The notes beneath the pieces were generated by a model. The model had not been told where the DNA came from, did not search any database, and worked only from the letters and a program-made list of their open reading frames with translations. A stretch of 64,000 bases of DNA, from the IMG/VR virus record IMGVR_UViG_3300019888_000002, positions 67,158 to 131,157 of that record; one strand, 5' to 3'. Position 1 is the first letter of the stretch. The number at the start of each line of letters is the position of its first letter. The DNA is from a virus. Below, in pieces: positions 1 through 64,000 of this stretch. The translations under genes were made by a program, and so were the position numbers.

Positions 1-135
1 ACTGGAATGGCGCGCATCGGGCATGTAGTCGGGCCATTCGCCCCTCTCCGGAACGACATGCGCCTCGTAGACCCTCTCGCCACCCTTCCCCTCGGTGAGA
101 TCCTCGTTGCCGGTGATGAACACGATCCAGCTCAT
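1..135 (-). CDS. Hypothetical protein, partial (runs off the window edge)
   Basis: ATG at 135 overlaps the upstream stop region; reads MSWIVFITGNEDLTEGKGGERVYEAH with no stop before base 1. Confidence 0.5.
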   Translation of the reverse strand, partial: MSWIVFITGNEDLTEGKGGERVYEAHVVPERGEWPDYMPDARHSS

Positions 136-151
136 GAGCGGTAACTACCGT

Positions 152-454
152 TCATCCGGGCGTCGGCTCGTATGCGGTGCGCTGACGTAACTCCTCGGGC
201 TGCTCCCAGGCGTACCAGGGTTCGCTACTGGAGGTCTTGTCGATGGGTGGCCCTTCGGTCGGCCCGCCATAGGTGTCGAATCGGTCGGTGTGCTTCTGGC
301 ACAGCGCACCCCAACCTCCACGAGTGGCGTGGCGGCGGAAGCCGCACCACCACACCGAACACAGGACATAGCCATCGGTACTCATCTTCGGTGGCCGCAT
401 GATGCTGTTCGCCCGTACCTTCATCGAAAACTCTCCTTCTTCATCGGTAGTCAC
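152..454 (-). CDS. Hypothetical protein
   Basis: ORF packed into the minus-strand operon; C-x4-C...C-x2-H pattern. Confidence 0.5.
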   Translation of the reverse strand: MTTDEEGEFSMKVRANSIMRPPKMSTDGYVLCSVWWCGFRRHATRGGWGALCQKHTDRFDTYGGPTEGPPIDKTSSSEPWYAWEQPEELRQRTAYEPTPG

Positions 455-947
455 CCTTCATCTCGAGGTTGCCTCCCTTGGCCTGGGCATCGACCCAGTG
501 ATCCCAGCCCGGCACGTGATAGGTGGGGATGCCGAACGACCTCCACAACTCCACGATGTGCGGGGCATCGTCCATGGCCGCCACGATCCGGAACCCGAGC
601 TGCGTCACGAGATGGTCGTACATGTCGGTCTTGACCTCGGTGTCCGGACGGCCGTCGTCGTCGGCACGCATGATCGGCCCGTGATAAGGAACCGGCATGT
701 GCTCGTTGAGCCAGGACACCGTGATCCCCCGGAACTTTTCCTTGCGGCCGGTGGCGACGATGACCACATGACCGTCGGCCACTGCACGCTCGCACCAATC
801 CAGAGACTCCCGATGTGGAGGGCATCCCCTGGCCTCGAGGTGAAACAACTCGAAATCCTTGGGCTGGCTCAGCACATGATGACGAACACTGGAGACATCA
901 CAAAGGGCTCCGTCGAAATCGGCGATGACTGCCGTCTGTTCTGTCAT
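441..947 (-). CDS. HAD-superfamily phosphatase, PNKP 3'-phosphatase-like (no kinase domain)
   Basis: Motif I DFDGA, motif II ATGR, MRADDDGRPDTEVK and motif IV MDD, as in the T4 PNK phosphatase domain. Confidence 0.8.
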   Translation of the reverse strand: MTEQTAVIADFDGALCDVSSVRHHVLSQPKDFELFHLEARGCPPHRESLDWCERAVADGHVVIVATGRKEKFRGITVSWLNEHMPVPYHGPIMRADDDGRPDTEVKTDMYDHLVTQLGFRIVAAMDDAPHIVELWRSFGIPTYHVPGWDHWVDAQAKGGNLEMKGDYR

Positions 948-1081
948 CAGGCAGGCTGTGGAGCCAGGCCGAAACCGAACCAGGCGACTACTTGCTGCCA
1001 GGGACTGGGGCTCGGCCGAAAACTCGGGATGAAATGCTGGACGGTGTAGTGATGACGACCTTTGCCGGTTCTACGATGCAT
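947..1081 (-). CDS. Small hypothetical protein
   Basis: ATG preceded by GAAGGAACCCCCA; stop abuts the next start. Confidence 0.5.
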   Translation of the reverse strand: MHRRTGKGRHHYTVQHFIPSFRPSPSPWQQVVAWFGFGLAPQPA

Positions 1082-1097
1082 TGGGGGTTCCTTCTGA

Positions 1098-1541
1098 CTA
1101 GTTGTGGGCGAGAAACTGGGGGCAGAGGTGGTTTGCGGCGATACCGACGAACTTGTATGCCTGACCGAGAGAGATGCCCCCACCCGCAGCATGGCCACGG
1201 TCGCTGTTGGAGAACAGAGAATCGGCGGCCGAGCGCACGGAAAGGCCACCTTGCAGCATGTCGCACACGTCGGCGGCCGTCCCGTAGACACTGCCCCCGG
1301 GGCCGAAACCGATCCCGGCAGCGGACACCTCGAGTTCGAGAGATTCCCGGGGGGTGAGGCTGGTGCTGTTGTTCAGGCCGAGCGAGTTGCCCCCGTTGGA
1401 CTTCGGTCCGTCGGTGTGAGTGACGATGCTGAGCAGGACGACGACGGCGATGACTCCGAGGATGATCACGAAAAGCTTGTTGTTGTTCATCTTCTTGCGG
1501 GGTCCGGCGACAAAGATCGGGGGAGCGTCGAAGTGCGACAT
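1098..1541 (-). CDS. Membrane-anchored DUF732-like protein
   Basis: N-terminal TM helix; C-terminal A..VCDML..G...A..HLCP pattern typical of DUF732. Confidence 0.65.
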   Translation of the reverse strand: MSHFDAPPIFVAGPRKKMNNNKLFVIILGVIAVVVLLSIVTHTDGPKSNGGNSLGLNNSTSLTPRESLELEVSAAGIGFGPGGSVYGTAADVCDMLQGGLSVRSAADSLFSNSDRGHAAGGGISLGQAYKFVGIAANHLCPQFLAHN

Positions 1542-1578
1542 CGGGGGTTCCTTTCGGGGTGGGAGGCTCGGTGCCTCC

Positions 1579-1618
1579 TTCTACCGAAACTGTACCAGAG
1601 ATGTACCTACAAACACAA
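1579..1618 (-). promoter_or_regulatory. SigA-like promoter with three 11-bp-period heptads
   Basis: TTGTGT-N18-TACAGT with TGG extension; + strand heptads ttctacc(1579), ctgtacc(1590), atgtacc(1601). Confidence 0.6.
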
Positions 1619-1621
1619 GGG

Positions 1622-2206
1622 CTAGGCACATCTCGTCGGGTAGTGGCACAGCTCCCCGGTGGCATACGCCCTGCGGTAACACCTCGAGCACAGGCTGCGG
1701 CTGTGCTCGGCCACCGTGTTCGGGGCTTCACAGAGCTTGATCCGGCGTGGACGCAGCGCCACCCCGCAGCACCGGCAACCCCATTCCTCGGGTCCGGCCC
1801 GGTGGGTCGGCGGATGAAGACGCTTGGGTTCGCCGGAAGCCTTGCGCTGAGACGGCCGCACCTTGCGATAGACCCGGCGCAACGACTCGTTGTAGTCACC
1901 GGAGGCCAGCTTCCGTTTGAGCTGATATCGGGCCTCGGTCGTCTCGGACCGATTGCCGGAGGAGGTTTCCGGGAGAGCCACCCCGGCCGCCACCAGACCG
2001 GACCAGTTGTCGGCCAGTGCATACCCGGCGCAGCGCTCCCAGATCGGGCACCCCTCACAAAGCCGATGAGCACGATCCCGGCGCTTACGCGGATCTCGAG
2101 GCAGATTGTCGGTCGTGAAGGCTTCAAGCCTGCCTCCACACAAAGAACCATCCCAAAATCCAGGGTCGAGCATCGCTGATTCCTCCTTTGTGGGGTCAGA
2201 GGTCAT
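1622..2206 (-). CDS. whiB: WhiB-family Fe-S transcription factor with extra C-terminal Cys cluster
   Basis: C-x26-CEGCPIWERC followed by GLVAAG (G[V/I]WGG variant); additional CRCC...CSRC. Confidence 0.75.
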   Translation of the reverse strand: MTSDPTKEESAMLDPGFWDGSLCGGRLEAFTTDNLPRDPRKRRDRAHRLCEGCPIWERCAGYALADNWSGLVAAGVALPETSSGNRSETTEARYQLKRKLASGDYNESLRRVYRKVRPSQRKASGEPKRLHPPTHRAGPEEWGCRCCGVALRPRRIKLCEAPNTVAEHSRSLCSRCYRRAYATGELCHYPTRCA

Positions 2207-2209
2207 CGC

Positions 2210-2479
2210 TCAGACGCGGGCTGCTGCACGTCGAGTGGATGAGCTGTACAAGAACTGCCGGTGATTCCCACGGCAGACGTGATGGAACAACAGGTCGATC
2301 AGCCAATAATGCGCCAGATCGAGCCGATCCAGCAGGGTGGGTCGAGGGACGGCGAAGACCTCGTGCGCCCAGGTCTTGTAATCCACCACCGTCGAGGAGA
2401 CAGAACCGGGAACCCGCTGGTATCCACCTGGCGAGTCCATACGGCGCTCCTCACGTCGTTGAAGAGTCCTTTCCCTCAC
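2210..2479 (-). CDS. Hypothetical protein
   Basis: ORF in operon; start uncertain. Confidence 0.45.
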   Translation of the reverse strand: MRERTLQRREERRMDSPGGYQRVPGSVSSTVVDYKTWAHEVFAVPRPTLLDRLDLAHYWLIDLLFHHVCRGNHRQFLYSSSTRRAAARV

Positions 2480-2729
2480 TTATTCCCGGTGAAACTTGCC
2501 CAGAGTGAAGTGCCTGCTCGCTCTGCCATTTACACCAACCACGCACATTGACATATCCGTAGGCTGCGGCCGAAATGATGAACCCCCACTGAGTCGTGCT
2601 GACGGCATAGACCACCCACAGCACCTGCACCCCCACCCCGATCATGAAGCCATACCAATGACGATTCGTGACCAGGTACAAACCAGATACGCCGATACCG
2701 GTGAGCACGAAACTCCAGAGTGGGTTCAC
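2451..2729 (-). CDS. Small multi-TM protein, PnuC/SWEET-like half-transporter candidate
   Basis: About three hydrophobic helices with a WYGF...QVLWVVYAV...WGF...YGYVNVRGW pattern. Confidence 0.5.
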   Translation of the reverse strand: MNPLWSFVLTGIGVSGLYLVTNRHWYGFMIGVGVQVLWVVYAVSTTQWGFIISAAAYGYVNVRGWCKWQSEQALHSGQVSPGISEGKDSSTT

Positions 2730-2896
2730 AGCTTCCCATTGACGAGCCCGGGATCACAGGTGGCCAGGGTGGCATGGATCTGGGCCTGGGCCAGAAGCTG
2801 ACGTATCGGTGTCTTGTCGTAATCCCGCTCGTACCAAGCGTTCACCTCGGCAAGAAGCTTCTCGGCCGTCTCGTAATGCTGTTGTGGAGTGCTCAC
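2726..2896 (-). CDS. Hypothetical protein
   Basis: GTG start overlapping the upstream stop, RBS AGGAG. Confidence 0.55.
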   Translation of the reverse strand: MSTPQQHYETAEKLLAEVNAWYERDYDKTPIRQLLAQAQIHATLATCDPGLVNGKL

Positions 2897-3399
2897 CACT
2901 CGACTCCTCTTTCCGCAGCGATATTGGACAGCACCCAGGTGGCGTGCCGGATTCCCTGGGCATAGCTCGAGGGATCGGAGGCCGGGTAGTTCTCCTCCAA
3001 CAAGTCGAGCCGACGAAGCAGAGCCATCAGGGTGTCTCGCGTCTGTTTCTCCTGCTCCCGGGCAGAGAGCCGAGCCCTCGGAACGATCGGCCCCGTCTCG
3101 ACCACCCACACGATGGCCTGCCGCCCACTACGCATGGGCCGACGACGAGAGGTGTCTCGAACCAACCCGAGATCTCGCAGTTCGGACCGACGAGAACGCA
3201 CGCTCTGCGGAGTTTGATACGGGGCATCGCTGCGGACATAGGCGGCGACCAATTCTTCGTCGGTCATCCCGTCGCTCGCGCGCAGGATCTCGAGTATCCG
3301 ACGTTGCCGCTCCCGCAGCCCGGTGATCGAGGCCGCCGCCTCGTGCGAGGTCGAAGGATCGGTGGTCCGTGCGGTCGCCGTGGCACCGGACAACTCCAT
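2893..3399 (-). CDS. Winged-helix DNA-binding protein
   Basis: ARTTDPSTSHEAA...GMTDEELV...SVRSRRSELRDLGLVRDT...AIVW, a common phage wHTH family; start moved to ATG 3399. Confidence 0.7.
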   Translation of the reverse strand: MELSGATATARTTDPSTSHEAAASITGLRERQRRILEILRASDGMTDEELVAAYVRSDAPYQTPQSVRSRRSELRDLGLVRDTSRRRPMRSGRQAIVWVVETGPIVPRARLSAREQEKQTRDTLMALLRRLDLLEENYPASDPSSYAQGIRHATWVLSNIAAERGVEW

Positions 3400-3671
3400 C
3401 AGCCGACCCGCTTCAGTCGCATCGGGACACGGCCGGTGTGCGGCATCGGATCGAACTGTCCGGCGCAACACCGAAGACACGGCTCGACACCGTGCGCGAC
3501 CGCGTCCCCGATCGTGGTCCAGATGTTCTCGTGCAGAGTGCGAAGCTTGTCGATCGCTTCGTCGGTGCCCCGCACATAGCCGGTGCACTCTTCGCTCAGG
3601 TGAAACCTGCGCCCGGTGCCGGTGTAGAAACACCGGGACTCGAGCAGGTCGATCACATGAACCGGTTTCAT
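3399..3671 (-). CDS. Hypothetical metal-binding protein
   Basis: FH....C and PCxxC motifs. Confidence 0.55.
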   Translation of the reverse strand: MKPVHVIDLLESRCFYTGTGRRFHLSEECTGYVRGTDEAIDKLRTLHENIWTTIGDAVAHGVEPCLRCCAGQFDPMPHTGRVPMRLKRVG

Positions 3672-3868
3672 ATCATGCCTTTCTTGGTGGGGGTTATGAC
3701 AGTTCCGTCCTCGTTCAACGACACGACAGAGGCCGAGATCATGCGGCCGTCCTCGAGATGGACCCGGGCACGTTCACCGAGATAGTCGTCGTGATAACGC
3801 TCCACTCGGTCGATCATGTCCGGCGCGATACGACCGGTGGCACTGATAAGCACGATCAACTCGGACAC
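3668..3868 (-). CDS. Hypothetical protein
   Basis: GTG start with AGGAG; 4-bp overlap with the next gene. Confidence 0.55.
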   Translation of the reverse strand: MSELIVLISATGRIAPDMIDRVERYHDDYLGERARVHLEDGRMISASVVSLNEDGTVITPTKKGMI

Positions 3869-4221
3869 TCCTGCTCCTGTCGAGCCCACACCTGCTGCAC
3901 GCTGTCCAGCTTCACCAGGTCGACCCTGTAGGTATCGCCCGCCTGATAATCGGCCGAATGCTTCCCGGTGCCCCGCATCCTGTGCTTCTCGCATCGTCGC
4001 TCCCCAGCGAACCCATGATTACGGCAATACGGGTCGGAGCCCTCTCGCTCACCGCAGGAACAGCAGTAACACGTGGTGCGCTCACACTCGACCCACGGTG
4101 TGGCCGTGACCGTCCGGCTGTTCTTCCAGCCGTACCAATCCTGGTACTCGGTCCAGGTCTGCACCCGGGTTTCCGGGTCGACGGTGACCGGCCCCTTGGA
4201 ATAGGACTCGTAGATGCCCAT
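3856..4221 (-). CDS. Cys-rich hypothetical protein
   Basis: TGATG overlap; CYCCSC...YCRNH...RCEKH. Confidence 0.55.
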   Translation of the reverse strand: MGIYESYSKGPVTVDPETRVQTWTEYQDWYGWKNSRTVTATPWVECERTTCYCCSCGEREGSDPYCRNHGFAGERRCEKHRMRGTGKHSADYQAGDTYRVDLVKLDSVQQVWARQEQECPS

Positions 4222-4655
4222 CAGGCCCTCTTCAGCTCTTCGAGAGTCTTGATCTCGGTGGTCTTGCGGTCGATCCCCTCCTGGAGAAACGCGGTACGAG
4301 AAAGACTCAGCTCGGCATCGGCGACCGTGGGCTCGAAGAGGGCGTACGCCAGATGCTTGTAACGCGCAAACTCCGACGGCGGGTAAGAATCCCACTTGTC
4401 GTCGTGCAGTTCGGTCCCGTCGGCATCCTCCCCGAAAGAATCGTTCCGATCGAAGAGCCACTTCCCGTCACACTGGTACCGATATTGCAGCTCGGTCGTG
4501 AAATAGACCCGCTCGGGTCGAGGGGAGGATTCACCGAGCACCATGACGAACTCCACGGTCACACTGGCGAATCCGGCCGAGAGCACCCGGGGAAGGTGGT
4601 ACTCGATATCGGCGAAGGCGACCTCGGTTCTCTGAGGGCCAAGAATCTCGGTCAT
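4221..4655 (-). CDS. Hypothetical protein
   Basis: First gene after a promoter cassette; AAGGAACCCCCACCG upstream of ATG. Confidence 0.7.
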   Translation of the reverse strand: MTEILGPQRTEVAFADIEYHLPRVLSAGFASVTVEFVMVLGESSPRPERVYFTTELQYRYQCDGKWLFDRNDSFGEDADGTELHDDKWDSYPPSEFARYKHLAYALFEPTVADAELSLSRTAFLQEGIDRKTTEIKTLEELKRA

Positions 4656-4680
4656 CGGTGGGGGTTCCTTACGTTGTGGG

Positions 4681-4719
4681 TTGTACCCAGAGCGTACCGG
4701 AAACGAACTAAGATTTCAT
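4681..4719 (-). promoter_or_regulatory. SigA-like promoter with tandem heptads
   Basis: -10 TACGCT; ttgtacc(4681) and gcgtacc(4692) are 11 bp apart. Confidence 0.5.
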
Positions 4720-4739
4720 AGCGACACGCCGAGACCGAA

Positions 4740-5243
4740 TCAGACGATCGGGTCTCCGTCACGACCCTCCAGCTCGTCGGACACGTACACGGCCAAGGCA
4801 TAGCTCTGCCACACGTCGGAGCGGAAGCCGTGAAACCATCCCGGAGCGGCCTTGGTCCCCTTGCCGTGGTTGGGCTGCCCCGGAGCGAACCGATCCACCA
4901 GGGCCTGGGTGACGTTGGAGTCCTTGGCCTTGGCGCTGTGGCAGAAGTGCATCTTGACGGGGCGACGATAGACGAGCCGCGCGTCTCCCCTCACACACTC
5001 CAGGAACCGACCGACCCACACGCAGGTCTCGAACACGTCCTTGCCGACCGCCATGCCGTAGGACGCCACCATCTCGATGGCGTAATGGTCGGCTTTCACC
5101 TCACCCTGAACCATCTCGCGCAGGGTGTGGTTGTCGTGCTTCCCGAACTCCAACGGCTTTCGGGTCTCGGCGTCGATCAGCGTCCAGCCGCTCTCGGTGT
5201 TGCCTGGGTCTATGGCGAGGATCGTGGTCACTCGTTGCTCCAC
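4740..5243 (-). CDS. ruvC: RuvC-like (RNase H fold) Holliday junction resolvase
   Basis: ILAIDPGNTESGW, AIE, VKMHFC..AKAKD, D.W...ALA. Confidence 0.75.
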   Translation of the reverse strand: MEQRVTTILAIDPGNTESGWTLIDAETRKPLEFGKHDNHTLREMVQGEVKADHYAIEMVASYGMAVGKDVFETCVWVGRFLECVRGDARLVYRRPVKMHFCHSAKAKDSNVTQALVDRFAPGQPNHGKGTKAAPGWFHGFRSDVWQSYALAVYVSDELEGRDGDPIV

Positions 5244-5246
5244 GGG

Positions 5247-6050
5247 TCACACGGCAATCGGCGCTCGGATGGCCTCGTGATGCTGGTAATCGAGAACGGC
5301 GACGTCTTCGAACCGATAATCAAAGATGCTGTTTCGCTTCGTGAGCTGGAGAGTGGGAAACGGGTACGGCTCCCGGGCGAGCTGCTCGGTCACCTGGTCG
5401 AAATGGTTGATGTAGATGTGACAGTCACCCCCGGACCAGATCAGATCGCCCACCTCGAGGTCGGTCTGCTGCGCCAGCATGTGCGTGAGTAGTGCATAAC
5501 TGGCGATGTTGAACGGCACGCCGAGGAACATGTCGCAGCTGCGCTGATTGATCATCAGGTCGAGCTTGCCGTTACGCACATTGCACTGGAAGGCGTAGTG
5601 GCACGGGGCCAACGCCATCTCGGGGAGATCGGTGGGGTTCCACGCCGTGACAAGATGCCGACGGCTCTCGGGGTTCGTGCGGAGGCCCTCGATGAGCACG
5701 GCGATCTGGTCGATCCCCTCCCAATCCGTGTCGTCCTGACCCCAATGACGCCACTGGAATCCGTACACCGGACCCAGCTCACCGTCTGGACTAGCCCACT
5801 CGTCCCAGATATGCACCCCGTTGTCGTTGAGATACCTGATATCCGTCAACCCGGACAGCAGCCAGATCAGCTCGTGAACGACGGCCTTGAACGCCACCTT
5901 CTTGGTGGTGATCAACGGAAATCCCTGGCTCAGGTCGTACCGCAGCTGCCGACCGAACACCCCGTAGGTGTCGACTCCGGTCCTGTTCGGCCGCAGCACC
6001 CCGTCGCACAGAATCTCGCGGAGCAGGTCCTCGTACTGATGTTCGGTCAC
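5247..6050 (-). CDS. thyA: Thymidylate synthase (ThyA type)
   Basis: [62 protein letters not shown]. Confidence 0.98.
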
Positions 6051-6301
6051 TTCGTCTCCTTCGGAGGTAGTAATGCATCGATCTGAGCCATCCATTCGCC
6101 CGATGGAGCCCACCGTTCGCCCATGATGTCCTGAAGCTTGCGGGTGAGCTGATGTGCGTCCCAGTGCTTCGTGTTCTTCAGCAGCGGTAGGAACTCCTCC
6201 CGCAACCGAGCACGCTGATAGCTATCGGAATCGGCGTTGGCAGCGCCGACGAGCATCACGAACGCCATGTGCCCTGCGAGCAACTTGGGGTCGAGAGTCA
6301 C
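6047..6301 (-). CDS. Hypothetical protein
   Basis: GTG start overlapping the upstream stop. Confidence 0.55.
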
Positions 6302-6546
6302 CGCAGCCCCCTCATTGCATGAAGTTTGCCGCAGGCCACGTGCACATAGAACCCGGAATCCAGCACTCGGCCGATCATGTCTCCGGAATCGATCTCCGTT
6401 CTGCATCGGACACAGGTGCCACCGAACTCGGCCTCGAAAGGATGCCCGATCGTCCAGTCCGGCTCGGTGTCCAGCGTCAGGCCCCGGCAATCGGCGCAAT
6501 ACGCCTTGGTCATGCCGTGTTTGCACTCGTCGTCATCGGCAGGCAT
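6298..6546 (-). CDS. Cys/His-rich hypothetical protein
   Basis: CKHG...CADC, A..GGTCVRC...H..C zinc-binding pattern. Confidence 0.6.
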   Translation of the reverse strand: MPADDDECKHGMTKAYCADCRGLTLDTEPDWTIGHPFEAEFGGTCVRCRTEIDSGDMIGRVLDSGFYVHVACGKLHAMRGLR

Positions 6547-6853
6547 GGTAAGCCGCCCCTACTGGTACATATTCGCTGCATCCCTCACACACCCGATGGC
6601 CCGGACGAACACCGTTCAAGTACATCTCGTGAGTTCGAGCCAGACTGCGAGCAGCCAGAATGCGCCCGAACGCCTGCTCCTTCTCCTCCGTGGTGGATGT
6701 CCACAGATCGAAGGACTTGTCAAGGTCCCCGGAAGCGATGAAAGGGTAAGCCCGGACCATTTCCTGCTTGTAGGCGGAATCGAAGTCGGCCGAATCGAAG
6801 TCGGCCGAATCGAAGTCAGCCGAATCGAAGTCAGCCACGCTGATCCTCGACAT
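6533..6853 (-). CDS. Hypothetical protein with N-terminal (ADFDS)4 repeat
   Basis: ORF track; C-terminal CxxC...H..C. Confidence 0.65.
   Translation of the reverse strand: MSRISVADFDSADFDSADFDSADFDSAYKQEMVRAYPFIASGDLDKSFDLWTSTTEEKEQAFGRILAARSLARTHEMYLNGVRPGHRVCEGCSEYVPVGAAYHACR
6777..6836. repeat. Tandem 15-bp repeat x4 (gaatcgaagtc[g/a]gcc)
   Basis: Directly visible; encodes ADFDS x4 on the minus strand. Confidence 0.95.
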
Positions 6854-7277
6854 ACTCGGGATGCTGATTCTTCATGTGCCGGGTCACTTGGGCGAACGTG
6901 CGATGACAACAGGGGCAGATCCCGGCAGCAATACGTTTCCTCACCTTGGTGAGCTGGCCCTTGGTGGCGGCATGAGAACGCCTCTGCGCCTCGATGGTGT
7001 TGTCCTTTTCGGCGATGATTCGATCCCGTGACTCCAGCGACCGGGACAACCGATCGGCGCGTTCACGTTCCTTCTGCGCCTGAGACTTCTCCTGATAGGA
7101 CCCCACGTGACCGTTGGGACAGTAGATGTCCTGGTGATCCGCTCGACGCTTCTGCTCGTAATCGATCGGGAAAGCGTAGGCGATCCCACACTGCCAACAG
7201 GTCTCGACATGGAACGTCTCGATGCTGGTGAAGCTAGCCACGACTCGACTCCTTTTCCTTGGTCTTCTGAGCCTCAC
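6831..7277 (-). CDS. Zinc-finger / coiled-coil phage protein
   Basis: CWQC, YCPNGH, coiled coil, CPCCHRTF..VTRHMKNQH (C2H2). Confidence 0.7.
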   Translation of the reverse strand: MRLRRPRKRSRVVASFTSIETFHVETCWQCGIAYAFPIDYEQKRRADHQDIYCPNGHVGSYQEKSQAQKERERADRLSRSLESRDRIIAEKDNTIEAQRRSHAATKGQLTKVRKRIAAGICPCCHRTFAQVTRHMKNQHPEYVEDQRG

Positions 7278-7815
7278 GCTCGGCGTGATACCTGCTCAGC
7301 GGCATACGGGTCCAGATATCGGTGTCGATCTCGGAATCGACCAGGACGCTCCACGTGATTTCCAAGGTGTCCTCGTTGTCTCCGATCACATCCACCCCAT
7401 AGGTGTAAACCCGGTGGGACCCGTTATCCAGGTAGTCCCCGTCGGCCGTGACCGGCATTCCCGGAAGCACCCTGCGTGGGCTCGGCTGATGACCGAAACT
7501 CCGAAGCTTCTCGTCGGCGGCGCGACCGTCGGCACTGCGTTTGTCCGGGACGATCTGCCCGGGACGGGGCTTGTTCCTGGTCTTCCTGCGCCATCCACGG
7601 GGGATGCCGTCAGCTCGGTTCGGCAATCCGAGACAGGACACATAGGTGCTGTCGAGGAAACCGCTGAAATAAGCCATGCCTCCCTCTCCGCAGACCTCGA
7701 CGGCCCAGGCGTGCACGGCGGCGATCCAATCGTTGGCAGCGGTGCGCGCCTCTCGATACGCCCGTACCAGCTCGGGATCGGAGGATCGATAGACCTCCAT
7801 CGGGTTGTCGACCAT
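7234..7815 (-). CDS. Hypothetical protein
   Basis: ATG 7815 with GAGAGG RBS; first gene after a heptad cassette. Confidence 0.65.
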   Translation of the reverse strand: MVDNPMEVYRSSDPELVRAYREARTAANDWIAAVHAWAVEVCGEGGMAYFSGFLDSTYVSCLGLPNRADGIPRGWRRKTRNKPRPGQIVPDKRSADGRAADEKLRSFGHQPSPRRVLPGMPVTADGDYLDNGSHRVYTYGVDVIGDNEDTLEITWSVLVDSEIDTDIWTRMPLSRYHAEREAQKTKEKESSRG

Positions 7816-7831
7816 GCGATCCTCTCGTGGG

Positions 7832-7860
7832 GTGTCCCCCGATTGTACTGTCTCCGTACC
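7832..7860 (-). promoter_or_regulatory. Heptad-repeat regulatory cassette / probable promoter
   Basis: gtgtccc(7832), ttgtact(7843), ccgtacc(7854) at 11-bp period in an intergenic gap; TACAAT on the minus strand. Confidence 0.5.
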
Positions 7861-7873
7861 AGTGATTACAAGG

Positions 7874-8086
7874 TCAACAGTAGTAGCACTTGGGAGTACT
7901 CTTGTCGTGCCGTACACGGCCGCAGTTGAAGCACGGGCTCGGAGGTGCCAGCGTGATCTCCAGACGTCCCGGCCACTTGTCGGAGTCACCGATACCGACG
8001 AGATCCTGACCGTTGCAGAACACCTCGCGGTCCATCCGATCGGGGCCACCGTCCTGACAGGCCCGGATCAATTCGGCCAGTGTCAT
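7874..8086 (-). CDS. Hypothetical protein
   Basis: ORF track; ATGA overlap. Confidence 0.55.
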   Translation of the reverse strand: MTLAELIRACQDGGPDRMDREVFCNGQDLVGIGDSDKWPGRLEITLAPPSPCFNCGRVRHDKSTPKCYYC

Positions 8087-8550
8087 CGGGCTTCGGCTTC
8101 CCTCGCTCGATACGCCTGCCTGAGAAATTCGGCATCCCGGCGTAACGGTGTGACGATCGATTCCTGATTGGGTCCGTTACGGTCCGAGTTCATCTCGTAC
8201 CATTCGGCGGCGCGCTCGAGAACAGCCGCCTCCTCCAGCAGACTCTCCGCACCGTCCATCCCGTACTCGAGATCCTGAGCGGCGATCAGATTGCGCTCCT
8301 CGATGGCCGTCCTCAGGTAGACACAGAGATCCAAGGACTCCTCATAGGCATCCTGAAGCTGATCTCTCCCGTTGAACGGCTGAAGCAGGGAATTATATTT
8401 GTCGAGGCCGTACTGCTTGCGCTTGGTCTGGTCGGCGATCACCAGATCGTGCGCGGAGGGTCCCCCGTTGGAAATGGGCTCGGGCTGGACCTCGAGTCCG
8501 GCGTCGGCGAGCATCTTCTTCTCGGCCTCGGTGGGCAGGGTGTCACTCAA
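8083..8550 (-). CDS. All-alpha NTP pyrophosphohydrolase (MazG-like) candidate
   Basis: KRKQYGLDKY..LL...NGRDQLQDAYEESLDLCVYL, an acidic EExxD helix typical of this fold. Confidence 0.5.
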   Translation of the reverse strand: MSDTLPTEAEKKMLADAGLEVQPEPISNGGPSAHDLVIADQTKRKQYGLDKYNSLLQPFNGRDQLQDAYEESLDLCVYLRTAIEERNLIAAQDLEYGMDGAESLLEEAAVLERAAEWYEMNSDRNGPNQESIVTPLRRDAEFLRQAYRAREAEAR

Positions 8551-8692
8551 CGGACTTGCTCCTCTGTTCTTTGAGCTGTTTGACGAACTCCTCGACGGCC
8601 TTCATGTCCGTTGTGCTCGGTTTCCCGCGTCCCCGCAACCGCACGGTGACACCGTCGACATGAACCGAGCACCACCCGATCTTGTCGATCAT
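8544..8692 (-). CDS. Small hypothetical protein
   Basis: MIDKIGWCSVHVDGVTVRLRGRGKPSTTDMKAVEEFVKQLKEQRSKSVE; fills the gap with overlaps at both ends. Confidence 0.5.
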
Positions 8693-9486
8693 GCGGGGCT
8701 CCCATACCGGGCATTGAGCAGCTCGGCCCCATATTCGTTCCAGGTGAGCGAGGACCCCGGGAAATGATGACCCGGGTCCATGTAGGCACCGTGCTCCGTC
8801 GGTGGCGTCTTGGTGTAGTTGTAGATGTCGACCACCGCTTGGCTGTACCGCAGCCAGAACGCCGGATTCCAGAACTGATAGAGAGCCTGCTTGTTGCGTT
8901 GCACCCTGATCTGCGCGCCGAGATTGCCGATCTCCCCGCCCTCGATCAACGAGAACGGCGAAATAGCGTCGGAAATACGTCGAACAGGGCTCAACGGGTC
9001 GGCATCGGTGATCATGTCGGCGGGGTTGGCCAGCTCGTAGACCGGAATATCAGCCGGACCGAGCACCCGCTCACCGTGTAACCCGAAATTGGTCTTGTTG
9101 CAGACATCACCGATGCTTTCTCCGGCGCGGCGACCGGGATTGGCGATGTTGAAAGCGAAACGGACATCCATGTCACCCCGAACCTGCGGACTGACCAGCT
9201 CGGTGAGTATCTGATCGACCACCAACGCACCCAACGAGTACCCCAGGAAGGCGATCGGCGTCCCGGCGTACTTCTGGGCCAGCGCCAGACCGTTGCTGGC
9301 ACCGATTCGCACGGCCGTGTTGAGCGAAACACCCGAAGGCTGGATTCCCCGACCGACTGGGCCGAGCGTTGCCGGGAAATCCACGTCCTCGACCGCGAAA
9401 CTCGAGTTCAGACGGTCGGTGAAGTCCTTGAGCATCCCCTCGCCCAATACCTCGCCGGTACCTCTGAAGGCAAGAACCATAATCAT
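8689..9486 (-). CDS. lysB: Lysin B (cutinase-like mycolyl-arabinogalactan esterase)
   Basis: RGTGE, alpha/beta hydrolase GYSLGA nucleophile elbow, ANPGR, D.I, H..Y. Confidence 0.8.
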   Translation of the reverse strand: MIMVLAFRGTGEVLGEGMLKDFTDRLNSSFAVEDVDFPATLGPVGRGIQPSGVSLNTAVRIGASNGLALAQKYAGTPIAFLGYSLGALVVDQILTELVSPQVRGDMDVRFAFNIANPGRRAGESIGDVCNKTNFGLHGERVLGPADIPVYELANPADMITDADPLSPVRRISDAISPFSLIEGGEIGNLGAQIRVQRNKQALYQFWNPAFWLRYSQAVVDIYNYTKTPPTEHGAYMDPGHHFPGSSLTWNEYGAELLNARYGSPA

Positions 9487-9517
9487 CCGATCAACTCCCT
9501 GAGAGTGTGGCGGCGAC

Positions 9518-9766
9518 TCATGGTATGTCTCTCTTTCGAGTTATTTCCTCGGTTTCGGTGATGGCACCGAGATGGTCGAGCACGATGAGCACATACGGAG
9601 GCTCATTGCGGGTCAATGCCTGTATTCGGCAATGTTGCTGGTCCGAGCACCCCTCACTGCTTCCGGCGACGATCTCACCGTGTGGGGTGGTGCGCTTCCA
9701 GCGCCAATTCTGTGCGGTGTCTCGGTGGACGAGCACCTCGGGAAGCTGTACCGGTGTCTCACCCAT
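9518..9766 (-). CDS. YegP/DUF1508-like protein
   Basis: WRWKR...GEIVAGSSEG pattern. Confidence 0.6.
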   Translation of the reverse strand: MGETPVQLPEVLVHRDTAQNWRWKRTTPHGEIVAGSSEGCSDQQHCRIQALTRNEPPYVLIVLDHLGAITETEEITRKRDIP

Positions 9767-10349
9767 GTTGCGGCCCCGTCCAGGGAAGTTTCAGCCCATC
9801 GTTCTCGGTCCGTGGGACTACGTGAATGTGAGTGTGATTCACGCTTTGACTGGCAGGCTCACCGATGCTGGTGATGATGTTGGCCGAATACCCCTGGTCC
9901 TGCACGTAGGAGGCAGCCACCCGAAACGCCTTCCCCGCCCAGCCCGGCCGGACGGCTGCCGAGGTGCTGTGCACCATCGGCACGAACAACATGTGCCCCG
10001 GTGTCACCGGATCGAGCGGGGTGAACCACACGACTCCGAGTTCCCGGTTGTACCCCTCGACCTTCTGTCTCCGCACGAGATCGCAGAACACACAGACCTC
10101 GGCCTCCGGGTCGTCCGGCACGGCCATGAACTCCCCGCACAGCGGAGCCCACTCGGCACCACCGGGGGTCCCGCACCAGGTCGAATAGAACGGTTCGTCG
10201 TTATCGTCCAACGACCCCCGGGGATGAGTCCAGAACCCTGTCGCCCCGACGATCTTGGGCTGTTCGGCCCACTCGACAGGCTCGAGACAGTTCTTACATA
10301 AATGGTCGGTCATCCTCTTCTTTCCGATAGGGGTTGTCGAGACGGGCAC
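9759..10349 (-). CDS. HIT-family nucleotide hydrolase with N-terminal extension
   Basis: CVFC, P.DPVTPGHMLFVP..H, ASQSVNHTHIHVVPR histidine triad; start may be later. Confidence 0.9.
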   Translation of the reverse strand: MPVSTTPIGKKRMTDHLCKNCLEPVEWAEQPKIVGATGFWTHPRGSLDDNDEPFYSTWCGTPGGAEWAPLCGEFMAVPDDPEAEVCVFCDLVRRQKVEGYNRELGVVWFTPLDPVTPGHMLFVPMVHSTSAAVRPGWAGKAFRVAASYVQDQGYSANIITSIGEPASQSVNHTHIHVVPRTENDGLKLPWTGPQHG

Positions 10350-10668
10350 GAGCGAAATGCACGTTGTCCCGGTGGCTCTTCATGCCGTGGAAGAAACCTT
10401 CGAGCCACGCTGCCTCCCGAATCGGACGCAACCGCTCGTCCTCCTTGTCCTTCGCCTCGGCAATACGTGCCGCAGCGTCGTACCACCCGAGATGCGGGTT
10501 GTAGCTGAGACCCTTGGCCTCCTGTGCCGCATAGTCCTCCAGGAACAACCGAGCGATCTGCTCGTACTTCTGATTCTCTGGGTGAACCCGGATGATGTGC
10601 TCGGCGATTCCCTTCTCGGTGTGAGCCAGGGCTTCGCATCCCTTGACCGGACACGTCGCGTCACTCAT
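10294..10668 (-). CDS. C2H2 zinc-finger protein
   Basis: CPVKGC...EHIIRVH. Confidence 0.6.
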   Translation of the reverse strand: MSDATCPVKGCEALAHTEKGIAEHIIRVHPENQKYEQIARLFLEDYAAQEAKGLSYNPHLGWYDAAARIAEAKDKEDERLRPIREAAWLEGFFHGMKSHRDNVHFARARLDNPYRKEEDDRPFM

Positions 10669-10931
10669 GTCCTTCGCCTCCATTCGTTGTCGCGATAGTC
10701 GTCCCAGTCGTTCGCCGTGCGGTATTCCCCGGTGAGGCACTCGGTACAGCCACAGTCGGGCGGATCGACCTGACGGACGTCGATATCGTCAATGTCGAGC
10801 CCCAGCTTGCACAGAACTCCGAGAATGATCTCCGTCTCGTGACGGCCCGGATACTTCAAGCGCGGAATCAGTCGAAGTATCTCGTCCACGAGCGCGTCGT
10901 GACCTCTGCCGTCGAACGGGTCACTCATCAT
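10665..10931 (-). CDS. Hypothetical protein
   Basis: CGCTEC motif; overlaps at both ends. Confidence 0.55.
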   Translation of the reverse strand: MMSDPFDGRGHDALVDEILRLIPRLKYPGRHETEIILGVLCKLGLDIDDIDVRQVDPPDCGCTECLTGEYRTANDWDDYRDNEWRRRT

Positions 10932-11217
10932 GGCTCCGGTCGAGGTAATCCAGCGCGTCACTCGCGACGTTGTGCCAGCTCGTAAGACTGATATCGGAAC
11001 CGCCGCTCCCCCACTTACCGAAGAGATGAAACGCCAGACCTTGGACGGCAACGACCCGAACTTCGCCAGTCCCGTATTTGGTGTGTGCTGCGCAGTATCC
11101 AGTGCTGGTTCGTTTGTCGTGGTGATGGCAATCGCCCATGCCATCGTGTTCATGTAGTGGGTGTGTGCAGATATCACATGAGATTGTGTTCACGATGTCC
11201 TCCATCGCGTCACTCAT
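10921..11217 (-). CDS. Cys/His-rich hypothetical protein
   Basis: CDICTHPLHEH...C..C. Confidence 0.55.
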   Translation of the reverse strand: MSDAMEDIVNTISCDICTHPLHEHDGMGDCHHHDKRTSTGYCAAHTKYGTGEVRVVAVQGLAFHLFGKWGSGGSDISLTSWHNVASDALDYLDRSHDE

Positions 11218-11492
11218 TGCACCACCGCTGCCCAGAAGTACCCGAGCCAGAAGACGGCCATGGGACCCAGCTCTTTCGGGATAGCGCTGTCACCGAACAT
11301 CACCACGGTGTGGTCACCCTGGAGCGTCAGATCGGACACGAGCTTGGCCACCGTCTCGTAGCTGTACTTGTCGATGCCGTTCTTCACATAGCTCAGGGTG
11401 ACCACTTCCTCCTCGCCGAGGAAGTTGTCGACCAGAACGACCTGGTTCGGCTCCACGAACTGCATGACGTACCGATCGTTCAGCCTGGCCAT
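11214..11492 (-). CDS. Hypothetical protein
   Basis: GGAGGAACCCCTG upstream of ATG. Confidence 0.6.
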   Translation of the reverse strand: MARLNDRYVMQFVEPNQVVLVDNFLGEEEVVTLSYVKNGIDKYSYETVAKLVSDLTLQGDHTVVMFGDSAIPKELGPMAVFWLGYFWAAVVQ

Positions 11493-12157
11493 CAGGGGTT
11501 CCTCCAATAGGTGAGGTGCTTCCGGTATCTCTTGTCTTCCTCGATCAGCCGCTTGGTCGTCTTGTCACTCCAACAGCCCTGCCACTCGGCATAGCGGCCG
11601 TAGCTGCGGCGCAGTGCCTTCATGCCGTCCCAGTTGTCGGTGCACACATCGAGCCACACATCGTGCCAGACGACGGCCCAGCGGTCGTCCTTGCCGAAGA
11701 GCGCCTTCCGGTCGTACGCATCCCCGTGATGGATAGTGAGGGTTTTGCCGTGCTCGGCCGCAAGCTTCTCGTAGTGCGGGCCGACCAGATCGATCACGTT
11801 CCGGTCGATCTCCACCACGTCGATGTGCTGCGGGTCCGGCAACAGGATCATGGCCTGCACGACCATGCCGATCCCCAGCCCGGTGATGAGCACCCGCCGG
11901 TTGTCGGTCAACGAGCGCGCCCGCTCGACCGGACCGTAATGGTCGGCCATCTCGGCGTGAGTGTCGCTCATCCACAACTCGCCATTACGGTCGAGCCGGG
12001 TATAGGTCCCCGGTGGGGTGTAGAAACGCATTCCCCCCTTCATCATCGCAAAGGACACGTCCTCTTTGCTGATGTCGAAGCGACTGATCGAGACGGCGTT
12101 CCTTGTGCCGACGGGCACCGAGACTGTCATCAGATCCCGGTAGTTCTGATACGTCAT
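11492..12157 (-). CDS. Class I SAM-dependent methyltransferase (spermidine-synthase-like fold)
   Basis: WMSDT, VLITGLGIGM, IDVVEID, GDAY, WHDVW. Confidence 0.8.
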   Translation of the reverse strand: MTYQNYRDLMTVSVPVGTRNAVSISRFDISKEDVSFAMMKGGMRFYTPPGTYTRLDRNGELWMSDTHAEMADHYGPVERARSLTDNRRVLITGLGIGMVVQAMILLPDPQHIDVVEIDRNVIDLVGPHYEKLAAEHGKTLTIHHGDAYDRKALFGKDDRWAVVWHDVWLDVCTDNWDGMKALRRSYGRYAEWQGCWSDKTTKRLIEEDKRYRKHLTYWRNP

Positions 12158-12627
12158 GCCGTGACCCTCCGAAGGCCCTGGTTCCAGCGCAACTCCTCGA
12201 GCGCGTCGAGCAGCTTGGCATAGGCCCCGGGCTCGACCGAGACGGTAGCCCCCTGCACCCCGATGTATTCGGCTTCCCATCCGCCCATGGACCCGTCGGC
12301 CATGGTCTTCCAGACGAACGCCCGGCCGACCGGCTCCGAGTAGAACGTGATCCCCTCGAAGAAAACGGCGTGGGAACTGACGATCCGATAGTCCTTGACC
12401 TCACCGGCCTGCTCAGCGTCGAGAATTTGGTCGATCATCTCCTGGGCTGCCGCGAGATCGGCGACATAGAGCTTGACGAACTCCTTCCCACCGTCCTCGG
12501 AGAGATACTGGAGAACGAAGCTGTGCAGGGTGTCATGCGTCCCCTTGCGCCCATAACTGGCGAAGAAACGATCGTCTCGAGTGTGATAGACGCCAGGTAA
12601 GCGTTCACTTTCTCGCAGTTCTGTCAT
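12154..12627 (-). CDS. Hypothetical protein
   Basis: AAAGGAACCCCCTC before ATG; first gene after a promoter. Confidence 0.7.
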   Translation of the reverse strand: MTELRESERLPGVYHTRDDRFFASYGRKGTHDTLHSFVLQYLSEDGGKEFVKLYVADLAAAQEMIDQILDAEQAGEVKDYRIVSSHAVFFEGITFYSEPVGRAFVWKTMADGSMGGWEAEYIGVQGATVSVEPGAYAKLLDALEELRWNQGLRRVTA

Positions 12628-12658
12628 GAGGGGGTTCCTTTGTATCGGCGAAGACTAC

Positions 12659-12696
12659 TTGTCCCCCTACTGTACCATGAATGAACCAGTTGTCTA
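12659..12696 (-). promoter_or_regulatory. SigA-like promoter with three heptads
   Basis: TAGACA-N16-TACAGT with TGG; ttgtccc(12659), ctgtacc(12670), atgaacc(12681). Confidence 0.65.
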
Positions 12697-12702
12697 GCCC
12701 AA

Positions 12703-12894
12703 TCAGGTGGCCTCGAGATGCCGGGAGAACCTGTCCTTCTCCTGCGAGGCGTACAGGCACTCGGACACGATGTGGATGCCACAGACATCGGTGACGAAGG
12801 TCAGCCCCTCGTAGTGGTACTTGGCCTGCCGAGTGCACTGCTTCTCGGTGGTGGTTGCTGCCCGACACCTGCGTTCCACCGAGATCAGAGCCAC
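12703..12894 (-). CDS. Small Cys-rich hypothetical protein
   Basis: C.A.T....QC......CGIH; start uncertain. Confidence 0.45.
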   Translation of the reverse strand: MALISVERRCRAATTTEKQCTRQAKYHYEGLTFVTDVCGIHIVSECLYASQEKDRFSRHLEAT

Positions 12895-12925
12895 CCAGGG
12901 CAAACCCAGGTATTCCGCTTCCTTC

Positions 12926-13294
12926 TCACTGGCCACCCGGGGACTCCTCACCCTGCGACGACATGCCGAGAGCCGTATAGAGTTCGGCGGCGAACGCACG
13001 AGACACCGGATGCGGGGTACCGGTCTCCGAATTGAGCGCGTCGTGCCAATCGTTGGCCAACTTCAGGGCCTTGGTGTACGCGACGACGAGCTTGTTCAGC
13101 TCCGGCAGCCGGGCGAGCACTATCTTCTTCGGGTCGAAACTCACCGTTTCGTAGGGCTCACCCAGGCTCCGATGCCCGGACACGATGATCATGTCCGGGT
13201 CGACCGGGTGTCCGGCCTCCTCGTGCAACGCCATCAGCTCGGCCGTGGGAACCACGGTGTACGGGGCCGGGGGCCTCTGCCGGGGTTCAGCCAC
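12926..13294 (-). CDS. Hypothetical protein
   Basis: GTG start with GAGGAGG RBS. Confidence 0.55.
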   Translation of the reverse strand: MAEPRQRPPAPYTVVPTAELMALHEEAGHPVDPDMIIVSGHRSLGEPYETVSFDPKKIVLARLPELNKLVVAYTKALKLANDWHDALNSETGTPHPVSRAFAAELYTALGMSSQGEESPGGQ

Positions 13295-13505
13295 CGGATA
13301 CCTCCTCGTTCTGGGGCCAGGTATCGGACGAGACCGTCGGCTGCCCCACGATCCTGGGATAGAGCACCGGAACCGCATTGGCGACCATGTCCGTCATGGC
13401 CCACCGCACCCGATCGGTAGCGTGCGCCCCGGCGTTCTCGGCGGCCTCCAAGTTCGGAGCCTCGAGCACCAGATCGACCCGGATCTCCACCTCGAACCGT
13501 GCCAT
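13287..13505 (-). CDS. Hypothetical protein
   Basis: TGATG overlap. Confidence 0.55.
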   Translation of the reverse strand: MARFEVEIRVDLVLEAPNLEAAENAGAHATDRVRWAMTDMVANAVPVLYPRIVGQPTVSSDTWPQNEEVSGG

Positions 13506-13891
13506 CAGAGGTCGGTCGTCACCAACGACGACCCGGCGAAGTACCGGAAACACGCCTGCTGCTCGTGCATCGCGTGCATGGTATAGGGCAACAGGGTCTC
13601 GTAGCCGTACCGTTCCAACACGGCCTTCGGATACCCGGTGCTCACCTCACTCGTGTTCTTGTTGACGACCAGCGACGTCAGCAACGGCTCACCGTGAGCC
13701 TTGTTCAACCGGACGACCTCCATCAGCCTGTCCGCGATCGTGTACCGCCAGTTCGGTCGTTGCAACTCCCCCATCCGGACACTGACCGCCGCGTCCAGTG
13801 CGCTGTAACTGATCAGCTCCCGGCGCGCGGCCTGCTCGATCAGAATGATCCGGGCGTACTCGGCCCAGAGCAGGAAACTGCGGACACTCAT
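13505..13891 (-). CDS. Probable winged-helix-like protein
   Basis: ISYSAL...W...I..L..V......EPLLTSLVV....GY pattern. Confidence 0.5.
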   Translation of the reverse strand: MSVRSFLLWAEYARIILIEQAARRELISYSALDAAVSVRMGELQRPNWRYTIADRLMEVVRLNKAHGEPLLTSLVVNKNTSEVSTGYPKAVLERYGYETLLPYTMHAMHEQQACFRYFAGSSLVTTDL

Positions 13892-14187
13892 TTCTCGTCC
13901 TGTTCGGTCTCGGCGTCGAGAGAGTGGATGTCAACAGTCGCGGTCCCGAGAGCGGCAGACAACTCGTCGGCGAACCTCCGATGCACCGCAGAGGGGTCCT
14001 TGGTTCTCGTGTCCAGCGTGGTGCGCCACATCTCGGCGAGCACGGTGGCCCTTTCCACGGCACCCCGCAGGTCGGCCAGCTCCTCGTTCTTGACGACGGT
14101 GTACTTGGCCACGTCCAGAATGTCGAACGGGGCCAGGATCGGGTCGACAGCCGTGTCGGCGGTGTCCGCCACGGCCTGTTCGCTCAT
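13888..14187 (-). CDS. Hypothetical protein
   Basis: ORF track; overlaps with neighbours. Confidence 0.6.
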   Translation of the reverse strand: MSEQAVADTADTAVDPILAPFDILDVAKYTVVKNEELADLRGAVERATVLAEMWRTTLDTRTKDPSAVHRRFADELSAALGTATVDIHSLDAETEQDEK

Positions 14188-14621
14188 TTCTCGATCCCCT
14201 TGGTCGCGGCAGCCTTGAGCTGACCTGCGCCCGCCATGTCGATGATCGTGTCGATTCGGCTGCGGACACCTATCGCGTCGGCCAGCTCCTTCTCCTTGCG
14301 ATCGATCTCCTTCTGCGACGTCTCGCGCAGGGTGTTCATGTGCGAAGTGATCTCGTCGGGAGTGGCGTGATAGAGAGCCACCTCGGAGTCTCCGGCAAAG
14401 ACCTGAAGCTGCACCCTGACCGAAGAGTAGTTCTCCTCGAATTCGATGGCCGTGATTGCGGCCTCCTCGCCGTTGTGCATGATGCCGGTGACCACACCCA
14501 GATAGAGCTTGTAATCGGTCTCGTAGTTGTTCTTGTGCAGTCGCTTGTAGACATCACCCTCGGCGAGATTGGTGATAGTGACGATGTTGGCGGTGGCCTG
14601 AACGAGAGTCTTGGTCTGCAT
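14184..14621 (-). CDS. Hypothetical protein (C-terminal coiled coil)
   Basis: GAAGGAACCCCCACC before ATG 14621. Confidence 0.7.
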   Translation of the reverse strand: MQTKTLVQATANIVTITNLAEGDVYKRLHKNNYETDYKLYLGVVTGIMHNGEEAAITAIEFEENYSSVRVQLQVFAGDSEVALYHATPDEITSHMNTLRETSQKEIDRKEKELADAIGVRSRIDTIIDMAGAGQLKAAATKGIEK

Positions 14622-14651
14622 GGTGGGGGGTTCCTTCACGGTTGTGGGGGT

Positions 14652-14670
14652 TTGTACTCATAGCGTACCA
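14652..14670 (-). promoter_or_regulatory. Extended -10 promoter with tandem heptads
   Basis: TGGTACGCT; ttgtact(14652) and gcgtacc(14663). Confidence 0.55.
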
Positions 14671-14688
14671 GTAGATAACTTCAATTAC

Positions 14689-14937
14689 TCAGTCGACCCA
14701 GCCCCTTTTAATTCGCAGCTCGTCCAGACTCAGGCCCGGGAAGCTGGTCCATCCGGCATCCGGGGTCACCCTGCGGACCAGCTCGTACTCGTTCCACGGC
14801 TGTACCGATTTGATTTCACCGGCCCGGTCCAGCACCTCCCGGAAGGTGTGGAAACCTCCCAGGACCAGGCCCGGGATCGTGGTCTCGCTGGCATGAGCGA
14901 GCAGGATTCCGTACTCGTGGGCCGGTGTTCTCGACAT
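14689..14937 (-). CDS. Hypothetical protein
   Basis: AAAGGAACCTCCCCG before ATG. Confidence 0.6.
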   Translation of the reverse strand: MSRTPAHEYGILLAHASETTIPGLVLGGFHTFREVLDRAGEIKSVQPWNEYELVRRVTPDAGWTSFPGLSLDELRIKRGWVD

Positions 14938-14981
14938 CGGGGGAGGTTCCTTTCATGGGGTCGAACACGGCATCGGAATGG

Positions 14982-15179
14982 TCATGTCCTCGCATAGAGA
15001 CCGGATTCGGCCGGGATCACCGTGACGACATAATCGTGACGACGTGACGGATGGAGGTGGTCGTAGAGCAGACACCCCACGACCACTCCCACCAAGGCGG
15101 ACACGAGAAACAGGACACAGAGTTGGACGACGTACTTCGTCCTCATCCGGGGCATCAGATCATTCTCGATGCTCGTCAT
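14982..15179 (-). CDS. Small membrane protein
   Basis: One TM helix (VVQLCVLFLVSALVGVVVGCLLY). Confidence 0.5.
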   Translation of the reverse strand: MTSIENDLMPRMRTKYVVQLCVLFLVSALVGVVVGCLLYDHLHPSRRHDYVVTVIPAESGLYART

Positions 15180-15396
15180 TCCTGCCTTCCGGAAACTCGA
15201 CGGCGAAATGCACGTGCTCGTGGTTCGGGTCGATCCCGAGCTTCGCGCTGAGATGACGGGGCTCGAAGTAGGTGACGTCGGCCACGGTGGGATCGTATTC
15301 GTATCGCTCGCACAGCAACACCCACTTGAGCGCATTCGACTCCAACGGGATCAGCTCGTCCCGGCCGTCGAACCCGGACCCGGTGTCACCGCTCAT
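15160..15396 (-). CDS. Hypothetical protein
   Basis: ATGA overlap with the upstream gene. Confidence 0.5.
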   Translation of the reverse strand: MSGDTGSGFDGRDELIPLESNALKWVLLCERYEYDPTVADVTYFEPRHLSAKLGIDPNHEHVHFAVEFPEGRNDEHRE

Positions 15397-15842
15397 GCTC
15401 GTTCCTCGTATCGGCCGACGACGGCCCAACGGTTGGCCACGTCCAAGGCCCGGGCCTTGGACGTGAGCCGGTGACGTTCGAAGAGCACCGTGCCGCCGAC
15501 CCCGATCACCTCGAGCGACCACAGCATGTCGTTCTCGTGTTTGCGCACGATGTAGCGCTCGGGACGATACATCCTCGGGTCCAGCGCCTGATAGTGCCCG
15601 GATTCGACCCGATGGAACGAGAGCGCCAACGGCTTGGCCACCCGGGGCGGCCGCTGCACATGATGCAGCACCGAGAACGGGGCCAGGTCGATCAGTTGAG
15701 AGGTGGACCAGACGGTCGGGCTGTCGTCGGCGTAGTGCCAACCGTTGTCCCGTAACTGAGCGACATTGCCCTCACGATCGAGAACAGCTGAGCCGAGTCC
15801 GAGCAGATCGAGGTCCTCGACGCCTTCCGAAGAAATGGTCAT
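15393..15842 (-). CDS. Hypothetical protein
   Basis: TAAGGAACCCCCACC before ATG. Confidence 0.7.
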   Translation of the reverse strand: MTISSEGVEDLDLLGLGSAVLDREGNVAQLRDNGWHYADDSPTVWSTSQLIDLAPFSVLHHVQRPPRVAKPLALSFHRVESGHYQALDPRMYRPERYIVRKHENDMLWSLEVIGVGGTVLFERHRLTSKARALDVANRWAVVGRYEERA

Positions 15843-15863
15843 GGTGGGGGTTCCTTACGTTAG

Positions 15864-15901
15864 ATGTCCCTAGACTGTACCACAGGTACAGTTCACGTCA
15901 G
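15864..15901 (-). promoter_or_regulatory. SigA-like promoter with heptads and an 8-bp inverted repeat
   Basis: CTGACG-N16-TACAGT; atgtccc(15864)/ctgtacc(15875); palindrome actgtacc-aca-ggtacagt at 15874-15892. Confidence 0.65.
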
Positions 15902-16191
15902 AATGCCTTCTTGTCGTAGCCCTCAGGCTCGCCCTGTCCGTCCCACGCAAAGGCTGCGGCGGTGGCAGCAAGCAGTGCGGTGAACATCGTGCGCGGGGTG
16001 CCTTCATTGTTCGTGCCGTGCCCGAAGTAACAGAACCCGTGCTCGGTGAGCATGTGTGGCGAATCGTCAGTGGGACGATGGCTGGTGAGCACCACCCGGT
16101 AGTTGTAGAGCATCTTGAGCACGTCGACACAATGCGTCTCATCGACCCGCTTGACGCACCAACCACCCAGAATCGGAGTGAGTTCGTCCAT
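15898..16191 (-). CDS. Hypothetical protein
   Basis: TGATG overlap. Confidence 0.55.
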   Translation of the reverse strand: MDELTPILGGWCVKRVDETHCVDVLKMLYNYRVVLTSHRPTDDSPHMLTEHGFCYFGHGTNNEGTPRTMFTALLAATAAAFAWDGQGEPEGYDKKAF

Positions 16192-16547
16192 CAGTATCGC
16201 CGCGCGGTCTTGAGGCTGTCTTTCACGGTCATGTCGCGTACGTAATAGGTGTCGCCGAGCCACGAGCCCCGGCGAGCATCCACCCACTGATTGGCGGTCT
16301 GCTCTGTGGAGAACAACTCCACCACCCGCACCCCGTCGTCCCCGGAGTGCGAATCGGGGTCGTCACATCCGCCGTCATGTTGAGTCACGGCCCATACCTT
16401 CATCGGTCCCGCGCCGACACCCTCTCGTTCCTCGGCGTTCGCACCGGTATCCGGATCGACAAAGGCAATACTCGACCCGATGAACTGCACCTGTGTGCCC
16501 TCCGGGTAGCGAGACAGGATCTCGATCCATTCCGTAGTGCTCTTCAT
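16191..16547 (-). CDS. Hypothetical protein
   Basis: TGATG overlap. Confidence 0.5.
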   Translation of the reverse strand: MKSTTEWIEILSRYPEGTQVQFIGSSIAFVDPDTGANAEEREGVGAGPMKVWAVTQHDGGCDDPDSHSGDDGVRVVELFSTEQTANQWVDARRGSWLGDTYYVRDMTVKDSLKTARRY

Positions 16548-16798
16548 CAGTTCGCCTCCAGCTTCGCCTCGAAGAACTCGCGGTTCATCTCGATGAGGTC
16601 GAGGGTGAGCTGGCGGAAGCGCTCGGCGTCCATGTCCCGATCCTGCTGGTACATCACTCCGAGAATCTCGGTGTCGACGCACGCCTTCTGGTGGTCGAGG
16701 GTGAGCTTCCCCCACGCCATTCCCCAACGGTCCTCGGCGTAGCCGGAAGCAATGCCGTAGAGGCGCTCGACGTTGGTCTGTGGCTTCTTCTTGGTCAT
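16547..16798 (-). CDS. Hypothetical protein
   Basis: GAGGAGAG RBS; first gene after a promoter. Confidence 0.65.
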   Translation of the reverse strand: MTKKKPQTNVERLYGIASGYAEDRWGMAWGKLTLDHQKACVDTEILGVMYQQDRDMDAERFRQLTLDLIEMNREFFEAKLEAN

Positions 16799-16830
16799 CG
16801 GGACTCTCCTCGTGGGGGTTTCATCTGCTC

Positions 16831-16868
16831 CTGTACCTAGACTGTACCACAGGTATTGCCCCCGTCAA
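16831..16868 (-). promoter_or_regulatory. Strong SigA-like promoter with perfect tandem heptads
   Basis: TTGACG-N16-TACAGT with TGG; ctgtacc(16831)-taga-ctgtacc(16842). Confidence 0.75.
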
Positions 16869-16905
16869 ACCCCCACGGGTCACCGGAGCGACGTGTCCTC
16901 GGCCT

Positions 16906-17172
16906 TCACTCGTACAGCTCCCTCGTACCCCGCCGCTGATTCTCGATCAGACGCGCCTGCCGCTGCCAGTGCCGCTCCCGGAAACGCTTACGCACCCAAT
17001 ACGTCTCGGCCCCGGCCATGTTGTCCTCGGCCGCGATGGTCCACACCCGTTCGCAAACAGAACACACCCAGATATCGCCGGGCTCCCCGTTGGGAAAACC
17101 GTCCTCCCGGCCGGGCACATCGCACCGATGCTGCTCACCCAGCTCCTTGGCCCGATACACCCAGGTCACCAT
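16906..17172 (-). CDS. Hypothetical protein
   Basis: H.C..P......W.C..C...W zinc-binding pattern. Confidence 0.55.
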   Translation of the reverse strand: MVTWVYRAKELGEQHRCDVPGREDGFPNGEPGDIWVCSVCERVWTIAAEDNMAGAETYWVRKRFRERHWQRQARLIENQRRGTRELYE

Positions 17173-17230
17173 CGGCTCCGATCGAAGAAATGCAACAGAT
17201 CGTAGATCAACAGATCGAGCAGGCTCGAAT

Positions 17231-17488
17231 TCATCGGTACGGATTCTCGGGTTCGCTCCGGTCCCGGTCGAGCATGTCCTTGACGTCGGCGTCCTTGGTG
17301 TCGTACCCCTCGCGCCACGCCTCGGCGAGCACGGCCATCAGTGCCTCCCCGGAGATCAGGATGTTGTGTTTGTGCGACGGACCCGGGAACTCCTCGGGCT
17401 TCAGATGCGAGAACTGCTCCATCACCCGGTGCACATGTTCACAGGCCGGACAGAACGACATCCCGGTCTCGTTGGTGATTCGGCCCAT
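17231..17488 (-). CDS. Hypothetical protein
   Basis: TGATG overlap; CPAC. Confidence 0.5.
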   Translation of the reverse strand: MGRITNETGMSFCPACEHVHRVMEQFSHLKPEEFPGPSHKHNILISGEALMAVLAEAWREGYDTKDADVKDMLDRDRSEPENPYR

Positions 17489-17826
17489 CACGTCGTCCAC
17501 AGGAGTTGCGCGGGAAGGTAACGGCGCATCGTGGATGCGGCCAATGGTGCGGTTTCGTAGCTGCACCACAGACTGTCGCGCTTCTGATGCATGTCTCGGT
17601 CCCGGTCGATAACGACAGCAAGATCCGGCAGTGCATTCAACTGCTCGACGGTGGTGATGGTGCAGGCATCTCGGATTGCTTGCGCGATATGCCCTGCGAA
17701 GTCCAGTGCCTGTGCGCCGTGGCCTGCCGATGACTTCCAGCCACACGAGCAATCGCGACGATGAGAGTGCGGATAGAGAATGGGGTTGTACAGGTGTGCT
17801 GCGATGACGCTCGTCAGATCGCTCAC
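17488..17826 (-). CDS. Hypothetical protein
   Basis: ORF track; CSCGW...H.A pattern. Confidence 0.6.
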   Translation of the reverse strand: MSDLTSVIAAHLYNPILYPHSHRRDCSCGWKSSAGHGAQALDFAGHIAQAIRDACTITTVEQLNALPDLAVVIDRDRDMHQKRDSLWCSYETAPLAASTMRRYLPAQLLWTT

Positions 17827-18104
17827 GACGTCACCTCACGATACGGATTGACGATATCGTCGTTCGAACATGCTGCCAATACGCCTTCGTCCCATGCTTC
17901 GGCGCAACGCGCCTCTGCCAACATTGCGCGCTGATGCAGTGAGATGAGCCGCGCCGCGTCCTCGTCACCTCGGGCTGCCGCCTCTTCGAAACGTCGCTTC
18001 CACTCGTCCGCTCGGTCGCGTTCGATCCCGATCTCTGTAAACAACTGCGGCACTGTCATGTGTGCGATCTGCTCGTCGGTGGACCGATTACTCGTGTGCG
18101 GCAT
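17823..18104 (-). CDS. Coiled-coil hypothetical protein
   Basis: GGAGG RBS; ends with the common AWDEG....NPY motif. Confidence 0.55.
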   Translation of the reverse strand: MPHTSNRSTDEQIAHMTVPQLFTEIGIERDRADEWKRRFEEAAARGDEDAARLISLHQRAMLAEARCAEAWDEGVLAACSNDDIVNPYREVTS

Positions 18105-18348
18105 GAAAGCCTCCGCAATTATGGAAGTATCGTTCCTCGTCCAACTGCTCCTGTAGACGATCTGCTCGATCTCGTTCGGCGACAGCAAGGTTGCGCAGTT
18201 GCAGCATCGGCACGCGGTAGTCACCCTCGGGGTGAGTGCATCCCATCGGTAGACCACCGTCGCAGAGACCACAGACCGCGAGCCACGGATCGAACTCGGA
18301 AAGCTGCTCGTCCGTGGTCCGAGGCCGCTCACCGGCATCGTGGGTCAT
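18088..18348 (-). CDS. Hypothetical protein
   Basis: CGLCD.G....C.H zinc motif. Confidence 0.55.
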   Translation of the reverse strand: MTHDAGERPRTTDEQLSEFDPWLAVCGLCDGGLPMGCTHPEGDYRVPMLQLRNLAVAERDRADRLQEQLDEERYFHNCGGFHAAHE

Positions 18349-18563
18349 CAGTCCACCTGAGTGTTCCGGTCGTCGGAGCCCTGGTACTCCCGCAGAATGT
18401 CGTCGTCGGAATAGATGTCGGCCATCCGCATGGACGACCCATCCGGCCCCGCAGCCTCCCGTTCCACCAACCCCCGCTCGTCGTCCAGCACATCGTCCAG
18501 GATGTGATCCTGCACGTACGAACTCGGTGACGGGGTCGACCCCCTACCCTCCGGACCGATCAT
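18348..18563 (-). CDS. Acidic hypothetical protein
   Basis: ATGA overlap. Confidence 0.45.
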   Translation of the reverse strand: MIGPEGRGSTPSPSSYVQDHILDDVLDDERGLVEREAAGPDGSSMRMADIYSDDDILREYQGSDDRNTQVD

Positions 18564-18865
18564 CGGAACAGGTCCGGCTCTTCGAAATACCCGCTCCACG
18601 GTTCCACCGTCGGATCGAAACCCTCCGGCAGACCCTCCACCGCGATCGAAGCGTTGGACCACATGGCAGCCTGCTGAAGCGCGGTGAGCGCCAGATTCCG
18701 GTGTCGCCCGGGCCGGGTCATGTCCATCACGGTGACGGCCATGGCCTTGTACGAACGCCGGATCGTCTCGTGTGCCTTGACGCTGAGCGCGTTCGGCGGA
18801 TGGTAATCGAACCGGTTGAGCACCTCGACCACCTCCTTGGCGCTGAACTCCTCCTCATTCGTCAC
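18560..18865 (-). CDS. Acb2/Tad1-like helical-hairpin protein (putative cyclic-nucleotide sponge)
   Basis: NRFDYHPP...HETIR...PGRHRNLALTALQQAAMWSNASIA resembles the Tad1 helix SRENACALTHVEEALMW (recalled from memory). Confidence 0.6.
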   Translation of the reverse strand: MTNEEEFSAKEVVEVLNRFDYHPPNALSVKAHETIRRSYKAMAVTVMDMTRPGRHRNLALTALQQAAMWSNASIAVEGLPEGFDPTVEPWSGYFEEPDLFR

Positions 18866-18989
18866 CGTCGTCCCCCTCTTCGTCGTCGGTCTCGACCTCG
18901 GGTCCCCCGAGCAGAGCGTTACGGTGCTCCTCGGCCGTGGCGAGACGCTCCAACGCCTCGGCGATCCGGACCGCTGTCTCTTGGGTCAT
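18855..18989 (-). CDS. Small protein with acidic tail
   Basis: MTQETAVRIAEALERLA...ETDDEEGDDGDE. Confidence 0.5.
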   Translation of the reverse strand: MTQETAVRIAEALERLATAEEHRNALLGGPEVETDDEEGDDGDE

Positions 18990-19155
18990 TTCGAATCCTT
19001 CTGCTTTGTGCACGGTTGTTGGTAGCCGTCGTCTTCGCATCCGCAATCCCGGCACCTGCGTCCGCGACCGAGCGTGGTCTTGCTCCACGGTTCCCAGTCG
19101 TGATCGCCCGAACCTTTGATCCGAGGAAGGCGTCCGTCGATAGTGAGGTGCTCGG

Positions 19156-19590
19156 TCACGGTGTCTTCACGTCCCCGCGAAAGGACGTGCGCCGTTCTTC
19201 GTCGGTGCTCAGTTCCCGCACGGTATAGGGATCGTGACCTGGTCCGTGATTGGGCGCAAAGGGCCTGAAATCGTCATCGAGCACGAACCACTCGCACGCC
19301 TCGTGCGTCTCCACCTCGATCACCCGGTCGAAGAGCCAGCGCCGCCACGACTGCTCGTTGTAGCTTGCGGCCGGAACGATGAAAAAGTGCAGCACACCCC
19401 GATTGATCTCGTGATGATAGGTGTCCGGCCCCACCACCTGAATCGTGAGGGTCAAACCCTCGGACCCTTGTCCCCGATCGATCTCTCGAAGGTTGAAACA
19501 CCAGTTGGCCTTGTACGTGAGCCGGGACACCAGGTCCGCCAGCGCCGTGGGGTACGGCGCGCTCTGAGTCATCGGCTGCTCCGGCATCAC
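19156..19590 (-). CDS. Hypothetical protein
   Basis: AGGAGA RBS; ordered globular-looking sequence. Confidence 0.65.
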   Translation of the reverse strand: MMPEQPMTQSAPYPTALADLVSRLTYKANWCFNLREIDRGQGSEGLTLTIQVVGPDTYHHEINRGVLHFFIVPAASYNEQSWRRWLFDRVIEVETHEACEWFVLDDDFRPFAPNHGPGHDPYTVRELSTDEERRTSFRGDVKTP

Positions 19591-19910
19591 CGTTCTCCTT
19601 CGGGCCGAATGTCGAAGGTCCGCTGAATCCAGCTGCCCCCCTCGTGGTCGACGGCCATCAACGCGACACCCTCCGAACTCGGCTGGAAGCCCGGAGTCAG
19701 AGACTGGGTGGAATGCCGCATCGCCTGCCGCAACGATCGCAGATGATTGTCACAGGCCGTGTCGATGAGCGTCTCGAGATCACCCACCGGCATAGTCCCC
19801 TTCCGTTCCTCCTCGAGACTCTGGTGCAGCAGCAACGACAGCACGGCCCGGATCAGGTCCCGCCGAGTGGACTCGGGACTCGGATAGTGCGGGAACGGAC
19901 TCTTGCTCAT
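19587..19910 (-). CDS. Hypothetical protein
   Basis: GAGGA RBS; start uncertain. Confidence 0.5.
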   Translation of the reverse strand: MSKSPFPHYPSPESTRRDLIRAVLSLLLHQSLEEERKGTMPVGDLETLIDTACDNHLRSLRQAMRHSTQSLTPGFQPSSEGVALMAVDHEGGSWIQRTFDIRPEGER

Positions 19911-20005
19911 CGGATCATCTTCCTCTCGACCCCCGACGGAAACGACCCCCGGAACCCCCGTGCGGCCGCCCCAAACGGCCGCCCGAGCCTGTTCGGCGTC
20001 GGCGC

Positions 20006-20116
20006 TCACATTTCCCCTGCCCGGCCGGTGTTGCGGACGCAGGAAAGCACTCCGGCGATCACCAGACCCATGTAGACCCCGACGGCGAGACCCAGCACGA
20101 TCGACACGAACCTCAC
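20006..20116 (-). CDS. Small membrane peptide
   Basis: MRFVSIVLGLAVGVYMGLVIAGVLSC; GTGA overlap. Confidence 0.45.
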   Translation of the reverse strand: MRFVSIVLGLAVGVYMGLVIAGVLSCVRNTGRAGEM

Positions 20117-20265
20117 GGGCGTATCTGACACAACTGGTCCACCCCGAAATGACTCCAGTACCAGACCCCCACCCCGAAACCGACGGTCCCGAAGCTCAGC
20201 ATCCCGACGATGCTCACGAAGAGCAGGTTCTTCGCCATCACGACCAGAGACGAATCACCGCTCAT
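20113..20265 (-). CDS. Small membrane protein
   Basis: MSGDSSLVVMAKNLLFVSIVGMLSFGTVGFGVGVWYW; ATGA overlap. Confidence 0.5.
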   Translation of the reverse strand: MSGDSSLVVMAKNLLFVSIVGMLSFGTVGFGVGVWYWSHFGVDQLCQIRP

Positions 20266-20417
20266 CGGATACTCATCTCGTCGGAGATCTCATAGACGTG
20301 TGCGACGACATTGCCCGCGTAGTCGCTGGTGTCCTCGTACCAGGTATGGCCGGTGGGATCGACATGGTGTTGCCCGTCGCAGTCCTCCGCGATACAGAAC
20401 AGAGCCTTGCATCTCAT
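20262..20417 (-). CDS. Small Cys/His protein
   Basis: MRCKALFCIAEDCDGQHHVD; GAGGAGAG RBS. Confidence 0.55.
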   Translation of the reverse strand: MRCKALFCIAEDCDGQHHVDPTGHTWYEDTSDYAGNVVAHVYEISDEMSIR

Positions 20418-20446
20418 ACCGCTCTCCTCAGGTCGATTGCCGAAAA

Positions 20447-20553
20447 TGGGGTGGACCAGGGAGGAATCGAACCTCCGACCACGGATAACACCGACTCTTG
20501 CCGAGTCCGCTGCGCAGCATGTGCCCCTTGCTCTACCACTGAGCTACCGGCCC
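20447..20553 (-). ncRNA. tRNA-like RNA with aberrant, enlarged anticodon domain
   Basis: Acceptor GGGCCGG/CTGGTCC plus discriminator A, D arm GCTC-AGTGGTA-GAGC, T arm GGAGG-TTCGATT-CCTCC, variable GGTC, 3' ACCCCA; about 47 nt in place of the 17-nt anticodon arm; intergenic. Confidence 0.8.
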
Positions 20554-20557
20554 CTTG

Positions 20558-20713
20558 TCATTCGACCGAACCGATCTCCAGGTCGTGCGCCATCCACCCG
20601 TTGTCGTGCACCAGATCCGACAACCGGCTCTCGGCGTCGTCCCGGGTGTCGAGACCCGCCTCGATCTCGTCCCCGGTCACGGCGTTGAAGATGACATACT
20701 CCTCGCCCGGCAT
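20558..20713 (-). CDS. Small acidic hypothetical protein
   Basis: GCGGAGG RBS. Confidence 0.5.
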   Translation of the reverse strand: MPGEEYVIFNAVTGDEIEAGLDTRDDAESRLSDLVHDNGWMAHDLEIGSVE

Positions 20714-20715
20714 CG

Positions 20716-20901
20716 TCAGAACCTCCGCTCGCATCGCCAGGGACCGATCAGCCAGGTGTGGCCCCGCCAATAGATGCGCAGCCGCCTGTTCGATGTCGCC
20801 GGGTGCCCGTCGAACCACGTCGTGGTGGCGTGGTGGACGCTGATCAGACGTTTGTCCAGCGCCGTGAAGCCCAACGAGTCCCGCACATGAACGACGTTCA
20901 T
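20716..20901 (-). CDS. Hypothetical protein
   Basis: ATGA overlap. Confidence 0.45.
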   Translation of the reverse strand: MNVVHVRDSLGFTALDKRLISVHHATTTWFDGHPATSNRRLRIYWRGHTWLIGPWRCERRF

Positions 20902-21293
20902 CCGATCCTCTCTTGGGTCGCCTCGAGCACCTGCACATTGGTCTTCCCGAACTCCGTCTCCAGCCCCCGCTGCACCCGTTCGAGGAACCCGCTGCTCGAG
21001 ATCGGATCGAGATCGGGGGGCACCCGCAACGCCACGGTGAGCGTGAGGAAGCGCCGCTCCCAGGGTGCGGAATCCTCCCGGGCACAGACCTCGGTCCTGG
21101 TCGAGGTGCTCACGACGTACCGCGACTGCGGGTTGCCGACGGGATGCAACTCGACCGAGATCATCGAGCCGTCCATCCCCAGGTAAGGCCGCGACACCCC
21201 GAAGATCAAGCACTCCTCCCCGTTGTTACGGATGACGTGCCCGGGCCGAAGATCGGCCACGGGCATCTTGTCCCAGAGTGCCCGGTCGGTCAT
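20898..21293 (-). CDS. Hypothetical protein
   Basis: GGAGG RBS; ATGA overlaps. Confidence 0.6.
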   Translation of the reverse strand: MTDRALWDKMPVADLRPGHVIRNNGEECLIFGVSRPYLGMDGSMISVELHPVGNPQSRYVVSTSTRTEVCAREDSAPWERRFLTLTVALRVPPDLDPISSSGFLERVQRGLETEFGKTNVQVLEATQERIG

Positions 21294-21445
21294 CCGTCCT
21301 CCGGATCGTCGCTGTAGGGGTGCTCGGCACCCTCTTCCATCACCGAATCCCAGTACCCCAGTGCGTCGGGGTCGATCTCGTCATTGTCCTCGAAATCGAA
21401 GTTCGGGTCCATCCGGTGAAAGCGGTCCATCGTGGTGTCGATCAT
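21290..21445 (-). CDS. Highly acidic 51-aa peptide
   Basis: MIDTTMDRFHRMDPNFDFEDNDEIDPDALGYWDSVMEEGAEHPYSDDPEDG; GAAGGAACCCCC before ATG; not in the ORF track (<60 aa). Confidence 0.65.
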   Translation of the reverse strand: MIDTTMDRFHRMDPNFDFEDNDEIDPDALGYWDSVMEEGAEHPYSDDPEDG

Positions 21446-21467
21446 GGGGGTTCCTTCCGTCGGTTGC

Positions 21468-21505
21468 TGCTACACCTATGGTACAGCATCGGTACAGGAA
21501 GTCAA
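21468..21505 (-). promoter_or_regulatory. SigA-like promoter with inverted-orientation heptads
   Basis: TTGACT-N16-TACCAT; GTAC at 21481 and 21492 (11-bp period). Confidence 0.7.
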
Positions 21506-21672
21506 TCCCCTCTCATCAGGGATCGCTGCTCGTGCATCTTCTCGAGCCGTCGGTTCATCTCGGCATCGACCTCCGCGACATCACGGCCGAGCTGCTTGCG
21601 CCGGGCGTCCAGCTCCGTCAGACTCATGGCCTCGAGGTTCACGGGCGGAACCAGCTCGTTCACCCTTTTCAC
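21502..21672 (-). CDS. Small coiled-coil protein
   Basis: GTG overlapping the upstream stop. Confidence 0.45.
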   Translation of the reverse strand: MKRVNELVPPVNLEAMSLTELDARRKQLGRDVAEVDAEMNRRLEKMHEQRSLMRGD

Positions 21673-21974
21673 CCGCGCCGATATTTGTTCTCGAAGATGT
21701 CGTTCTTGATGGGGTAGAAACCGTGTGAATCCTTCGCCACCCATTCTCCGACCTCCAGGGGTAACCAGGACTCGTTCGCATCGACATAGAGGTTCGCCGT
21801 ACGTCCGACGACCCCTTCACCGGGAGAAATGACCGCCCTCGACACAAACTTCGGTCCGCACCACTCCAGCACGGCGTCGGTACTGTCGGGCTCCCCCGTC
21901 CACTGCATGGCCACGATCTCGGTGGGAACGGAGACGTAGGTCTGCGGTTCCGTCGACGCATTCCGAAAGCTCAT
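21669..21974 (-). CDS. Conserved phage protein (beta-rich, 'G.W......FYP.K.DIF...Y' family)
   Basis: IVAMQWTG...VGEWVAKDSHGFYPIKNDIFENKY. Confidence 0.65.
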   Translation of the reverse strand: MSFRNASTEPQTYVSVPTEIVAMQWTGEPDSTDAVLEWCGPKFVSRAVISPGEGVVGRTANLYVDANESWLPLEVGEWVAKDSHGFYPIKNDIFENKYRRG

Positions 21975-22246
21975 GACGAAGCCCCCTCTTCGTCCGCATG
22001 GTTGCAGCCGGGAGAGAGCCACCCCGGGAATATCTTGCTCCACAGGGCCATCAGATCTCGGAGCGGCACGATGACGTCGATATCCTCGTTCTCGTTGATC
22101 ACCCTGATCAGCTCGGGCTCCACGTTGTGATAGGCCAACCGGACCCGGCGACGTTCCCCGTCGAGATAGACCACTTCGTCGGGGGTGTGCGGATCGAGAG
22201 TGTCGTACTCCATCCCGTCCACGATCATCCTGGGAGAAACAGGCAT
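21971..22246 (-). CDS. Hypothetical protein
   Basis: ORF; start uncertain. Confidence 0.45.
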   Translation of the reverse strand: MPVSPRMIVDGMEYDTLDPHTPDEVVYLDGERRRVRLAYHNVEPELIRVINENEDIDVIVPLRDLMALWSKIFPGWLSPGCNHADEEGASS

Positions 22247-22311
22247 CACAGCGCCCACAGCCGGGTCAGCAGCAGGTAATAGATCAGGTTCCCGAGTTTG
22301 CGGATCATCAC

Positions 22312-22518
22312 TCACCATCCTGTCCCCAATCGTCGCTGTTGTCCGGACTGACTCAGGGCCAGCTGCTCCCGCAGGTACCTGATCTCCTCGACCAGAGGCT
22401 GCTCCCCGGTCACGGCGGTGTACGAACGGTGCGGGCCGGGATGGGCGTAGGTCTGCGAACACGTGACATCCGAACAGTTCCCGGTGCGGCCGTTGTCCTT
22501 GGTGAGCCCGGAGGGCAT
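22312..22518 (-). CDS. Hypothetical protein
   Basis: AAGGAG RBS. Confidence 0.5.
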   Translation of the reverse strand: MPSGLTKDNGRTGNCSDVTCSQTYAHPGPHRSYTAVTGEQPLVEEIRYLREQLALSQSGQQRRLGTGW

Positions 22519-22529
22519 CGTCGTCTCCT

Positions 22530-22793
22530 TCATCGGGCATACACCTCCGGATGTGCCAGCCACTCCGGCAGAACGGTGGGAGCGTCCTCGGGGCTCAGCT
22601 TCATGTCGTGGAACTTGGCCTGCTTGAAGACGTTCTCCCGGTCGTACATCACGATCAGCCGGATCATGCCCTTCCCGAAACTGTCGTAGGTCGGCCCGGA
22701 CACTCGTTGCCAACCCTTGAGCCGGGCCTCCTTGGCCACGGCGGCACGACCCAGCTCGATCCTCTTCATGGCTTCATCCTTGGCTTCATCCAC
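22530..22793 (-). CDS. Hypothetical protein
   Basis: ORF track. Confidence 0.55.
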   Translation of the reverse strand: MDEAKDEAMKRIELGRAAVAKEARLKGWQRVSGPTYDSFGKGMIRLIVMYDRENVFKQAKFHDMKLSPEDAPTVLPEWLAHPEVYAR

Positions 22794-23080
22794 CTTCGCA
22801 TCGGGTCTCTGTTCTCCGGGATCACATAGGGGTTGCTGGCCTGCTTCCCACCCTGGGGCTCGGTCCAGTTGACCTTCGGGAAATCATCGATACAGGCGTC
22901 GTAGCCGTTGTTCCAGGCTTGGTAGAGCGGATCGAGCCTCTCCCAGAGTCCGCGCTCCTTGGCCTCCAGAATCGATCCGATGATCTGCCGGGAGATCAGG
23001 CCGATTCCCAGCAGAACGAGACACAGGAGGATGACCACCGAAAGCGTGGACACCATATCGATCGCCCACCGGCTCAGCAT
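22766..23080 (-). CDS. Membrane-anchored protein
   Basis: N-terminal TM helix; AWNNGYD...NPY. Confidence 0.55.
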   Translation of the reverse strand: MLSRWAIDMVSTLSVVILLCLVLLGIGLISRQIIGSILEAKERGLWERLDPLYQAWNNGYDACIDDFPKVNWTEPQGGKQASNPYVIPENRDPMRRWMKPRMKP

Positions 23081-23502
23081 GTGTCGCCGCTCTCTCGTAA
23101 TTCCACCGGAGAGCCTTCAACCCGGCTCCAGCCCGTGTGGTCGAACAACCACACCCCGAAGTCCTGGGTACGGTGCGGGACGAAAGACGGGTCGACGTCC
23201 TCGGTCGGGAGCACCAGGGTGGGTTCGTCCTCGAGCGGTTCGGGTTCGAGGTCCTGTTTGAGCGGCACCACGAAATGACCGTGCCGAGTGCTGCGCTGAG
23301 GTTTGTGCCCCACCGGCAGACAGCACCTCCACCCGGGAACATCGGTAAATCCACACGTCTCGGCCGGACCGTCGACCGACTTCACCTTCTTCAAGTGCCT
23401 GCCCCTCTTCTCGATGGTGGCGAAGACCCGGCCACAGGAACAATGCCAGCCGTACTTGGTCCGGGTCCCCGGAGTGTGCTCAACCATCCTCGAGTCCGTC
23501 AC
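23074..23502 (-). CDS. Zinc-finger hypothetical protein
   Basis: WHCSCG...H; CG...C.L..GH...H. Confidence 0.55.
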   Translation of the reverse strand: MTDSRMVEHTPGTRTKYGWHCSCGRVFATIEKRGRHLKKVKSVDGPAETCGFTDVPGWRCCLPVGHKPQRSTRHGHFVVPLKQDLEPEPLEDEPTLVLPTEDVDPSFVPHRTQDFGVWLFDHTGWSRVEGSPVELRESGDTC

Positions 23503-23591
23503 GGTCCATCAGATATGCAGCAGCCAGCGCACGAGGCTGACCGCCGCTCCGAGCAGCAGCAGTACGGCATGTGGGTCTATGGGGTCTCTCA

Positions 23592-24173
23592 TCACGGCTC
23601 CTCGTGTTGTTTCGTCGCAGCTTCAACGGTATGCCGAATTGCGTTGCTCAGAGCGTCCACAGCGGCCTCGATACCGGCGTGAAAAGTGGTGTGTGTCCCG
23701 GTGTTCGCAACCAAGGCAGAACAGCGATGGCACACCCAGAGCCCATTCAGGGCGGTGTAGTCATCCGACAGCGAGTACGCCAGCCCGAAATAATGGTTCG
23801 TCTGGATGTCCGCCTGACCACGATTATGTCCAGCGGCAAGAACGCACCGATGACCGTTGTAGGTCGCACCACATTGCCGCTCTCGGCTCGACTGTGCCGA
23901 GTCCGGGGGTGGTGTCATCTCGCTGCGAGGCACGGTCGCCGAGGGGTAGCCACCCGTGACCTCCCGGCTCATGTCTATCCGGCCCGCGTCTGTCAGGCAC
24001 GGATCTGTCAAGCGCGTCCAGCCCGCATGGTTGAACAGGTAGACGCCGTAGCTGGAGGGATTCTCGAGTTGACTCGGGTCCGTGGTGTCGGAGTCGGTGT
24101 CGAGCCGACGGCAGAGATCCCGCCACTTCTGACCGTCCGACAGCACCTCCTCACCGCTGTTCGGAGAATTCAT
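23592..24173 (-). CDS. Hypothetical protein with Cys/His clusters
   Basis: CGAT....CVL..GH; VCHRCSALV....TH..FH. Confidence 0.55.
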   Translation of the reverse strand: MNSPNSGEEVLSDGQKWRDLCRRLDTDSDTTDPSQLENPSSYGVYLFNHAGWTRLTDPCLTDAGRIDMSREVTGGYPSATVPRSEMTPPPDSAQSSRERQCGATYNGHRCVLAAGHNRGQADIQTNHYFGLAYSLSDDYTALNGLWVCHRCSALVANTGTHTTFHAGIEAAVDALSNAIRHTVEAATKQHEEP

Positions 24174-24262
24174 CGTTCATCCCTCCATGCATCTGCATAC
24201 CCAACGACTGTCGATCAGCGTCCTACAGCCACCGCACCACCGGCACACGTCGGTGATCAGCT

Positions 24263-24694
24263 TCATCCGAGCCTCTTCCAGCAGTAGTTGCATCGCCTGC
24301 GAACGAACCCGGAGTACCCGATACGCCTCGTGGAGCGGTGCCAGCCCAGTCGGCACAGAAGCGGAACCTTGCATGGGGCAGGACCGTCGAAGTTCAGCTC
24401 AGTCCCGAGCCGATGTCTCATCAGCGCACTGCCCTCGCGCACCGCACGTGGAAGATGGAACCCGCAGCAGGATGGTTGTCGGCCAACATCCTGGGGAACG
24501 GTGAGCCGATGTATCAGCACGTCCTTGTCGGTGAGCTGTGCAGCCACCAGGGCCACCCCCATAGGACCGAACTCGTCGCCCAGCACCCGCAGCATCCATG
24601 ACAGCCGGTGGTCGATGCCCGGTAAGCGCGAGCGCTCTATTTCCTTGTTCATGCGCACTCGCACGGCCTCGGCGTCGTACCGCTTCTCGGTCAT
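24263..24694 (-). CDS. Hypothetical protein
   Basis: ORF track; C-terminal LCRLGWH...C..C. Confidence 0.5.
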   Translation of the reverse strand: MTEKRYDAEAVRVRMNKEIERSRLPGIDHRLSWMLRVLGDEFGPMGVALVAAQLTDKDVLIHRLTVPQDVGRQPSCCGFHLPRAVREGSALMRHRLGTELNFDGPAPCKVPLLCRLGWHRSTRRIGYSGFVRRRCNYCWKRLG

Positions 24695-24696
24695 GG

Positions 24697-25107
24697 CTAC
24701 GGAAGGATGAGCTTGCTCTTAGGGTCACCCAGGGTGCCGTCGGCGCGCAGTGTGCCCTCCTTGCCGTCGGCCGCACCACTCTGAATCTCACGGGACATCT
24801 GCTCGTGATCGATGGTGTAGTCCTTGGGGTCGATGCGGGCCTCGATGGCGATCGTCGGCAAGAAGTACAGGGTGTCCGAGTTCGGGTCCCCGTCCACATC
24901 CACATCCTTCCAATAGACCTTGGCAAGCAGGCCCAGAGCGGCGAAGCGATCCGGGACCTCGGCCTCGAACGCCTTGCTCGTCGTGTCCGTGAACGGCTTG
25001 AAGCCGTACTTGTTCTGAAGGTCGGCTGCCAGCTCACGGACCGAGTTCATCTCATTGGGGTACAGATCGATGCTCTCGGGTGGACCTGCTGTAGGCATCT
25101 GGGGCAT
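24697..25107 (-). CDS. Hypothetical protein
   Basis: AGGAG RBS; phage-like codon usage. Confidence 0.7.
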   Translation of the reverse strand: MPQMPTAGPPESIDLYPNEMNSVRELAADLQNKYGFKPFTDTTSKAFEAEVPDRFAALGLLAKVYWKDVDVDGDPNSDTLYFLPTIAIEARIDPKDYTIDHEQMSREIQSGAADGKEGTLRADGTLGDPKSKLILP

Positions 25108-25185
25108 AAGTGACTCCTGGGATCATTAGGGTAAAACTGTTTAGGCCAGTTCGTATTCAGTTGTCGGTCACTTCGACATTGTCGT

Positions 25186-26259
25186 TCAGACCGTATTACG
25201 ATCCGGGATCACCCGTTCACATGTCTGGCAACGATGCACGATGGCAGCAGTGTGATCGATCATGTGTCCGCCGAAACGCTGAAGCTTGTTGGCCTGAACG
25301 AAGCTCGCCCGGTTGGCCAGACTGGTGAAGAGATTCAGTGCGTCGTACACCGTCCACTCCGTCTGTCCGTAGGCTGCGGCCCAGTCCAGTGCCCGGTCGA
25401 TCACCGTACGGCTGATGCCGTGATCCTGTCCCACCTGACGCAGGAAGGCGAGATAGTTCCCCGGGACCGCCGTCTCCGCCGTCTTACGGAAATTGTCGAG
25501 ATGCTCGTCCAGGCCGGAGAGCAGCACCCCCGCCGCATTCTCCATCTCCTCGAGAATGTCATCGATCGTCTGACCCTTGAGCTGGATCACCTGATCGGTC
25601 GACGGAAGCACCATGCCGTTGGTACATACCAGACGGTTGAGGAACGTGGACACGACCGGCTTGTGCTCCTTGAGGTTGGTCGGCACGTAGAGCCGGATAC
25701 CTCCGGAGGTGATGTCCCCGACCTCGCCGACGGCCGGACGGTCCAGCACCCCGTTGCCGGGGACGTCCACCTGCCAGCGCTCGGAGGTGATGTCCATCTG
25801 AAAGGTGCGGTCGTCGGTATGGAAGGTGTGGATGGTGTCGTCGGCCTCGAAGACACGCGGGATGATCTCGGCCACCCGGGAGGTGGGCAAAACGACCTTG
25901 TCCGGGGTGTAGACGGCATTGATGTCTCGGCCGTCGATGACCGAGAACACGGCCGAGGACTCGGCGTTGGCCTGAAGCCAGAAGTTGAGATTGATCGCCT
26001 TGAGCTGACCCGGGCAGTTCTCGATGTACTTGAACGGGACCCCGAGGAACTTGCTCAGCTCCTTCTCACTCAGCTCGTCCAGAGAGAACCGGGTGACCTT
26101 GGGGTCCTGCTCTTCGGCGAAATGATCCTCGGTCACGTTGATGAAATGCCCGGTCTCGTCCACTTCCACGTTCTCGAGACGCACCTGGACGGGGGAGGGC
26201 TCGTGCTTGGGCAGCAGCGACTCGAGTTCAGACACCTTGGTGTTGTAGACACTGGTCAT
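25186..26259 (-). CDS. DUF932-like protein
   Basis: STFLNRLVCTNGMV signature; WTVYDALNLFT near the C-terminus. Confidence 0.7.
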   Translation of the reverse strand: MTSVYNTKVSELESLLPKHEPSPVQVRLENVEVDETGHFINVTEDHFAEEQDPKVTRFSLDELSEKELSKFLGVPFKYIENCPGQLKAINLNFWLQANAESSAVFSVIDGRDINAVYTPDKVVLPTSRVAEIIPRVFEADDTIHTFHTDDRTFQMDITSERWQVDVPGNGVLDRPAVGEVGDITSGGIRLYVPTNLKEHKPVVSTFLNRLVCTNGMVLPSTDQVIQLKGQTIDDILEEMENAAGVLLSGLDEHLDNFRKTAETAVPGNYLAFLRQVGQDHGISRTVIDRALDWAAAYGQTEWTVYDALNLFTSLANRASFVQANKLQRFGGHMIDHTAAIVHRCQTCERVIPDRNTV

Positions 26260-26359
26260 GTGAGTATGGGCTCCTTGCTGAATGGTGAATGAACGACGTT
26301 GCAGAACGACATGGGCCTGCCGGGGGAGATGATCGTCGGAAGTGGTTCACGGACCACCC

Positions 26360-26593
26360 TCAAATCACATCCTCCTTGCGGCCGGATGCCTCCAGCCATG
26401 TCTCGATGACGGACTTACGCCAGACAGGTCGACGGCCGATCATCTCGGGCGCAGGATCAGGAAGCAGATTGCGCTTCTTCCATTGGTACACCGTGCCGAC
26501 CTTGACGCCAGCGAGTTTGGCCACGTTGTGATAGGTCAGCAACGGGTCGGGTTGGTCGACTGGTCGTGGTTTGGAAGTGGTCTTGGCGGACAC
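26360..26593 (-). CDS. AlpA/excisionase/MerR-like HTH DNA-binding protein
   Basis: LLTYHNVAKLAGVKVGTVYQWKKRNLLPDP...GRRPVWRKSVIETW. Confidence 0.8.
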   Translation of the reverse strand: MSAKTTSKPRPVDQPDPLLTYHNVAKLAGVKVGTVYQWKKRNLLPDPAPEMIGRRPVWRKSVIETWLEASGRKEDVI

Positions 26594-26756
26594 GTTTCTC
26601 GTCTCTTTCCTGAGGATCGTTCGTTCCAGAGGACAGGGCTCCTTGTGGGGGAAGGATTGTTCTGGTGGGACTACAGATTGATGGGTGGGGTGTGCATTCC
26701 ACTGCGGACGTCTCACGGCCCGGGAGGTGGGGGTTCAGTTGTGACTCATGTCCGTA

Positions 26757-26786
26757 ACAGTACCAGAACTGTACGGTTTGTGTCCA
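26757..26786 (-). promoter_or_regulatory. SigA-like promoter with tandem GTAC heptads
   Basis: TGGACA-N18-TACTGT with TGG; GTAC at 26760 and 26771. Confidence 0.6.
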
Positions 26787-26835
26787 GCTTGTGAGCTACT
26801 CAGGCTCAAGAAATCTCACACTGTCATGAAGAAAA

Positions 26836-27927
26836 TCAGGATGCGATCATTTCGAGATAGGTGGTCGCCGTTCCCGCCGTCATCGTCTTCGACAGACCCG
26901 AAGTCTGCTTGGCCTGGAAGCTGACCAGGTCTCCCCAGGCCACGGTGAACGGCGAAGTGGTGACCGTTTGCGTCGTCCCTGTCGTGGCGGCGCTCGTTGC
27001 CTGGGCAACACCGTTCTTCAGGATCTGTATTTGAAGGTTGGTCGCCGATGCCGATGTCGTGACCTTGGCATTGCATGTCACCGTTCCGGCCCCGGTGCAG
27101 AACAAGGCACCGTTACCCTCGAACGAGGTGTCGTCATAACCGGCCTTCTGGAAAACACCGTTCGCGGCAGTGGACAGAACGGCAGCGTTCCCGATGGTGA
27201 CGAAGGACCCGGTAGCCAGAGAGGTGTTCGTGCTGAGATATATGGCCTGCGAGGTAACGAGGTCGGTAGCGGCAACATCCCTCGCCCAGAAATCGTCCCA
27301 ACCAGGACCATAACTCACGGCACCCGCCGGGACCGTGCGCAGCACCGTGACATCGGCCCCCACATACAGATGGCTGGAATCTCGCGGAATGACGTTGCTG
27401 GCATCAGTGAACGAAAGTATCAGCACGCCGTTCTGATACGCCTTGAGCAATTGCCCGACAGCTCGGACCTTCATCCTGCTACCCGCCGGAACAGCAGTAG
27501 TCGACGTTGACGTAGCGAGACTGGTTTGACCACTAGCGCTGTCCTGTTTGACGAATGCTCTGGCAAATGCACCCCTAAAGCAGGTAAGTGCACCGAAAAC
27601 CCCGTCTCCGATAGGCATTCGGAAGATAAGGTAAGTCGAGTAGTTGGACTGCGTAATACCCGACACCATGTCAACCAAGGTTCCCCTGACCTCGACATCA
27701 CTGGTGAGTAACTGCTCATCCCTGTGCATCGAGCAGTTGGTGCCGCTGGCACCGACTGGTGGGTTGGACGACCCGGCCAACCTGTTGCTCCATATCCGTA
27801 AGGCAGCCGAAGTGTGGGTGCTCTCCATGTTTATCGGGCCGACCCAACCGGTTATCGGCTCCTCGTCAGCACGACCGAACGCGTCGACAATCACAGGGCG
27901 ACGCTGTCGCATCATCATCCGACTCAT
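26836..27927 (-). CDS. Minor tail / receptor-binding protein (beta-sandwich domains)
   Basis: Downstream of the fibre gene; D.F.RAD N-terminus, lectin-like middle, Thr/Ala-rich beta C-terminus. Confidence 0.65.
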   Translation of the reverse strand: MSRMMMRQRRPVIVDAFGRADEEPITGWVGPINMESTHTSAALRIWSNRLAGSSNPPVGASGTNCSMHRDEQLLTSDVEVRGTLVDMVSGITQSNYSTYLIFRMPIGDGVFGALTCFRGAFARAFVKQDSASGQTSLATSTSTTAVPAGSRMKVRAVGQLLKAYQNGVLILSFTDASNVIPRDSSHLYVGADVTVLRTVPAGAVSYGPGWDDFWARDVAATDLVTSQAIYLSTNTSLATGSFVTIGNAAVLSTAANGVFQKAGYDDTSFEGNGALFCTGAGTVTCNAKVTTSASATNLQIQILKNGVAQATSAATTGTTQTVTTSPFTVAWGDLVSFQAKQTSGLSKTMTAGTATTYLEMIAS

Positions 27928-28139
27928 ACGAGATCACTCTGTCCCAATACGGCAGCCTTGGTCTTGGTAGGGGTGACGTCGGCGGCATACCAGGTCACCG
28001 TGGCCCCCGACCACGAGCGCCCGAAGGCGGCAAACGTCACCGGACCGGTATGCGGTCCCGCATGAGCAGAAGTCCCGGCGTTGGTGCATGTCACGACCAC
28101 GGCGGTGCCGGGGAACGTCTTGGTTACTCCACACGCCAT
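27924..28139 (-). CDS. Small fibre-associated protein
   Basis: [27 protein letters not shown] and ATGA overlaps. Confidence 0.55.
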   Translation of the reverse strand: MACGVTKTFPGTAVVVTCTNAGTSAHAGPHTGPVTFAAFGRSWSGATVTWYAADVTPTKTKAAVLGQSDLV

Positions 28140-31100
28140 TATGCGTACCTGCCTCTCAGCTGGACATGAACAGGATCGGGAACCACGGCAGTGCCCTTGG
28201 TGAAGTACGCCCGGATCACCGCATTGGCCGCGCACGCCTGTGGCGTACCCAGGGTCGTGATGATGTTGTTCGAACCCACAGTGAGCGTGATGGTCGAGAG
28301 CAAGGTGCCCTGTGTGGTTGCGGTGCCGGAGTAGATGGCGATGGTCAGGTTTCCGGTGCCCACCGTCCCGGCCAGGTTGCCGATGCGCACCCAGATCGCA
28401 TCCAGGATGACGCCCGCAGCGGCGATTCCCGGCTCCACCGCGATACCACCGGGCATGTCGTTGTAGCCGTCCACGATGGAGACGGAGTTGCACACCATTT
28501 CCGGGCACCACGGAATGGTGGCATTGTCCACCTTGGCATTGAGCGCCGTCTGCTGTGCGGTACTGACCGGCTTGCCTGCATCGGAGGTGTTGTCGACACT
28601 TCCCAGACCCACATCACCCTTGACGATTCCGGTCGGTGTGACAAGAGCGGGAGATGTGGCGAAAACCGCTGCGCCGGAACCCGTTTCGTCCGACAGGACG
28701 CCTTTCAGTTGTGCCGAAGTCGTCGCGGCGAACTGTGACAACGGGTTGGCGACCAGGGCATCTCCGCCACCGGCAGGCAACGTCTGCCAGGTCTTGTCGC
28801 CACGCCAGTACTGCCCGGTGGTACCCGCCGCGATAGTCGGTTCCTTGGTCGCATCGGCCACGGTGACGTTCGCCGTGCCGTCGAAAGCAACCCCGTTGAT
28901 GTTTCGAGCGGTAGCAAGTTTGGTGGCCGAGGCAGCATTGCCCGACGTGCTCTGATTCAGCGTCGGGAACGTGTTCGTACCGCTGGTGAGGTCCTTGTTC
29001 GTCAGGGCTACGGCTGCCGCGTTCTTGGTGGTGTCGCTCGTGTTATCGACATTGCCGAGGCCCACGTCACCCTTGACGATTCCGGTCGGGGTGTTGACGA
29101 CAGGGCTGGTCAGGGTCTTGTTGGTGAGCGTGGCCACGGCCGCGTTCTTGACGGCATCGGAGGTGTTGTCCACATTGGCCAGACCGACGGCTGTCTTGTC
29201 CAAGGTCTGCCAGGTCTTGTCACCCCGGTAGTACTGGGCACTGGTTCCCGCCGCAAGCGTGGGTTCCTTGGTGGCGATGCTGGTGGCCTGCGCGGTGCTG
29301 ACCGGCTTGTTCGCGTCGGACGTGTTGTCCACATTGGCGAGACCGACATCGGTCTTACCGAGAACGACGGCCCCCACCTGAGAGTTGACCGAGGTGACCA
29401 CATCGGTCGAAGAGGACAGGGCACGCCAGTTACCGAGCACCGAAGGATCGGCTGCCATCAGCATGAACGTGCCTGCGCCGTCGGAACGCACAGCCAGATC
29501 GCCCGGCTGGACCTGACCCGTGGTCAACGCCAACATGGCAGCCTGGGACGCCACAGCTACCGAAGTGATCAACGAGAGGGGCGGCATCTGACTCGTCGGG
29601 ATGATGCCGCCCACGAGATCGGCCTTGGCTGCCAATGCAGTGGTGGTGGCAGTCGAGACGGGCTTGTTCGCATCGGAGGTGTTGTCGGCGTTGCCGAGAC
29701 CGACGGCTGTCTTGTCGAGCGTGGCCCAGGTCTTGTCACCCTTGTAGTACTGCGCAGTCGTTCCGGCCGCAACAGCAGGTTCCTTGGTCGCGTCGGCGAT
29801 CGTGATGGCTGCGGTGCCGTCGAAGTTCACCCCGTTGATGGCCCGCGCCGTCGCCAACTTGGTGGCGGAAGCCGCGTTGCCCGTCGTGCTCTGGTTCAGG
29901 GTCGGGAAGGTGTTCGTGCCGGAGGTCAGGTCCTTGTTCGTCAGCGCGACAGCGGCAGCGTTCTTCGTGACATCCGAGGTGTTGTCGGCCGAACCGAGAC
30001 CGATCGAAGCCTTGTCGTGGGTAGCCCAGGTTTTGTCTCCCCGGTAATACTGACCTGCGGTTCCGGCCGCAAGGGTCGGTTCCTTGGTGGCGATGCTCGC
30101 AGCCTGCGCGGTAGAGACGGGCTTGTTCGCATCGGAAGTATTGTCCACATTCGAAAGACCGACAGCCGTCTTGTCCAGAGTGGCCCAGCTCTTGTCACCC
30201 TTCCAATACTGCGCGGTGGTCCCGGCCGTGATGGACGCTTCTTTACCGTTGAGCGCGGTCTGGGTTGCCGTGCTGACCGGCTTGTTGACATCGGAGGTGT
30301 TGTCCGCGTTCCCGAGGCCGACATCGGCCTTGCCGAGCACGACAGCACCGACCATGGCATTAACGCTCGTGACGACGTCGGTCGAGCTGGAGAGCGCCCG
30401 CCAGTTTCCCAGCACCGAGGGGTCGGCTGCCATCAACATGAACGTGCCCGCGCCGTCGCTGCGCACGGCCAAGTCGCCTGGCTGCACCTGTCCCGTCGTC
30501 AGCGCCAGCATCGCCGCCTGACTGGCGACCGGCACCGACGTGATGAGCGAGAGCGGCGGCATCTGACTCGTGGGGATGATTCCCCCCACCAGGTCCGCCT
30601 TCGCCGCGAGCGCGGTCGTGACAGCACTCGAGACCGGCTTGTTTGCGTCACTGGTGTTGTCCACATTGCCGAGGCCGACGTCGGCCTTGACCAGAGTGAC
30701 CACACCCTGTTTGCCCGCCACCGAGGTGACCAGATTGGTGGCGGGGTCACCCGCTGGTCCCTGGATACCCTGAGGACCGGTGGCCCCGGTGTTCCCGGCC
30801 GGACCCTGTGCACCGGTCGAGCCGGTAGTGCCCTGAATACCCTGGGCTCCGGTGGCCCCCGTGGTGCCGGTGGCACCGGCCGGACCGGTCGGACCGTCGG
30901 CCCCCGTCGGCCCGGTGTCCCCGATCGGGCCTTGTGCTCCGGTGGCCCCGGTCGGACCGGTGTTCCCGATCGGACCTTGTGCCCCGGTGGTGCCGGTGTC
31001 ACCCTTGACACCCTGAATGCCCTGCGAGCCTGCGGGACCGGTGGCCCCCGTGGTACCAGTGAGACCGGTGTCTCCGGTGAGACCGATCGGACCTTGCACG

Positions 31101-32545
31101 CCGTCGGGACCGACAGGCCCGACATCACCCGTGTCCCCTTTGACACCCTGAGGACCTGCTACACCTTGTGCCCCTGTAGGACCGGCCGCACCTGTCGGGC
31201 CGGTAGCTCCAATGGAACCGGTGGTGCCGGTCGGTCCGATGGTGCCTTGCGGACCTGCGGGGCCGACATCACCCTGGGCTCCGGTGACACCGATGGGACC
31301 GGTCGGACCGTCGGCTCCGACGTCACCTCTGGCTCCCGCCGTACCTTGCGGACCGGTGAGGCCGATCGAGCCCTGGTCACCTGGGTCACCCTTGTCACCC
31401 TTGTCTCCCTTGAACGGGACACCAGCGGACTCGATGGGGAAAGAGGTACCGGACCAGACATAGAGCAGACCACTGGTGTTGACCAGATAACCCTTGCCGG
31501 AGTCGGTCGAAGTAAGAGTAGTGGGGAGGTCGGCATAGGTGTCCACGCTTCCGGCGAGGTTGATGCCGGAACCCTGGGCTCCGGTGTCTCCCTTGACACC
31601 CTGAATGCCCTGCGGCCCGATGGGACCGACATCACCCTGGGAACCGGTAGGGCCACTCGGGCCGATGGGACCGAGGTCGCCCTGTGGGCCTGGTGATCCC
31701 GTGGCTCCGGTCAGGCCGATGGTGCCTTGAGGGCCTGTAGCGCCGATGGGACCGGTGGTGCCCTGCGGACCTGCGGCCCCGGTGTTGCCGGTGGTACCGA
31801 TGGGACCCTGAGCACCGGTTGTGCCCTGTGGGCCTGACGACCCGGTGGCTCCGGTGGGGCCGACAGCGCCCTGGACTCCGGTGAGACCCTGAATGCCCTG
31901 ATTGCCGGTGTCGCCCTTGTCGCCCTTGACCCCGGTAGCACCGATAGGACCTTGCGGACCGGTGTTCCCCGTGGGTCCCTGAAGACCAGTGTCGCCCTTG
32001 GGTCCCTGGCTTCCGGTGGGGCCGGTGGTCCCGGTCGGACCGGTGGTGCCCTGGATACCCTGGGAGCCGGGGAGACCGGTGTCACCCTTGATGCCTTGCG
32101 GACCTGCGAAACCGATCGGCCCCATAGATCCTTGCGGACCGAACGGACCTACAGCCCCCTGATCTCCGGTGTCCCCCTTGGTGCCCTGAATACCCTGGGG
32201 TCCGAGCGGACCGATGACACCCTGCGGTCCCGGTACCCCCTGAGGACCGAGTGGGCCGATCAGCCCCTGAAGTCCTTGTGGCCCCTGACTACCGACGTCA
32301 CCCTGCGGCCCCTGTGCTCCGGTGTCTCCTCGAGGACCGGTGAGCCCGAGTGGTCCGACAGGACCAACATCACCCTTGACACCCTTCGGGCCTTGCGGAC
32401 CGATGTATGCCTCCCCGTTGGGGAGGTACCCGAGCCGCTCCGGGTCGATCGGCACAGGGGGGTGTGTCGGTGACGGAGTCGGCGATTCGGGAGATGTGTC
32501 CCCGGGTGGGGTGGGACCCTCGCCCGTGAATTCGTTCCATCCCAC
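28139..32545 (-). CDS. Long collagen-like tail fibre protein (1468 aa)
   Basis: About 500 aa of Gly-X-Y repeats with one interrupting globular domain, then repeated VGL(G/A)NVDNTSD(A)NKP(V)S shaft units, duplicated knob modules and a C-terminal beta tip. Confidence 0.9.
30740..32400 (-). repeat. Gly-X-Y collagen triplet repeat region
   Basis: 9-bp periodicity (GPQ/GPT/GAT/GDT units), interrupted at about 31410-31570. Confidence 0.95.
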
Positions 32546-32614
32546 GAAGTTTCTCCCCTCGAAGAGCAGGCTGCTAACTCTTCTCTCGAGGTGACGGGCC
32601 TGTCACAGCAAAGG

Positions 32615-33670
32615 TCAGGCCCCAAGTCGCAGAACCGGCAGAACATCCCAGGTCGTGGAGATGAGCCCGGTCGCCTGAACAGACTTGCAGAACGGGATAC
32701 CGGAGAACACCAGGGTGGAGGAGAAAACCGAATGCGAGGGATTGGCGTTGAGGCTCTGCTGAAGTCGCAGACCCGAACCGAGATAGGTGCCGTTGGCGTC
32801 GTTGCCCAGGGGGTAGTTGGTGGCACTCATCGTCCAGGACCCGAACGGAGCATCCCGGGTACTCCACACGTGCCCGGTCACGTCGTTGTTCCCGGCCTTG
32901 GTGGCAGTGGTCAGCAAGAAAATGTTCTTCGAACGAGCCAGAGTCACGGTGGAATAGGAGGTGATCGGGGTGCCGTCCTTGGCTTGCAACGCAGCCAGAT
33001 CGAGCCCGTTACGGGACCAGCCTCCGATTCCGGCGAACATCCATCGGCTGGTGTCGAATGGGGCGACGACGGGGACCCCCATGATGTAGAGCGCGTTGTC
33101 ACTGGCTCGGGAACCCACCAGCATCAAATAGTCACCGTCGAAGAAAATACCCCGATTCCACTGCACCAGGGTGGTGCCGTCACCGAGCAGAACCGAGGGA
33201 ATCGGGAAGGCTCGCCGAAACTGCACAACCTTGTTGAGCGTCTCGTATGTGGTGATCAGGTTGTAGCCTCCACCGTTCCGCAGATAGAACACCCGGGAAC
33301 CGATGGACACTCCTCCGGACAAGGTGAGCGTGGTGGGATCGGTGACAACCGAGTTCATCTCTCCTGGGACGCCCCCTCGATCGACCACCGGAACGAGTGC
33401 CCCTCCGGCCGTGGGAACCACGGTGAAGAAGGTGGGCACGGTCTTGGTGGAGTGCGAGCTGTAGACAGCGGCCCCGAGCACGGCGTTGTTCCAGATCGTG
33501 CGGTAGGCAAGCAGGAACTTACCGTCAGGCATCCGGTGCACGTGCACCAGATCACCGCAGGCAAGCTTGAGCGGGTCGTAGAGGCTTCCGGTGATACCTC
33601 GGTCCTCGGCGAACGATGTGGTGGAGACCAGGGACAGGCCGGAGTCGTCGGCACCGAGCAGATTGACCAT
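32615..33670 (-). CDS. Probable virion / fibre-attachment protein (beta-propeller-like)
   Basis: Immediately upstream of the fibre gene; beta-rich sequence. Confidence 0.5.
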   Translation of the reverse strand: MVNLLGADDSGLSLVSTTSFAEDRGITGSLYDPLKLACGDLVHVHRMPDGKFLLAYRTIWNNAVLGAAVYSSHSTKTVPTFFTVVPTAGGALVPVVDRGGVPGEMNSVVTDPTTLTLSGGVSIGSRVFYLRNGGGYNLITTYETLNKVVQFRRAFPIPSVLLGDGTTLVQWNRGIFFDGDYLMLVGSRASDNALYIMGVPVVAPFDTSRWMFAGIGGWSRNGLDLAALQAKDGTPITSYSTVTLARSKNIFLLTTATKAGNNDVTGHVWSTRDAPFGSWTMSATNYPLGNDANGTYLGSGLRLQQSLNANPSHSVFSSTLVFSGIPFCKSVQATGLISTTWDVLPVLRLGA

Positions 33671-34345
33671 TCAGACGTCGTCCTCTCCGACGAAAACGGT
33701 CTCGACATCTTCCACATCCACATCGTCGTTCTGTTGGTGCCGGACCTCGGCCAGGATATCCGGCCACATGGTGGCGGGCACCACTTTCTTGACAGCCTCC
33801 ACGAGTTGATTGAACTGAAGCACCATCTGCTCCACGTCCTCGTTGCCCTTGGCTGCGGTGAGTGCGTTCTGAAGCTTGTCGGCCGCGCGCAACCCCACCT
33901 CGGGAGGAATCGGTTCGGCGCGTCGTTCCTGAAGATCCTGGAACGCCTTCTGCATGACCACTTCCATGAAGGCCAATGGTGTGAGCGCGGTGCCGGTGGC
34001 GGCGACGAAGTCGAGCCCGGTCTGCTGGGCTCGGCGCTCCACGATCTCTCGGTACAAAGCCTTGGCGGCCTCGTTGTGCGGGAAATGTGTCTTGGCGTGA
34101 TGCCGGATCGACCCATAGGTGACACGCTCGATCTCGGGCATCGACTCCTCGAGCGGAGCGATCATGCGCATGATGTGGGCATAACCGAGACCGTTGGCGA
34201 GCAGGTCGTTGACCACCCGCGAAATCGAGGGGGACTTACACACCCGACACCGGGGCTCGAGCCGGAACTCGTAGGTATTTCCGGCGAGCTTGAGCTGCTC
34301 CAGCTCCTCGGACACCCGAAGGTCCAAGGTATTGTCCACGGTCAC
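33671..34345 (-). CDS. Zn-binding HTH protein (possibly terminase-small-subunit-like)
   Basis: CRVC...LLANG.GY..I......TYGSIRHHAKTHF; helical C-terminus. Confidence 0.45.
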   Translation of the reverse strand: MTVDNTLDLRVSEELEQLKLAGNTYEFRLEPRCRVCKSPSISRVVNDLLANGLGYAHIMRMIAPLEESMPEIERVTYGSIRHHAKTHFPHNEAAKALYREIVERRAQQTGLDFVAATGTALTPLAFMEVVMQKAFQDLQERRAEPIPPEVGLRAADKLQNALTAAKGNEDVEQMVLQFNQLVEAVKKVVPATMWPDILAEVRHQQNDDVDVEDVETVFVGEDDV

Positions 34346-34348
34346 GGC

Positions 34349-34717
34349 CTACTCCTGGGTGATGGCGAGGGTCTTGGTCGGCCGTTTACCTGCAAACGGG
34401 TTCCATGCCCTGCGGAACAGTCCGCAGTAGAGGTTGGCATCGGGAACCCCGTTCTGGCTGTAGACCTCACGCTCTCGGCGGCGCTCCAACTGATCGGTGG
34501 TCAGAAAATCCTGCTTGTCGCTCACCTTGGTGAGCCCTGCTCGTGACTTCTTGAGCAACTCGTCGGCCTGAGATTCGAGATCCCAGTCGACACCACATTT
34601 GATTCGTGCACCTGTCCCCGAAATAGGCAACTCCAGGGAGACCGGCACCACGTCGACCTCGCTCCAACAAGTCATACCGGAACTGTACCGCTCGATCAAA
34701 ATTTTGTGCCGAAGCAT
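34349..34717 (-). CDS. Hypothetical protein
   Basis: ORF track; start uncertain. Confidence 0.45.
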   Translation of the reverse strand: MLRHKILIERYSSGMTCWSEVDVVPVSLELPISGTGARIKCGVDWDLESQADELLKKSRAGLTKVSDKQDFLTTDQLERRREREVYSQNGVPDANLYCGLFRRAWNPFAGKRPTKTLAITQE

Positions 34718-34735
34718 CCTTTGAAAACGATCCTG

Positions 34736-35113
34736 TCACCCCGTAGCGCACTCGTTCACCGGCCCCCTGTTGGACCCGGTAGCCCGGTCGTACGCTCTCA
34801 GCATCGACTTGAGCGCGGCGCTGGCGTACTGGCCGACCAAGGTGGTGTAGTGCGAGCTGAAGTGCATCTGCTTGTGTGCTTCGGCCTCGGTGTATCCCAT
34901 GAGGACGTGCAATTCGAAGGCTTGTCGTTGTCTGGGGGGAAGCTCCTCGAGCCCGACCAGCAGATCATAGAAATAGATCTGCTCCCCTTCGACGGTGATC
35001 TCCATGATCTGGTGATCCTCGACCAGGGCGGCCCAATGATAATAATGCAAGTAGACGTTTTGAAAGATCTGTAGACGTCGCTTCTCGGGATCGTCACTAA
35101 GCGTCTTCGGCAT
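34736..35113 (-). CDS. Sigma-70 region-4-like HTH protein
   Basis: LEELPPRQRQAFELHVLMGYTEAEAHKQM, a sigma r4-type helix pattern. Confidence 0.65.
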   Translation of the reverse strand: MPKTLSDDPEKRRLQIFQNVYLHYYHWAALVEDHQIMEITVEGEQIYFYDLLVGLEELPPRQRQAFELHVLMGYTEAEAHKQMHFSSHYTTLVGQYASAALKSMLRAYDRATGSNRGPVNECATG

Positions 35114-35116
35114 AAA

Positions 35117-35863
35117 TCAACTCCGCTGACTGCGGACGCCCCAGTCGCGTGTCTTCTCGAGAAGTCTCTGGAGACTGTTCAATTCACGCATAAAAACATC
35201 GCCTTGCGACCATAGGTAGAACCTGAAATACGCGGCATATTTATCTGTTCGGGCCTCACGATTGGCGCGGGCTTCCCGGTCGCCGATGGTGCCCTCTACC
35301 ACTGCACTGTAGGCGTCGGAATGCACATCGTCGTACAAGTGCTTGGCGAAGATGGCCTCCATGAGCAACCCGTTCAGCTTCGGAGCGATGTGAAGCTTCA
35401 GTTCCTGGAGCTGGAACAGCACGGTCTCGAAGTCCTGACCGGTGAGCTGGCTCCAGTCCTGAACGATCATCCCGTTGTCATCGACCTCCCAGATCACCCG
35501 CTTCTGCGAATCCCGCAGAAGTTGACCGTTGCGCTTCTTCGGGATGCGCGCCTTCTCGTACAGCGCGTCGATCAGGAAGAAAGCGTTGTCGTAGAGATCG
35601 ATGAACGCAGCGTCGGCCCCGGCCTTGATCTGCTCCATGATCACCGAGTCCTCGGGCCTCCACCCGAACCGCACCCGGTCCATGATCGAGCCCTTGGTTC
35701 TGAGCTTGGAGCCCCGGCCGGTGCTGTCCCGTTGCCCCCGGGACTCCATGTGCATGATGTCGACGTCTTCCTGGAGCTTGATCTCTCCAGAGGCAATGCC
35801 AGCAACATGTTCGGCCTGGAGCTTCTCGGCAGCCACTGCTGCGAGGTCACCGACGGATTCCAT
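35117..35863 (-). CDS. Helical hypothetical protein (UvsY-like mediator possible)
   Basis: Sits in the recombination cluster; DAY..VVEGTIGDREARA coiled C-terminus. Confidence 0.5.
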   Translation of the reverse strand: MESVGDLAAVAAEKLQAEHVAGIASGEIKLQEDVDIMHMESRGQRDSTGRGSKLRTKGSIMDRVRFGWRPEDSVIMEQIKAGADAAFIDLYDNAFFLIDALYEKARIPKKRNGQLLRDSQKRVIWEVDDNGMIVQDWSQLTGQDFETVLFQLQELKLHIAPKLNGLLMEAIFAKHLYDDVHSDAYSAVVEGTIGDREARANREARTDKYAAYFRFYLWSQGDVFMRELNSLQRLLEKTRDWGVRSQRS

Positions 35864-35867
35864 GGCT

Positions 35868-36704
35868 CTAGCCCTTCTTCCCGAGGGTCGGCATTCCCAT
35901 ATCGACAACCTCATCCTTGAGATGGCACAGAAAACGCGCGGGGCATTCCTTCATCTGAGCCGAGCCCGGTGCGCAGCAATAGCGCGGCGGAGTATCCAGC
36001 TCGACACTCTCGAGAACGTAGTGATACTTCTCGTAGATCTCGGACACAAGCGCGTCATTACGCCGAACCCGGAATTCACGCATGTTGTAAGGCCACCCGG
36101 CCTCCACGAGCATGAGAATGCCGAAGTCGTAGCCTGCCTCGGTCAGAGCGATGGAAAGCTGAGCATCCCAGCTCGGTTTGATCTCCGTCAGCGCACGATA
36201 GCTGTAGGTGTTCATCGTTTTGAGTTCGACGGGAAGCCGACCATGTACGGGGTGACCGACGATGAAATCGATCCGGCCCCGCACGTTGTGATCCTTGTTG
36301 ACGTACTCGAACTCGATATCCTCCTCGACCACCAGATTCGACATCTGCATCTGAGTCTGGAAGACACCGTGTAATGCCGAACCCATGGCCAGAGTCAGCA
36401 TCGAAGTGATGGTGCGTTTCTCCCAGACGAGCTGGGAGGCAAAGACCGGATGGAACATGTACCAAAGCTGCCGGGCACCCAGCAACGGGTGTGTCGAGGG
36501 GTGGAACATACCGTCACCCGGACCGGTCTCGTGCACCTCACCCTCGGGGTCACAGAGACCGTAGTACGGGCTCGAGTCGATCTCGATGGTGTACTTCTCC
36601 GGCCAGTTGTCGGCCAGCATCGAAGATTCGAAATACGGCAGGATCAGATCGTCGGCCTGGAGCCGAGCCAGAACCGAAGAGAACACCGGTTTGTGGATGA
36701 CCAT
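35868..36704 (-). CDS. Cas4/RecB-like PD-(D/E)xK exonuclease
   Basis: HPST, GSALH, E...GRIDF...VELKT, QLSIAL, C...C..CP..FLC. Confidence 0.8.
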   Translation of the reverse strand: MVIHKPVFSSVLARLQADDLILPYFESSMLADNWPEKYTIEIDSSPYYGLCDPEGEVHETGPGDGMFHPSTHPLLGARQLWYMFHPVFASQLVWEKRTITSMLTLAMGSALHGVFQTQMQMSNLVVEEDIEFEYVNKDHNVRGRIDFIVGHPVHGRLPVELKTMNTYSYRALTEIKPSWDAQLSIALTEAGYDFGILMLVEAGWPYNMREFRVRRNDALVSEIYEKYHYVLESVELDTPPRYCCAPGSAQMKECPARFLCHLKDEVVDMGMPTLGKKG

Positions 36705-37172
36705 TCAGCGACCGGCTTCGATCTTGGCGACAATGGCATAGAACTCCCGCTGCGCCTCCGGTTGGGTGAGAGCCTCGGCGATCTTCTCGAGGAACTTCAT
36801 CTCCCCGTCGGTGAGCCGCTCCGGGGGGACCGGTTCCTCGGTGATATGGCCGACCAGTTCGGCATAATCGTCGGTGGGAATCACCACATAATCGGAGGCG
36901 AACCCTCCCGGCTCCTCGAACCGAATCGGCAGAGCGAAATGTTTCCCGGCCGCGCGTGCGGTGACGACCCACTGGTCCATGAGCTTGCGGACCACCCGGT
37001 AACCCTTCTGGGTGGTGTGCTTGGCGTCGATCATCAAAGGCCACGCGGCCTCGGTGTAGTACCCGGTGGTGACTCCGTCGGAAGGAGAATGCCATTGGTT
37101 GCCGGAACCCGGCGTGGATTCCAAGTCGAACATCTTCTGCATGTCGTTCTCCAGCCTCAGCCAAGGGAGCAT
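36705..37172 (-). CDS. Hjc-like Holliday junction resolvase (PD-(D/E)xK)
   Basis: E...QK.F....TPGSGN.W..PSDG...IDAKHT. Confidence 0.7.
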   Translation of the reverse strand: MLPWLRLENDMQKMFDLESTPGSGNQWHSPSDGVTTGYYTEAAWPLMIDAKHTTQKGYRVVRKLMDQWVVTARAAGKHFALPIRFEEPGGFASDYVVIPTDDYAELVGHITEEPVPPERLTDGEMKFLEKIAEALTQPEAQREFYAIVAKIEAGR

Positions 37173-38365
37173 CAGTGATCCTCCGGGTCGGGGAGTCCGC
37201 GCCTCATTCCGGCACCCACAAGATCGGGTTCGGATGTGCGGTCTTGTACTGCTTGATGAGTGAGGGCCTGCTCGTCCATGTCCAGATCGATGTCTGTGAT
37301 GGGAGCTATCTCGGCGATCCGAGAACTGTCGTCACTGAGCGCGGCGAGCACCTCGGAAACAATGGTGGCCTTGAGCTTCTCGTCGGCGAGAATCGCGTCT
37401 CGCAGCCTGGCCCGTCCTCGGACCCTACCGCCCTCAAGAGCGGCATGAGCATAGTATCCACCGGATTGCACGTCGACCACGCCAACCATCTCGGAGAGCC
37501 GGATGCATTCCTCGGTGGTGTCGATACCGACCGGACCGTACTGGCTTTCCAGGTTGAAGAAGTTCCACGACGCCACCCGGCCCGGGGCTGCCATCTGATT
37601 CTTGAACACCCGGGCCTTGATGTCGTAACCGACGGTCACGATCTCCCCGTTGATCTTGTCCTCGAACTTCTCCCGGCCTCGGCGCAGCATAATCCTGGCG
37701 ATACAGGCATGTCGCCAGGCCATCCCCCCAGGAGAGTTGATCTTCTGCCCGGGACCACTGCTCATGTCAACACGCATCTGATTGACCCCGATGGTGAGGC
37801 ACTCGTACTTGGCCGAGAAATTGGCGGCGATCCGGGAGAAACGACTGATGGCCTTGGCGTTGCCACCGTACTCACCGACCTCGGCACTCTTCTCCATCGA
37901 GGCCAGGGTGGGAGCCCCGCCGATCGAATCGAAGATCACGGCCTGGATGGTGCCGGTGCCGACCGCCTCCACATACATATCGGTAGCCTGCTCGGCCGAG
38001 TCCGGCGAGAAATACAACAACCGCGACATCGCCTCGGAGCCGATCAGCTTCTCCGCCCACTCGGTGGTGAGCTTGTGCTCCATGTCGATGAACACGGCAT
38101 GGCGAGAGGAGTCCCCGAGCAACAACTGTCGGATGATCAGCAGAGCCAAGGTAGTTTTCCCGGAACCTTCCTCCCCGATCAACTCGATCATTCGGTTACG
38201 GGGGACGCCTCCGGCACCGAGCGCGAAATCGAGAGCCAACGAACCGGAGTGACAGACCTTGAGCGAGGGCATGTCGGTGGCCAGCATGACGGCGTTGTCG
38301 CCGAACTTCTTGGCCATGTCGACCCTGAGCTTGTCGAGCTTGGCCATCTGAGCCTTGGTGGCCAT
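37172..38365 (-). CDS. recA: RecA-like recombinase
   Basis: SGSLALDFALGAGGVP.NR..EL.GEEGSGKTT, IFDS, VNQMR, SPGG.A..H; start at ATG 38365 overlapping the dnaE stop. Confidence 0.95.
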   Translation of the reverse strand: MATKAQMAKLDKLRVDMAKKFGDNAVMLATDMPSLKVCHSGSLALDFALGAGGVPRNRMIELIGEEGSGKTTLALLIIRQLLLGDSSRHAVFIDMEHKLTTEWAEKLIGSEAMSRLLYFSPDSAEQATDMYVEAVGTGTIQAVIFDSIGGAPTLASMEKSAEVGEYGGNAKAISRFSRIAANFSAKYECLTIGVNQMRVDMSSGPGQKINSPGGMAWRHACIARIMLRRGREKFEDKINGEIVTVGYDIKARVFKNQMAAPGRVASWNFFNLESQYGPVGIDTTEECIRLSEMVGVVDVQSGGYYAHAALEGGRVRGRARLRDAILADEKLKATIVSEVLAALSDDSSRIAEIAPITDIDLDMDEQALTHQAVQDRTSEPDLVGAGMRRGLPDPEDH

Positions 38366-41300
38366 CAATTGTCCTCTCCGAATATCCAATCCAACCGCTC
38401 CACTTCGGAAGCACAACACCCCTTGAGCAACCGAGTCACCCGGACGGCCACCGGAACTTCTTCCTTCAGGTCCAGGAACCGATACCTGGCGTACTCGTGC
38501 GGGAACACGGTCACGTTGAAGATCTGGTAGTTCCACTCGATGTCGAGGAAGGCCATCTTCTGACCGGGATTCTTACCTCGTTTAGTGACGATCTCCTTGA
38601 TCCGGGTGATCTGACCACCGACGATGGCGGTCTGATTGGTGTGCAGATCCTCGAGTTCTTCCGGAGAGGACAGACAGTTCTGCTCGATGGCATGGACATA
38701 GGGAGCCATCGGGTCCTCCGTGACGAACGAGCCGGTGAGGTCTTTCTCGATCTCGTAAAGGTCGCGCCGTGATCCGAAACTCGGGATCGGATCGGCGGCC
38801 ACCTTCTCCCGGGCTGCCTTGACCAGTTTCTTGTGCGTCGGGGTGCCGTGGATCAGGATGTCCCGGAAACGCATCCACAGATCGTGGCGTTTCTCGCCGA
38901 AGGAATCGAAGGCCCCGATCTTGATCATCGTGAAAATAGCGCCCCGGTTGACGTTGGTCCGCTCGAGGAAATCATCGAAACTGGTGAACGGCTGCATCGG
39001 GAGGAAACGCTTGGTGGTGGAATCACCGATACCTTTGATGAAGTTGAATCCATAACGCACACCGTTGTCGGTAGAGCGGAAATCTCCACGGGACTCGTTG
39101 ATGTCGGGACCGAGGATGTCGAGTCCACGCATCCGCGCGTGACGCATGTAGATGGCCGTCTTCGGCGGCTCATCCTTCTCCTTCTTGGCGTCGGTGGACA
39201 ACAGCGCGGTGAGGAACTCCGGGTAGTAGTAGTGCCGCAGCCACACCTCCCAGGACGAGATGATGGCGTACTCGGTAGCGTGCACGATCGAGAAGGCGTA
39301 GCTGCCACTGGCTTTGATCGAGCGCCAGATGTTCTCGGCATCGGCGCGCGGGTCACCGGTCTCGGACCCGGTACAGAAGACAGGGTTGGCCAGGCACCCG
39401 TCCACGAACTGTTCGTGAAACTTGTCCAGCTCGGCCTGCTTCTTCTTGCCGACGGCCGAACGCACCGAGTCCGCCTGACCGGGGGTGAACCCGGCCAGGT
39501 CCTTGACGATCTCCATGATCTGTTCTTGCAACACGATGATGCCGAAGGTGCGTTGGAGGTGTTTCTCGGTCATCGGGTTCTGGAAGCTGGGTGCCTCGAG
39601 GCCCTCCCGTCGAAGCAGAAACGGTTCCAGCTGCTTGGCATAGATGACACCCGGCCGGTTGGCCGAGATCAGGTCGGCCACCTCGACCTCGTTGTTCGGC
39701 TTGAAACGCTTGGCCACCTTCGTCATGTCCGCCGTCTCCAGCTGGAAGATCCCGGTGGTGTCACCACGATGGATCTCGGTCCAGATGTCGGGGTCGGAGT
39801 ACTGCTCGTCATCGAAACCGTAGAGATCGAGCGTGACCCCGTGGCGCTCCTCGATCAACTTGAGACACATCTCCACGGTGTCGAGATGCCGCAGACCGAG
39901 CACGTCGAACTTGACGAAGCCCATCTTCTCGACTTCGTTCATGGTCCACGCCGACACCAGCGCCTTGCTGTTGGCCGACCCGGTCACCCGGATCGGCAGA
40001 ATCCCTTCGAGATCCTCGGTGGAGATCAGGATGCCGGAGGCGTGGCTGCTGGAACCCCGGATCATCCCGACCATCTCGGACATCTTCTGGAACAACCGTG
40101 GGTACTTGACGACATAGGGGGCCATCGGCTCGGCGAGCTGTTCCATGATCTCATCCCAGGTCATGGAGGTCTTGTCGGGATCGTTGCTCTTGGCTCTGTC
40201 GAAGATCTTCGACATCTCCGTGGAGTCGTTCCAGTCGATCTTCCAGATACGGGCGAGGTCTTTCAGAATGCCCTTGGGTCCCAGCGTGGACACGGTGCCG
40301 ATGGTGACCACACGATCGTGACCGAACCGTTCCCCGAGATCGATCTTGACCTGCGGTCGTTTGGACTGGGGGAAGTCGAGATCGATATCCGGCAAGCCCT
40401 TGCGGTCCGGATTGAGGAAACGCTCGAACGGCAACCCGTACTTGATCGGGTCGACCTCGGTGATATCCATCAACCAGGTACACAGCGAACCGCCACCGGA
40501 GCCACGGCCGGGACCGAGAAGCATGGTCGACTTGGCGTGCTTGGTGTAGTCGGCCACCACGTTGAAATACCCGGCGAAGTCCTTCTCCAAAATAAGCTTG
40601 GCCTCGTATTCGAGCCGCTCGTGATAGCGCTCGACATCGAGCCCCCGCTGCACGATCTTGCGCTCGAACCCGGCCTCCAGTTGTTTGAGGAACAATTTGT
40701 TGTCCTCCTCGGAGGACTCGGTCACCCGGGGCATCCGCAGTTTGGGTTCGATGCTGACATTGCACGCCTCGGCGATCACGGCGGTATGAGCGATGGCCTC
40801 CCGGGTGACCTTCTCGGTGACCCCATGCCTGGCCATCCAGAAGACCAGCTCGTCGTCCCCCATCATGTGCGCGGCGCACTGGCCCCGGCCGGTCTGGTCG
40901 TCGTTCTTACCGGTCGACATCTCCCAGACGATGTTGTGGTTCTCCCACTCCTCGGGCTGGGCATAGTGCGAATCGTTGACCACCACCAGCGGGACCCCGT
41001 ACTGAGTGGCCAGAGCGACCTTGCCCTGGTTGACCTTGGTCATCTGAGCGTTGAGGTCACGCTGCTCGTTGTTCTCGGCCTCCATGAACTGGAAGGTGTG
41101 CAACTCCATGAAGAAGTTGTCACCGAACGCATTGAGATACCGACCCATCAACTCGTGGCAACGGTCTTCGTCGTCGGCGAGAATGGCACGGGCCATCCAG
41201 GCAAGCAGGCACCCGTCGCTGGCATAGATGTCCTGGCCGTACTTGGCGATACCGTCCCAGTCCTGAAGGGCTCGGCGGTATCGCTTGTTGATGTAGGCAT

Positions 41301-41625
41301 CCGAGGACCAGGCCCAGAGATTACGCAAGCCGTTGTTGTTCTTGGCCAACAGAGTGACATGGCTGAAATCCTTGGGCATGTACTTCTCGGCCACGGCCTG
41401 TTGATAACTGTCGACCAGGTAGCCTTCCATGCCCAGGATGGGCTTGATCTCGGCACGCTCACACGCCTCGAGGAACATGAGGTGAGCACCGACCTCCTGG
41501 TGATCGGTGAGAGCCACAGCCTTCTGTCCGAGTTCGACGGTGCGCTGAGCGATCTGTTCGACACTGGCATAACCGTCGAGAAACGAATGCTGACCGTGAA
41601 CATGGAGTCCGACAAAGTCACTCAT
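38365..41625 (-). CDS. dnaE: DNA polymerase III alpha subunit (DnaE) with PHP domain
   Basis: HGQHSFLDG, TDH, NDSHY, GPGRGSGGGSL, FERFLNPDRKGLPDIDLDF, HASG, KFDVLGL, GIFQ, SANRPG, QEQIM, YAFS..HA, C-terminal OB fold. Confidence 0.98.
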   Translation of the reverse strand: MSDFVGLHVHGQHSFLDGYASVEQIAQRTVELGQKAVALTDHQEVGAHLMFLEACERAEIKPILGMEGYLVDSYQQAVAEKYMPKDFSHVTLLAKNNNGLRNLWAWSSDAYINKRYRRALQDWDGIAKYGQDIYASDGCLLAWMARAILADDEDRCHELMGRYLNAFGDNFFMELHTFQFMEAENNEQRDLNAQMTKVNQGKVALATQYGVPLVVVNDSHYAQPEEWENHNIVWEMSTGKNDDQTGRGQCAAHMMGDDELVFWMARHGVTEKVTREAIAHTAVIAEACNVSIEPKLRMPRVTESSEEDNKLFLKQLEAGFERKIVQRGLDVERYHERLEYEAKLILEKDFAGYFNVVADYTKHAKSTMLLGPGRGSGGGSLCTWLMDITEVDPIKYGLPFERFLNPDRKGLPDIDLDFPQSKRPQVKIDLGERFGHDRVVTIGTVSTLGPKGILKDLARIWKIDWNDSTEMSKIFDRAKSNDPDKTSMTWDEIMEQLAEPMAPYVVKYPRLFQKMSEMVGMIRGSSSHASGILISTEDLEGILPIRVTGSANSKALVSAWTMNEVEKMGFVKFDVLGLRHLDTVEMCLKLIEERHGVTLDLYGFDDEQYSDPDIWTEIHRGDTTGIFQLETADMTKVAKRFKPNNEVEVADLISANRPGVIYAKQLEPFLLRREGLEAPSFQNPMTEKHLQRTFGIIVLQEQIMEIVKDLAGFTPGQADSVRSAVGKKKQAELDKFHEQFVDGCLANPVFCTGSETGDPRADAENIWRSIKASGSYAFSIVHATEYAIISSWEVWLRHYYYPEFLTALLSTDAKKEKDEPPKTAIYMRHARMRGLDILGPDINESRGDFRSTDNGVRYGFNFIKGIGDSTTKRFLPMQPFTSFDDFLERTNVNRGAIFTMIKIGAFDSFGEKRHDLWMRFRDILIHGTPTHKKLVKAAREKVAADPIPSFGSRRDLYEIEKDLTGSFVTEDPMAPYVHAIEQNCLSSPEELEDLHTNQTAIVGGQITRIKEIVTKRGKNPGQKMAFLDIEWNYQIFNVTVFPHEYARYRFLDLKEEVPVAVRVTRLLKGCCASEVERLDWIFGEDN

Positions 41626-41646
41626 GAATCTCCTGTGGGGATGGAC

Positions 41647-41761
41647 GAGAGAGATGTGGTCGTCAGGAGTCGTCTTACCCCGCCTGCCGACGGGGACCGT
41701 CCTTCAGGGCACCCCGACGGAATCTCACTGACCGTTACCGGCGCGTCGACCACATCCTCTC
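41647..41761 (-). ncRNA. Putative structured RNA element in the ssb-dnaE intergenic region
   Basis: Perfect 10-bp stem gatgtggtcg/cgaccacatc extended by gagag/ctctc; nested tcag/ctga, gag/ctc, cgtc/gacg and an internal ccccg/cgggg hairpin. Confidence 0.55.
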
Positions 41762-41771
41762 TTCGAAGAAT

Positions 41772-42737
41772 CTACGACGAAGCGCCCGCAGGTTCCTTGG
41801 AACCCTTCGTCATCTGATCCCGCAACGAACTCATCCGCGTGTTGGCCGAGGACTCCACAGTCTGTGCCTCGTCGGCACCTTCGTCACTGAGCGGTGTGGT
41901 GGCCACATCGTCATTCTTCTCGTCCGATGCGCCCTCCGGGCTGCCCTTGCCCTTGTACTTGCCCAGCAGCGGCTCGCAGACCTCGGCCGTGGCCAACCGG
42001 GCGATCACCCAATCCTCGAGCGAGAGCGGCTGATCGTCGTAGACCTTGCGGACATCTTCCTCGGTGTCCAACCCGTCGATCACGTCGAGCGGCACCACCG
42101 AGTAGCTGGTCTTCTTGTCGTTGCCTTGACGCTCGATCAGGTAATCCCGATCGAAGAGCCCGTTGTTCCGACGGTTGTGGGTCATGAACATGTTCCAGAA
42201 ATTGGACAGGCCCTGCTTGATCAGGAAATACTGCCGCGCGTTCTCGACGGTCTGGGTCTTGCCTTCCTTGTCCTCGTAGGTTCGGGTGGCCGTCTTGTCC
42301 CGAACTGACATCTTGGTCCGGCCGCCCACCTTCTCCTGGGTTTCTTCCCGCAACACACACAGGCCGAGGGTGATTTCACGCCGGTACTTGGCAGGGTCGA
42401 CCACCTTCTTGGCATAGTCCCGCAACTCGATCTCGGGGTGCTCCTCGAAATAGTCCGGGATGTCCAGGCCGACCGAGGCAGGAGAGACAAAGGTACGAAC
42501 GGAATCATCATCACACTTGATGAAGTCGTACACCTCGCAGGTGATCACTTCGTCGGGCATGAACCGCACCACGTGCTCGTACTGCTCACCCTTGCCGTTC
42601 CGGTCGTCCTTCCAGACGAGCATCGGCACATAGTCCTTGGAGCCGGACGCCTTCTGCCGATCGATGGCATTCTGGACTTCATCGAAGCCTGACTTGAACT
42701 TGGCCTTGGCCTTGAGGTCCTTGATATCATCGGACAT
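41772..42737 (-). CDS. Probable single-stranded DNA-binding protein (gp32-like)
   Basis: VVRFMPD, DYLIERQGNDKKTSYSV, acidic low-complexity C-terminus; position upstream of the polymerase. Confidence 0.55.
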   Translation of the reverse strand: MSDDIKDLKAKAKFKSGFDEVQNAIDRQKASGSKDYVPMLVWKDDRNGKGEQYEHVVRFMPDEVITCEVYDFIKCDDDSVRTFVSPASVGLDIPDYFEEHPEIELRDYAKKVVDPAKYRREITLGLCVLREETQEKVGGRTKMSVRDKTATRTYEDKEGKTQTVENARQYFLIKQGLSNFWNMFMTHNRRNNGLFDRDYLIERQGNDKKTSYSVVPLDVIDGLDTEEDVRKVYDDQPLSLEDWVIARLATAEVCEPLLGKYKGKGSPEGASDEKNDDVATTPLSDEGADEAQTVESSANTRMSSLRDQMTKGSKEPAGASS

Positions 42738-42816
42738 GGGGGTTCTCTACTTTCTACTCAATCGTGCTGGGATACAAAGGGTTTCATGGAATTGTCTGGG
42801 ATGCGATGAGATGTCT

Positions 42817-42825
42817 ACCGTACCA
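42817..42825 (-). promoter_or_regulatory. Extended -10 element upstream of the putative ssb gene
   Basis: TGGTACGGT; single heptad. Confidence 0.4.
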
Positions 42826-42833
42826 CGATTGTG

Positions 42834-43622
42834 TCACCCGTGAGCGGAAACTGTCGTAGTAGTGGTCAATACTCCTTTCGCTTCGTCCGGGGTCGGACAT
42901 ACACCTCGAGGTATTCGTACCAGAGAGGACCGACAAGAGAATCCGTACCCGCTTCGAGTCAGCATCAGCTTGAGCGGACCCCGATAATCGATGTCGTGCG
43001 CAGCCTCCAACAGGAGGGCATACCAGATCTGCGCCCGCTCCCGGTCACCCTCGTAGGCCGGAGTCTCGAAGAGATAGTCGTAGAAGACCTCGACCTCGGC
43101 CGAGGACTGTTCTGTCGGATCGGAAGTGAGAACCTCCCCCGTGTCCACCATGTCCCTGACGGTGCGGCCCTGTGCCTGAGCCGTCGCCTTGACCTGCTCG
43201 TTGACCTCGTTGTCCACGAACTTGGAACCCGACGGACAGGAGTGATAGATCTCCCTGATCCGGGGATCGGTGAGATAACCCTTGATCTCGGTGATCTTGG
43301 CAAACAACCCGGGCTTGGGGTTGCTGCCATCGGGGTGATAAGTGGCCATCAGTTTGCGACAACGACGCTTGATCTCGGGAATGGTGGCCCAGGGGACCAA
43401 ACCGAGGAGAGCGTAATAATTGTTCGGGTCGTTGAGATTGCGTGGTACCAGTGCCAACTCACGGTTGGTCGAAGGAAACCCGCAACCGGGTTCGGCCGTA
43501 TCACGTGTGCAATAGCTGGTCGGCAACTGGAAAGTGGTGTTACCGAAGTAGAGGTTCCCGGTGGTGGTGTTCGACCCCGTGGAATATACGAAACTCTGTG
43601 TTCCGTGGGAGGGGAAGGTCAT
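42834..43622 (-). CDS. J-domain (DnaJ-like) protein
   Basis: NYYALLGL...ATIPEIKRRCRKLMATYHPD...ITEIKGYLTDP..REIY; intact HPD motif. Confidence 0.85.
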   Translation of the reverse strand: MTFPSHGTQSFVYSTGSNTTTGNLYFGNTTFQLPTSYCTRDTAEPGCGFPSTNRELALVPRNLNDPNNYYALLGLVPWATIPEIKRRCRKLMATYHPDGSNPKPGLFAKITEIKGYLTDPRIREIYHSCPSGSKFVDNEVNEQVKATAQAQGRTVRDMVDTGEVLTSDPTEQSSAEVEVFYDYLFETPAYEGDRERAQIWYALLLEAAHDIDYRGPLKLMLTRSGYGFSCRSSLVRIPRGVCPTPDEAKGVLTTTTTVSAHG

Positions 43623-43631
43623 GGACGGCTC

Positions 43632-43841
43632 TCAGAAGGGCCTCTTGTCGGCAGGAACGTCGAGCGCGTCGAGCCGGTCCCGTCGTTCTTGAATGTACTG
43701 AGCATCCCGTACCTGCCGCTGTGCCTGGTCTTCCTCATGAGCTGCGGTGATGTCGATGAGCGACTCGAGCAGTCCCGGTCCGGGCTCGAGGTACTGATGC
43801 TCGACCGTAGGGTACGGACTGTCGTCCTGGGGTGCGCTCAT
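43632..43841 (-). CDS. Small hypothetical protein
   Basis: ATG with GAAGG; overlaps the primase 3' end. Confidence 0.5.
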   Translation of the reverse strand: MSAPQDDSPYPTVEHQYLEPGPGLLESLIDITAAHEEDQAQRQVRDAQYIQERRDRLDALDVPADKRPF

Positions 43842-44943
43842 CCGTTGCCTTCCATTCGGCCATGGCCATGTAGCCGGACCTCGCTCGAGAAATCACATCC
43901 ATGAGCTGATCCCTGTCTCTGTAGTCTCCCAGGTCTTTGCCCTTCTCGGCGGGGACGACCTCGACAACGGTGTGACGGTACAACGCCTCGGTGAGTCGAC
44001 GTGCCGCCAGTTGTCCGGCCGGGTCGTCGTCCATGAAGATGGTCAGCTTGGCAAACGGCCGGAGCAGAGCTACCTGCTCTTCCGGCATCTTGGCCCCGAA
44101 GGTGGCGACCACCCCCGCCAACGGGTCTCGATCATCGAGCATCAGGGTCTCGGCCATGGCCACCGACATCGGGGACTCGACCACGATCAGCTCCTCCTTG
44201 CCCCGCTCGATCACCCGCTGAAGGTTGTAGAGCGTGGAGAACTTGGGAAATCCTTTACTGTTCTTGTACTTCTCGATCCGGCCGGTCTCAGGGTTCGGCG
44301 GGGTCCGAGGCCAGCGAGGATCGGTCAGGCAACGCTTCTGCCAACCCACCAGCTTCCCGTCCGGGGTCCAATGCGGGAAGGTGACCCGGACGGCCACCGG
44401 GTCGTACCCGATCTGGAGCCGAGACGCGGCCTCGAGCGAGATGCCCCGGTCGGCGAGGAACGGATGCATGTTGGCCCAGCCCTTGAGCACCCGATCGGAG
44501 TAGACAGGGTAGCTCTCCCGCTTCGGGGTGGCATCGGCGAAGACATTCTTCAACTCGTCGGCGAAGGACAGCTGACGCTCCGAGGATGCCTCTCCTACCA
44601 GCTCCGAGAGCAGCGGCATGATGTCGGCGAGATGGGTCTTGTTCTCCATCCGCAGGATGAACTGAAGAATGTCGCCACCCGGCCACGTGGAGTAGGTCCG
44701 ACACAAATAGAGCTTGGATTCGACATTGGCCAGCGCGCTGGGGTTTTCGTCACCGTTGGCATGATGCGGGTCCACCCCGTCCAGCAGGCAGGAGTGCACG
44801 ATCTCGTCACCCTCGAGGCTCTGATTGCGGGCTCCGTAGTGATCGAGCACGACGGCCACATCGATCTGCCGAAGGTACTGCTTGTAGAGCCTGCGCGCGT
44901 TCTCCCGCTCCTCGAGGATGCCGAGTCCCCGGATCAGTTTCAC
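43735..44943 (-). CDS. dnaG: DnaG-like DNA primase (TOPRIM)
   Basis: Zn-region HSC..H.NGD.NPS, F...RGI, RVTFPH, VGWQKR, KYKNS, LYN, VVESPMS, DDDPAG, KDLGD; GTG start overlaps the dnaB stop. Confidence 0.9.
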   Translation of the reverse strand: MKLIRGLGILEERENARRLYKQYLRQIDVAVVLDHYGARNQSLEGDEIVHSCLLDGVDPHHANGDENPSALANVESKLYLCRTYSTWPGGDILQFILRMENKTHLADIMPLLSELVGEASSERQLSFADELKNVFADATPKRESYPVYSDRVLKGWANMHPFLADRGISLEAASRLQIGYDPVAVRVTFPHWTPDGKLVGWQKRCLTDPRWPRTPPNPETGRIEKYKNSKGFPKFSTLYNLQRVIERGKEELIVVESPMSVAMAETLMLDDRDPLAGVVATFGAKMPEEQVALLRPFAKLTIFMDDDPAGQLAARRLTEALYRHTVVEVVPAEKGKDLGDYRDRDQLMDVISRARSGYMAMAEWKATDERTPGRQSVPYGRASVPRARTGTARVAHRHHRSS

Positions 44944-46214
44944 GAGACGCGCTCCTGCGTGTACTCCCGGATCACCGACAGCTCGGAGCGCTCGTTGAGA
45001 TGCCACGCCAGAAGCCAGGAATTCTCGTCACTACGACGAGCCTTGAGAACATCCATGACCATCGTCCGGTTGGCACGCATTTCCTTGGTCCGGCGCAACG
45101 ACAGAGCCAGGTCGACGGTGCGCTCGATATCCGCACTGTTGGCGATCTGCCACGCCCCGAGCGCTTCCCCCTTGGCCGAGGCTGCGGCGGCCGTACGGTT
45201 GAACTGGACGGCCATGAGGCAGGACAGCTTACTGGTACTGCCCCGGTCGATCTCGTCCTTCAGGTCGAAGATGATCTCGGCGTGCTTCTCGGTGGTGTCC
45301 ATGCGGTACCGGGTGGGCTTGGGGTCCATGTGTGAGAGCTGATCGATGATCAGATAATCGCCGCCGAGTTGTCGGCAGCGACCCACCAGGTCGACCACGG
45401 TGCGCTCACCCCGCTCCGGTTTCTCCACATAGATCGGACCCAACTCACCGAGGTCCCGCTGAGCCGCCCTGTGCCGGTCGTATTCGGAGACGGAAAGCTG
45501 GCCCCGGGTGAACCGGCCGTACCCCACTCCGGAAGCGAAACAGTCGATCCGGTCCTCGAACTCCCCGATGGCCTGCTCCAGAGTGAAGATCACCGGAGTG
45601 AACCCGGCCTGGCGAGCCTTGAGCGCGGCATTGGTCAGGCTGAAACTCTTCCCCACTCCGGTGTAGGCCGCGACGATGCCCAGCTCCCCGGGCAACAACC
45701 CCCCGGTGTGCGAGTCGACCTCATCGAAACCCAGAGTCATGCCCCGGTCGAGCGCGCCGGACGCGAGACGCTGTTCGTAGCGGCGCTGCCGGTCGATCAC
45801 GGTGGACGCCATGTCGGACCGATTATGCCGGGGTGAAACCGCCTCCTTGGCCTCCCAGGACCTCGAGTGCAGCTGATTGAGCGCACCGATCGGGTTGTCC
45901 TTGAGTGCCTCGGCCACCCCGATCAACATCTCCTGCGCGTTGTTGCGCACGTACCTCTTCTGAAGCTCCTCGACCAACCAGGTCAGAGCCTCCTCACCGG
46001 ACTCGACCCGGTAGCCGGGGAACTCGGCGACCAGCACGGTCTCCGGTGGAACCTGTTCCATCTCGTTGCGATGCCAGTAGGCAGTGATGAACTCGAACAC
46101 CTGCTGATTCATCGGGTCCTCGAAAACCTGGGCTCGCAGCCCCATGTCCCAGACCCGAGACATGTTCTCGACGGTCGACAGGTGAGCCAACAAGGACTTC
46201 TCGAAAGATGCCAT
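44940..46214 (-). CDS. dnaB: DnaB-like replicative helicase
   Basis: GLLPGELGIVAAYTGVGKS, FTLEQ, IIDQL, AVQFNR, IANSADIERTVD, LKARR. Confidence 0.92.
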   Translation of the reverse strand: MASFEKSLLAHLSTVENMSRVWDMGLRAQVFEDPMNQQVFEFITAYWHRNEMEQVPPETVLVAEFPGYRVESGEEALTWLVEELQKRYVRNNAQEMLIGVAEALKDNPIGALNQLHSRSWEAKEAVSPRHNRSDMASTVIDRQRRYEQRLASGALDRGMTLGFDEVDSHTGGLLPGELGIVAAYTGVGKSFSLTNAALKARQAGFTPVIFTLEQAIGEFEDRIDCFASGVGYGRFTRGQLSVSEYDRHRAAQRDLGELGPIYVEKPERGERTVVDLVGRCRQLGGDYLIIDQLSHMDPKPTRYRMDTTEKHAEIIFDLKDEIDRGSTSKLSCLMAVQFNRTAAAASAKGEALGAWQIANSADIERTVDLALSLRRTKEMRANRTMVMDVLKARRSDENSWLLAWHLNERSELSVIREYTQERVS

Positions 46215-46231
46215 GTGGGGGTTTTATCCTT

Positions 46232-47026
46232 TCAGAAGATCGGGCGCACAAGCCCTTTCCTCAGCTCCACCAGAAGCCTCTCTGTGGACTGAGGACGGAA
46301 GTCCGACCCCAGCATCTCGTACCGAAGCGAGCGTTCCCACAGCAACGACAGGATGGCCCCACCGTAGCCGTTGCTCAGCTCCTTGATCGTCATGTTCGTG
46401 GTGAGGAAGGTGACCTTGCCGTCCTGCACCCGTCGCCGCAGCACGTCATCGAAGGTGGTCTCCGACAGATTGATCTTGGTTTTCATATCCCGGCCGAGGT
46501 CGTCCAACAAGAGCACATCGGTCCCGATGATCTTGGTCTGGAAGTACCGCTGCTCCTCGGGCTCCCGCCATCCGGCCGTGAACATCTCGACCATGTGCGC
46601 AAAAGTCGTGGAATAACAGTTGTAGCCGAGCTTGATCAGGTCTTTGAGCAGCAAGGTGATCGAGAACGTCTTCCCCACCCCGTAGTCACCGTAGAGGACC
46701 AACCCGAGCCCCCTGTCGACGTAGTTCATGTGGTTCCTGAGGTAGTCGTCCATCCAGAGCCGGACCTCCGGGTCCCCCTCGAAATCATCCCAACTGAGCT
46801 GCTGGTAGGTGACCCCGATCCCGGCCGCGAGATAGTGCTTGTGCAGCTGAAGCTGAAGCTGACAGTCACACTTCTGCATGAGGCCATCCCAGAAATATGT
46901 GCGCTCGGTGTGGCAGGTGGGGCAGTACTCCCTGAAATCGGGTTTCAGCTTGGGATGCTGCCGGTAGAGCCTTTCGGCTTCTCGATCGGAAAGAAAGTGG
47001 TAACGGAGCTGTTCGGCCTCATCCAT
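46232..47026 (-). CDS. DnaC/IstB-like AAA+ helicase loader
   Basis: GLVLYGDYGVGKT, LLLDDLG, RRR......FLTTN. Confidence 0.85.
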   Translation of the reverse strand: MDEAEQLRYHFLSDREAERLYRQHPKLKPDFREYCPTCHTERTYFWDGLMQKCDCQLQLQLHKHYLAAGIGVTYQQLSWDDFEGDPEVRLWMDDYLRNHMNYVDRGLGLVLYGDYGVGKTFSITLLLKDLIKLGYNCYSTTFAHMVEMFTAGWREPEEQRYFQTKIIGTDVLLLDDLGRDMKTKINLSETTFDDVLRRRVQDGKVTFLTTNMTIKELSNGYGGAILSLLWERSLRYEMLGSDFRPQSTERLLVELRKGLVRPIF

Positions 47027-47447
47027 GGAGGAACTCGCTCAGGGAGACGAAGCCACGCATCGCCTCCTGTTCGGTCTTGACCTGGGCTCGGTCGGTGTTG
47101 ACATAGTCCTGGACCTCGGAATAGAGCTGATCCGTCCACCACTTACGTTCCTTCTGGAACGAGAAGAACCCGATCGGTTTCCCGTCGTGTCGGCCCTCAT
47201 ACCGGAAGATCACCCACTTGAGGATCTGCCCGGCACCCTTCTGGCCGTACACCTTCTGAAGCTGAGTCATCACGGCACGTTCCCGGTGTCCGGCCCCGTC
47301 CACCCGAAGGTCGATATCGAGAACCTGATGCATGGCTTCCTTGAGATAGGACACCAGCCCCAGGGGGGTCACCTGCTCCACCCGCTGACCGATAATCTGT
47401 TCTGCCGCATCGAGTTCGGTAAAACTCACCGTCGAATCTCCTTGCAT
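47019..47447 (-). CDS. Hypothetical protein (possible replication initiation partner)
   Basis: Directly upstream of the loader; AACCCCC before ATG. Confidence 0.55.
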   Translation of the reverse strand: MQGDSTVSFTELDAAEQIIGQRVEQVTPLGLVSYLKEAMHQVLDIDLRVDGAGHRERAVMTQLQKVYGQKGAGQILKWVIFRYEGRHDGKPIGFFSFQKERKWWTDQLYSEVQDYVNTDRAQVKTEQEAMRGFVSLSEFLHG

Positions 47448-47609
47448 GGGGGTTGGTTCGGGACCACCGACCTCTGCCGGTGGCCCCTTCGTCCGAGCAT
47501 AGGACTGATCTTGAAGATATTGGGGGATCTACGTGCGTGGCAGGTGCTTCCCGAGCCGGTCTTGCACCAGGCGAGAGGGGCTCGGCCGAGACACCCTCCC
47601 TGTCTCATA

Positions 47610-47939
47610 TCACCGGGAACCGGCGTCCTTACGGGCGGCGTCGATCCGGTCGCACTCGGAGAGAATGCGCCCGAAACCGTCGATCACTTGCACTCTGGGT
47701 AACCAACCCCGAGCATCGGCCACCAAGAGAAGGTCTCGAAGCCCCTCCAGTGTGTAGCGGGGGTAACCATAGGTGTTCTCCGGAGAACGGGGCTCGATCG
47801 GGGTACCGTCCGGCCGGACCAGATCACTCTGCTGGTGCCGTCGCCGGAGCCATTCCCGGGAAACCCCGATCAGCCCGGCCGCTTCCCTGGTCGAGTAAGA
47901 CAACTCGCTCGGCAGGGAAAGCAACACGGACCGGAGCAC
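47610..47939 (-). CDS. MerR/excisionase-like HTH protein
   Basis: YSTREAAGLIGVSREWLRRR...YPRYTLEGL. Confidence 0.7.
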   Translation of the reverse strand: MLRSVLLSLPSELSYSTREAAGLIGVSREWLRRRHQQSDLVRPDGTPIEPRSPENTYGYPRYTLEGLRDLLLVADARGWLPRVQVIDGFGRILSECDRIDAARKDAGSR

Positions 47940-47942
47940 GGG

Positions 47943-48656
47943 TCAACCTTTCTTCTTGGTGTCGTCCTCGGGGTCGTAGTCCCGGGGCACGAACCTCGGT
48001 GTCTTGGGCTTACCCGGCACGATGGCCTTCTTGAGCAGTTCCATCTTGGAGGGGTCCTCCTGGATCAGCCGCATCAACTTCTCCTCGGAGAACACGGTCT
48101 CGGTGTGCGCAGGAACAACCACCTCGGGAACGTCCACTACATCGAATACCCGGTTTGCCTCCGGCCCAAGCAGACGAACCAGTTCCTCGATGTTGAGCTG
48201 CGGGTCGGGCTGACCGGCACCCTCACGCTTGAACACTCGACGCATCTCGGGAATCTTGAGAGCACCGTTCTCACCGGGGCCGACGGTCTTGTCGAGATGA
48301 GCGAAAACCAGAGTCTTGATCGCCTCCCGGCGAGTGTCGAGGAACTCGGTGATGTCACGCATCCGGTCGTGCTCGGCCATCAGGGAAACAGCCTCGGAAT
48401 GCTCCAGCTCCCGGGGGTCGGTCGTCTCGATCGTGACGATCTTGTCCACGTACTCGGTCATCATGGTCTCGACCTTGGTCAAGGTCTCCAGGTCGAGCGA
48501 GGCGACAGCCGTGGCCCATTCCTTCTTGCGAGCGGCAACGGTCCTACGCCGAGTGGCGTCGACCGACGCAGTAGCCACCTCGTTGATCGTGCTCTGAAGC
48601 TGAGAGGCGTACTGAGCCTCGAGATTAGCGAGGAAGGACGTGACCAGATCGGTCAT
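47943..48656 (-). CDS. Hypothetical helical protein
   Basis: AAAGGAACCTCCGTC before ATG; first gene after a promoter. Confidence 0.7.
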   Translation of the reverse strand: MTDLVTSFLANLEAQYASQLQSTINEVATASVDATRRRTVAARKKEWATAVASLDLETLTKVETMMTEYVDKIVTIETTDPRELEHSEAVSLMAEHDRMRDITEFLDTRREAIKTLVFAHLDKTVGPGENGALKIPEMRRVFKREGAGQPDPQLNIEELVRLLGPEANRVFDVVDVPEVVVPAHTETVFSEEKLMRLIQEDPSKMELLKKAIVPGKPKTPRFVPRDYDPEDDTKKKG

Positions 48657-48704
48657 GACGGAGGTTCCTTTCGGGGTGTGGGGGTTCGGTCTTGCGATTT
48701 CCCC

Positions 48705-48734
48705 ACTGTACCAGATCTGAGCCAGAATTGTCTA
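48705..48734 (-). promoter_or_regulatory. SigA-like promoter
   Basis: TAGACA-N18-TACAGT with TGG extension. Confidence 0.65.
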
Positions 48735-48968
48735 GACCACACAAATATGCGAGTCGACCAGGGCCTGAGCGTCCCGACCGGAAAGTGTTGCCCCCGTATA
48801 GATCACCTCATGACACCGGAGACATTCAAGATCGGGAGAGATCTCTCCGACTTCGCCCCCGACTTCGGCCGAGGGTTCCTCATATTCTTCGGGGGTACAG
48901 GCCGGACAGGTGTGTCTGTGCAAAGAGAAATGTACTTCCTGGCCGAACACGACCACGTCCACTTGCAT
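48732..48968 (-). CDS. Small Cys-containing protein
   Basis: GAGGAGAG RBS; CPAC...CLRC. Confidence 0.5.
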   Translation of the reverse strand: MQVDVVVFGQEVHFSLHRHTCPACTPEEYEEPSAEVGGEVGEISPDLECLRCHEVIYTGATLSGRDAQALVDSHICVV

Positions 48969-48978
48969 CTGACTCTCC

Positions 48979-49371
48979 TCAGTTTGCGTCCACAGCGGCC
49001 TCGGCAAGATGCTGAAGCTCGATCTGCTTCATCCGCACAGCATCGGCGAAGACCTTCATCTCGAGATTGGTCAGCCCCTCCGACATCTGGACTCCATGCA
49101 CCCAATGCATCGAGATCAGAAGAAGAAGCTGACCGTAGTACTGCATCTCGATCCAACCGAACTCGGTTTCGACCATGGGCAGACCCAACCGAATCGCCTC
49201 GACCGGCTGAAGTTGCCTGCCATGCACGGCCTGCGCCTCCTCCATCATCTTGTCGGCCGTCTCGCACCAGAAGACCATCACCTTGATGAAGGATTTCCCG
49301 ATGTCTCCCTGTTCCTCCAGCATCCGCTGCTGTGTACTCCACGAAACATCGTCCAGAACCTGCACTGACAT
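48979..49371 (-). CDS. Hypothetical protein
   Basis: GAGGGAGAGG RBS. Confidence 0.65.
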   Translation of the reverse strand: MSVQVLDDVSWSTQQRMLEEQGDIGKSFIKVMVFWCETADKMMEEAQAVHGRQLQPVEAIRLGLPMVETEFGWIEMQYYGQLLLLISMHWVHGVQMSEGLTNLEMKVFADAVRMKQIELQHLAEAAVDAN

Positions 49372-49378
49372 CCTCTCC

Positions 49379-49437
49379 CTCTACCAGAACTGTACCCACT
49401 ACTCTGAGACTAACATCGGTTCGAGCAGGGGAGTTGG
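49379..49437. promoter_or_regulatory. Divergent promoter region with heptad pair
   Basis: ctctacc(49379)-agaa-ctgtacc(49390); minus-strand TACAGT; lies between divergent genes. Confidence 0.5.
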
Positions 49438-51309
49438 ATGTACCGCATTCACGAGTGGGACGACATATCGACTCGGGTGATGGCCGGGGAACGTATCGTC
49501 GTCATCGAGGAATCCCCTGAATACCCAGGTCATCTCACCTTTCAGGTGATGGATCAGGAGAGCTTCGTCCGCACATACTCCGAGTACCTCTCCCGGTACT
49601 CGTTGCTCTCGGAACTGTTCACCCTCTCGGCCTTCGTCACCAAACTCGAGACCGACGGCTGGGAACCGGTCTTCCTGACCTCGGCCGCCGATCTCATTCT
49701 GGAATACGAGCATTACTCCCAGCCCCTGATCATCGACAACCTGAAATTGCCCCACGGTTTGTTCGGGTTCCAGCAGTATTCGCTCAACCGTGCTCTGGAA
49801 CGTGCCGTCGACCAGAAGGGGAAGGTGTCGGGCTTCTTCTTCAACTGGTCTCCGGGCTCCGGCAAGGGTTCGGTGGCGGCCGCCGGAGCACAAGAACTAT
49901 GGAACAGAGGTGAGATCGATCTGGTGTTGTTCTTCACCCTGCGCCGAATGAAGATCAACATGGCCCGGCGGATGGAAGACCTGACCGAACTACGGGCCGA
50001 AATTGCGGAAGGGACCGCACTGCGCCGGAGAAAGCGTTACGCGGCGGCCGAGGCCCAGTGCTATGTCCTGAACTACGAGAAAGCGCACTTCGATCTGGAA
50101 CCCCTCTCCGACCTGATCAGAGGCACACGAGTGCTGTTCGTCCTCGATGAAGTGCAGAAGGTGCTCTTCGATGAGAACGGCTCCCCGACCCGAGCCCGAG
50201 CCGGGCTCCAGAAGCTGATGCGTGAGTCGAAGAAGTCGATCGTCTGGCCCATGTCCGGCTCGGTGGTCAAGCATTCCCCCGTGCGCTATCACGATGTGTT
50301 CCGAGTGCAGGAGATGCGCGGCCGGAATCCGTTGGGCTCCAAGGAAGACTTCATCGAGAACTATTCCTTCTCCCACGAAACGGTGCCGACCTTCGGCAAC
50401 GACTTCGAACTGGTGATCCGTTGGAATCAGGCGAAACTGGCCGAGGTTCCTCATCAGGTTTCGGCGCTCACTCAGTCGGTGCGCAAAACCAGTCCCGGGG
50501 TCCGGGAGTTCTTCAAGGACATGACCACCGAGGTGATTCCAGTACAGATGTCGGTCGAGGACCGCACACTCTACGACGTGATCACCGACGATGCTCGCGG
50601 TGACCGGGAACGGATGTCGCAGTACTACCAACTGCTGCGCTACGTCTGCAATACCCCCGAGTCACTGCGAAGATCGGCCTCGGAGCTGGCCCCGATCTAT
50701 CTCGAGCGCTATCCCCAACTGATCACCTCACGCAACTGCGCCAAGCTCGACACCACGTGTGAGTTGCTGGACAACAACATCGCGGCCGGGGACAAAACGG
50801 TGGTGTTCTCACATCACACTCATCTGAGCTTGTTTCTCATTGCCGACGAGCTGACCCGTCGAGGGATCACCTATGTACTGCACTACGGAACGGGGCAGAC
50901 CGACAAGCAGGGCCAACAAGCTCAGGACGACTTCATGACCGACGACTCCATCTCGGTGTTCCTGAGTTCGGATGCCGGAGCCTACGGACTCAACCTGCAA
51001 GCCGCGCGGTACGTGATCAACTACGACATTCCTTACGATCCGGACACCTTGACCCAGCGGAACGACCGGATCGATCGTGCAGACTCTCACCTGACCGGGC
51101 TGACGAGCTATGTGCTGATGACCGAAGACACACTCGAGGAACGCATCTGGTCGATTCAGGAGAAACGACGAGCGCTGTCGGCCACGGTGCAAGGGACGGT
51201 GGAAAATCTGAGCCGGATGGACGCACAAACCTACCGAGAAATGTCGGAGGCTCAAGCGATACCGGAGCTGATGTTCGGGGGCACACGGTCATCTCTGATG
51301 GCTCGGTAG
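49438..51309 (+). CDS. SNF2-family (SF2) helicase / translocase
   Basis: L..FQ, WSPGSGKGS, NYE, VLDEVQ, MSGS, SSDAGAYGLNLQAARYVINYDIPYDP..QRNDRIDR. Confidence 0.88.
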   Translation: MYRIHEWDDISTRVMAGERIVVIEESPEYPGHLTFQVMDQESFVRTYSEYLSRYSLLSELFTLSAFVTKLETDGWEPVFLTSAADLILEYEHYSQPLIIDNLKLPHGLFGFQQYSLNRALERAVDQKGKVSGFFFNWSPGSGKGSVAAAGAQELWNRGEIDLVLFFTLRRMKINMARRMEDLTELRAEIAEGTALRRRKRYAAAEAQCYVLNYEKAHFDLEPLSDLIRGTRVLFVLDEVQKVLFDENGSPTRARAGLQKLMRESKKSIVWPMSGSVVKHSPVRYHDVFRVQEMRGRNPLGSKEDFIENYSFSHETVPTFGNDFELVIRWNQAKLAEVPHQVSALTQSVRKTSPGVREFFKDMTTEVIPVQMSVEDRTLYDVITDDARGDRERMSQYYQLLRYVCNTPESLRRSASELAPIYLERYPQLITSRNCAKLDTTCELLDNNIAAGDKTVVFSHHTHLSLFLIADELTRRGITYVLHYGTGQTDKQGQQAQDDFMTDDSISVFLSSDAGAYGLNLQAARYVINYDIPYDPDTLTQRNDRIDRADSHLTGLTSYVLMTEDTLEERIWSIQEKRRALSATVQGTVENLSRMDAQTYREMSEAQAIPELMFGGTRSSLMAR

Positions 51310-51314
51310 TTATA

Positions 51315-51345
51315 CGTCCTGCCGACTTATATGTCGGTCGGGACG
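51315..51345. terminator. Hairpin between convergent genes (probable terminator)
   Basis: cgtcct-gccgac ttatat gtcggt-c-gggacg; no strong U-tract. Confidence 0.45.
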
Positions 51346-51398
51346 ACTCTCCCCTTGCTGTATCACCGATCGTCATCAATTTGTTACAAAAAGAAACA

Positions 51399-51650
51399 TC
51401 ACCCTACGGCGCAGGCTTTCTCGATCCTCTTGATCTCGTCCAGGTTCGGCCCCGACCACAAACGTGACTCTCCGTGGTCCTCCACCCGGACCAGGGGGAA
51501 CGCCCGCAACCCTGCGGCGACTGCTTCCTGGAACACCTCGGGATGATCGGCGATCTGTTCGGTGGAATACCTGATCCCCTTCTTCTCGAAGCGGCCCATC
51601 ACCGTGTGGCACGCAACGCATCCTGGCTTGGTGTAGACAACAACTTTCAC
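51399..51650 (-). CDS. nrdH: NrdH-like glutaredoxin
   Basis: VVVYTKPGCVAC...G.RAFPLV...WSG. Confidence 0.9.
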   Translation of the reverse strand: MKVVVYTKPGCVACHTVMGRFEKKGIRYSTEQIADHPEVFQEAVAAGLRAFPLVRVEDHGESRLWSGPNLDEIKRIEKACAVG

Positions 51651-51686
51651 GACGAAATTCTCTCTTCCGATCGGACGGGCTACGAC

Positions 51687-54600
51687 CTACTGCCGATAGT
51701 CCGGAGTTGTTCTCATGCCGTACGCATATCCTTCGTTCGACAGGATGACGGCCTGAATCAATCCCTGGGTGACAGGTTGCTGGGCCACCACATAAGCACT
51801 GTTCCGATACCTTAACTCCGTCACTTCTTGGATGGGCTGAGAACCGTCACCGAGTCTCACGTAGTAGCGGATATGGGATAACTCCGAATACACGTCCGAG
51901 AGGTAAAGCTCGTCTTCCTGGTCCCCCGTGAGGACCAGCTCGAGATTGAAATCCATCGCCGTATCTGCGGTGGTGTTGGCCGTGGGAAGAGTCGCTGTCG
52001 TCCCTGCGCCTCCGGTGGCGGTGTAGGTCGTCACGGCTCCCAGGGTGGCGGTGAGCTTGTTCTCCGCACCCGCCGCCGTCCCGCGATAGAGCTTGTAGCC
52101 CGTTGCCCCCGGTACCGCCGTCCAGTTGAGAACCTGTGTGCCGTTGAGGACAAGGGTGGCCGAAACCTCGTTCGACCCCAACGTCTCGCCGTTGGCGTTG
52201 ATGGCCGTGAGCTTCCAGTAATACGTTCCCGCCGCAAAGGTTCCACCCGAGGTATTGGTCGCACCCTTCGTGAGGACTGGAGCAGCCAGAGAGGGATTGA
52301 CCGGGACCTCGATCAGATCGGTGGTGAAGTCCACCCAGCGCCCGGCCGGGGCATCCACGGGAGTCTGATAGATAACCAGGTTGTCGCTGCGCCGAACCAA
52401 CCGGATCAGCAGAATGTTGTTGTTGGCGAACGGTTTGTAGAACACACAGCCGAGTCGGAACAGACCTCCAGGGATGTAATGGGTCTGCTGCCGCAGCCGG
52501 ATACCGGCCTCTCCAGCCCCGGCAACCCGGTTGAAACGCAGAACACGACGGCCCTGGTATCGACGGTCACCGTCGAGGTTGACCGCGACCACCCCACGTG
52601 AGGCCCCCCACGAGATCACGGCGTCGGTCCAGTCCACAAAGGAGTCCAGCCATGCAGAACCGGAAAGGTTGGCCGGAATGATCGAGGCTGCCGGGGTGAG
52701 CTGGTCACTGGAGCTACTGGCCCACAGTGCATCCGACCGGATCAAACCCGAGTCCTGGAACTCGGAGAACAGCTTGGTGAAGTTGCTGCCGGTCTGAAAG
52801 GTAAACGAAGCCACACCCTGGGTACCGGTGCCGTCCCAGGTGATCACCCCGGTGGGCATCTGGGCGATGCCGGTATAGGTCCACTGGTCGGCGGAGTACA
52901 GCGGAAAATCGTAGACCTCACGGTCCTGGCCGAAGATGTAACTGGAGACGAACGGAATCACCTCGCGAACACCCGCGAAATACGCGATGGCGGCATCCCG
53001 ACGAAGCGTCCTGATCTCGTACCGATGCACCGCTGTGGTGGTGAAGCGCAACCGGGTCTCGAGCGTGAGCCTGCGTTCGGTGACGGTGGAGGTGGAGGTG
53101 AGCCGTTCCATCACCGATGCCGGAATCCGCAGCTGTTGACCGGGGAAAATCCAATAATTGGTGCCTCGCACCGGAATTGCTCCAGCACTGCCCCTGGTCT
53201 CGATGGCTCCGGGGTTGGCGGCGTAGATCTCCTGCCAGGGGATCGACGTATAGGGCTCCAGCTTGAACAGGCCGTCACTCTTGATCGTGGTGTAGTTCTG
53301 ATCCTGAGCGAGGATGAACGGGTTCAGCACCTCACGCCGGTAGATCTGGTTGCTGCTCAGCTCGATCTCGGTGGTCTTGCTCAGGTTCGGGTCGTTGCTG
53401 TGCGGCACCGTGGTGGTGGTATATCCCACCCCCGTGTTGATCTGCACCGGATCGTAGGAAGTACTGATCACCCGGCCGAGAGCGTCGAGAATGGAACCGA
53501 GCGAGTTGACGGAACGAACCCCGTTGAGCGAGACCCCCGCACCTCCGACCTCGGAACCGGTGAACAGCCGTGGCCCGAGAGTGGCGACCTGCTGCACACT
53601 GATGGGGAACACCTTGTAGGACACGTCGATCCCGGACTCGTAGATCGGGTACGGCTCCTCGGTGAGATTGGTGAACTCCATCTTCAAATACTTGGCGGTA
53701 ACCATCTGCGGGAAGAACATCATGCCCTTCTCGGACACGTAGTTCTTCCAGATCGGGGTCCAGGTCTTCTCCGAATATTCGGAATGGTCGACCCCGCCGA
53801 CACCGAAACGCTGCTGAGTCCAGTCGGCGGAATAGACAGCGTTGTCCAGCGAACTGGAGGGGATGTTGCCGAGCGCGTCCGGCAACTGAGGGTCCGGGTT
53901 GACATAGACGATCGGGTTGACCATGAAATTCTCGAGGCTGCCCTCGTACGCCTCACCGAACTTGATGACCTGTGCCGTCATCAGACCCCGGAACCCGTAC
54001 ATCTCCACCAGCCCGTCGAAAGAGACGAGCGTGGGGAGGGCCGAGGTGGGGGAAATGACGGAGGCGATGATCTCGTTCCGACGGTTGCGGACCTGAAGAA
54101 TGATCCTCGAGGGGTTGTAGGCCCAGCCGATGACGATCCGCAGAGGCTCGTCGGCGAGGAAGGTCTGCGTGATGCCAGCGGAGAAGGTGACCGGTGAGAA
54201 TCCACTACGGAGGAAGGACAGCACGAACTGTCCGGCCCCGGGGTCATAGGTCAGTTCGGGATGATAGGCCACCTGCTGATCCGGTGGGGTGCACCGCAGC
54301 AGGACCGGCAGGACCGAGGGTCCGTTGGTGGCGGGGAAGTCCGGGGTCCATTCGAACCCGGCCCACGCAGGGATGCGGTCCTGCGGTCCCCAGTAGGCAC
54401 GGAAGGCATAACGCGAAGCCAGGGTGGCTCTGGTGTCCCACCGACCTCGGCCGGAGCGCCAGTCGGTGTTGATGTCCACCTCCGGCTGCAAGGAGATGGG
54501 GCTCAGCTTGCGTGTGCCCACGGTGTCGTCGCTGGTGTAGTAGAGGTTCAGGTGCTGACCGGTGTGCACGGGGTCGACATAGAGCCGGTCGATGGTCTGT

Positions 54601-55292
54601 GGTCCTGCGTTGACGTTGCGCACGTCGAGGTAGAGCGAAACCACGGCTGCCGGGTCCGGCATGGGAGCCGAGCGCCAGAAGGTGGTGGTGTTGCCGTCGA
54701 TGGCCTTGGCCGCGTCCCAGTCCTTGATGGTCTTGGCGATGACGTTACCGATGGTGTCCTGCTCGTCCTCAAGGTTCTGGACACCCTGGTTGCGGTCGTA
54801 GACGTTGCGCTTGATCAGTGTGTTCCGCACCCCCACCGAATACGGGACGGAAGGCAACTCGGGGTCGGTGGTCCGATTCAGTCTCAGTTGCACACTCTTG
54901 GCCACGATCGGATAGACGGTGGAGTGATAGGAGTACCAAGCCCGGGCAGACGAACGAGACAGGTCCAGGGACAACGGAACCCGCTGCTTGTCGAGGATCT
55001 GTCGCCAGTTGTTGGAACGGTCCTTGTACCAGACCTCGATGTGACAGGACTCCCGCAGAAACTCGGCAGCAAACTCCGAGATCGACAACGGGATCTTGTA
55101 GTTGATCGTGACAACTTCGGTACTGGTGTCGGTACTCGGCCGTGGCTGACTGTACCACTCCCGGTTACTGGTGTCGATCGGAACAGCAGGGTTCTTGGGG
55201 TCGAAGTTCTTGTTGTTGAGCAGGTCACTGATCAACTGGATCAGCGTAAGGGGAAAGTGAAAGTCGAAATAGAGATTCAATCCGAAGGCCAC
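51687..55292 (-). CDS. Large baseplate / minor tail protein
   Basis: About 1200 aa, beta-rich, F5/8-like DAAKAIDGNTTTFW segment, Ig/FN3-like insert; in the baseplate operon; GTG start at 55292 preferred. Confidence 0.75.
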   Translation of the reverse strand: MAFGLNLYFDFHFPLTLIQLISDLLNNKNFDPKNPAVPIDTSNREWYSQPRPSTDTSTEVVTINYKIPLSISEFAAEFLRESCHIEVWYKDRSNNWRQILDKQRVPLSLDLSRSSARAWYSYHSTVYPIVAKSVQLRLNRTTDPELPSVPYSVGVRNTLIKRNVYDRNQGVQNLEDEQDTIGNVIAKTIKDWDAAKAIDGNTTTFWRSAPMPDPAAVVSLYLDVRNVNAGPQTIDRLYVDPVHTGQHLNLYYTSDDTVGTRKLSPISLQPEVDINTDWRSGRGRWDTRATLASRYAFRAYWGPQDRIPAWAGFEWTPDFPATNGPSVLPVLLRCTPPDQQVAYHPELTYDPGAGQFVLSFLRSGFSPVTFSAGITQTFLADEPLRIVIGWAYNPSRIILQVRNRRNEIIASVISPTSALPTLVSFDGLVEMYGFRGLMTAQVIKFGEAYEGSLENFMVNPIVYVNPDPQLPDALGNIPSSSLDNAVYSADWTQQRFGVGGVDHSEYSEKTWTPIWKNYVSEKGMMFFPQMVTAKYLKMEFTNLTEEPYPIYESGIDVSYKVFPISVQQVATLGPRLFTGSEVGGAGVSLNGVRSVNSLGSILDALGRVISTSYDPVQINTGVGYTTTTVPHSNDPNLSKTTEIELSSNQIYRREVLNPFILAQDQNYTTIKSDGLFKLEPYTSIPWQEIYAANPGAIETRGSAGAIPVRGTNYWIFPGQQLRIPASVMERLTSTSTVTERRLTLETRLRFTTTAVHRYEIRTLRRDAAIAYFAGVREVIPFVSSYIFGQDREVYDFPLYSADQWTYTGIAQMPTGVITWDGTGTQGVASFTFQTGSNFTKLFSEFQDSGLIRSDALWASSSSDQLTPAASIIPANLSGSAWLDSFVDWTDAVISWGASRGVVAVNLDGDRRYQGRRVLRFNRVAGAGEAGIRLRQQTHYIPGGLFRLGCVFYKPFANNNILLIRLVRRSDNLVIYQTPVDAPAGRWVDFTTDLIEVPVNPSLAAPVLTKGATNTSGGTFAAGTYYWKLTAINANGETLGSNEVSATLVLNGTQVLNWTAVPGATGYKLYRGTAAGAENKLTATLGAVTTYTATGGAGTTATLPTANTTADTAMDFNLELVLTGDQEDELYLSDVYSELSHIRYYVRLGDGSQPIQEVTELRYRNSAYVVAQQPVTQGLIQAVILSNEGYAYGMRTTPDYRQ

Positions 55293-55294
55293 TG

Positions 55295-56662
55295 TCAGTG
55301 CACCCCACCCCAGAAGTTCTCGAGCACACCCAGAACGGAGTTCTGCCGGTTGGTCCACGGTGAAGTGACGGTGGAATCCCGCACAGGTGGGTTGTAGGCC
55401 ACAGCGAAATCGGGGGAATAGGTTTTCTTGGTGGTCGACTCCGGCACGATGGGCACACGGAAATGCAGGTTGTCTGCTTGTCCCCCGGCCGCAAGGACGC
55501 TGGCCTTGGCGATATCCACATACGCCTGCTGACTGACGTAGATGAAGATGTAGGGCGTCTTGTCGGCGTTGAGTGCCGGAGCTACTCCCGGAGTGAGACC
55601 GTACTTGCCACCGGGATAATTGTCAGGGCTGTCGGCCTTGTCGTACTCGGTCCAGGGGGAGAACTGACCGGACGTGGTGTACGCCTCGTAATTCGGCTCT
55701 CGCTTGACCGAAACGCCGTCGGCCTGGAGGGTCCCGTACTCCACCGAGTCGATCGGGGAACGGGCTCCTCCGGAGATCAAATAGTAGTAGCCGTACTCCT
55801 GAGTGATGTTGAAGGCCCGGTAGGGCGCGACGTTGACATCTCCTTGAAGCAACCATTTCTCGGTGGGCAGCAGGTCGATCAGCAACAGGTCGGGAGCGGG
55901 AAGATCAGCGAGGATCGGTGCCCCGGTGACCTCCTTCTGCACCTCGAAATAGCTGGAATCGGCAGCGGCTGCCTTGATGATGATCGGGGTGTTGACGGCC
56001 AGCCCGTTCAGGGAGACGGTGACGATCACGTCGGCCGGGGAGATGCGTTTGACCATCTCCCGCATGAGCCGGAACTCCTTGGGACTCAGACCAGTCTTGT
56101 GCGGGGTGAGCACGACCTCGTTCCGCGCGGTGAGCGGTGCCCGGCCGAGCGATGCCGTCAGCCCGAAGTTGTCCTTGTACCGCCACACCTCGAGAATGTC
56201 ACAGTCGGCCGAGGTGGCCGCGTGCATAGCCATCCGCAGACCGGCAGGTGTGCCACCGAGCCCGCAGGCGATGAAATACTCCTTGATCCGGGCTCGGTAC
56301 CAGGCATCCTTGACGCGCACCTCATCCCATTGGTCCGAGGTGAGCATGTCCTGAGAGGGGTTGTATTTGTAGGACTCCGATTCGGCTCGAATCAAGATGC
56401 CGATGTTGCCGAAGATATAATCCAGGTCCGAGAAGTAGACGGTCTCCAGTGCCGCCCCCAACCGGGTCATGAAGATGTCTTTCTTCAGCGAGCTGGCCCC
56501 GGCGTCTCCACAGAGAGCATCGACCAGCTTGTACACGACCGTGGTGGGGTCGGCAGTGAAGACGGTTTCGTCAAAATGCGCGAGACGCGACTCCGTGGAG
56601 CGCGGCGGCATGAGCGGGAAAACTGCGCTGTTCGTATCGGTGACACCAGGTGAGGTCATCAC
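55295..56662 (-). CDS. Baseplate wedge / tail protein (P2 gpI-like position)
   Basis: Follows baseplate J; LDYIFG...YRARI......GGTPAG pattern. Confidence 0.65.
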   Translation of the reverse strand: MMTSPGVTDTNSAVFPLMPPRSTESRLAHFDETVFTADPTTVVYKLVDALCGDAGASSLKKDIFMTRLGAALETVYFSDLDYIFGNIGILIRAESESYKYNPSQDMLTSDQWDEVRVKDAWYRARIKEYFIACGLGGTPAGLRMAMHAATSADCDILEVWRYKDNFGLTASLGRAPLTARNEVVLTPHKTGLSPKEFRLMREMVKRISPADVIVTVSLNGLAVNTPIIIKAAAADSSYFEVQKEVTGAPILADLPAPDLLLIDLLPTEKWLLQGDVNVAPYRAFNITQEYGYYYLISGGARSPIDSVEYGTLQADGVSVKREPNYEAYTTSGQFSPWTEYDKADSPDNYPGGKYGLTPGVAPALNADKTPYIFIYVSQQAYVDIAKASVLAAGGQADNLHFRVPIVPESTTKKTYSPDFAVAYNPPVRDSTVTSPWTNRQNSVLGVLENFWGGVH

Positions 56663-57105
56663 GCACTCACCTTCTTTCGGGCTCGTGCCTCACGCTGCAT
56701 TCTCGCCTGGCAGATCTTGCAGTACCGGCGGGGACCGCTACCAGGGTAGGTGCTCTTTCGGAGGCCATCCAGCTTATGTCCCAGACTGCACTCAGTGCGT
56801 GTGGCCATTCCTCGAATCTTGTTCACCCGTGCGGTCACTGGCTCCAAATGACTTGGCCTGGAGCACTCGCGCACTCGGCACAGGTGATCTAGCTGCAATC
56901 CTTCAGGGATCGTCAGCCCGAGCAGCACGTAGATGTAGCGATGAAGAGTGACATTGCCGCCATCACGACCACCGATCCAAATCGTGCCATAACCCCTTCG
57001 AAGCTGACCAGTCCAAGCCCAGCACTCGTCAGGCACGAAGGTGCTGCGCTGTTCGATTACAAACTGAGCAGCGATCTTGGCGGGCACCTCAAGGGGGATC
57101 ATCAC
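56659..57105 (-). mobile_element. Free-standing HNH homing endonuclease
   Basis: CWAWTG....GYG....HRY....LDHLCRVREC.RPSHLEPVT..VN plus CSLGH...CKIC; visibly lower GC; inserted in a structural operon. Confidence 0.85.
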
Positions 57106-58850
57106 TACCTCGTATTCGCTTTCCTAGTGACGACCGCATCAAGAAAGACCGGAAGCTGATTGTCGGCGAAGATGAAATCCGCGATCTGGGTAGCCAGCGG
57201 GGTGACATCGTCGGAGTAGGAATAGACCCGGACCCCGTAGTTACTGGCATTCTCGGTACTGGTGGTGATCCACACGTTGTCCACCCCGACCACCTGATGC
57301 ACGATCGAAGTGATATCACTCATCTCCACGACAGCGGCATAGCCGAAGCTGGCGAAGAAGTTCCGCAGCATGGTCTGGATATTGGTGAGCACCTGAGAGA
57401 CCACCATGCCCCGGTTGAACTCGACCGAGAGGTACACCCGGACATAACGGTAATCGGCTTGGTGCACGAGCACATCGGTGGTGATCTGCTTGGCCTTACG
57501 CATCTGGGCGTTGAGCAGTTCGGGGACCCGGTTGTAGCTGTAGGTCAGAGTGAGCGCGGTACCGGACGCCGGTCCGGCCGGGAGCCATTCGATTCCGGCG
57601 ATGTCTCGGTTGGACCCGGCGAGCAGAGTGGTGCCCCGCACCCGGTAATAGTGCACACCCTCGGTGTAGGTGGTGGAGGCAACGGTGATGGTACTGGGAA
57701 AAGCGACCACGGGCATGGACCCCAAGCGCATGAAACGGTTGGCACTCGAGGGAGCGACGTTACCGATCACCCGGGTGAAGTTACCGGTGTACAGCTCGTT
57801 GCTCGAGGTCGTGGAGAACACCTGAGCCGAGACGACGGTGCGCTCGGACACGGTGTACGGGTCGGTGCCGTCGACAAAGATGTCGATCTTGTTCGTGAGT
57901 CCATTGACCGGATCGTTGCGAGAGGACTTGGTGGTGTACTCGAACTCCACATCGATGATGTCCCCGGCAACCATGACACCTCCGGCATTACGCACCAGGG
58001 AGGGGACAGTTCCTCCGGTGAAGGTGTAATCCACGCTCGGAGAATAGAACACCTCGGTGTCCTGGCCGAGATCCTTGTAGATCGACTGACTGCTGTTCCA
58101 GACATATTTCACATCGGAGGTGATCGGCACATTGACGCTGGAGGCAGGTGCTGCCACCTGAGTGCGATAGGTGGTGACCGGTCCGTAGACGACCACCTTG
58201 GAGACGAACCGATTCTGAAGACACAGCGCGTTGTAATAATCGAAGGTCCCGGCGATATTGCGCAGGAAGGTGTTCTTGAATCGGGTCCGTAATTCGTTGT
58301 CGGTCTCGGTGTCGACCCCTCCGGTCATGGAGGTGAGGTTGGTGACCGAAGCCGAACCGATGGTGGTCCCGAGCGAGGTGACGGTGCCCGGCGCGACGTT
58401 GCCGACCGAGCCCGCGATGGTGCACTCGACCGGAATGTCGGTGGAATACACACCTTGCGGGAGTACGGCCGGTGCGGTGGAGTAGAAATACAGGTCCCCT
58501 CCTCCGACACCACCCTGCGGCACATAGAACTGAACGCTCTTAGGGATCTCGGTGGCCTGGGTGGCGATGGAGGTCAGCTCCATTCGCAGGGTGCCGGTGG
58601 CCTTGCGGCCCTCCAATCGTCCGAATCCGAACAAGCCGACGAATTGCTCCAGCTCGATACCGGACTTGGTGTCGATATCGAGGACGGTGCCGGTGGAGTA
58701 CTGATCGATATACGCCTCGGAGACAGCCTCGGACACGGCGTCCACGATCTTGCGCTCGGGGGTCCCGATCTCGAGAGACAACCCGGGCAGAGTCGTGTTC
58801 AACTTCGCACGAATATCTTGGCTGACCGCTGTTGGAGTGCGTGCTGCCAT
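57105..58850 (-). CDS. Baseplate J-like protein
   Basis: LEQFVGLFGFGRLEGRKATG, VECTIAGSVGNVAPGTV, GGVDTETDNELRTR. Confidence 0.9.
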   Translation of the reverse strand: MAARTPTAVSQDIRAKLNTTLPGLSLEIGTPERKIVDAVSEAVSEAYIDQYSTGTVLDIDTKSGIELEQFVGLFGFGRLEGRKATGTLRMELTSIATQATEIPKSVQFYVPQGGVGGGDLYFYSTAPAVLPQGVYSTDIPVECTIAGSVGNVAPGTVTSLGTTIGSASVTNLTSMTGGVDTETDNELRTRFKNTFLRNIAGTFDYYNALCLQNRFVSKVVVYGPVTTYRTQVAAPASSVNVPITSDVKYVWNSSQSIYKDLGQDTEVFYSPSVDYTFTGGTVPSLVRNAGGVMVAGDIIDVEFEYTTKSSRNDPVNGLTNKIDIFVDGTDPYTVSERTVVSAQVFSTTSSNELYTGNFTRVIGNVAPSSANRFMRLGSMPVVAFPSTITVASTTYTEGVHYYRVRGTTLLAGSNRDIAGIEWLPAGPASGTALTLTYSYNRVPELLNAQMRKAKQITTDVLVHQADYRYVRVYLSVEFNRGMVVSQVLTNIQTMLRNFFASFGYAAVVEMSDITSIVHQVVGVDNVWITTSTENASNYGVRVYSYSDDVTPLATQIADFIFADNQLPVFLDAVVTRKANTR

Positions 58851-58867
58851 CTACTTCTCCCTCACTC

Positions 58868-59284
58868 CTACACCCCGACTCCGACAGCCGTCTGGCCAGC
58901 GGTCCCCTTAGCAGTGGTGAACCTGATAAGTACCGAAACTGTATCAAATGTTGTTCGGACCTGGATGTCGTCCACGGTCAAAAGAATCTCGTCGGCCGAC
59001 AACAGCGAGGGGTTGGTTCGCACGATCTTGGCCTGAAGACTCTGATAGTTCTGAAGCACTCGCATCACTTCGGAGCGCACCTCGGCTCCGCTGGACTGGG
59101 TAATGATTCCACCGATGAAGTTATCGAGAATCGAACCATAGGTGAGATGGAAACGATCACAACGGAATCGTTCCCGCAGCCAGATGGACAGATCCTGATA
59201 GATCTTGTCCACCCCGGTGACGATGCCCATCTGGGAGCCCTTCAAAAGGATGTCCCCATCGGCAATGGCCAGCGAGAAACTCAC
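58868..59284 (-). CDS. Baseplate wedge subunit (gp25-like)
   Basis: GDILL...G..K..QDL..WL.E......H.TYGS.L..FIG; upstream of baseplate J. Confidence 0.8.
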   Translation of the reverse strand: MSFSLAIADGDILLKGSQMGIVTGVDKIYQDLSIWLRERFRCDRFHLTYGSILDNFIGGIITQSSGAEVRSEVMRVLQNYQSLQAKIVRTNPSLLSADEILLTVDDIQVRTTFDTVSVLIRFTTAKGTAGQTAVGVGV

Positions 59285-59337
59285 GTCCGTCCACCTCCTG
59301 TCGTTTCTTCTGTCCGGTCGGCTCTCATAGGAGATGA

Positions 59338-60045
59338 TCAGGCAGCCAGAACCTCCCACAGCGCGATGACGCCACGCGCGGCGGACGACGAATCGTTGAC
59401 GCCAAGGGTGACCGGCCCCGGTGTCACGGTAGCCGCCGACGCCTTGATGAACACCTGACTGACCAAGTCCGCCGTCGTCTCGGTCCAGTTCGCAGAGGTG
59501 AGAGCCGTGTTCGCCGCCGCTGTCAGGGTGTTGGTGGACTTGGAGTCGTCCACTGCCCCGTAGACCCGAGACCGTGCCGCCGTGGTGGTGATGGACTTGG
59601 TAAACACCGTCGTATCGAGGAACTGCGCCCCTGCGGTAGCGCCGGTCTGAGTGGCAGCAGCGCCGTTGAGCACCAACACCTGAAGCGACCACGCCCCCGC
59701 CACGGCGTTCGTACTGGTGACGGTCATCGCCCCCGGTGCCGTAGCGAAATAGTGGAACGAAATTCTGATGTATCCACCGGAAGTCGTGGGGTCGCCGGTC
59801 TGGGCGAAGGCCACGGTGTACGCGCTGCCCTTGGAGTCGGTGTGCACCGCGCTCGGGGTGCCGCTGGAATGCCAACCGCCGATGGAGATGGCCATCACCA
59901 ACGAATTCGCAGGCGGGGAGAAGCTCGCCGTGGTCAGGTTGGCGACACCGGCAGTATGCACGACAGCCGGTGCCGAAGGGTCCTCGGTGATGCTGCCGGG
60001 AACGACGACGGCAGAAGACGGTGGCCGCACCACCATCATGCTCAT
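59338..60045 (-). CDS. Minor tail / adhesin-like beta protein
   Basis: Ala/Thr-rich beta-sandwich; F(S)PPANSLV; follows the spike gene. Confidence 0.6.
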   Translation of the reverse strand: MSMMVVRPPSSAVVVPGSITEDPSAPAVVHTAGVANLTTASFSPPANSLVMAISIGGWHSSGTPSAVHTDSKGSAYTVAFAQTGDPTTSGGYIRISFHYFATAPGAMTVTSTNAVAGAWSLQVLVLNGAAATQTGATAGAQFLDTTVFTKSITTTAARSRVYGAVDDSKSTNTLTAAANTALTSANWTETTADLVSQVFIKASAATVTPGPVTLGVNDSSSAARGVIALWEVLAA

Positions 60046-60866
60046 GAGAGAGTCAGATTCACTGTGCCGGTCAGGTGGACGGTCAAACGATCACCCGGAC
60101 TCGCCGGGACTGCGCTGGTGTAGACCGAAAGAATATCGTCCTCGGCGAACACCCAGCTTCCGGTCACGGTGCGCGCCGCCTTGGTAGCATCACCCTGAGC
60201 CTGGTTGGCGGCGGAGACGGCCAGCGAACTACCGGCCAACGTAGCCCCGGAGTTGCCGCGCATCTCCACCGTCGAGGAACCGCTCACGTCCTGTGTGCCG
60301 AAGGTGTAGATGGCCCGAGTGAACGTGCACGGTCCAGGGCGAATGCCGTCCAACACCTGACCGTAGCCCACAGCCCGCGTTGCCAAGGTCTGGATATAAG
60401 AAACCTTGTGCGGGGCGGTCCCTTGGGTGATACCAGCGCCGCCGCCCGTCACGGTGACCCACGCCGACTGATCGTCCGGGCGTGTCTGAAGCACTCCCCC
60501 CAGCAGCCGAATCTGCCCGGTCCCGAGATTGGTGATCTGCGGCAGGACTACCGGCGATCCGACCAGATAGGTCGGTCCGGAACTGCCGAGAGCGGTGAGA
60601 CCCTGAACCGGGTCGAGCCCGAACCGATCGTCCATGTGCGGTGTCTTCGAGACCAGCACCCAGGAATCCCGGCTGGAACGCTTCACCACCCATTGCTCAC
60701 CCAGCACCGGGATGGAGAAAACACCCCCGGCCATCAGGGCAAAGGTGATCTGAATGTCCCCGACCTGCTGATTCCACCCTGTGCACAGCCGCTTTTCGAG
60801 GTCTATCGCCTTGATGGCGACGATGGCCTCGGCACTGTCGGTCTGCCGTGTGAAAGGTATGCTCAC
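60042..60866 (-). CDS. Baseplate spike-like protein with C-terminal beta tip domain
   Basis: OB-like N-terminus with P.LGEQW.V; position after the hub gene. Confidence 0.6.
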   Translation of the reverse strand: MSIPFTRQTDSAEAIVAIKAIDLEKRLCTGWNQQVGDIQITFALMAGGVFSIPVLGEQWVVKRSSRDSWVLVSKTPHMDDRFGLDPVQGLTALGSSGPTYLVGSPVVLPQITNLGTGQIRLLGGVLQTRPDDQSAWVTVTGGGAGITQGTAPHKVSYIQTLATRAVGYGQVLDGIRPGPCTFTRAIYTFGTQDVSGSSTVEMRGNSGATLAGSSLAVSAANQAQGDATKAARTVTGSWVFAEDDILSVYTSAVPASPGDRLTVHLTGTVNLTLS

Positions 60867-63280
60867 CCGCCACTACCCTCCGTGAGAGTGGGGAGACTCC
60901 CGGTGGAGGTGTCGACCGAGGTCCGTGATGGGGCCATGATCGACGCGGTGGTCTGGAATCCGCTGGTGTAGCTGAAGGTGTGGTTGACCGCATTGACATA
61001 GACAGAGATGTCGTGACCGACCAGGTTGATTCTCATGCCAGGGAACAACTCCGGCATGAAGCTCAGTTCCACCTGGGTCAATGTCTGTTCAGCCCACTTC
61101 TGCATGAAGCGCTGGGCTGCGATGAGCAACTCGAGACCAGGGTTCGACTGTCCGTTAATGGAGGAATACTGCTCCTTGAGCGGACGGATACCGAACCGTT
61201 GAAGAAACTCCGTCGGGTTCGCAATGTCCGGGGTCACCACCGAGTTCTTGGTGAGCTTGTCGAAAAGCCAGGCGTCTTCCACTGTGGCGATACCGGAGGA
61301 CTGAAGATAAGCCAGGTCACCCGGCATCGTGGTGCCGTCGTACCCGTAGGAACCGACGGTGAACATGTGAGTCACCATCTGATCGTCGTTGAGATCGACC
61401 CGTAGATTCTTCAGTTCGATATCCTCGAGATCGACCACGGCCGGTGTGCCGTCGAGACCGAAATAGTCCGGGTAATAGGCAAGAAACTCACCGGTCGGTG
61501 CACTCTGAAACTTGCACATCCGAGCCCGGCAGACAGCGTTCACGGTGTCCATCAACGGTTCGTCGTTGAGCGAGGACCGCTCCCCGGTGAACATCTGAGA
61601 GACGCCACCCTGATACTTGTCGCTCGGGTTGAACAGATACCCGAAAAGATTCTTGGCCAGCTTGTTCTGGAAAGCCGAAGTTCCGGGTGCCCCAGGAGTT
61701 CCCGGTGCACCACCTGCCCCGCCCGGACCACCGGGTCCGACGACGTGATCGCTGGCCCAGTGCACATGATCGCCGTGCTGAGACACTGTGCTCTCACCGT
61801 AGGCTGCCCGGATACCGGCCTGATCGGACGGGTCGAGATGCCCGGTCTTACCGCTGAGCAGGAACGGCCCGTTGATATAGATGAGTTGCTGGGTATCGCG
61901 GTAATTCTGGTACACCCAATTGGCTATCGCCTGAAGGTCACCACCGATGTCGATGGCCATGCCCATCGGATGGTAGCCACCGTCGTTGGCGTGGTCGGTC
62001 ATACCCGCGTTGAGAGTGGCGTTCGGGAACGCCGTCTTGACCGCGATCCACATCGACGTATTGGTGGGTCCGTTGCCGAGCTGCCCTGCTTCACCTGCCG
62101 TGGGGGTGTAGGTGGGGCCTGGAGGAGGGGTTGCCCCGGGTGCCGGTGCCGGGGCTCCCGGGTTGGACGGTGCCGGGGCCGGGGGTGCTCCCGGGGCAGG
62201 GGCTCCCCCCGACTTGGTGCCGGAATTGGGGGGAGCGGTACCCCCGGACGCGGCGATCGCTCGGAAACCCGGCATAAACTGCTGCGCCGAGTGGTGATAG
62301 ACGAGCGAGGACCAGTCGTCCCAGTTCCCGCGACCGTTGTAGAGCATCCGAGCGATGTTGGTGCTCACCGCAGGATCGAGTCTGTTCTGCCCCGGCAGCA
62401 TGTTGTCGTGACCGCTGTTGATCTGCCACAGCCCCCGGTCGATGGTGCCGTCGTTGTTCGGTGGGCTGACAGATGCAGGATTACCACCGGATTCGGCCTT
62501 GATGATGGAGCTGCCTGTCACCACGTCCTCGCCGGACCACCCGGCGTTGGTGACGATCCAGACGATCTCCATGTCGGAATACGCGGTGCCGTTGGCCGGA
62601 GGGCCGATGGAGGTGAAGTTCGCTCCGGCCAGCGCACCACCAGGACCGGTGGCCGCACCAGCGGTACCGGTACCGGTCGACTCGTCATAGTCGAACATGG
62701 TCTTGAACTTCTTCAGCCCTTCGGAGGCCGTGTCCTTGTACTTCTCCGCACCCTTGGCCAGATAATCCACGAAGGCAGTGGGGAAGTCCTGGATAATGAT
62801 CTGGTCTTCCTGCCATCCCCCCACCTTGATGAGGATGTTCTGGAGCATGAACCCGATACCGCTGTCCTTGTTGGCACCGGCCTTGTTGTTGGCATTGGCA
62901 GCCACCTGATCGAACAGTGCCGCCGAGGCTGGCAGACCCGGGTCCCAGTAGGTGTACTTGAGCCGCTTGAGCGTGCACGACGCGGTGATCTGCACGACCC
63001 CGGGGTAAAGAGTGATCGCTGGAACCGAGTTCAGGTACCCGGTGAAAACGGTGATCCATTTGACCCGGCGCATCCGGATGATGACCCGGTCCATCCGGCT
63101 GAGCACGTTGTTGTACCGTCTGCCCTTGTTCGCCAGTTGAAGCGAGGCAAAGGACACTCCGTCTCCGGAGCGCTGAATATTGCCACCCACCAAGTCCCGG
63201 GAGATGTCGATGATCCCGGTCTTGGTGGAGATCAGCACCTCGCAGTCCGGGCTGTAGACCAACGTCTTGAAAGACGGCAT
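60863..63280 (-). CDS. Baseplate hub / tail lysin with transglycosylase and peptidase-like domains
   Basis: Hub-like termini (ELSFMPELFPGMRI); AESGGNP...DRGLWQIN (SLT/lysozyme-like); DH...YHPMGMAIDI...HGDHVHW (M15/LAS-like). Confidence 0.8.
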   Translation of the reverse strand: MPSFKTLVYSPDCEVLISTKTGIIDISRDLVGGNIQRSGDGVSFASLQLANKGRRYNNVLSRMDRVIIRMRRVKWITVFTGYLNSVPAITLYPGVVQITASCTLKRLKYTYWDPGLPASAALFDQVAANANNKAGANKDSGIGFMLQNILIKVGGWQEDQIIIQDFPTAFVDYLAKGAEKYKDTASEGLKKFKTMFDYDESTGTGTAGAATGPGGALAGANFTSIGPPANGTAYSDMEIVWIVTNAGWSGEDVVTGSSIIKAESGGNPASVSPPNNDGTIDRGLWQINSGHDNMLPGQNRLDPAVSTNIARMLYNGRGNWDDWSSLVYHHSAQQFMPGFRAIAASGGTAPPNSGTKSGGAPAPGAPPAPAPSNPGAPAPAPGATPPPGPTYTPTAGEAGQLGNGPTNTSMWIAVKTAFPNATLNAGMTDHANDGGYHPMGMAIDIGGDLQAIANWVYQNYRDTQQLIYINGPFLLSGKTGHLDPSDQAGIRAAYGESTVSQHGDHVHWASDHVVGPGGPGGAGGAPGTPGAPGTSAFQNKLAKNLFGYLFNPSDKYQGGVSQMFTGERSSLNDEPLMDTVNAVCRARMCKFQSAPTGEFLAYYPDYFGLDGTPAVVDLEDIELKNLRVDLNDDQMVTHMFTVGSYGYDGTTMPGDLAYLQSSGIATVEDAWLFDKLTKNSVVTPDIANPTEFLQRFGIRPLKEQYSSINGQSNPGLELLIAAQRFMQKWAEQTLTQVELSFMPELFPGMRINLVGHDISVYVNAVNHTFSYTSGFQTTASIMAPSRTSVDTSTGSLPTLTEGSGG

Positions 63281-63299
63281 CCGAATCAGTTCCTCCAGC

Positions 63300-63911
63300 T
63301 CATGGGATCAACCCACCGGGGATAGGACTGTTGGGATCGGACGGCCGAGGATGGGCTCCGGTCCCGGGAATGATGTTGTTGATCGCCGGATTGTTGGTCG
63401 GTGGAGTGATGCCGTCGGCGGGAGACGATCCCCACCATCCTTCGTTCCCCGCTCCGGCCCCGATGTTGTTCCCGAACATCGACTTGAAATCGGAGGCCAA
63501 CGAAGAGCCGTAGGTCTTCTCCGAGAGCAACGAATCGACCAGGAACATATCGACAGTGCACCGGGGAGCGATGTTGAAACGCTTGTCCCCTGCGGGCATC
63601 TTCTCGATGAAACCCGACCAGTTGTTGATGCCCCGTTCGGGCCACCAGAGCAGAACCTCCGGATGCTGGGTGGTCCCGGCCATGGCCTTGATCTGATGCC
63701 CCCGCACGAAATCCTGAAGAGCCTTCATCTCGGCCCAGCTGGAGGTGATGACATCGAACTGGAAAGACTGCTGAGTGGACTTGATCGGGAAATGCTGAAG
63801 CATCGTCTTGGTCTGGGCCGAGGTGATGTTCCCGGTGAGGGGAGTCCGGAACCCCTCCACCTTGAGATTGAGCGAACCGACCTGCTCACAGGAAACCTTC
63901 ATCAGGCTCAT
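63300..63911 (-). CDS. Tail / baseplate protein (tube-initiator position)
   Basis: Directly upstream of the hub gene; Pro-rich C-terminus. Confidence 0.55.
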   Translation of the reverse strand: MSLMKVSCEQVGSLNLKVEGFRTPLTGNITSAQTKTMLQHFPIKSTQQSFQFDVITSSWAEMKALQDFVRGHQIKAMAGTTQHPEVLLWWPERGINNWSGFIEKMPAGDKRFNIAPRCTVDMFLVDSLLSEKTYGSSLASDFKSMFGNNIGAGAGNEGWWGSSPADGITPPTNNPAINNIIPGTGAHPRPSDPNSPIPGGLIP

Positions 63912-64000
63912 CGCCGGTTCCTCGCATCGAGCGCTACATGATCGACCGGCTGCCGAAACGGAGGCATCTCGTCTTCGACCGGAAAGAAGAACCCGATCTC
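63908..64000 (-). CDS. 3' end of the upstream structural gene (partial)
   Basis: Open frame EIGFFFPVEDEMPPFRQPVDHVALDARNRR* ending in an ATGA overlap. Confidence 0.45.
   Translation of the reverse strand, partial: EIGFFFPVEDEMPPFRQPVDHVALDARNRR

Follow-up and report, generated by a model that had tools for sequence, protein, structure and literature searches.

The intergenic gaps in front of the minus-strand operons of this phage repeatedly carry a short GTAC-core word at an 11-bp spacing, which raises the question of whether the repeats belong to the promoters alone or also serve as the operator of a DNA-binding protein. The stretch of DNA analysed, hereafter the window, comprises 64,000 nucleotides of the 131,157-bp (131 kb) actinobacterial phage genome G000. 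The original prediction had placed GTAC-core heptads at 12 sites, and when all of them were checked, the heptads were present at every coordinate, some of them as one-mismatch copies (GTCC at 7832, 12659 and 15864; GTAG at 1579 and 49379). The sites are given below.

1579..1607, minus strand: promoter with a three-unit array, GGTACA / TGGTACAGT / GGTAGA; -10 at 1589-1594, predicted +1 at 1582; heads the gene 1098-1541.
4681..4698, minus strand: promoter with a two-unit array, CGGTACGCT as the -10 and GGTACA at +1; -10 at 4691-4696, +1 at 4684; heads the gene 4221-4655.
7832..7860, minus strand: promoter with a three-unit array, TGGTACGG / AGTACAAT as the -10 / GGGACA; -10 at 7842-7847, +1 at 7835.
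12659..12687, minus strand: promoter with TGGTACAGT as the -10 and the variant unit GGGACA at +1; -10 at 12669-12674, +1 at 12662; -35 TAGACA with a 16-nt spacer.
14652..14669, minus strand: promoter with a two-unit array, TGGTACGCT as the -10 and AGTACA at +1; -10 at 14662-14667, +1 at 14655.
15864..15892, minus strand: promoter with TGGTACAGT as the -10 and GGGACA at +1; -10 at 15874-15879, +1 at 15867; -35 CTGACG; an inverted GTAC unit 9 bp upstream creates the palindrome ACTGTACC-TGT-GGTACAGT.
16831..16848, minus strand: promoter nearest to the consensus (TTGACG, 16 nt, TGTGGTACAGT, cta, GGTACA); -10 at 16841-16846, +1 at 16834.
21468..21496, minus strand: promoter with a flipped array, TGTACC / TGTACCAT as the -10 / TGTAGC; -35 TTGACT with a 16-nt spacer; -10 at 21478-21483, predicted +1 at about 21471.
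26747..26775, minus strand: three-unit array, CGTACAGT / TGGTACTGT / GGACAT; about 157 nt upstream of the helix-turn-helix (HTH) gene 26360-26593.
42817..42825, minus strand: promoter with the -10 unit only (TGGTACGGT); heads the gene 41772-42737 of the replication block.
48705..48713, minus strand: promoter with the -10 unit only (TGGTACAGT); heads the DUF7242 gene 47943-48656.
49379..49397, minus strand: promoter with a two-unit array, GGGTACAGT as the -10 and GGTAGA at +1; heads the Tad4-like gene 48979-49365.

The pair GTAC-N7-GTAC occurs seven times in the window as compared to 0.21 expected from dinucleotide shuffles, and none of 100 shuffles reached seven. In the whole genome it occurs 21 times, while the reversed control gave 0, and all 21 pairs lie between genes, within the intergenic 11% of the genome as defined by our own gene call. 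The GTAC word alone is not enriched (480 seen versus 463 expected).

In gene orientation the sites share one layout, with a weak -35 element followed by TGTGGTACAGT, an extended -10 element, and then by rGTACA at the predicted +1; this layout bears out the earlier proposal of a unit on the -10 followed by one near the expected start site. The sites contain TAnnnT with TGn one base upstream, as in extended -10 promoters, and 21 of the 23 intergenic TGnTAnnnT matches read TGGTAC. On the gene strand, TGGTAC..T was found 20 times in G000 and 21 times in G001, a syntenic metagenomic relative, 17-73 nt upstream of gene starts except at the HTH gene (157 nt). Neither genome shows variation at T-15, G-14, T-12, A-11 and T-7, which the construction of the TGGTAC..T anchor fixes, while at T-17 and G-16 only G001 is free of variation. 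Extended -10 promoters usually have a weak -35 element, and here the best -35 score averages 3.3/6 in G000 and 2.9/6 in G001, as compared to 2.3/6 at random positions, with TTGnnn or TAGnnn mostly at a 16-nt spacer. The hexamers TTGACG, TTGACT, TAGACA and CTGACG, which had been put forward as good -35 elements, do stand at 16-nt spacers, but for the sites as a whole the claim holds weakly. One such promoter in G001 has its predicted +1 5 nt ahead of a tRNA-Met gene, which points indirectly to the A of the downstream GTACA as the start. The sites are best read from their sequence as a family of sigma-A-type extended -10 promoters heading minus-strand operons, as had been predicted, with about 30 members in the phage genome and 12 in the window.

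To measure the phase of the flanking units, we anchored the analysis on TGGTAC..T only, ignored the neighbouring units and scored GTACA with at most one mismatch. GTACA was found at exactly +11 from the anchor in 5/9 cases in the window, 14/20 in the genome and 19/21 in G001, and at -11 in 3/9, 6/20 and 15/21, respectively, so that an extra unit lies 11 bp upstream at about a third of the sites. None of the remaining offsets between -30 and +30 reached three, and when the flanks were shuffled with the -10 kept, the means were 0.15-0.38 and the maxima 3-4. The unit of the arrays is the asymmetric word GGTACA, in direct repeat throughout: none of 57 GTAC-N7-GTAC pairs mixes GGTACA with TGTACC. 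The arrays consist of two to five units with a period of 11 bp, corresponding to one turn of DNA; the unit centres lie near -22, -11 and +1, and the arrays cover about -24 to +5, extending further upstream in one case. Relative to transcription, three arrays are flipped in their entirety while keeping the direct-repeat relation, and this array-level flipping indicates that contacts with RNA polymerase alone are insufficient as an explanation. The basis of the orientation argument is these three flipped arrays. The phased GGTACA repeats at the predicted phage promoters, which exceed shuffled controls, are confirmed, as is the earlier description of them as direct repeats.

Of the genomes compared, two carry the motif. 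GTAC-N7-GTAC pairs number 21 in G000 and 36 in G001, where the arrays are the same and triplets are commoner, and 0 each in Rhodococcus phage E3, Stormageddon, Phrappuccino and Myrna; Finch has five, 0 of them with GGTACA-type flanks. The hosts of these five motif-less relatives are mycolata (Rhodococcus, Gordonia and Mycobacterium). The promoters of E3 read TGCTATAGT, only about a dozen are of such type, and no phased flanking units were found at them. At the corresponding position in front of the DUF7242 gene, E3 has TGCTATAGT and G001 a two-unit array. Among corresponding promoters, the downstream unit is present at some and absent at others, indicating that it is dispensable for the promoter itself. 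The conservation of G-2, C+2 and A+3 equals that in the -10 unit. RNA polymerase reads no sequence in the spacer, where the -11 unit, 11 bp upstream of the -10 unit, is located.

The window encodes one protein whose properties make it, as we propose from its sequence, the best candidate reader of the arrays, in line with one of the binders named originally.

26360..26593, minus strand: encodes the candidate binder of the GGTACA arrays, a MerR-like winged helix of 77 aa that stands alone (HTH_17; BldC/excisionase type).

In a profile search the 77-aa protein matched BldC (6AMA; E = 1e-8) and also an AlpA excisionase, with a sequence identity to BldC of only 26-30%; its Pfam HTH_17 score of 21.3 bits lies under the curated cut-off of 27. 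Its AF2 model (pLDDT 82.8) consists of three helices and a wing, and the top fold matches are BldC chains, MerR winged-helix domains and RdfS. It is a small stand-alone MerR-like/HTH_17 winged helix lacking a coiled coil, and its fold class is the BldC/excisionase-type MerR-like winged helix. In many of its homologs the domain occurs in tandem, two to five times. Identity to the G001 ortholog is 61%, both proteins keep the recognition-helix stretch GTVYxWKKR, and the gene has an unusually rich array upstream in both genomes; in G001 the array comprises four to five units, extends across the -35 and is the longest in that genome. No ortholog was found in E3 or the four further motif-less relatives, the co-occurrence sample being two motif-bearing versus five motif-less genomes. 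About 20 other proteins share the pattern of occurring in G000 and G001 only, none of which, among those of the window that were scanned, has a Pfam DNA-binding domain match. E3 itself contains a further open frame that weakly resembles HTH_17. Two further binders had been suggested: the winged-helix protein 2893-3399 also has a weak match in E3 and is therefore not motif-specific, and the HTH protein 47610-47939 has no match in the motif-bearing G001.

We infer that a protein binds the repeats, that this protein is the 77-aa winged helix and that the effect is repression. Under this tentative model, which we consider to fall a little short of an even chance, sigma-A promoters would be overlaid by a GGTACA operator for the phage's own protein. 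The host primary sigma factor would read the extended -10 (TGTGGTACAGT) with its weak -35, and the operator, GGTACA head-to-tail every 11 bp, would be laid over the promoters, with the -10 hexamer shaped as TACAGT (versus TATAGT in phage E3) and thereby doubling as an operator unit. One 77-aa protomer per unit would build a short filament along one face of the DNA. With the -10 and the start site lying under such a filament, repression is the most likely outcome: the promoters, including that of the 77-aa protein itself, would be turned down once the protein had accumulated. The promoters with the -10 unit only (42818 and 48706) would escape, and since these carry no further unit, the part of the original proposal that placed the replication block under the same single switch as the accessory operons is weak. 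In a wider view, which we regard as possible yet hold less firmly, a lineage of lytic-type actinophages would have rebuilt host-type promoters such that the -10 box is one unit of a phased GGTACA array. At about 30 promoters, two to five BldC-like protomers would then line up as a filament across -22, -10 and +1 and act as a graded, genome-wide shut-off or timing switch. If so, the number of units per array would set the sensitivity of each operon to the switch.

It seems unlikely, though worth weighing, that no dedicated regulator exists and that host RNA polymerase reads all three units, or that they were inherited through promoter duplication, with the downstream GTACA as an optimal start context and the upstream unit as a relic -10 or an alternative one that gives a second overlapping promoter. 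Every array includes a valid -10 (TAnnnT), so that operator and promoter functions are inseparable by sequence alone. TGnGnTAcaaT-like extended -10 boxes are typical of Corynebacteriales, T-1/A+1 alone fits the pyrimidine-purine rule that describes the usual start-site preference of bacterial RNA polymerase, and the upstream unit in G001 is often TACAGT, itself usable as a -10. However, the upstream unit often lacks the T at the -7-equivalent (TACATC, TACGGA, TACATA), the downstream unit nearly never has it (0/21 in G001), and we know of no polymerase contact of such strength at G-2, C+2 and A+3. The direct-repeat relation also survives in the arrays flipped whole, recent duplication fails to explain the pattern because the spacers between units and the leaders are unconserved, and E3, the closest characterised relative, uses plain TGCTATAGT promoters. 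The same missing T counts against a sigma-dependent promoter-proximal pause, in which the downstream -10-like unit would recapture sigma and so load an antiterminator or time expression. The TA-containing, -10-like word 11 bp after the -10 comes close to the geometry of lambda PR', but a pause leaves the upstream unit, the flipped arrays and the four- to five-unit array unexplained, and about 30 promoters would be unusually many for such a device; we regard it as highly improbable.

There is a small chance that the operator serves some other DNA-binding protein of the phage, for example the 168-aa product of 2893-3399 or a small protein in which no domain is recognisable. The PHROG families that match the former are labelled DNA-binding protein or transcriptional regulator, and its ortholog in G001 is 45% identical, but the protein also has its weak E3 match and nothing links it to direct-repeat binding. 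About 20 proteins are common to G000 and G001 alone, and small ribbon-helix-helix proteins escape Pfam. Nevertheless, among the 25 of 39 matched Pfam families listed for the 92 window proteins, Sigma70_r4_2 and HTH_17 are the only ones of DNA-binding type, and the sigma region-4 protein is kept in motif-less phages. [quoted passage not shown] The ACAG core is similar to the half-sites of PhoP/MtrA in actinobacteria. The 11-bp head-to-tail period with a 4-bp spacer is the geometry of PHO boxes (PMC11825685). Known activation sites of this family replace the -35, however, and do not lie over the -10 and +1 (PMC11825685), and one would expect wider use of a conserved host regulator, whereas the motif is missing from five relatives on mycolata hosts. 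A search of all six frames of the phage genome with PF00486 (Trans_reg_C) at E <= 1 gave no match, while the controls matched. The original attribution to an OmpR/PhoB-type protein is not upheld for the phage: it lacks the domain, the arrays span about -24 to +5 rather than the -35, and the candidate is of the BldC/excisionase type.

Among known systems, PHO boxes likewise consist of 7 + 4 bp direct repeats bound by head-to-tail winged helices, sometimes as tandem dimers, with activators on or upstream of the -35 (PMC11825685), but they require a Trans_reg_C protein. The stoperators of Cluster A mycobacteriophages and Cluster CA Rhodococcus phages resemble the arrays in that a short asymmetric site recurs across the phage genome, in about 25-30 copies with one orientation relative to transcription and one phage repressor (PMC13313380). 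They differ as single 13-14-bp sites, mostly outside promoters, of temperate phages with an immunity repressor, whereas the arrays are phased, multi-unit and coincide with the -10 and the start site. E3 shares the promoter class (TGn + TAnnnT), including the DUF7242 promoter, and differs in its TGCTATAGT sequence, its dozen or so promoters and its unphased flanks.

Closer in protein type are Gp36 of the lytic mycobacteriophage D29, a MerR-like repressor of phage genes that binds direct repeats (PMC12266134), and the Xis/RDF proteins (lambda Xis, L5/Pukovnik Xis, RdfS), which are likewise small, HTH_17/MerR-like and oligomerise on direct repeats. Gp36, however, has one known site, AGGCGGC-N13-AGGCGGC, with a 20-bp period, as compared to about 30 dispersed promoter-embedded arrays here, and attachment sites are where the Xis proteins work. 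By both sequence profile and fold, the 77-aa protein is matched best by Streptomyces BldC (PDB 6AMA/6AMK), which is likewise small, stands alone as a MerR-like winged helix, lacks a dimerisation coil and acts at many promoters. BldC lines up head-to-tail on direct repeats, which vary in number and may point either way relative to the gene (PMC5859096), with protomers one DNA turn apart (PMC11963761), and the phage arrays, with two to five units at 11 bp and three flipped whole, show the features of such a head-to-tail system. The 9-bp AT-rich BldC unit AATTnnnnC, read largely by DNA shape, was not found in the arrays, whose unit is GGTACA every 11 bp with a GC-balanced, specific core. Moreover, BldC is cellular and developmental, whereas the phage is of lytic type and its arrays are merged with the -10 box. 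The phage system would thus represent a different specificity and spacing within the BldC/Xis structural class.

The original prediction of GTAC-core heptads at operon heads was confirmed at 12 of 12 positions, some of them as one-mismatch variants, and GTAC-N7-GTAC was found seven times in the window against 0.21 expected. The whole phage genome containing the window at 67158-131157 (G000, an IMG/VR virus record; 131,157 bp, direct terminal repeats, 61% G+C) carries 21 such pairs, as compared to none for the reversed control, and all of them (21/21) lie between genes; by our own crude gene call, the intergenic share is 11% and the minus strand holds 171 of the 181 genes. Plain GTAC is not enriched in this genome (480 vs 463 expected). 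Position-weight-matrix iteration from the raw matches was unusable, as it drifted into coding repeats or smeared over 11-bp registers. Instead, the -10 alone (TGGTAC..T) was adopted as an anchor, and the offset of the surrounding GTACA was scored. GTACA stands at +11 from the anchor in 5/9 cases in the window, 14/20 in the whole genome and 19/21 in G001, a metagenomic relative carrying the same arrays, and at -11 in 3/9, 6/20 and 15/21, respectively; at every other offset from -30 to +30 the count was below 3. The claimed excess of phased units over -10-matched shuffles also held, the flank shuffles having means of 0.15-0.38 and a maximum of at most 4. The motif occupies about 26 of the 81 intergenic gaps of at least 45 bp in G000, and is clustered ahead of small-gene operons at 45-95 kb of the genome.

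These sites are very probably promoters of the sigma-A type. In gene orientation, a weak -35 (TTGCGN, TTGACN or TAGACN, with a spacer of mostly 16 nt) precedes an extended -10, TGTGGTACAGT, i.e. TGn plus TACAGT, which is followed after three variable bases by rGTACA, the T/A of this unit falling at -1/+1 by the 7-nt rule. The leader measures 17-73 nt and ends in a strong ribosome-binding block. The good -35 hexamers of the original prediction survived in part: their mean best score of 3.3/6 exceeds that at random positions (2.3/6), but they are weak overall. TGGTAC makes up 21 of the 23 intergenic TGnTAnnnT matches, and an extra GTACA unit lies 11 bp upstream, within the spacer, in about one third of the G000 promoters and most of the G001 promoters. 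One motif promoter of G001 (15138-15230, locus L121) drives the expression of a tRNA-Met gene through a leader of just 5 nt, indicating that the motif is a signal for transcription, not translation, and that the start probably lies at the downstream unit. ARAGORN found no tRNA in the window itself. A search of the motif-free gaps for a second (late) promoter word yielded nothing clear. A run of long gaps that are free of both genes (crude gene call) and the motif spans 17500-24340 (e.g. 17501-17822, 18105-18347 and 23272-23591), and may hold small genes or RNAs missed by the gene caller.

Many promoters are followed by a first gene whose start codon is preceded, at a distance of 1-6 nt, by a conserved block, GAAAGGAACCCCC.

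Examples of the conserved block in the window
1545-1557, minus strand, GAAAGGAACCCCC block
4659-4671, minus strand, GAAAGGAACCCCC block
12631-12643, minus strand, GAAAGGAACCCCC block
14626-14640, minus strand, GAAAGGAACCCCC block
15846-15858, minus strand, GAAAGGAACCCCC block

The word GGAACCCCC has 15 copies on the gene strand of G000, 14 of them with a start codon at most 8 nt away. Within the block, pairing with the 16S 3' end is limited to GAAAGGA; the C-run is a putative extra start-associated signal that recalls the start-associated sequences found in Cluster K mycobacteriophages. In G001, the predicted transcript start, ACAGGGUCAGAGAGRCCC, would fold into a hairpin at 3-4 nt from the 5' end, its stem measuring 5 bp and its loop reading AGAGA.

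Examples of the 5' hairpin in G001 (loci L123-L125)
46575-46592, predicted 5' hairpin
56868-56885, predicted 5' hairpin
78825-78842, predicted 5' hairpin

Compensatory variants of the stem occur (GGGAC/GTCCC and CCGAC/GTCGG), and the hairpin is likely a 5' stabiliser. The leader word of G000 differs, with CACAGAGCAGGACCC conserved in the promoters at 45-66 kb. Directly behind the promoter at 49379, the gene at 48979-49365 (minus strand) encodes a Tad4-type Thoeris inhibitor (Pfam E = 1.8e-17), and another window protein contains an Acb2/Tad1 hairpin domain (E = 2.7e-13), placing anti-defence genes among the motif-driven operons.

The DnaE-type polymerase of G000 shares 49% identity with gp154 of Rhodococcus phage E3, with matches at greater distance in Finch, Gordonia phage Stormageddon and Mycobacterium phages Phrappuccino and Myrna. 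A megablast search of the phage collection gave no nucleotide-level match to G000, and a locus search of IMG/VR via DnaE gave no match. Given the similarity to E3 and the absent nucleotide match in the phage collection, G000 is a large E3-type actinophage that has not been described before. Pattern scans of IMG/VR for the motif returned mostly single chance matches, and many matches in one record only, G001 (103.6 kb, 69% complete), which is syntenic with G000 and shares 65-75% nucleotide identity in core genes. It contains 36 GTAC-N7-GTAC pairs, many overlapping as triplets of the form GGTACAGTTGT-GGTACA[G/C]Tnnn-GGTACAGG. The pair is absent from E3, Stormageddon, Phrappuccino and Myrna, and none of the five copies in Finch has GGTACA-type flanks. 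The extended -10 promoters of E3 read TGCTATAGT and lack phased units, including that of the DUF7242 gene, the counterpart of the window promoter at 48706. The comparison thus suggests that the G000/G001 lineage, a motif-bearing sample of two genomes, changed TATAGT to TACAGT and gained the flanking units.

Two readings of the arrays have to be weighed: the units may be contacted by RNA polymerase alone, or by a further protein for which they serve as an operator. A valid -10 is present inside every array, and therefore sequence alone cannot separate operator from promoter function. RNA polymerase reads no sequence at the position of the -22 unit. Conservation at G-2, C+2 and A+3 of the +1 unit is as strong as at the matching -10 bases, while the T at the sixth place, which a true -10 requires, is missing in 21 of 21 G001 cases. 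Moreover, the +1 unit is absent at 48706 of the window and present at its counterpart, G001 14025; since it comes and goes at corresponding promoters, the promoter itself does not depend on it. Each unit is an asymmetric hexamer, and GGTACA is mixed with its complement, TGTACC, in none of the 57 pairs of the two genomes. Whole-array flips that stay in phase on a valid -10 occur three times (at 21468 in the window, once more in G000 and once in G001). Unmixed pairs and the three whole flips fit a protein that reads direct repeats, but would not be expected from polymerase. The sequence between and around the units cannot be aligned from promoter to promoter, so that the conservation of the units reflects selection rather than recent copying. 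Taken together, it is somewhat probable that some protein reads the repeats. The promoter at 15864 is the sole case of an inverted unit 9 bp away, with a perfect inverted repeat, ACTGTACC-TGT-GGTACAGT, at 15874-15892 that overlaps its -10.

The OmpR/PhoB-type binder of the original prediction finds no support on the phage side, as the phage has no domain of this type. A Pfam scan of the 92 window proteins gave two families of DNA-binding type among the 25 of 39 matched families listed. A sigma-70 region 4 (Sigma70_r4_2, 29 bits) makes up nearly all of the 125-aa protein encoded at 34736-35113 (minus strand). This protein is kept in E3 (gp160), Finch (gp84), Phrappuccino (gp130) and the Cluster C mycobacteriophages, and was set aside as the array reader because these phages lack the motif; it may be a late-gene factor throughout this group of myoviruses.

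The 77-aa protein encoded at 26360-26593 (minus strand) weakly matches HTH_17/MerR in Pfam, and its PHROG families are annotated either as DNA-binding protein or as excisionase and transcriptional regulator. G001 has an ortholog (61% identical) with an upstream array of four to five units extending over the -35, and E3 has none; the wider phage collection holds only distant homologs (35-47% identical), in unrelated phages. A profile built from 88 homologs has matches in BldC (6AMA at E = 1e-8, and 6AMK) and in an excisionase of the AlpA family, and the fold of the AlphaFold model (pLDDT 82.8) is closest to BldC chains, with MerR-family wHTH domains and the excisionase RdfS next in order. HMMER retrieved 390 relatives, many with two to five tandem domain copies per chain; among proteins P0007-P0094 tandem chains are frequent (e.g. 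125 aa with 2 copies, 188 aa with 3 and 330 aa with 5). Such multi-domain homologs would be covalent versions of a head-to-tail filament. Closer homologs, P0003-P0006, are 57-70% identical, and P0002 is encoded on a 138.8-kb record. Phased repeats are absent around three 44%-identical IMG/VR homologs, which are too distant to count, and no further close relative with usable DNA was found in word-indexed proteins, IMG/VR, metagenome contigs or genome contigs. About 20 other proteins share the presence/absence pattern of the 77-aa protein across the compared genomes. Its assignment as the reader is tentative, with the balance tilting against it, and the full statement, sigma-A promoters overlaid by an operator for this protein, falls just short of an even chance.

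In the proposed mechanism, the host sigma-A polymerase would use the extended -10, and the 77-aa protein, itself expressed from such a promoter, would assemble on the GGTACA units, covering the -10 and the start site. Accumulation of the protein would lower the activity of these promoters, including its own, while the promoters at 42818 and 48706, both in the replication block and with the -10 unit only, would be less sensitive. Judging from the position of the units, repression is the more likely effect and activation the less likely one.

To our knowledge, little is known about gene timing in large lytic actinobacterial phages. The arrays offer a testable cis-code of about 30 promoters, with a 6-bp unit, an exact 11-bp phase, a variable unit number and one named candidate protein; for the structural class of this protein (BldC/Xis), target rules are otherwise loose. 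Confirmation would make this the first dispersed phage regulon under a BldC-type filament. It would also provide an instance of a -10 box moulded into an operator and, for work in Rhodococcus, Gordonia or Mycobacterium, a compact promoter/repressor set that can be tuned. Should RNA polymerase alone read the repeats, they would imply that actinobacterial transcription involves contacts in the spacer and at the start site that have gone unrecognised.

The searched literature yielded no case of a lytic-type actinophage in which about 30 promoters carry a phased array fused to the -10; the literal motif returned unrelated primer matches only, and a survey of Rhodococcus phages does not mention it. 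Stoperators, the dispersed operators of phages, are already known, as are filaments of BldC/Xis. BldC forms head-to-tail multimers on direct repeats whose number varies and which may point either way relative to the gene (PMC5859096); on long sites, its protomers are one DNA turn apart (PMC11963761). In the lytic mycobacteriophage D29, the MerR-like repressor Gp36 requires two direct repeats (PMC12266134). The arrays resemble the known targets of the BldC/Xis class in that the number of units varies, their order is strictly head-to-tail, the period is one turn and both orientations occur, whereas the BldC unit is unlike the GGTACA unit in both length and composition.

Follow-up and report, generated by a model that had tools for sequence, protein, structure and literature searches.

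The phage genome examined here carries, on its minus strand at window positions 20447-20553, a tRNA-like gene whose RNA, as judged from its sequence, can probably be processed and loaded with alanine but cannot decode. The acceptor end carries the alanine identity set, which was overlooked in the original prediction for this locus and is the most informative feature of the element. The anticodon arm is replaced by a central domain of 53 nt. We posit that the RNA is a non-decoding tRNA mimic with alanine identity, a reading for which we consider the case about evenly balanced; with low confidence, we suggest that it may act in trans on a host protein.

Phages and the defences of bacteria contend over tRNA pools, which are one of their main battlegrounds, and the tRNA genes of phages tend to be interpreted as codon supply or as replacement parts. 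A non-decoding RNA that keeps an alanine mark does not fit the codon-supply picture. That such genes recur in phages unrelated to one another suggests that their function is linked to the acceptor end; it might lie in charging, in 3'-end chemistry or in the binding of tRNA-handling proteins. These genes are under-counted because standard annotation misses them, as in the present case, where the default mode of ARAGORN finds nothing. The element described here comes from an actinophage; its D arm is fully intact and its central domain is enlarged. Because it is a singleton, it extends this group of RNAs by one example but says little on mechanism.

The phage genome and the locus

The window, by which we mean the whole stretch of 64,000 nucleotides that was analysed, is the right-hand 64 kb of a complete virus genome of 131,157 bp with direct terminal repeats and 61% G+C. 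Among its gene products are a DnaE-type polymerase, RecA and a baseplate J protein. According to its DnaE, the nearest cultured relatives are large phages of Rhodococcus, Gordonia and Mycobacterium at 42-49% identity, namely the Rhodococcus phages E3 and Finch, the Gordonia phage Stormageddon and the Mycobacterium phage Phrappuccino. Judged by this protein similarity, the virus is a phage of mycolic-acid bacteria.

The element had been predicted to be solitary and intergenic, and both points hold. ARAGORN and the Rfam tRNA model (RF00005) find no second tRNA genome-wide, which leaves it as the sole tRNA-like gene of the phage, and it is contained in a 140-nt gap between small minus-strand ORFs. 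The letters quoted in the original prediction are those of the RNA-sense sequence; the element itself lies on the minus strand. Its parts and surroundings are as follows, in the order of transcription:

21478..21505 (-): nearest promoter-like site, TTGACT-16-TACCAT, about 925 nt upstream of the element; consensus match only
20558..20740 (-): upstream small ORF, its stop codon 4 nt before G1 of the RNA; no family match
20547..20553 (-): 5' strand of the acceptor stem, GGGCCGG, RNA positions 1-7; 7/7 pairs with 20453-20459, including G3.U70 and G6.U67
20530..20544 (-): D arm, GCTC-AGTGGTA-GAGC, with A14, G15, G18, G19 and A21, from the Rfam alignment and the checklist of invariants
20477..20529 (-): central domain of 53 nt, replacing position 26, the anticodon arm and the variable loop
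20460..20476 (-): T arm, GGAGG-TTCGATT-CCTCC, from the Rfam alignment and the checklist of invariants
20452..20459 (-): 3' strand of the acceptor stem, CTGGTCC, and discriminator A73, from the Rfam alignment
20447..20451 (-): 3' trailer CCCCA, followed by TTTT; C74 and C75 are encoded, A76 is not
20262..20417 (-): downstream ORF of 51 aa, its ATG 29 nt past the trailer, with the ribosome-binding site GGAGAG; no family match

The ORFs flanking the element matched no family in our searches, and no terminator-like site was detected in window 19000-23000. We infer that the element is co-transcribed with a minus-strand operon of small early-type genes.

A complete tRNA frame

The original prediction of a canonical tRNA frame is confirmed. 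Window 20452-20553(-) scored 46.2 bits with RF00005, for which the curated cut-off is 29 bits (E = 1.1e-6 when the window is searched, 5.5e-10 when the genome is), and by score, arms and core invariants the element belongs to this family. In the alignment, 41 nt of the element stand where the model expects 11. Outside this region standard or G.U pairs are found throughout, with 7/7 pairs in the acceptor stem, 4/4 in the D stem and 5/5 in the T stem (16 stem pairs). All 14 core invariants that were checked are present (U8, A14, G15, G18, G19, A21, C48, G53, T54, T55, C56, G57, A58 and C61). In the RNA, the acceptor stem reads GGGCCGG/CUGGUCC with two G.U pairs, 3:70 and 6:67, and its 5' strand is followed by U8 and A9. 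Because every checked core invariant is present, a fold like that of a genuine tRNA is expected for the elbow and for the acceptor/T-arm half.

The exact 5' half of the element is shared with ordinary bacterial tRNA-Lys(UUU) genes, which have G3-C70, and with a small number of tRNA-Ala(UGC) genes, in which G3.U70 is combined with the same CCGGUCC-A end. The frame is therefore that of a normal class I scaffold, made alanine-like by the wobble at 3:70. Past A73 the tail reads CCCCA, in agreement with the ACCCCA end reported earlier. This end is not a conserved peculiarity, however, since the 3' tails vary among the analogues described below.

The central domain and decoding capacity

The D arm is separated from the T arm by 53 nt, compared with about 23 nt in a class I tRNA, which gives a net excess of about 30 nt. 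Inserts of about 17 and 13 nt had been proposed, but how the excess is split depends on the stem that is chosen as the anticodon stem. Both the palindrome GCTGCGCAGC and the hairpin GACTC-GGCAA-GAGTC are located in the central domain, and the suggested pairing of GGCAC with GTGTT is present as well. The three-way junction that these elements were thought to close is possible, but has no thermodynamic support: folding gave three mutually exclusive models of -35 to -39 kcal/mol, within about 4 kcal/mol of each other, and neither the central domain (z = -0.1) nor the whole RNA (z = -0.47) showed extra stability compared with shuffled sequence. None of the three stop codons (TAA, TAG, TGA) occurs in the 53 nt in any frame. 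The central domain has no repeat or significant match elsewhere in the phage genome. An origin from a repeat or mobile insert was rejected, as the sequence has no second copy there.

A functional decoder combines an in-register anticodon stem of 5 bp with a 7-nt loop that has U33 and, at position 37, a purine; the element lacks this combination. ARAGORN, one of the checks proposed with the original prediction, reported no tRNA or tmRNA in its default mode, either in the window or in the whole genome. Its intron mode (-i) did return a call, a tRNA-Met(CAT) with a 31-nt intron, in which A33 takes the place of U33, G37 stands beside U36 and the stem contains a G.G mismatch. We enumerated every 5-bp stem with at most one mismatch in combination with all single excisions after which a 7-nt loop with U33 and a purine at 37 remains. 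No excision in this exhaustive enumeration started one base past the D arm and left a variable loop of 4-5 nt. Because no single excision yields a canonical arm in register, the element cannot present an anticodon in normal geometry, and on the evidence of its sequence it cannot read codons. A role as decoy for anticodon nucleases, among the functions first offered, is unlikely, since there is no anticodon loop to cut.

Alanine identity at the acceptor end

Read from the sequence, the acceptor end carries G1-C72, G2-C71, G3.U70 and A73. These are the marks of tRNA-Ala and tmRNA, and alanyl-tRNA synthetase (AlaRS) reads them without the anticodon. As the marks sit at the acceptor end and are independent of the anticodon, the element is probably chargeable with alanine by the AlaRS of the host. 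Engagement of a synthetase fits best among the roles that had been offered at first.

The G.U pair at 3:70 could be due to chance in this copy, because the acceptor stem contains two such pairs (3:70 and 6:67). Two pattern scans of IMG/VR bear on the group as a whole. The first, based on the T arm and the GUCC-A end of the element, returned eight canonical tRNAs (Tyr, Lys, Met and Val), all with A3-U70, as well as non-canonical tRNA-like genes, about seventeen of which are independent; G3.U70 was present in fourteen of the seventeen. The second was an open sample in which the 3:70 pair was left free. Here, G3.U70 was present in 16 of 41 non-canonical and in 2 of 42 canonical phage tRNA-like genes (Fisher p = 1.4e-4, with kin counted separately), and both canonical genes were called tRNA-Ala. 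We judge that the excess among the non-canonical genes would persist if they were counted by lineage, which reduces the sixteen to about ten. The alanine signal is thus clear at the level of the class. The mark is common in this class, not obligatory, because one of the syntenic analogues described below (L148) has A3-U70. Two further scans served as controls only: the earliest broad pattern scan returned mostly giant-virus tRNA-Tyr genes with introns, and a scan of metagenomes mostly archaeal intron-bearing tRNA-Ala genes.

Analogues in other phages

No orthologue of the element was detected by blastn against cultured phages, whether with the 2-kb region or with the element alone, nor by pattern scans of IMG/VR and of GTDB genomes with sequence words of the element itself. 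The flanking proteins did not lead to one either. The upstream ORF of 131 aa is an ORFan, and the more than 600 homologues of the 144-aa ORF nearby are found in unrelated phage contexts with no tRNA-like gene alongside. The related phages E3, Finch, Stormageddon and Phrappuccino have no counterpart, and the single tRNA of Stormageddon is a normal tRNA-Arg(CCT). Since no orthologue was found in any collection searched, covariation and conservation are absent for this copy.

Genes of similar build are present in other phages. The 'tRNA-OTHER' genes of Microbacterium phages (for example gene 68 of Marcie, OP172871; unannotated in Fizzles, MW924638) share with the element an acceptor of the type GGGCNGG/CCNGTCC with G3.U70 and A73, the T stem GGAGG/CCTCC, an intact D arm and a non-canonical anticodon arm. 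Among them G3.U70 is retained through a compensatory change at 5:68. Unlike the element with its enlargement of about 30 nt, they have small anticodon arms (a 6-nt loop or a tetraloop hairpin), and they are located between the genes for SSB and RuvC. The similarity to the element is confined to the generic arms and so does not imply common descent.

Four IMG/VR analogues (L153, L405, L406 and L408) resemble the element in having an intact D arm and an enlarged middle, and four minimal ones (L133, L134, L160 and L164) measure 42-57 nt in total, with little beyond the acceptor and the T arm. In three phages of about 70 kb (L139, L148 and L153), the tRNA-like gene is found at the same site just upstream of a Prim-Pol/DUF3987 primase gene and is preceded by a strong GC hairpin. 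The acceptor stem of one of these genes (L139:2012-2119) exactly equals that of our element. L139 and L153 share 87% DNA identity over 2.1 kb. Within their elements only the acceptor strands and the T arm align, and the central 76 and 86 nt do not. Because these central domains cannot be aligned despite the identity of the flanks, this comparison of sequences points to the acceptor/T-arm half as the part that is conserved and to a middle that is either exchangeable or fast-evolving. No neighbour protein is common to the locus of the element and 30 other loci with such elements, and the analogues match no Rfam family beyond the generic tRNA model.

Several other groups of tRNA-like genes were encountered. 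Genes of 63-85 nt on five IMG/VR contigs (L170, L178, L188, L194 and L254) resemble the tRNA-like domain of tmRNA alone, with a GGGGGTG acceptor containing G3.U70, a D-loop motif of the GGATTCGA type, one hairpin, a T arm and in some cases an encoded ACCA; they are too small for a tag frame. A conserved family of tRNA-like genes of about 76 nt (L130, L135, L136, L138, L140, L145, L156-L158, L165 and L204) is encoded on AT-rich, probably marine viral contigs. Its members consist of a GGGCGTG acceptor (GGGGACG in L204) with G3.U70, followed in most by ACGGGTAAG, one long hairpin and a T arm, and L140 contains a different, longer hairpin module. Three genes (L407, L351 and L154) have extra sequence inside the D loop, not in the anticodon arm, which is absent. 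Six soil metagenome contigs (L288, L299, L307, L321, L377 and L390) carry tRNA genes with G3.U70, in which GGGCCTG or GGGCTTG is combined with CAGGTCC-A. In these, the 5' side of the anticodon loop is longer by about 22 nt, and several read TTGTAAA or similar in the 3' part of the loop.

Relation to known RNA classes

The closest described RNAs are the tRNA-like domain of tmRNA and YrlA (PMC4201824). With the tRNA-like domain of tmRNA (SsrA), the element shares G3.U70, A73, a canonical T arm and the absence of an anticodon. tmRNA is an alanine-accepting, anticodon-free RNA that AlaRS reads through the acceptor end alone. However, it has no true D stem, a length of about 350 nt, pseudoknots and a tag reading frame with a stop, whereas the element has a perfect D arm, a length of about 105 nt and no stop in its central domain. 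ARAGORN -m reported no tmRNA, the tmRNA_permuted model gave 8.5 bits against a cut-off of 47, and the other Rfam tmRNA models were not among the listed matches. A mini-tmRNA was rejected, with neither a stop codon nor a model match.

YrlA RNAs, which occur in mycobacteriophages, are likewise non-decoding mimics of the tRNA acceptor, D and T arms. That of M. smegmatis undergoes cleavage by RNase P and addition of CCA (Chen et al., 2014, PMC4201824). The Ro-binding stem of YrlA, which contains the ends of the RNA, takes the position of the anticodon, and the 'acceptor' is a closed stem-loop; the RNA carries the motif GNCGAA(N)G and is encoded next to rsr (PMC4201824). The element has the topology of a normal tRNA, not a permuted one, and the motif is absent. 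The YrlA model (RF02553), also proposed as a check of the original prediction, gave 12.5 bits, below its cut-off of 69, and a TROVE gene (Ro/Rsr, PF05731) is absent from the complete phage genome.

Archaeal intron-bearing tRNA-Ala genes have a near-identical acceptor (GGGCCGG/CCGGTCC-A) and an enlarged anticodon region. They differ in their readable loop (C-U-UGC/GGC-A), in the position of the intron at 37/38 and in splicing by the archaeal endonuclease. The element contains no alanine anticodon loop, and the relatives of its phage infect Rhodococcus, Gordonia and Mycobacterium.

With the anticodon-less alanine-type mimics of other phages, the element has in common G1-C72, G2-C71, G3.U70, A73, a canonical T arm and the lack of an anticodon loop. 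A published description of anticodon-less, alanine-marked tRNA look-alikes in phages was not found in the literature searched. The element thus joins a kind of phage RNA that is recurrent and apparently undescribed.

Proposed function and alternative explanations

The phage genome contains no genes for RtcB, AlaRS, SmpB, PolyA_pol (the CCA-adding enzyme family), RNA_ligase or FemAB. T4 Rnl1 also had no match, a weak negative in that the profile matched no control genome either. As the phage lacks AlaRS, the PolyA_pol family and FemAB, any processing and charging must rely on host enzymes.

We propose that the RNA would be transcribed within the operon of small genes and cut at G1 by host RNase P, as expected from the specificity of this enzyme, and that host 3' nucleases and the CCA-adding enzyme would complete an ACCA end. 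RNase P, like the CCA-adding enzyme, needs only an intact acceptor/T-arm half and elbow, and processing is predicted because both are intact in the sequence. On the strength of its identity marks, the RNA would then probably be charged with alanine by host AlaRS. A central domain without a 7-nt U33 loop on an in-register stem would exclude it from decoding. In the weakest step, held with low confidence, the RNA might occupy a host protein that recognises the acceptor/T-arm half of tRNA or alanyl-tRNA; a defence toxin that targets tRNA 3' ends and a quality-control factor are candidates. Our first choice of role, though a weakly supported one, is that the RNA binds host proteins of tRNA handling or of defence. 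We favour a trans-acting mimic that engages a protein recognising the acceptor end because it is the acceptor/T-arm half that stays constant across the class, in which the alanine mark is also enriched.

A wider reading, which we advance tentatively and hold to be clearly less probable, is that many phage lineages make an alanine-charged look-alike that never decodes, with the constant acceptor/T-arm half as its working part. A host factor with activity on tRNA 3' ends or alanyl-tRNA would take the RNA as bait or substrate; examples of such a factor are a defence toxin, a component of ribosome rescue or of quality control, and an enzyme of aminoacyl transfer. The central domain, which changes fast, might be inert or under diversifying selection to escape recognition. 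If true, such RNAs would form a new class among viral small RNAs and represent a new layer in the conflict between phage and host over tRNA.

The unalignable middles of close relatives may also be viewed differently. Central domains that are wholly different while the frame is kept are expected of exchangeable payloads, and the element could be a natural tRNA scaffold, in which the frame, here an ordinary one of the Lys/Ala class I type, serves only excision and stability and a payload of about 50 nt does the work as a protein-binding or antisense module. Engineered tRNA scaffolds, in which foreign RNA replaces the anticodon arm and the frame provides processing and stability, are man-made, and no natural phage counterpart was found described in the literature searched. 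We consider this explanation unlikely. It leaves the enrichment of G3.U70 among non-canonical phage tRNA-like genes unexplained, the payload is not unusually structured and matches nothing else in the phage genome significantly, and the minimal analogues of 42-57 nt (L133, L134, L160 and L164) are almost without payload.

The tight fit of the element between two ORFs, 4 nt past a stop and 29 nt before a start, and the absence of a promoter or terminator of its own would suit a cis-acting processing signal. The tRNA shape would draw RNase P and 3' nucleases to cut an early polycistronic mRNA between two small genes, so that its two parts differ in stability, and the released RNA would have no function of its own. 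The acceptor/T-arm half suffices for RNase P, and the strong hairpin directly before the element in the Microbacterium phages and in the phages of the L139 type could cap the upstream mRNA after cleavage. No strong hairpin precedes the present copy, however, and a cis signal would require neither the intact D arm and elbow nor the alanine marks. We therefore regard this explanation as improbable on its own; it is compatible with a role in trans and not exclusive of it.

We give a similarly small chance to a recently disrupted tRNA gene of the Lys, Ala or Met type that is decaying after an insertion into its anticodon arm. Consistent with this, no orthologue shows maintenance of the element, its 5' half is identical to that of bacterial tRNA-Lys(UUU) and some tRNA-Ala(UGC) genes, and the related cultured phages are without such a gene. 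But outside the anticodon domain none of the 16 stem pairs and 14 core invariants is damaged, and no repeat or mobile sequence of the phage genome corresponds to the insert. More than one clean insertion would be needed, as no single excision restores a canonical arm, and the same build arises independently in many phages. The earlier preference for a tRNA-like non-coding RNA over a decayed pseudogene is the better supported of the two, because arms and invariants are intact, the genome is compact and the build recurs in many unrelated phages, but it is not proven for this copy, which has no orthologue.

An intron-containing tRNA-Met(CAU) spliced to a working tRNA, in line with another of the roles first offered, is very improbable: it can draw on the ARAGORN -i call and on 83% identity of the first 35 nt to tRNA-Met genes of Campylobacter phages, but the called arm is flawed (A33, G37 next to U36 and the G.G mismatch), no excision gives a canonical arm in register, Rfam (Intron_gpI) finds no group I intron in the element, 31 nt are far too few for a bacterial one, RtcB and RNA ligase are absent from the phage, and G3.U70 would make such a tRNA-Met accept alanine. 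To our knowledge, bacterial tRNA introns are group I ribozymes of at least 200 nt.

Neighbouring genes and other features of the window

A gene 1.6 kb downstream of the element on the same strand (window 18560-18865(-)) encodes a protein of 101 aa that matches the Acb2/Tad1 hairpin domain (Pfam PF24729, 2.7e-13, 50.3 bits) as well as phrog_1454. This domain is the fold of phage sponges directed against CBASS and Thoeris signals, and by this match the protein is likely a counter-defence protein of the sponge type. The presence of this one gene nearby is a hint, no more, that the region around the element holds counter-defence genes.

The 144-aa protein mentioned above (window 19156-19590(-)) belongs to phrog_1540, and its more than 600 homologues come from widely differing phage contexts, in which terminase and portal genes are often their neighbours. 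One homologue with 51% identity is encoded on a viral contig fragment (L123) that contains two group I introns, at 57-348 and 1001-1226 (Rfam Intron_gpI, 60.8 and 66.8 bits). Elsewhere in the window, an ORF of 1468 aa (28139-32545(-)) contains extensive collagen triple-helix repeats (PF01391, 3.5e-72) and, judged by these repeats, probably encodes a tail fibre or decoration protein.
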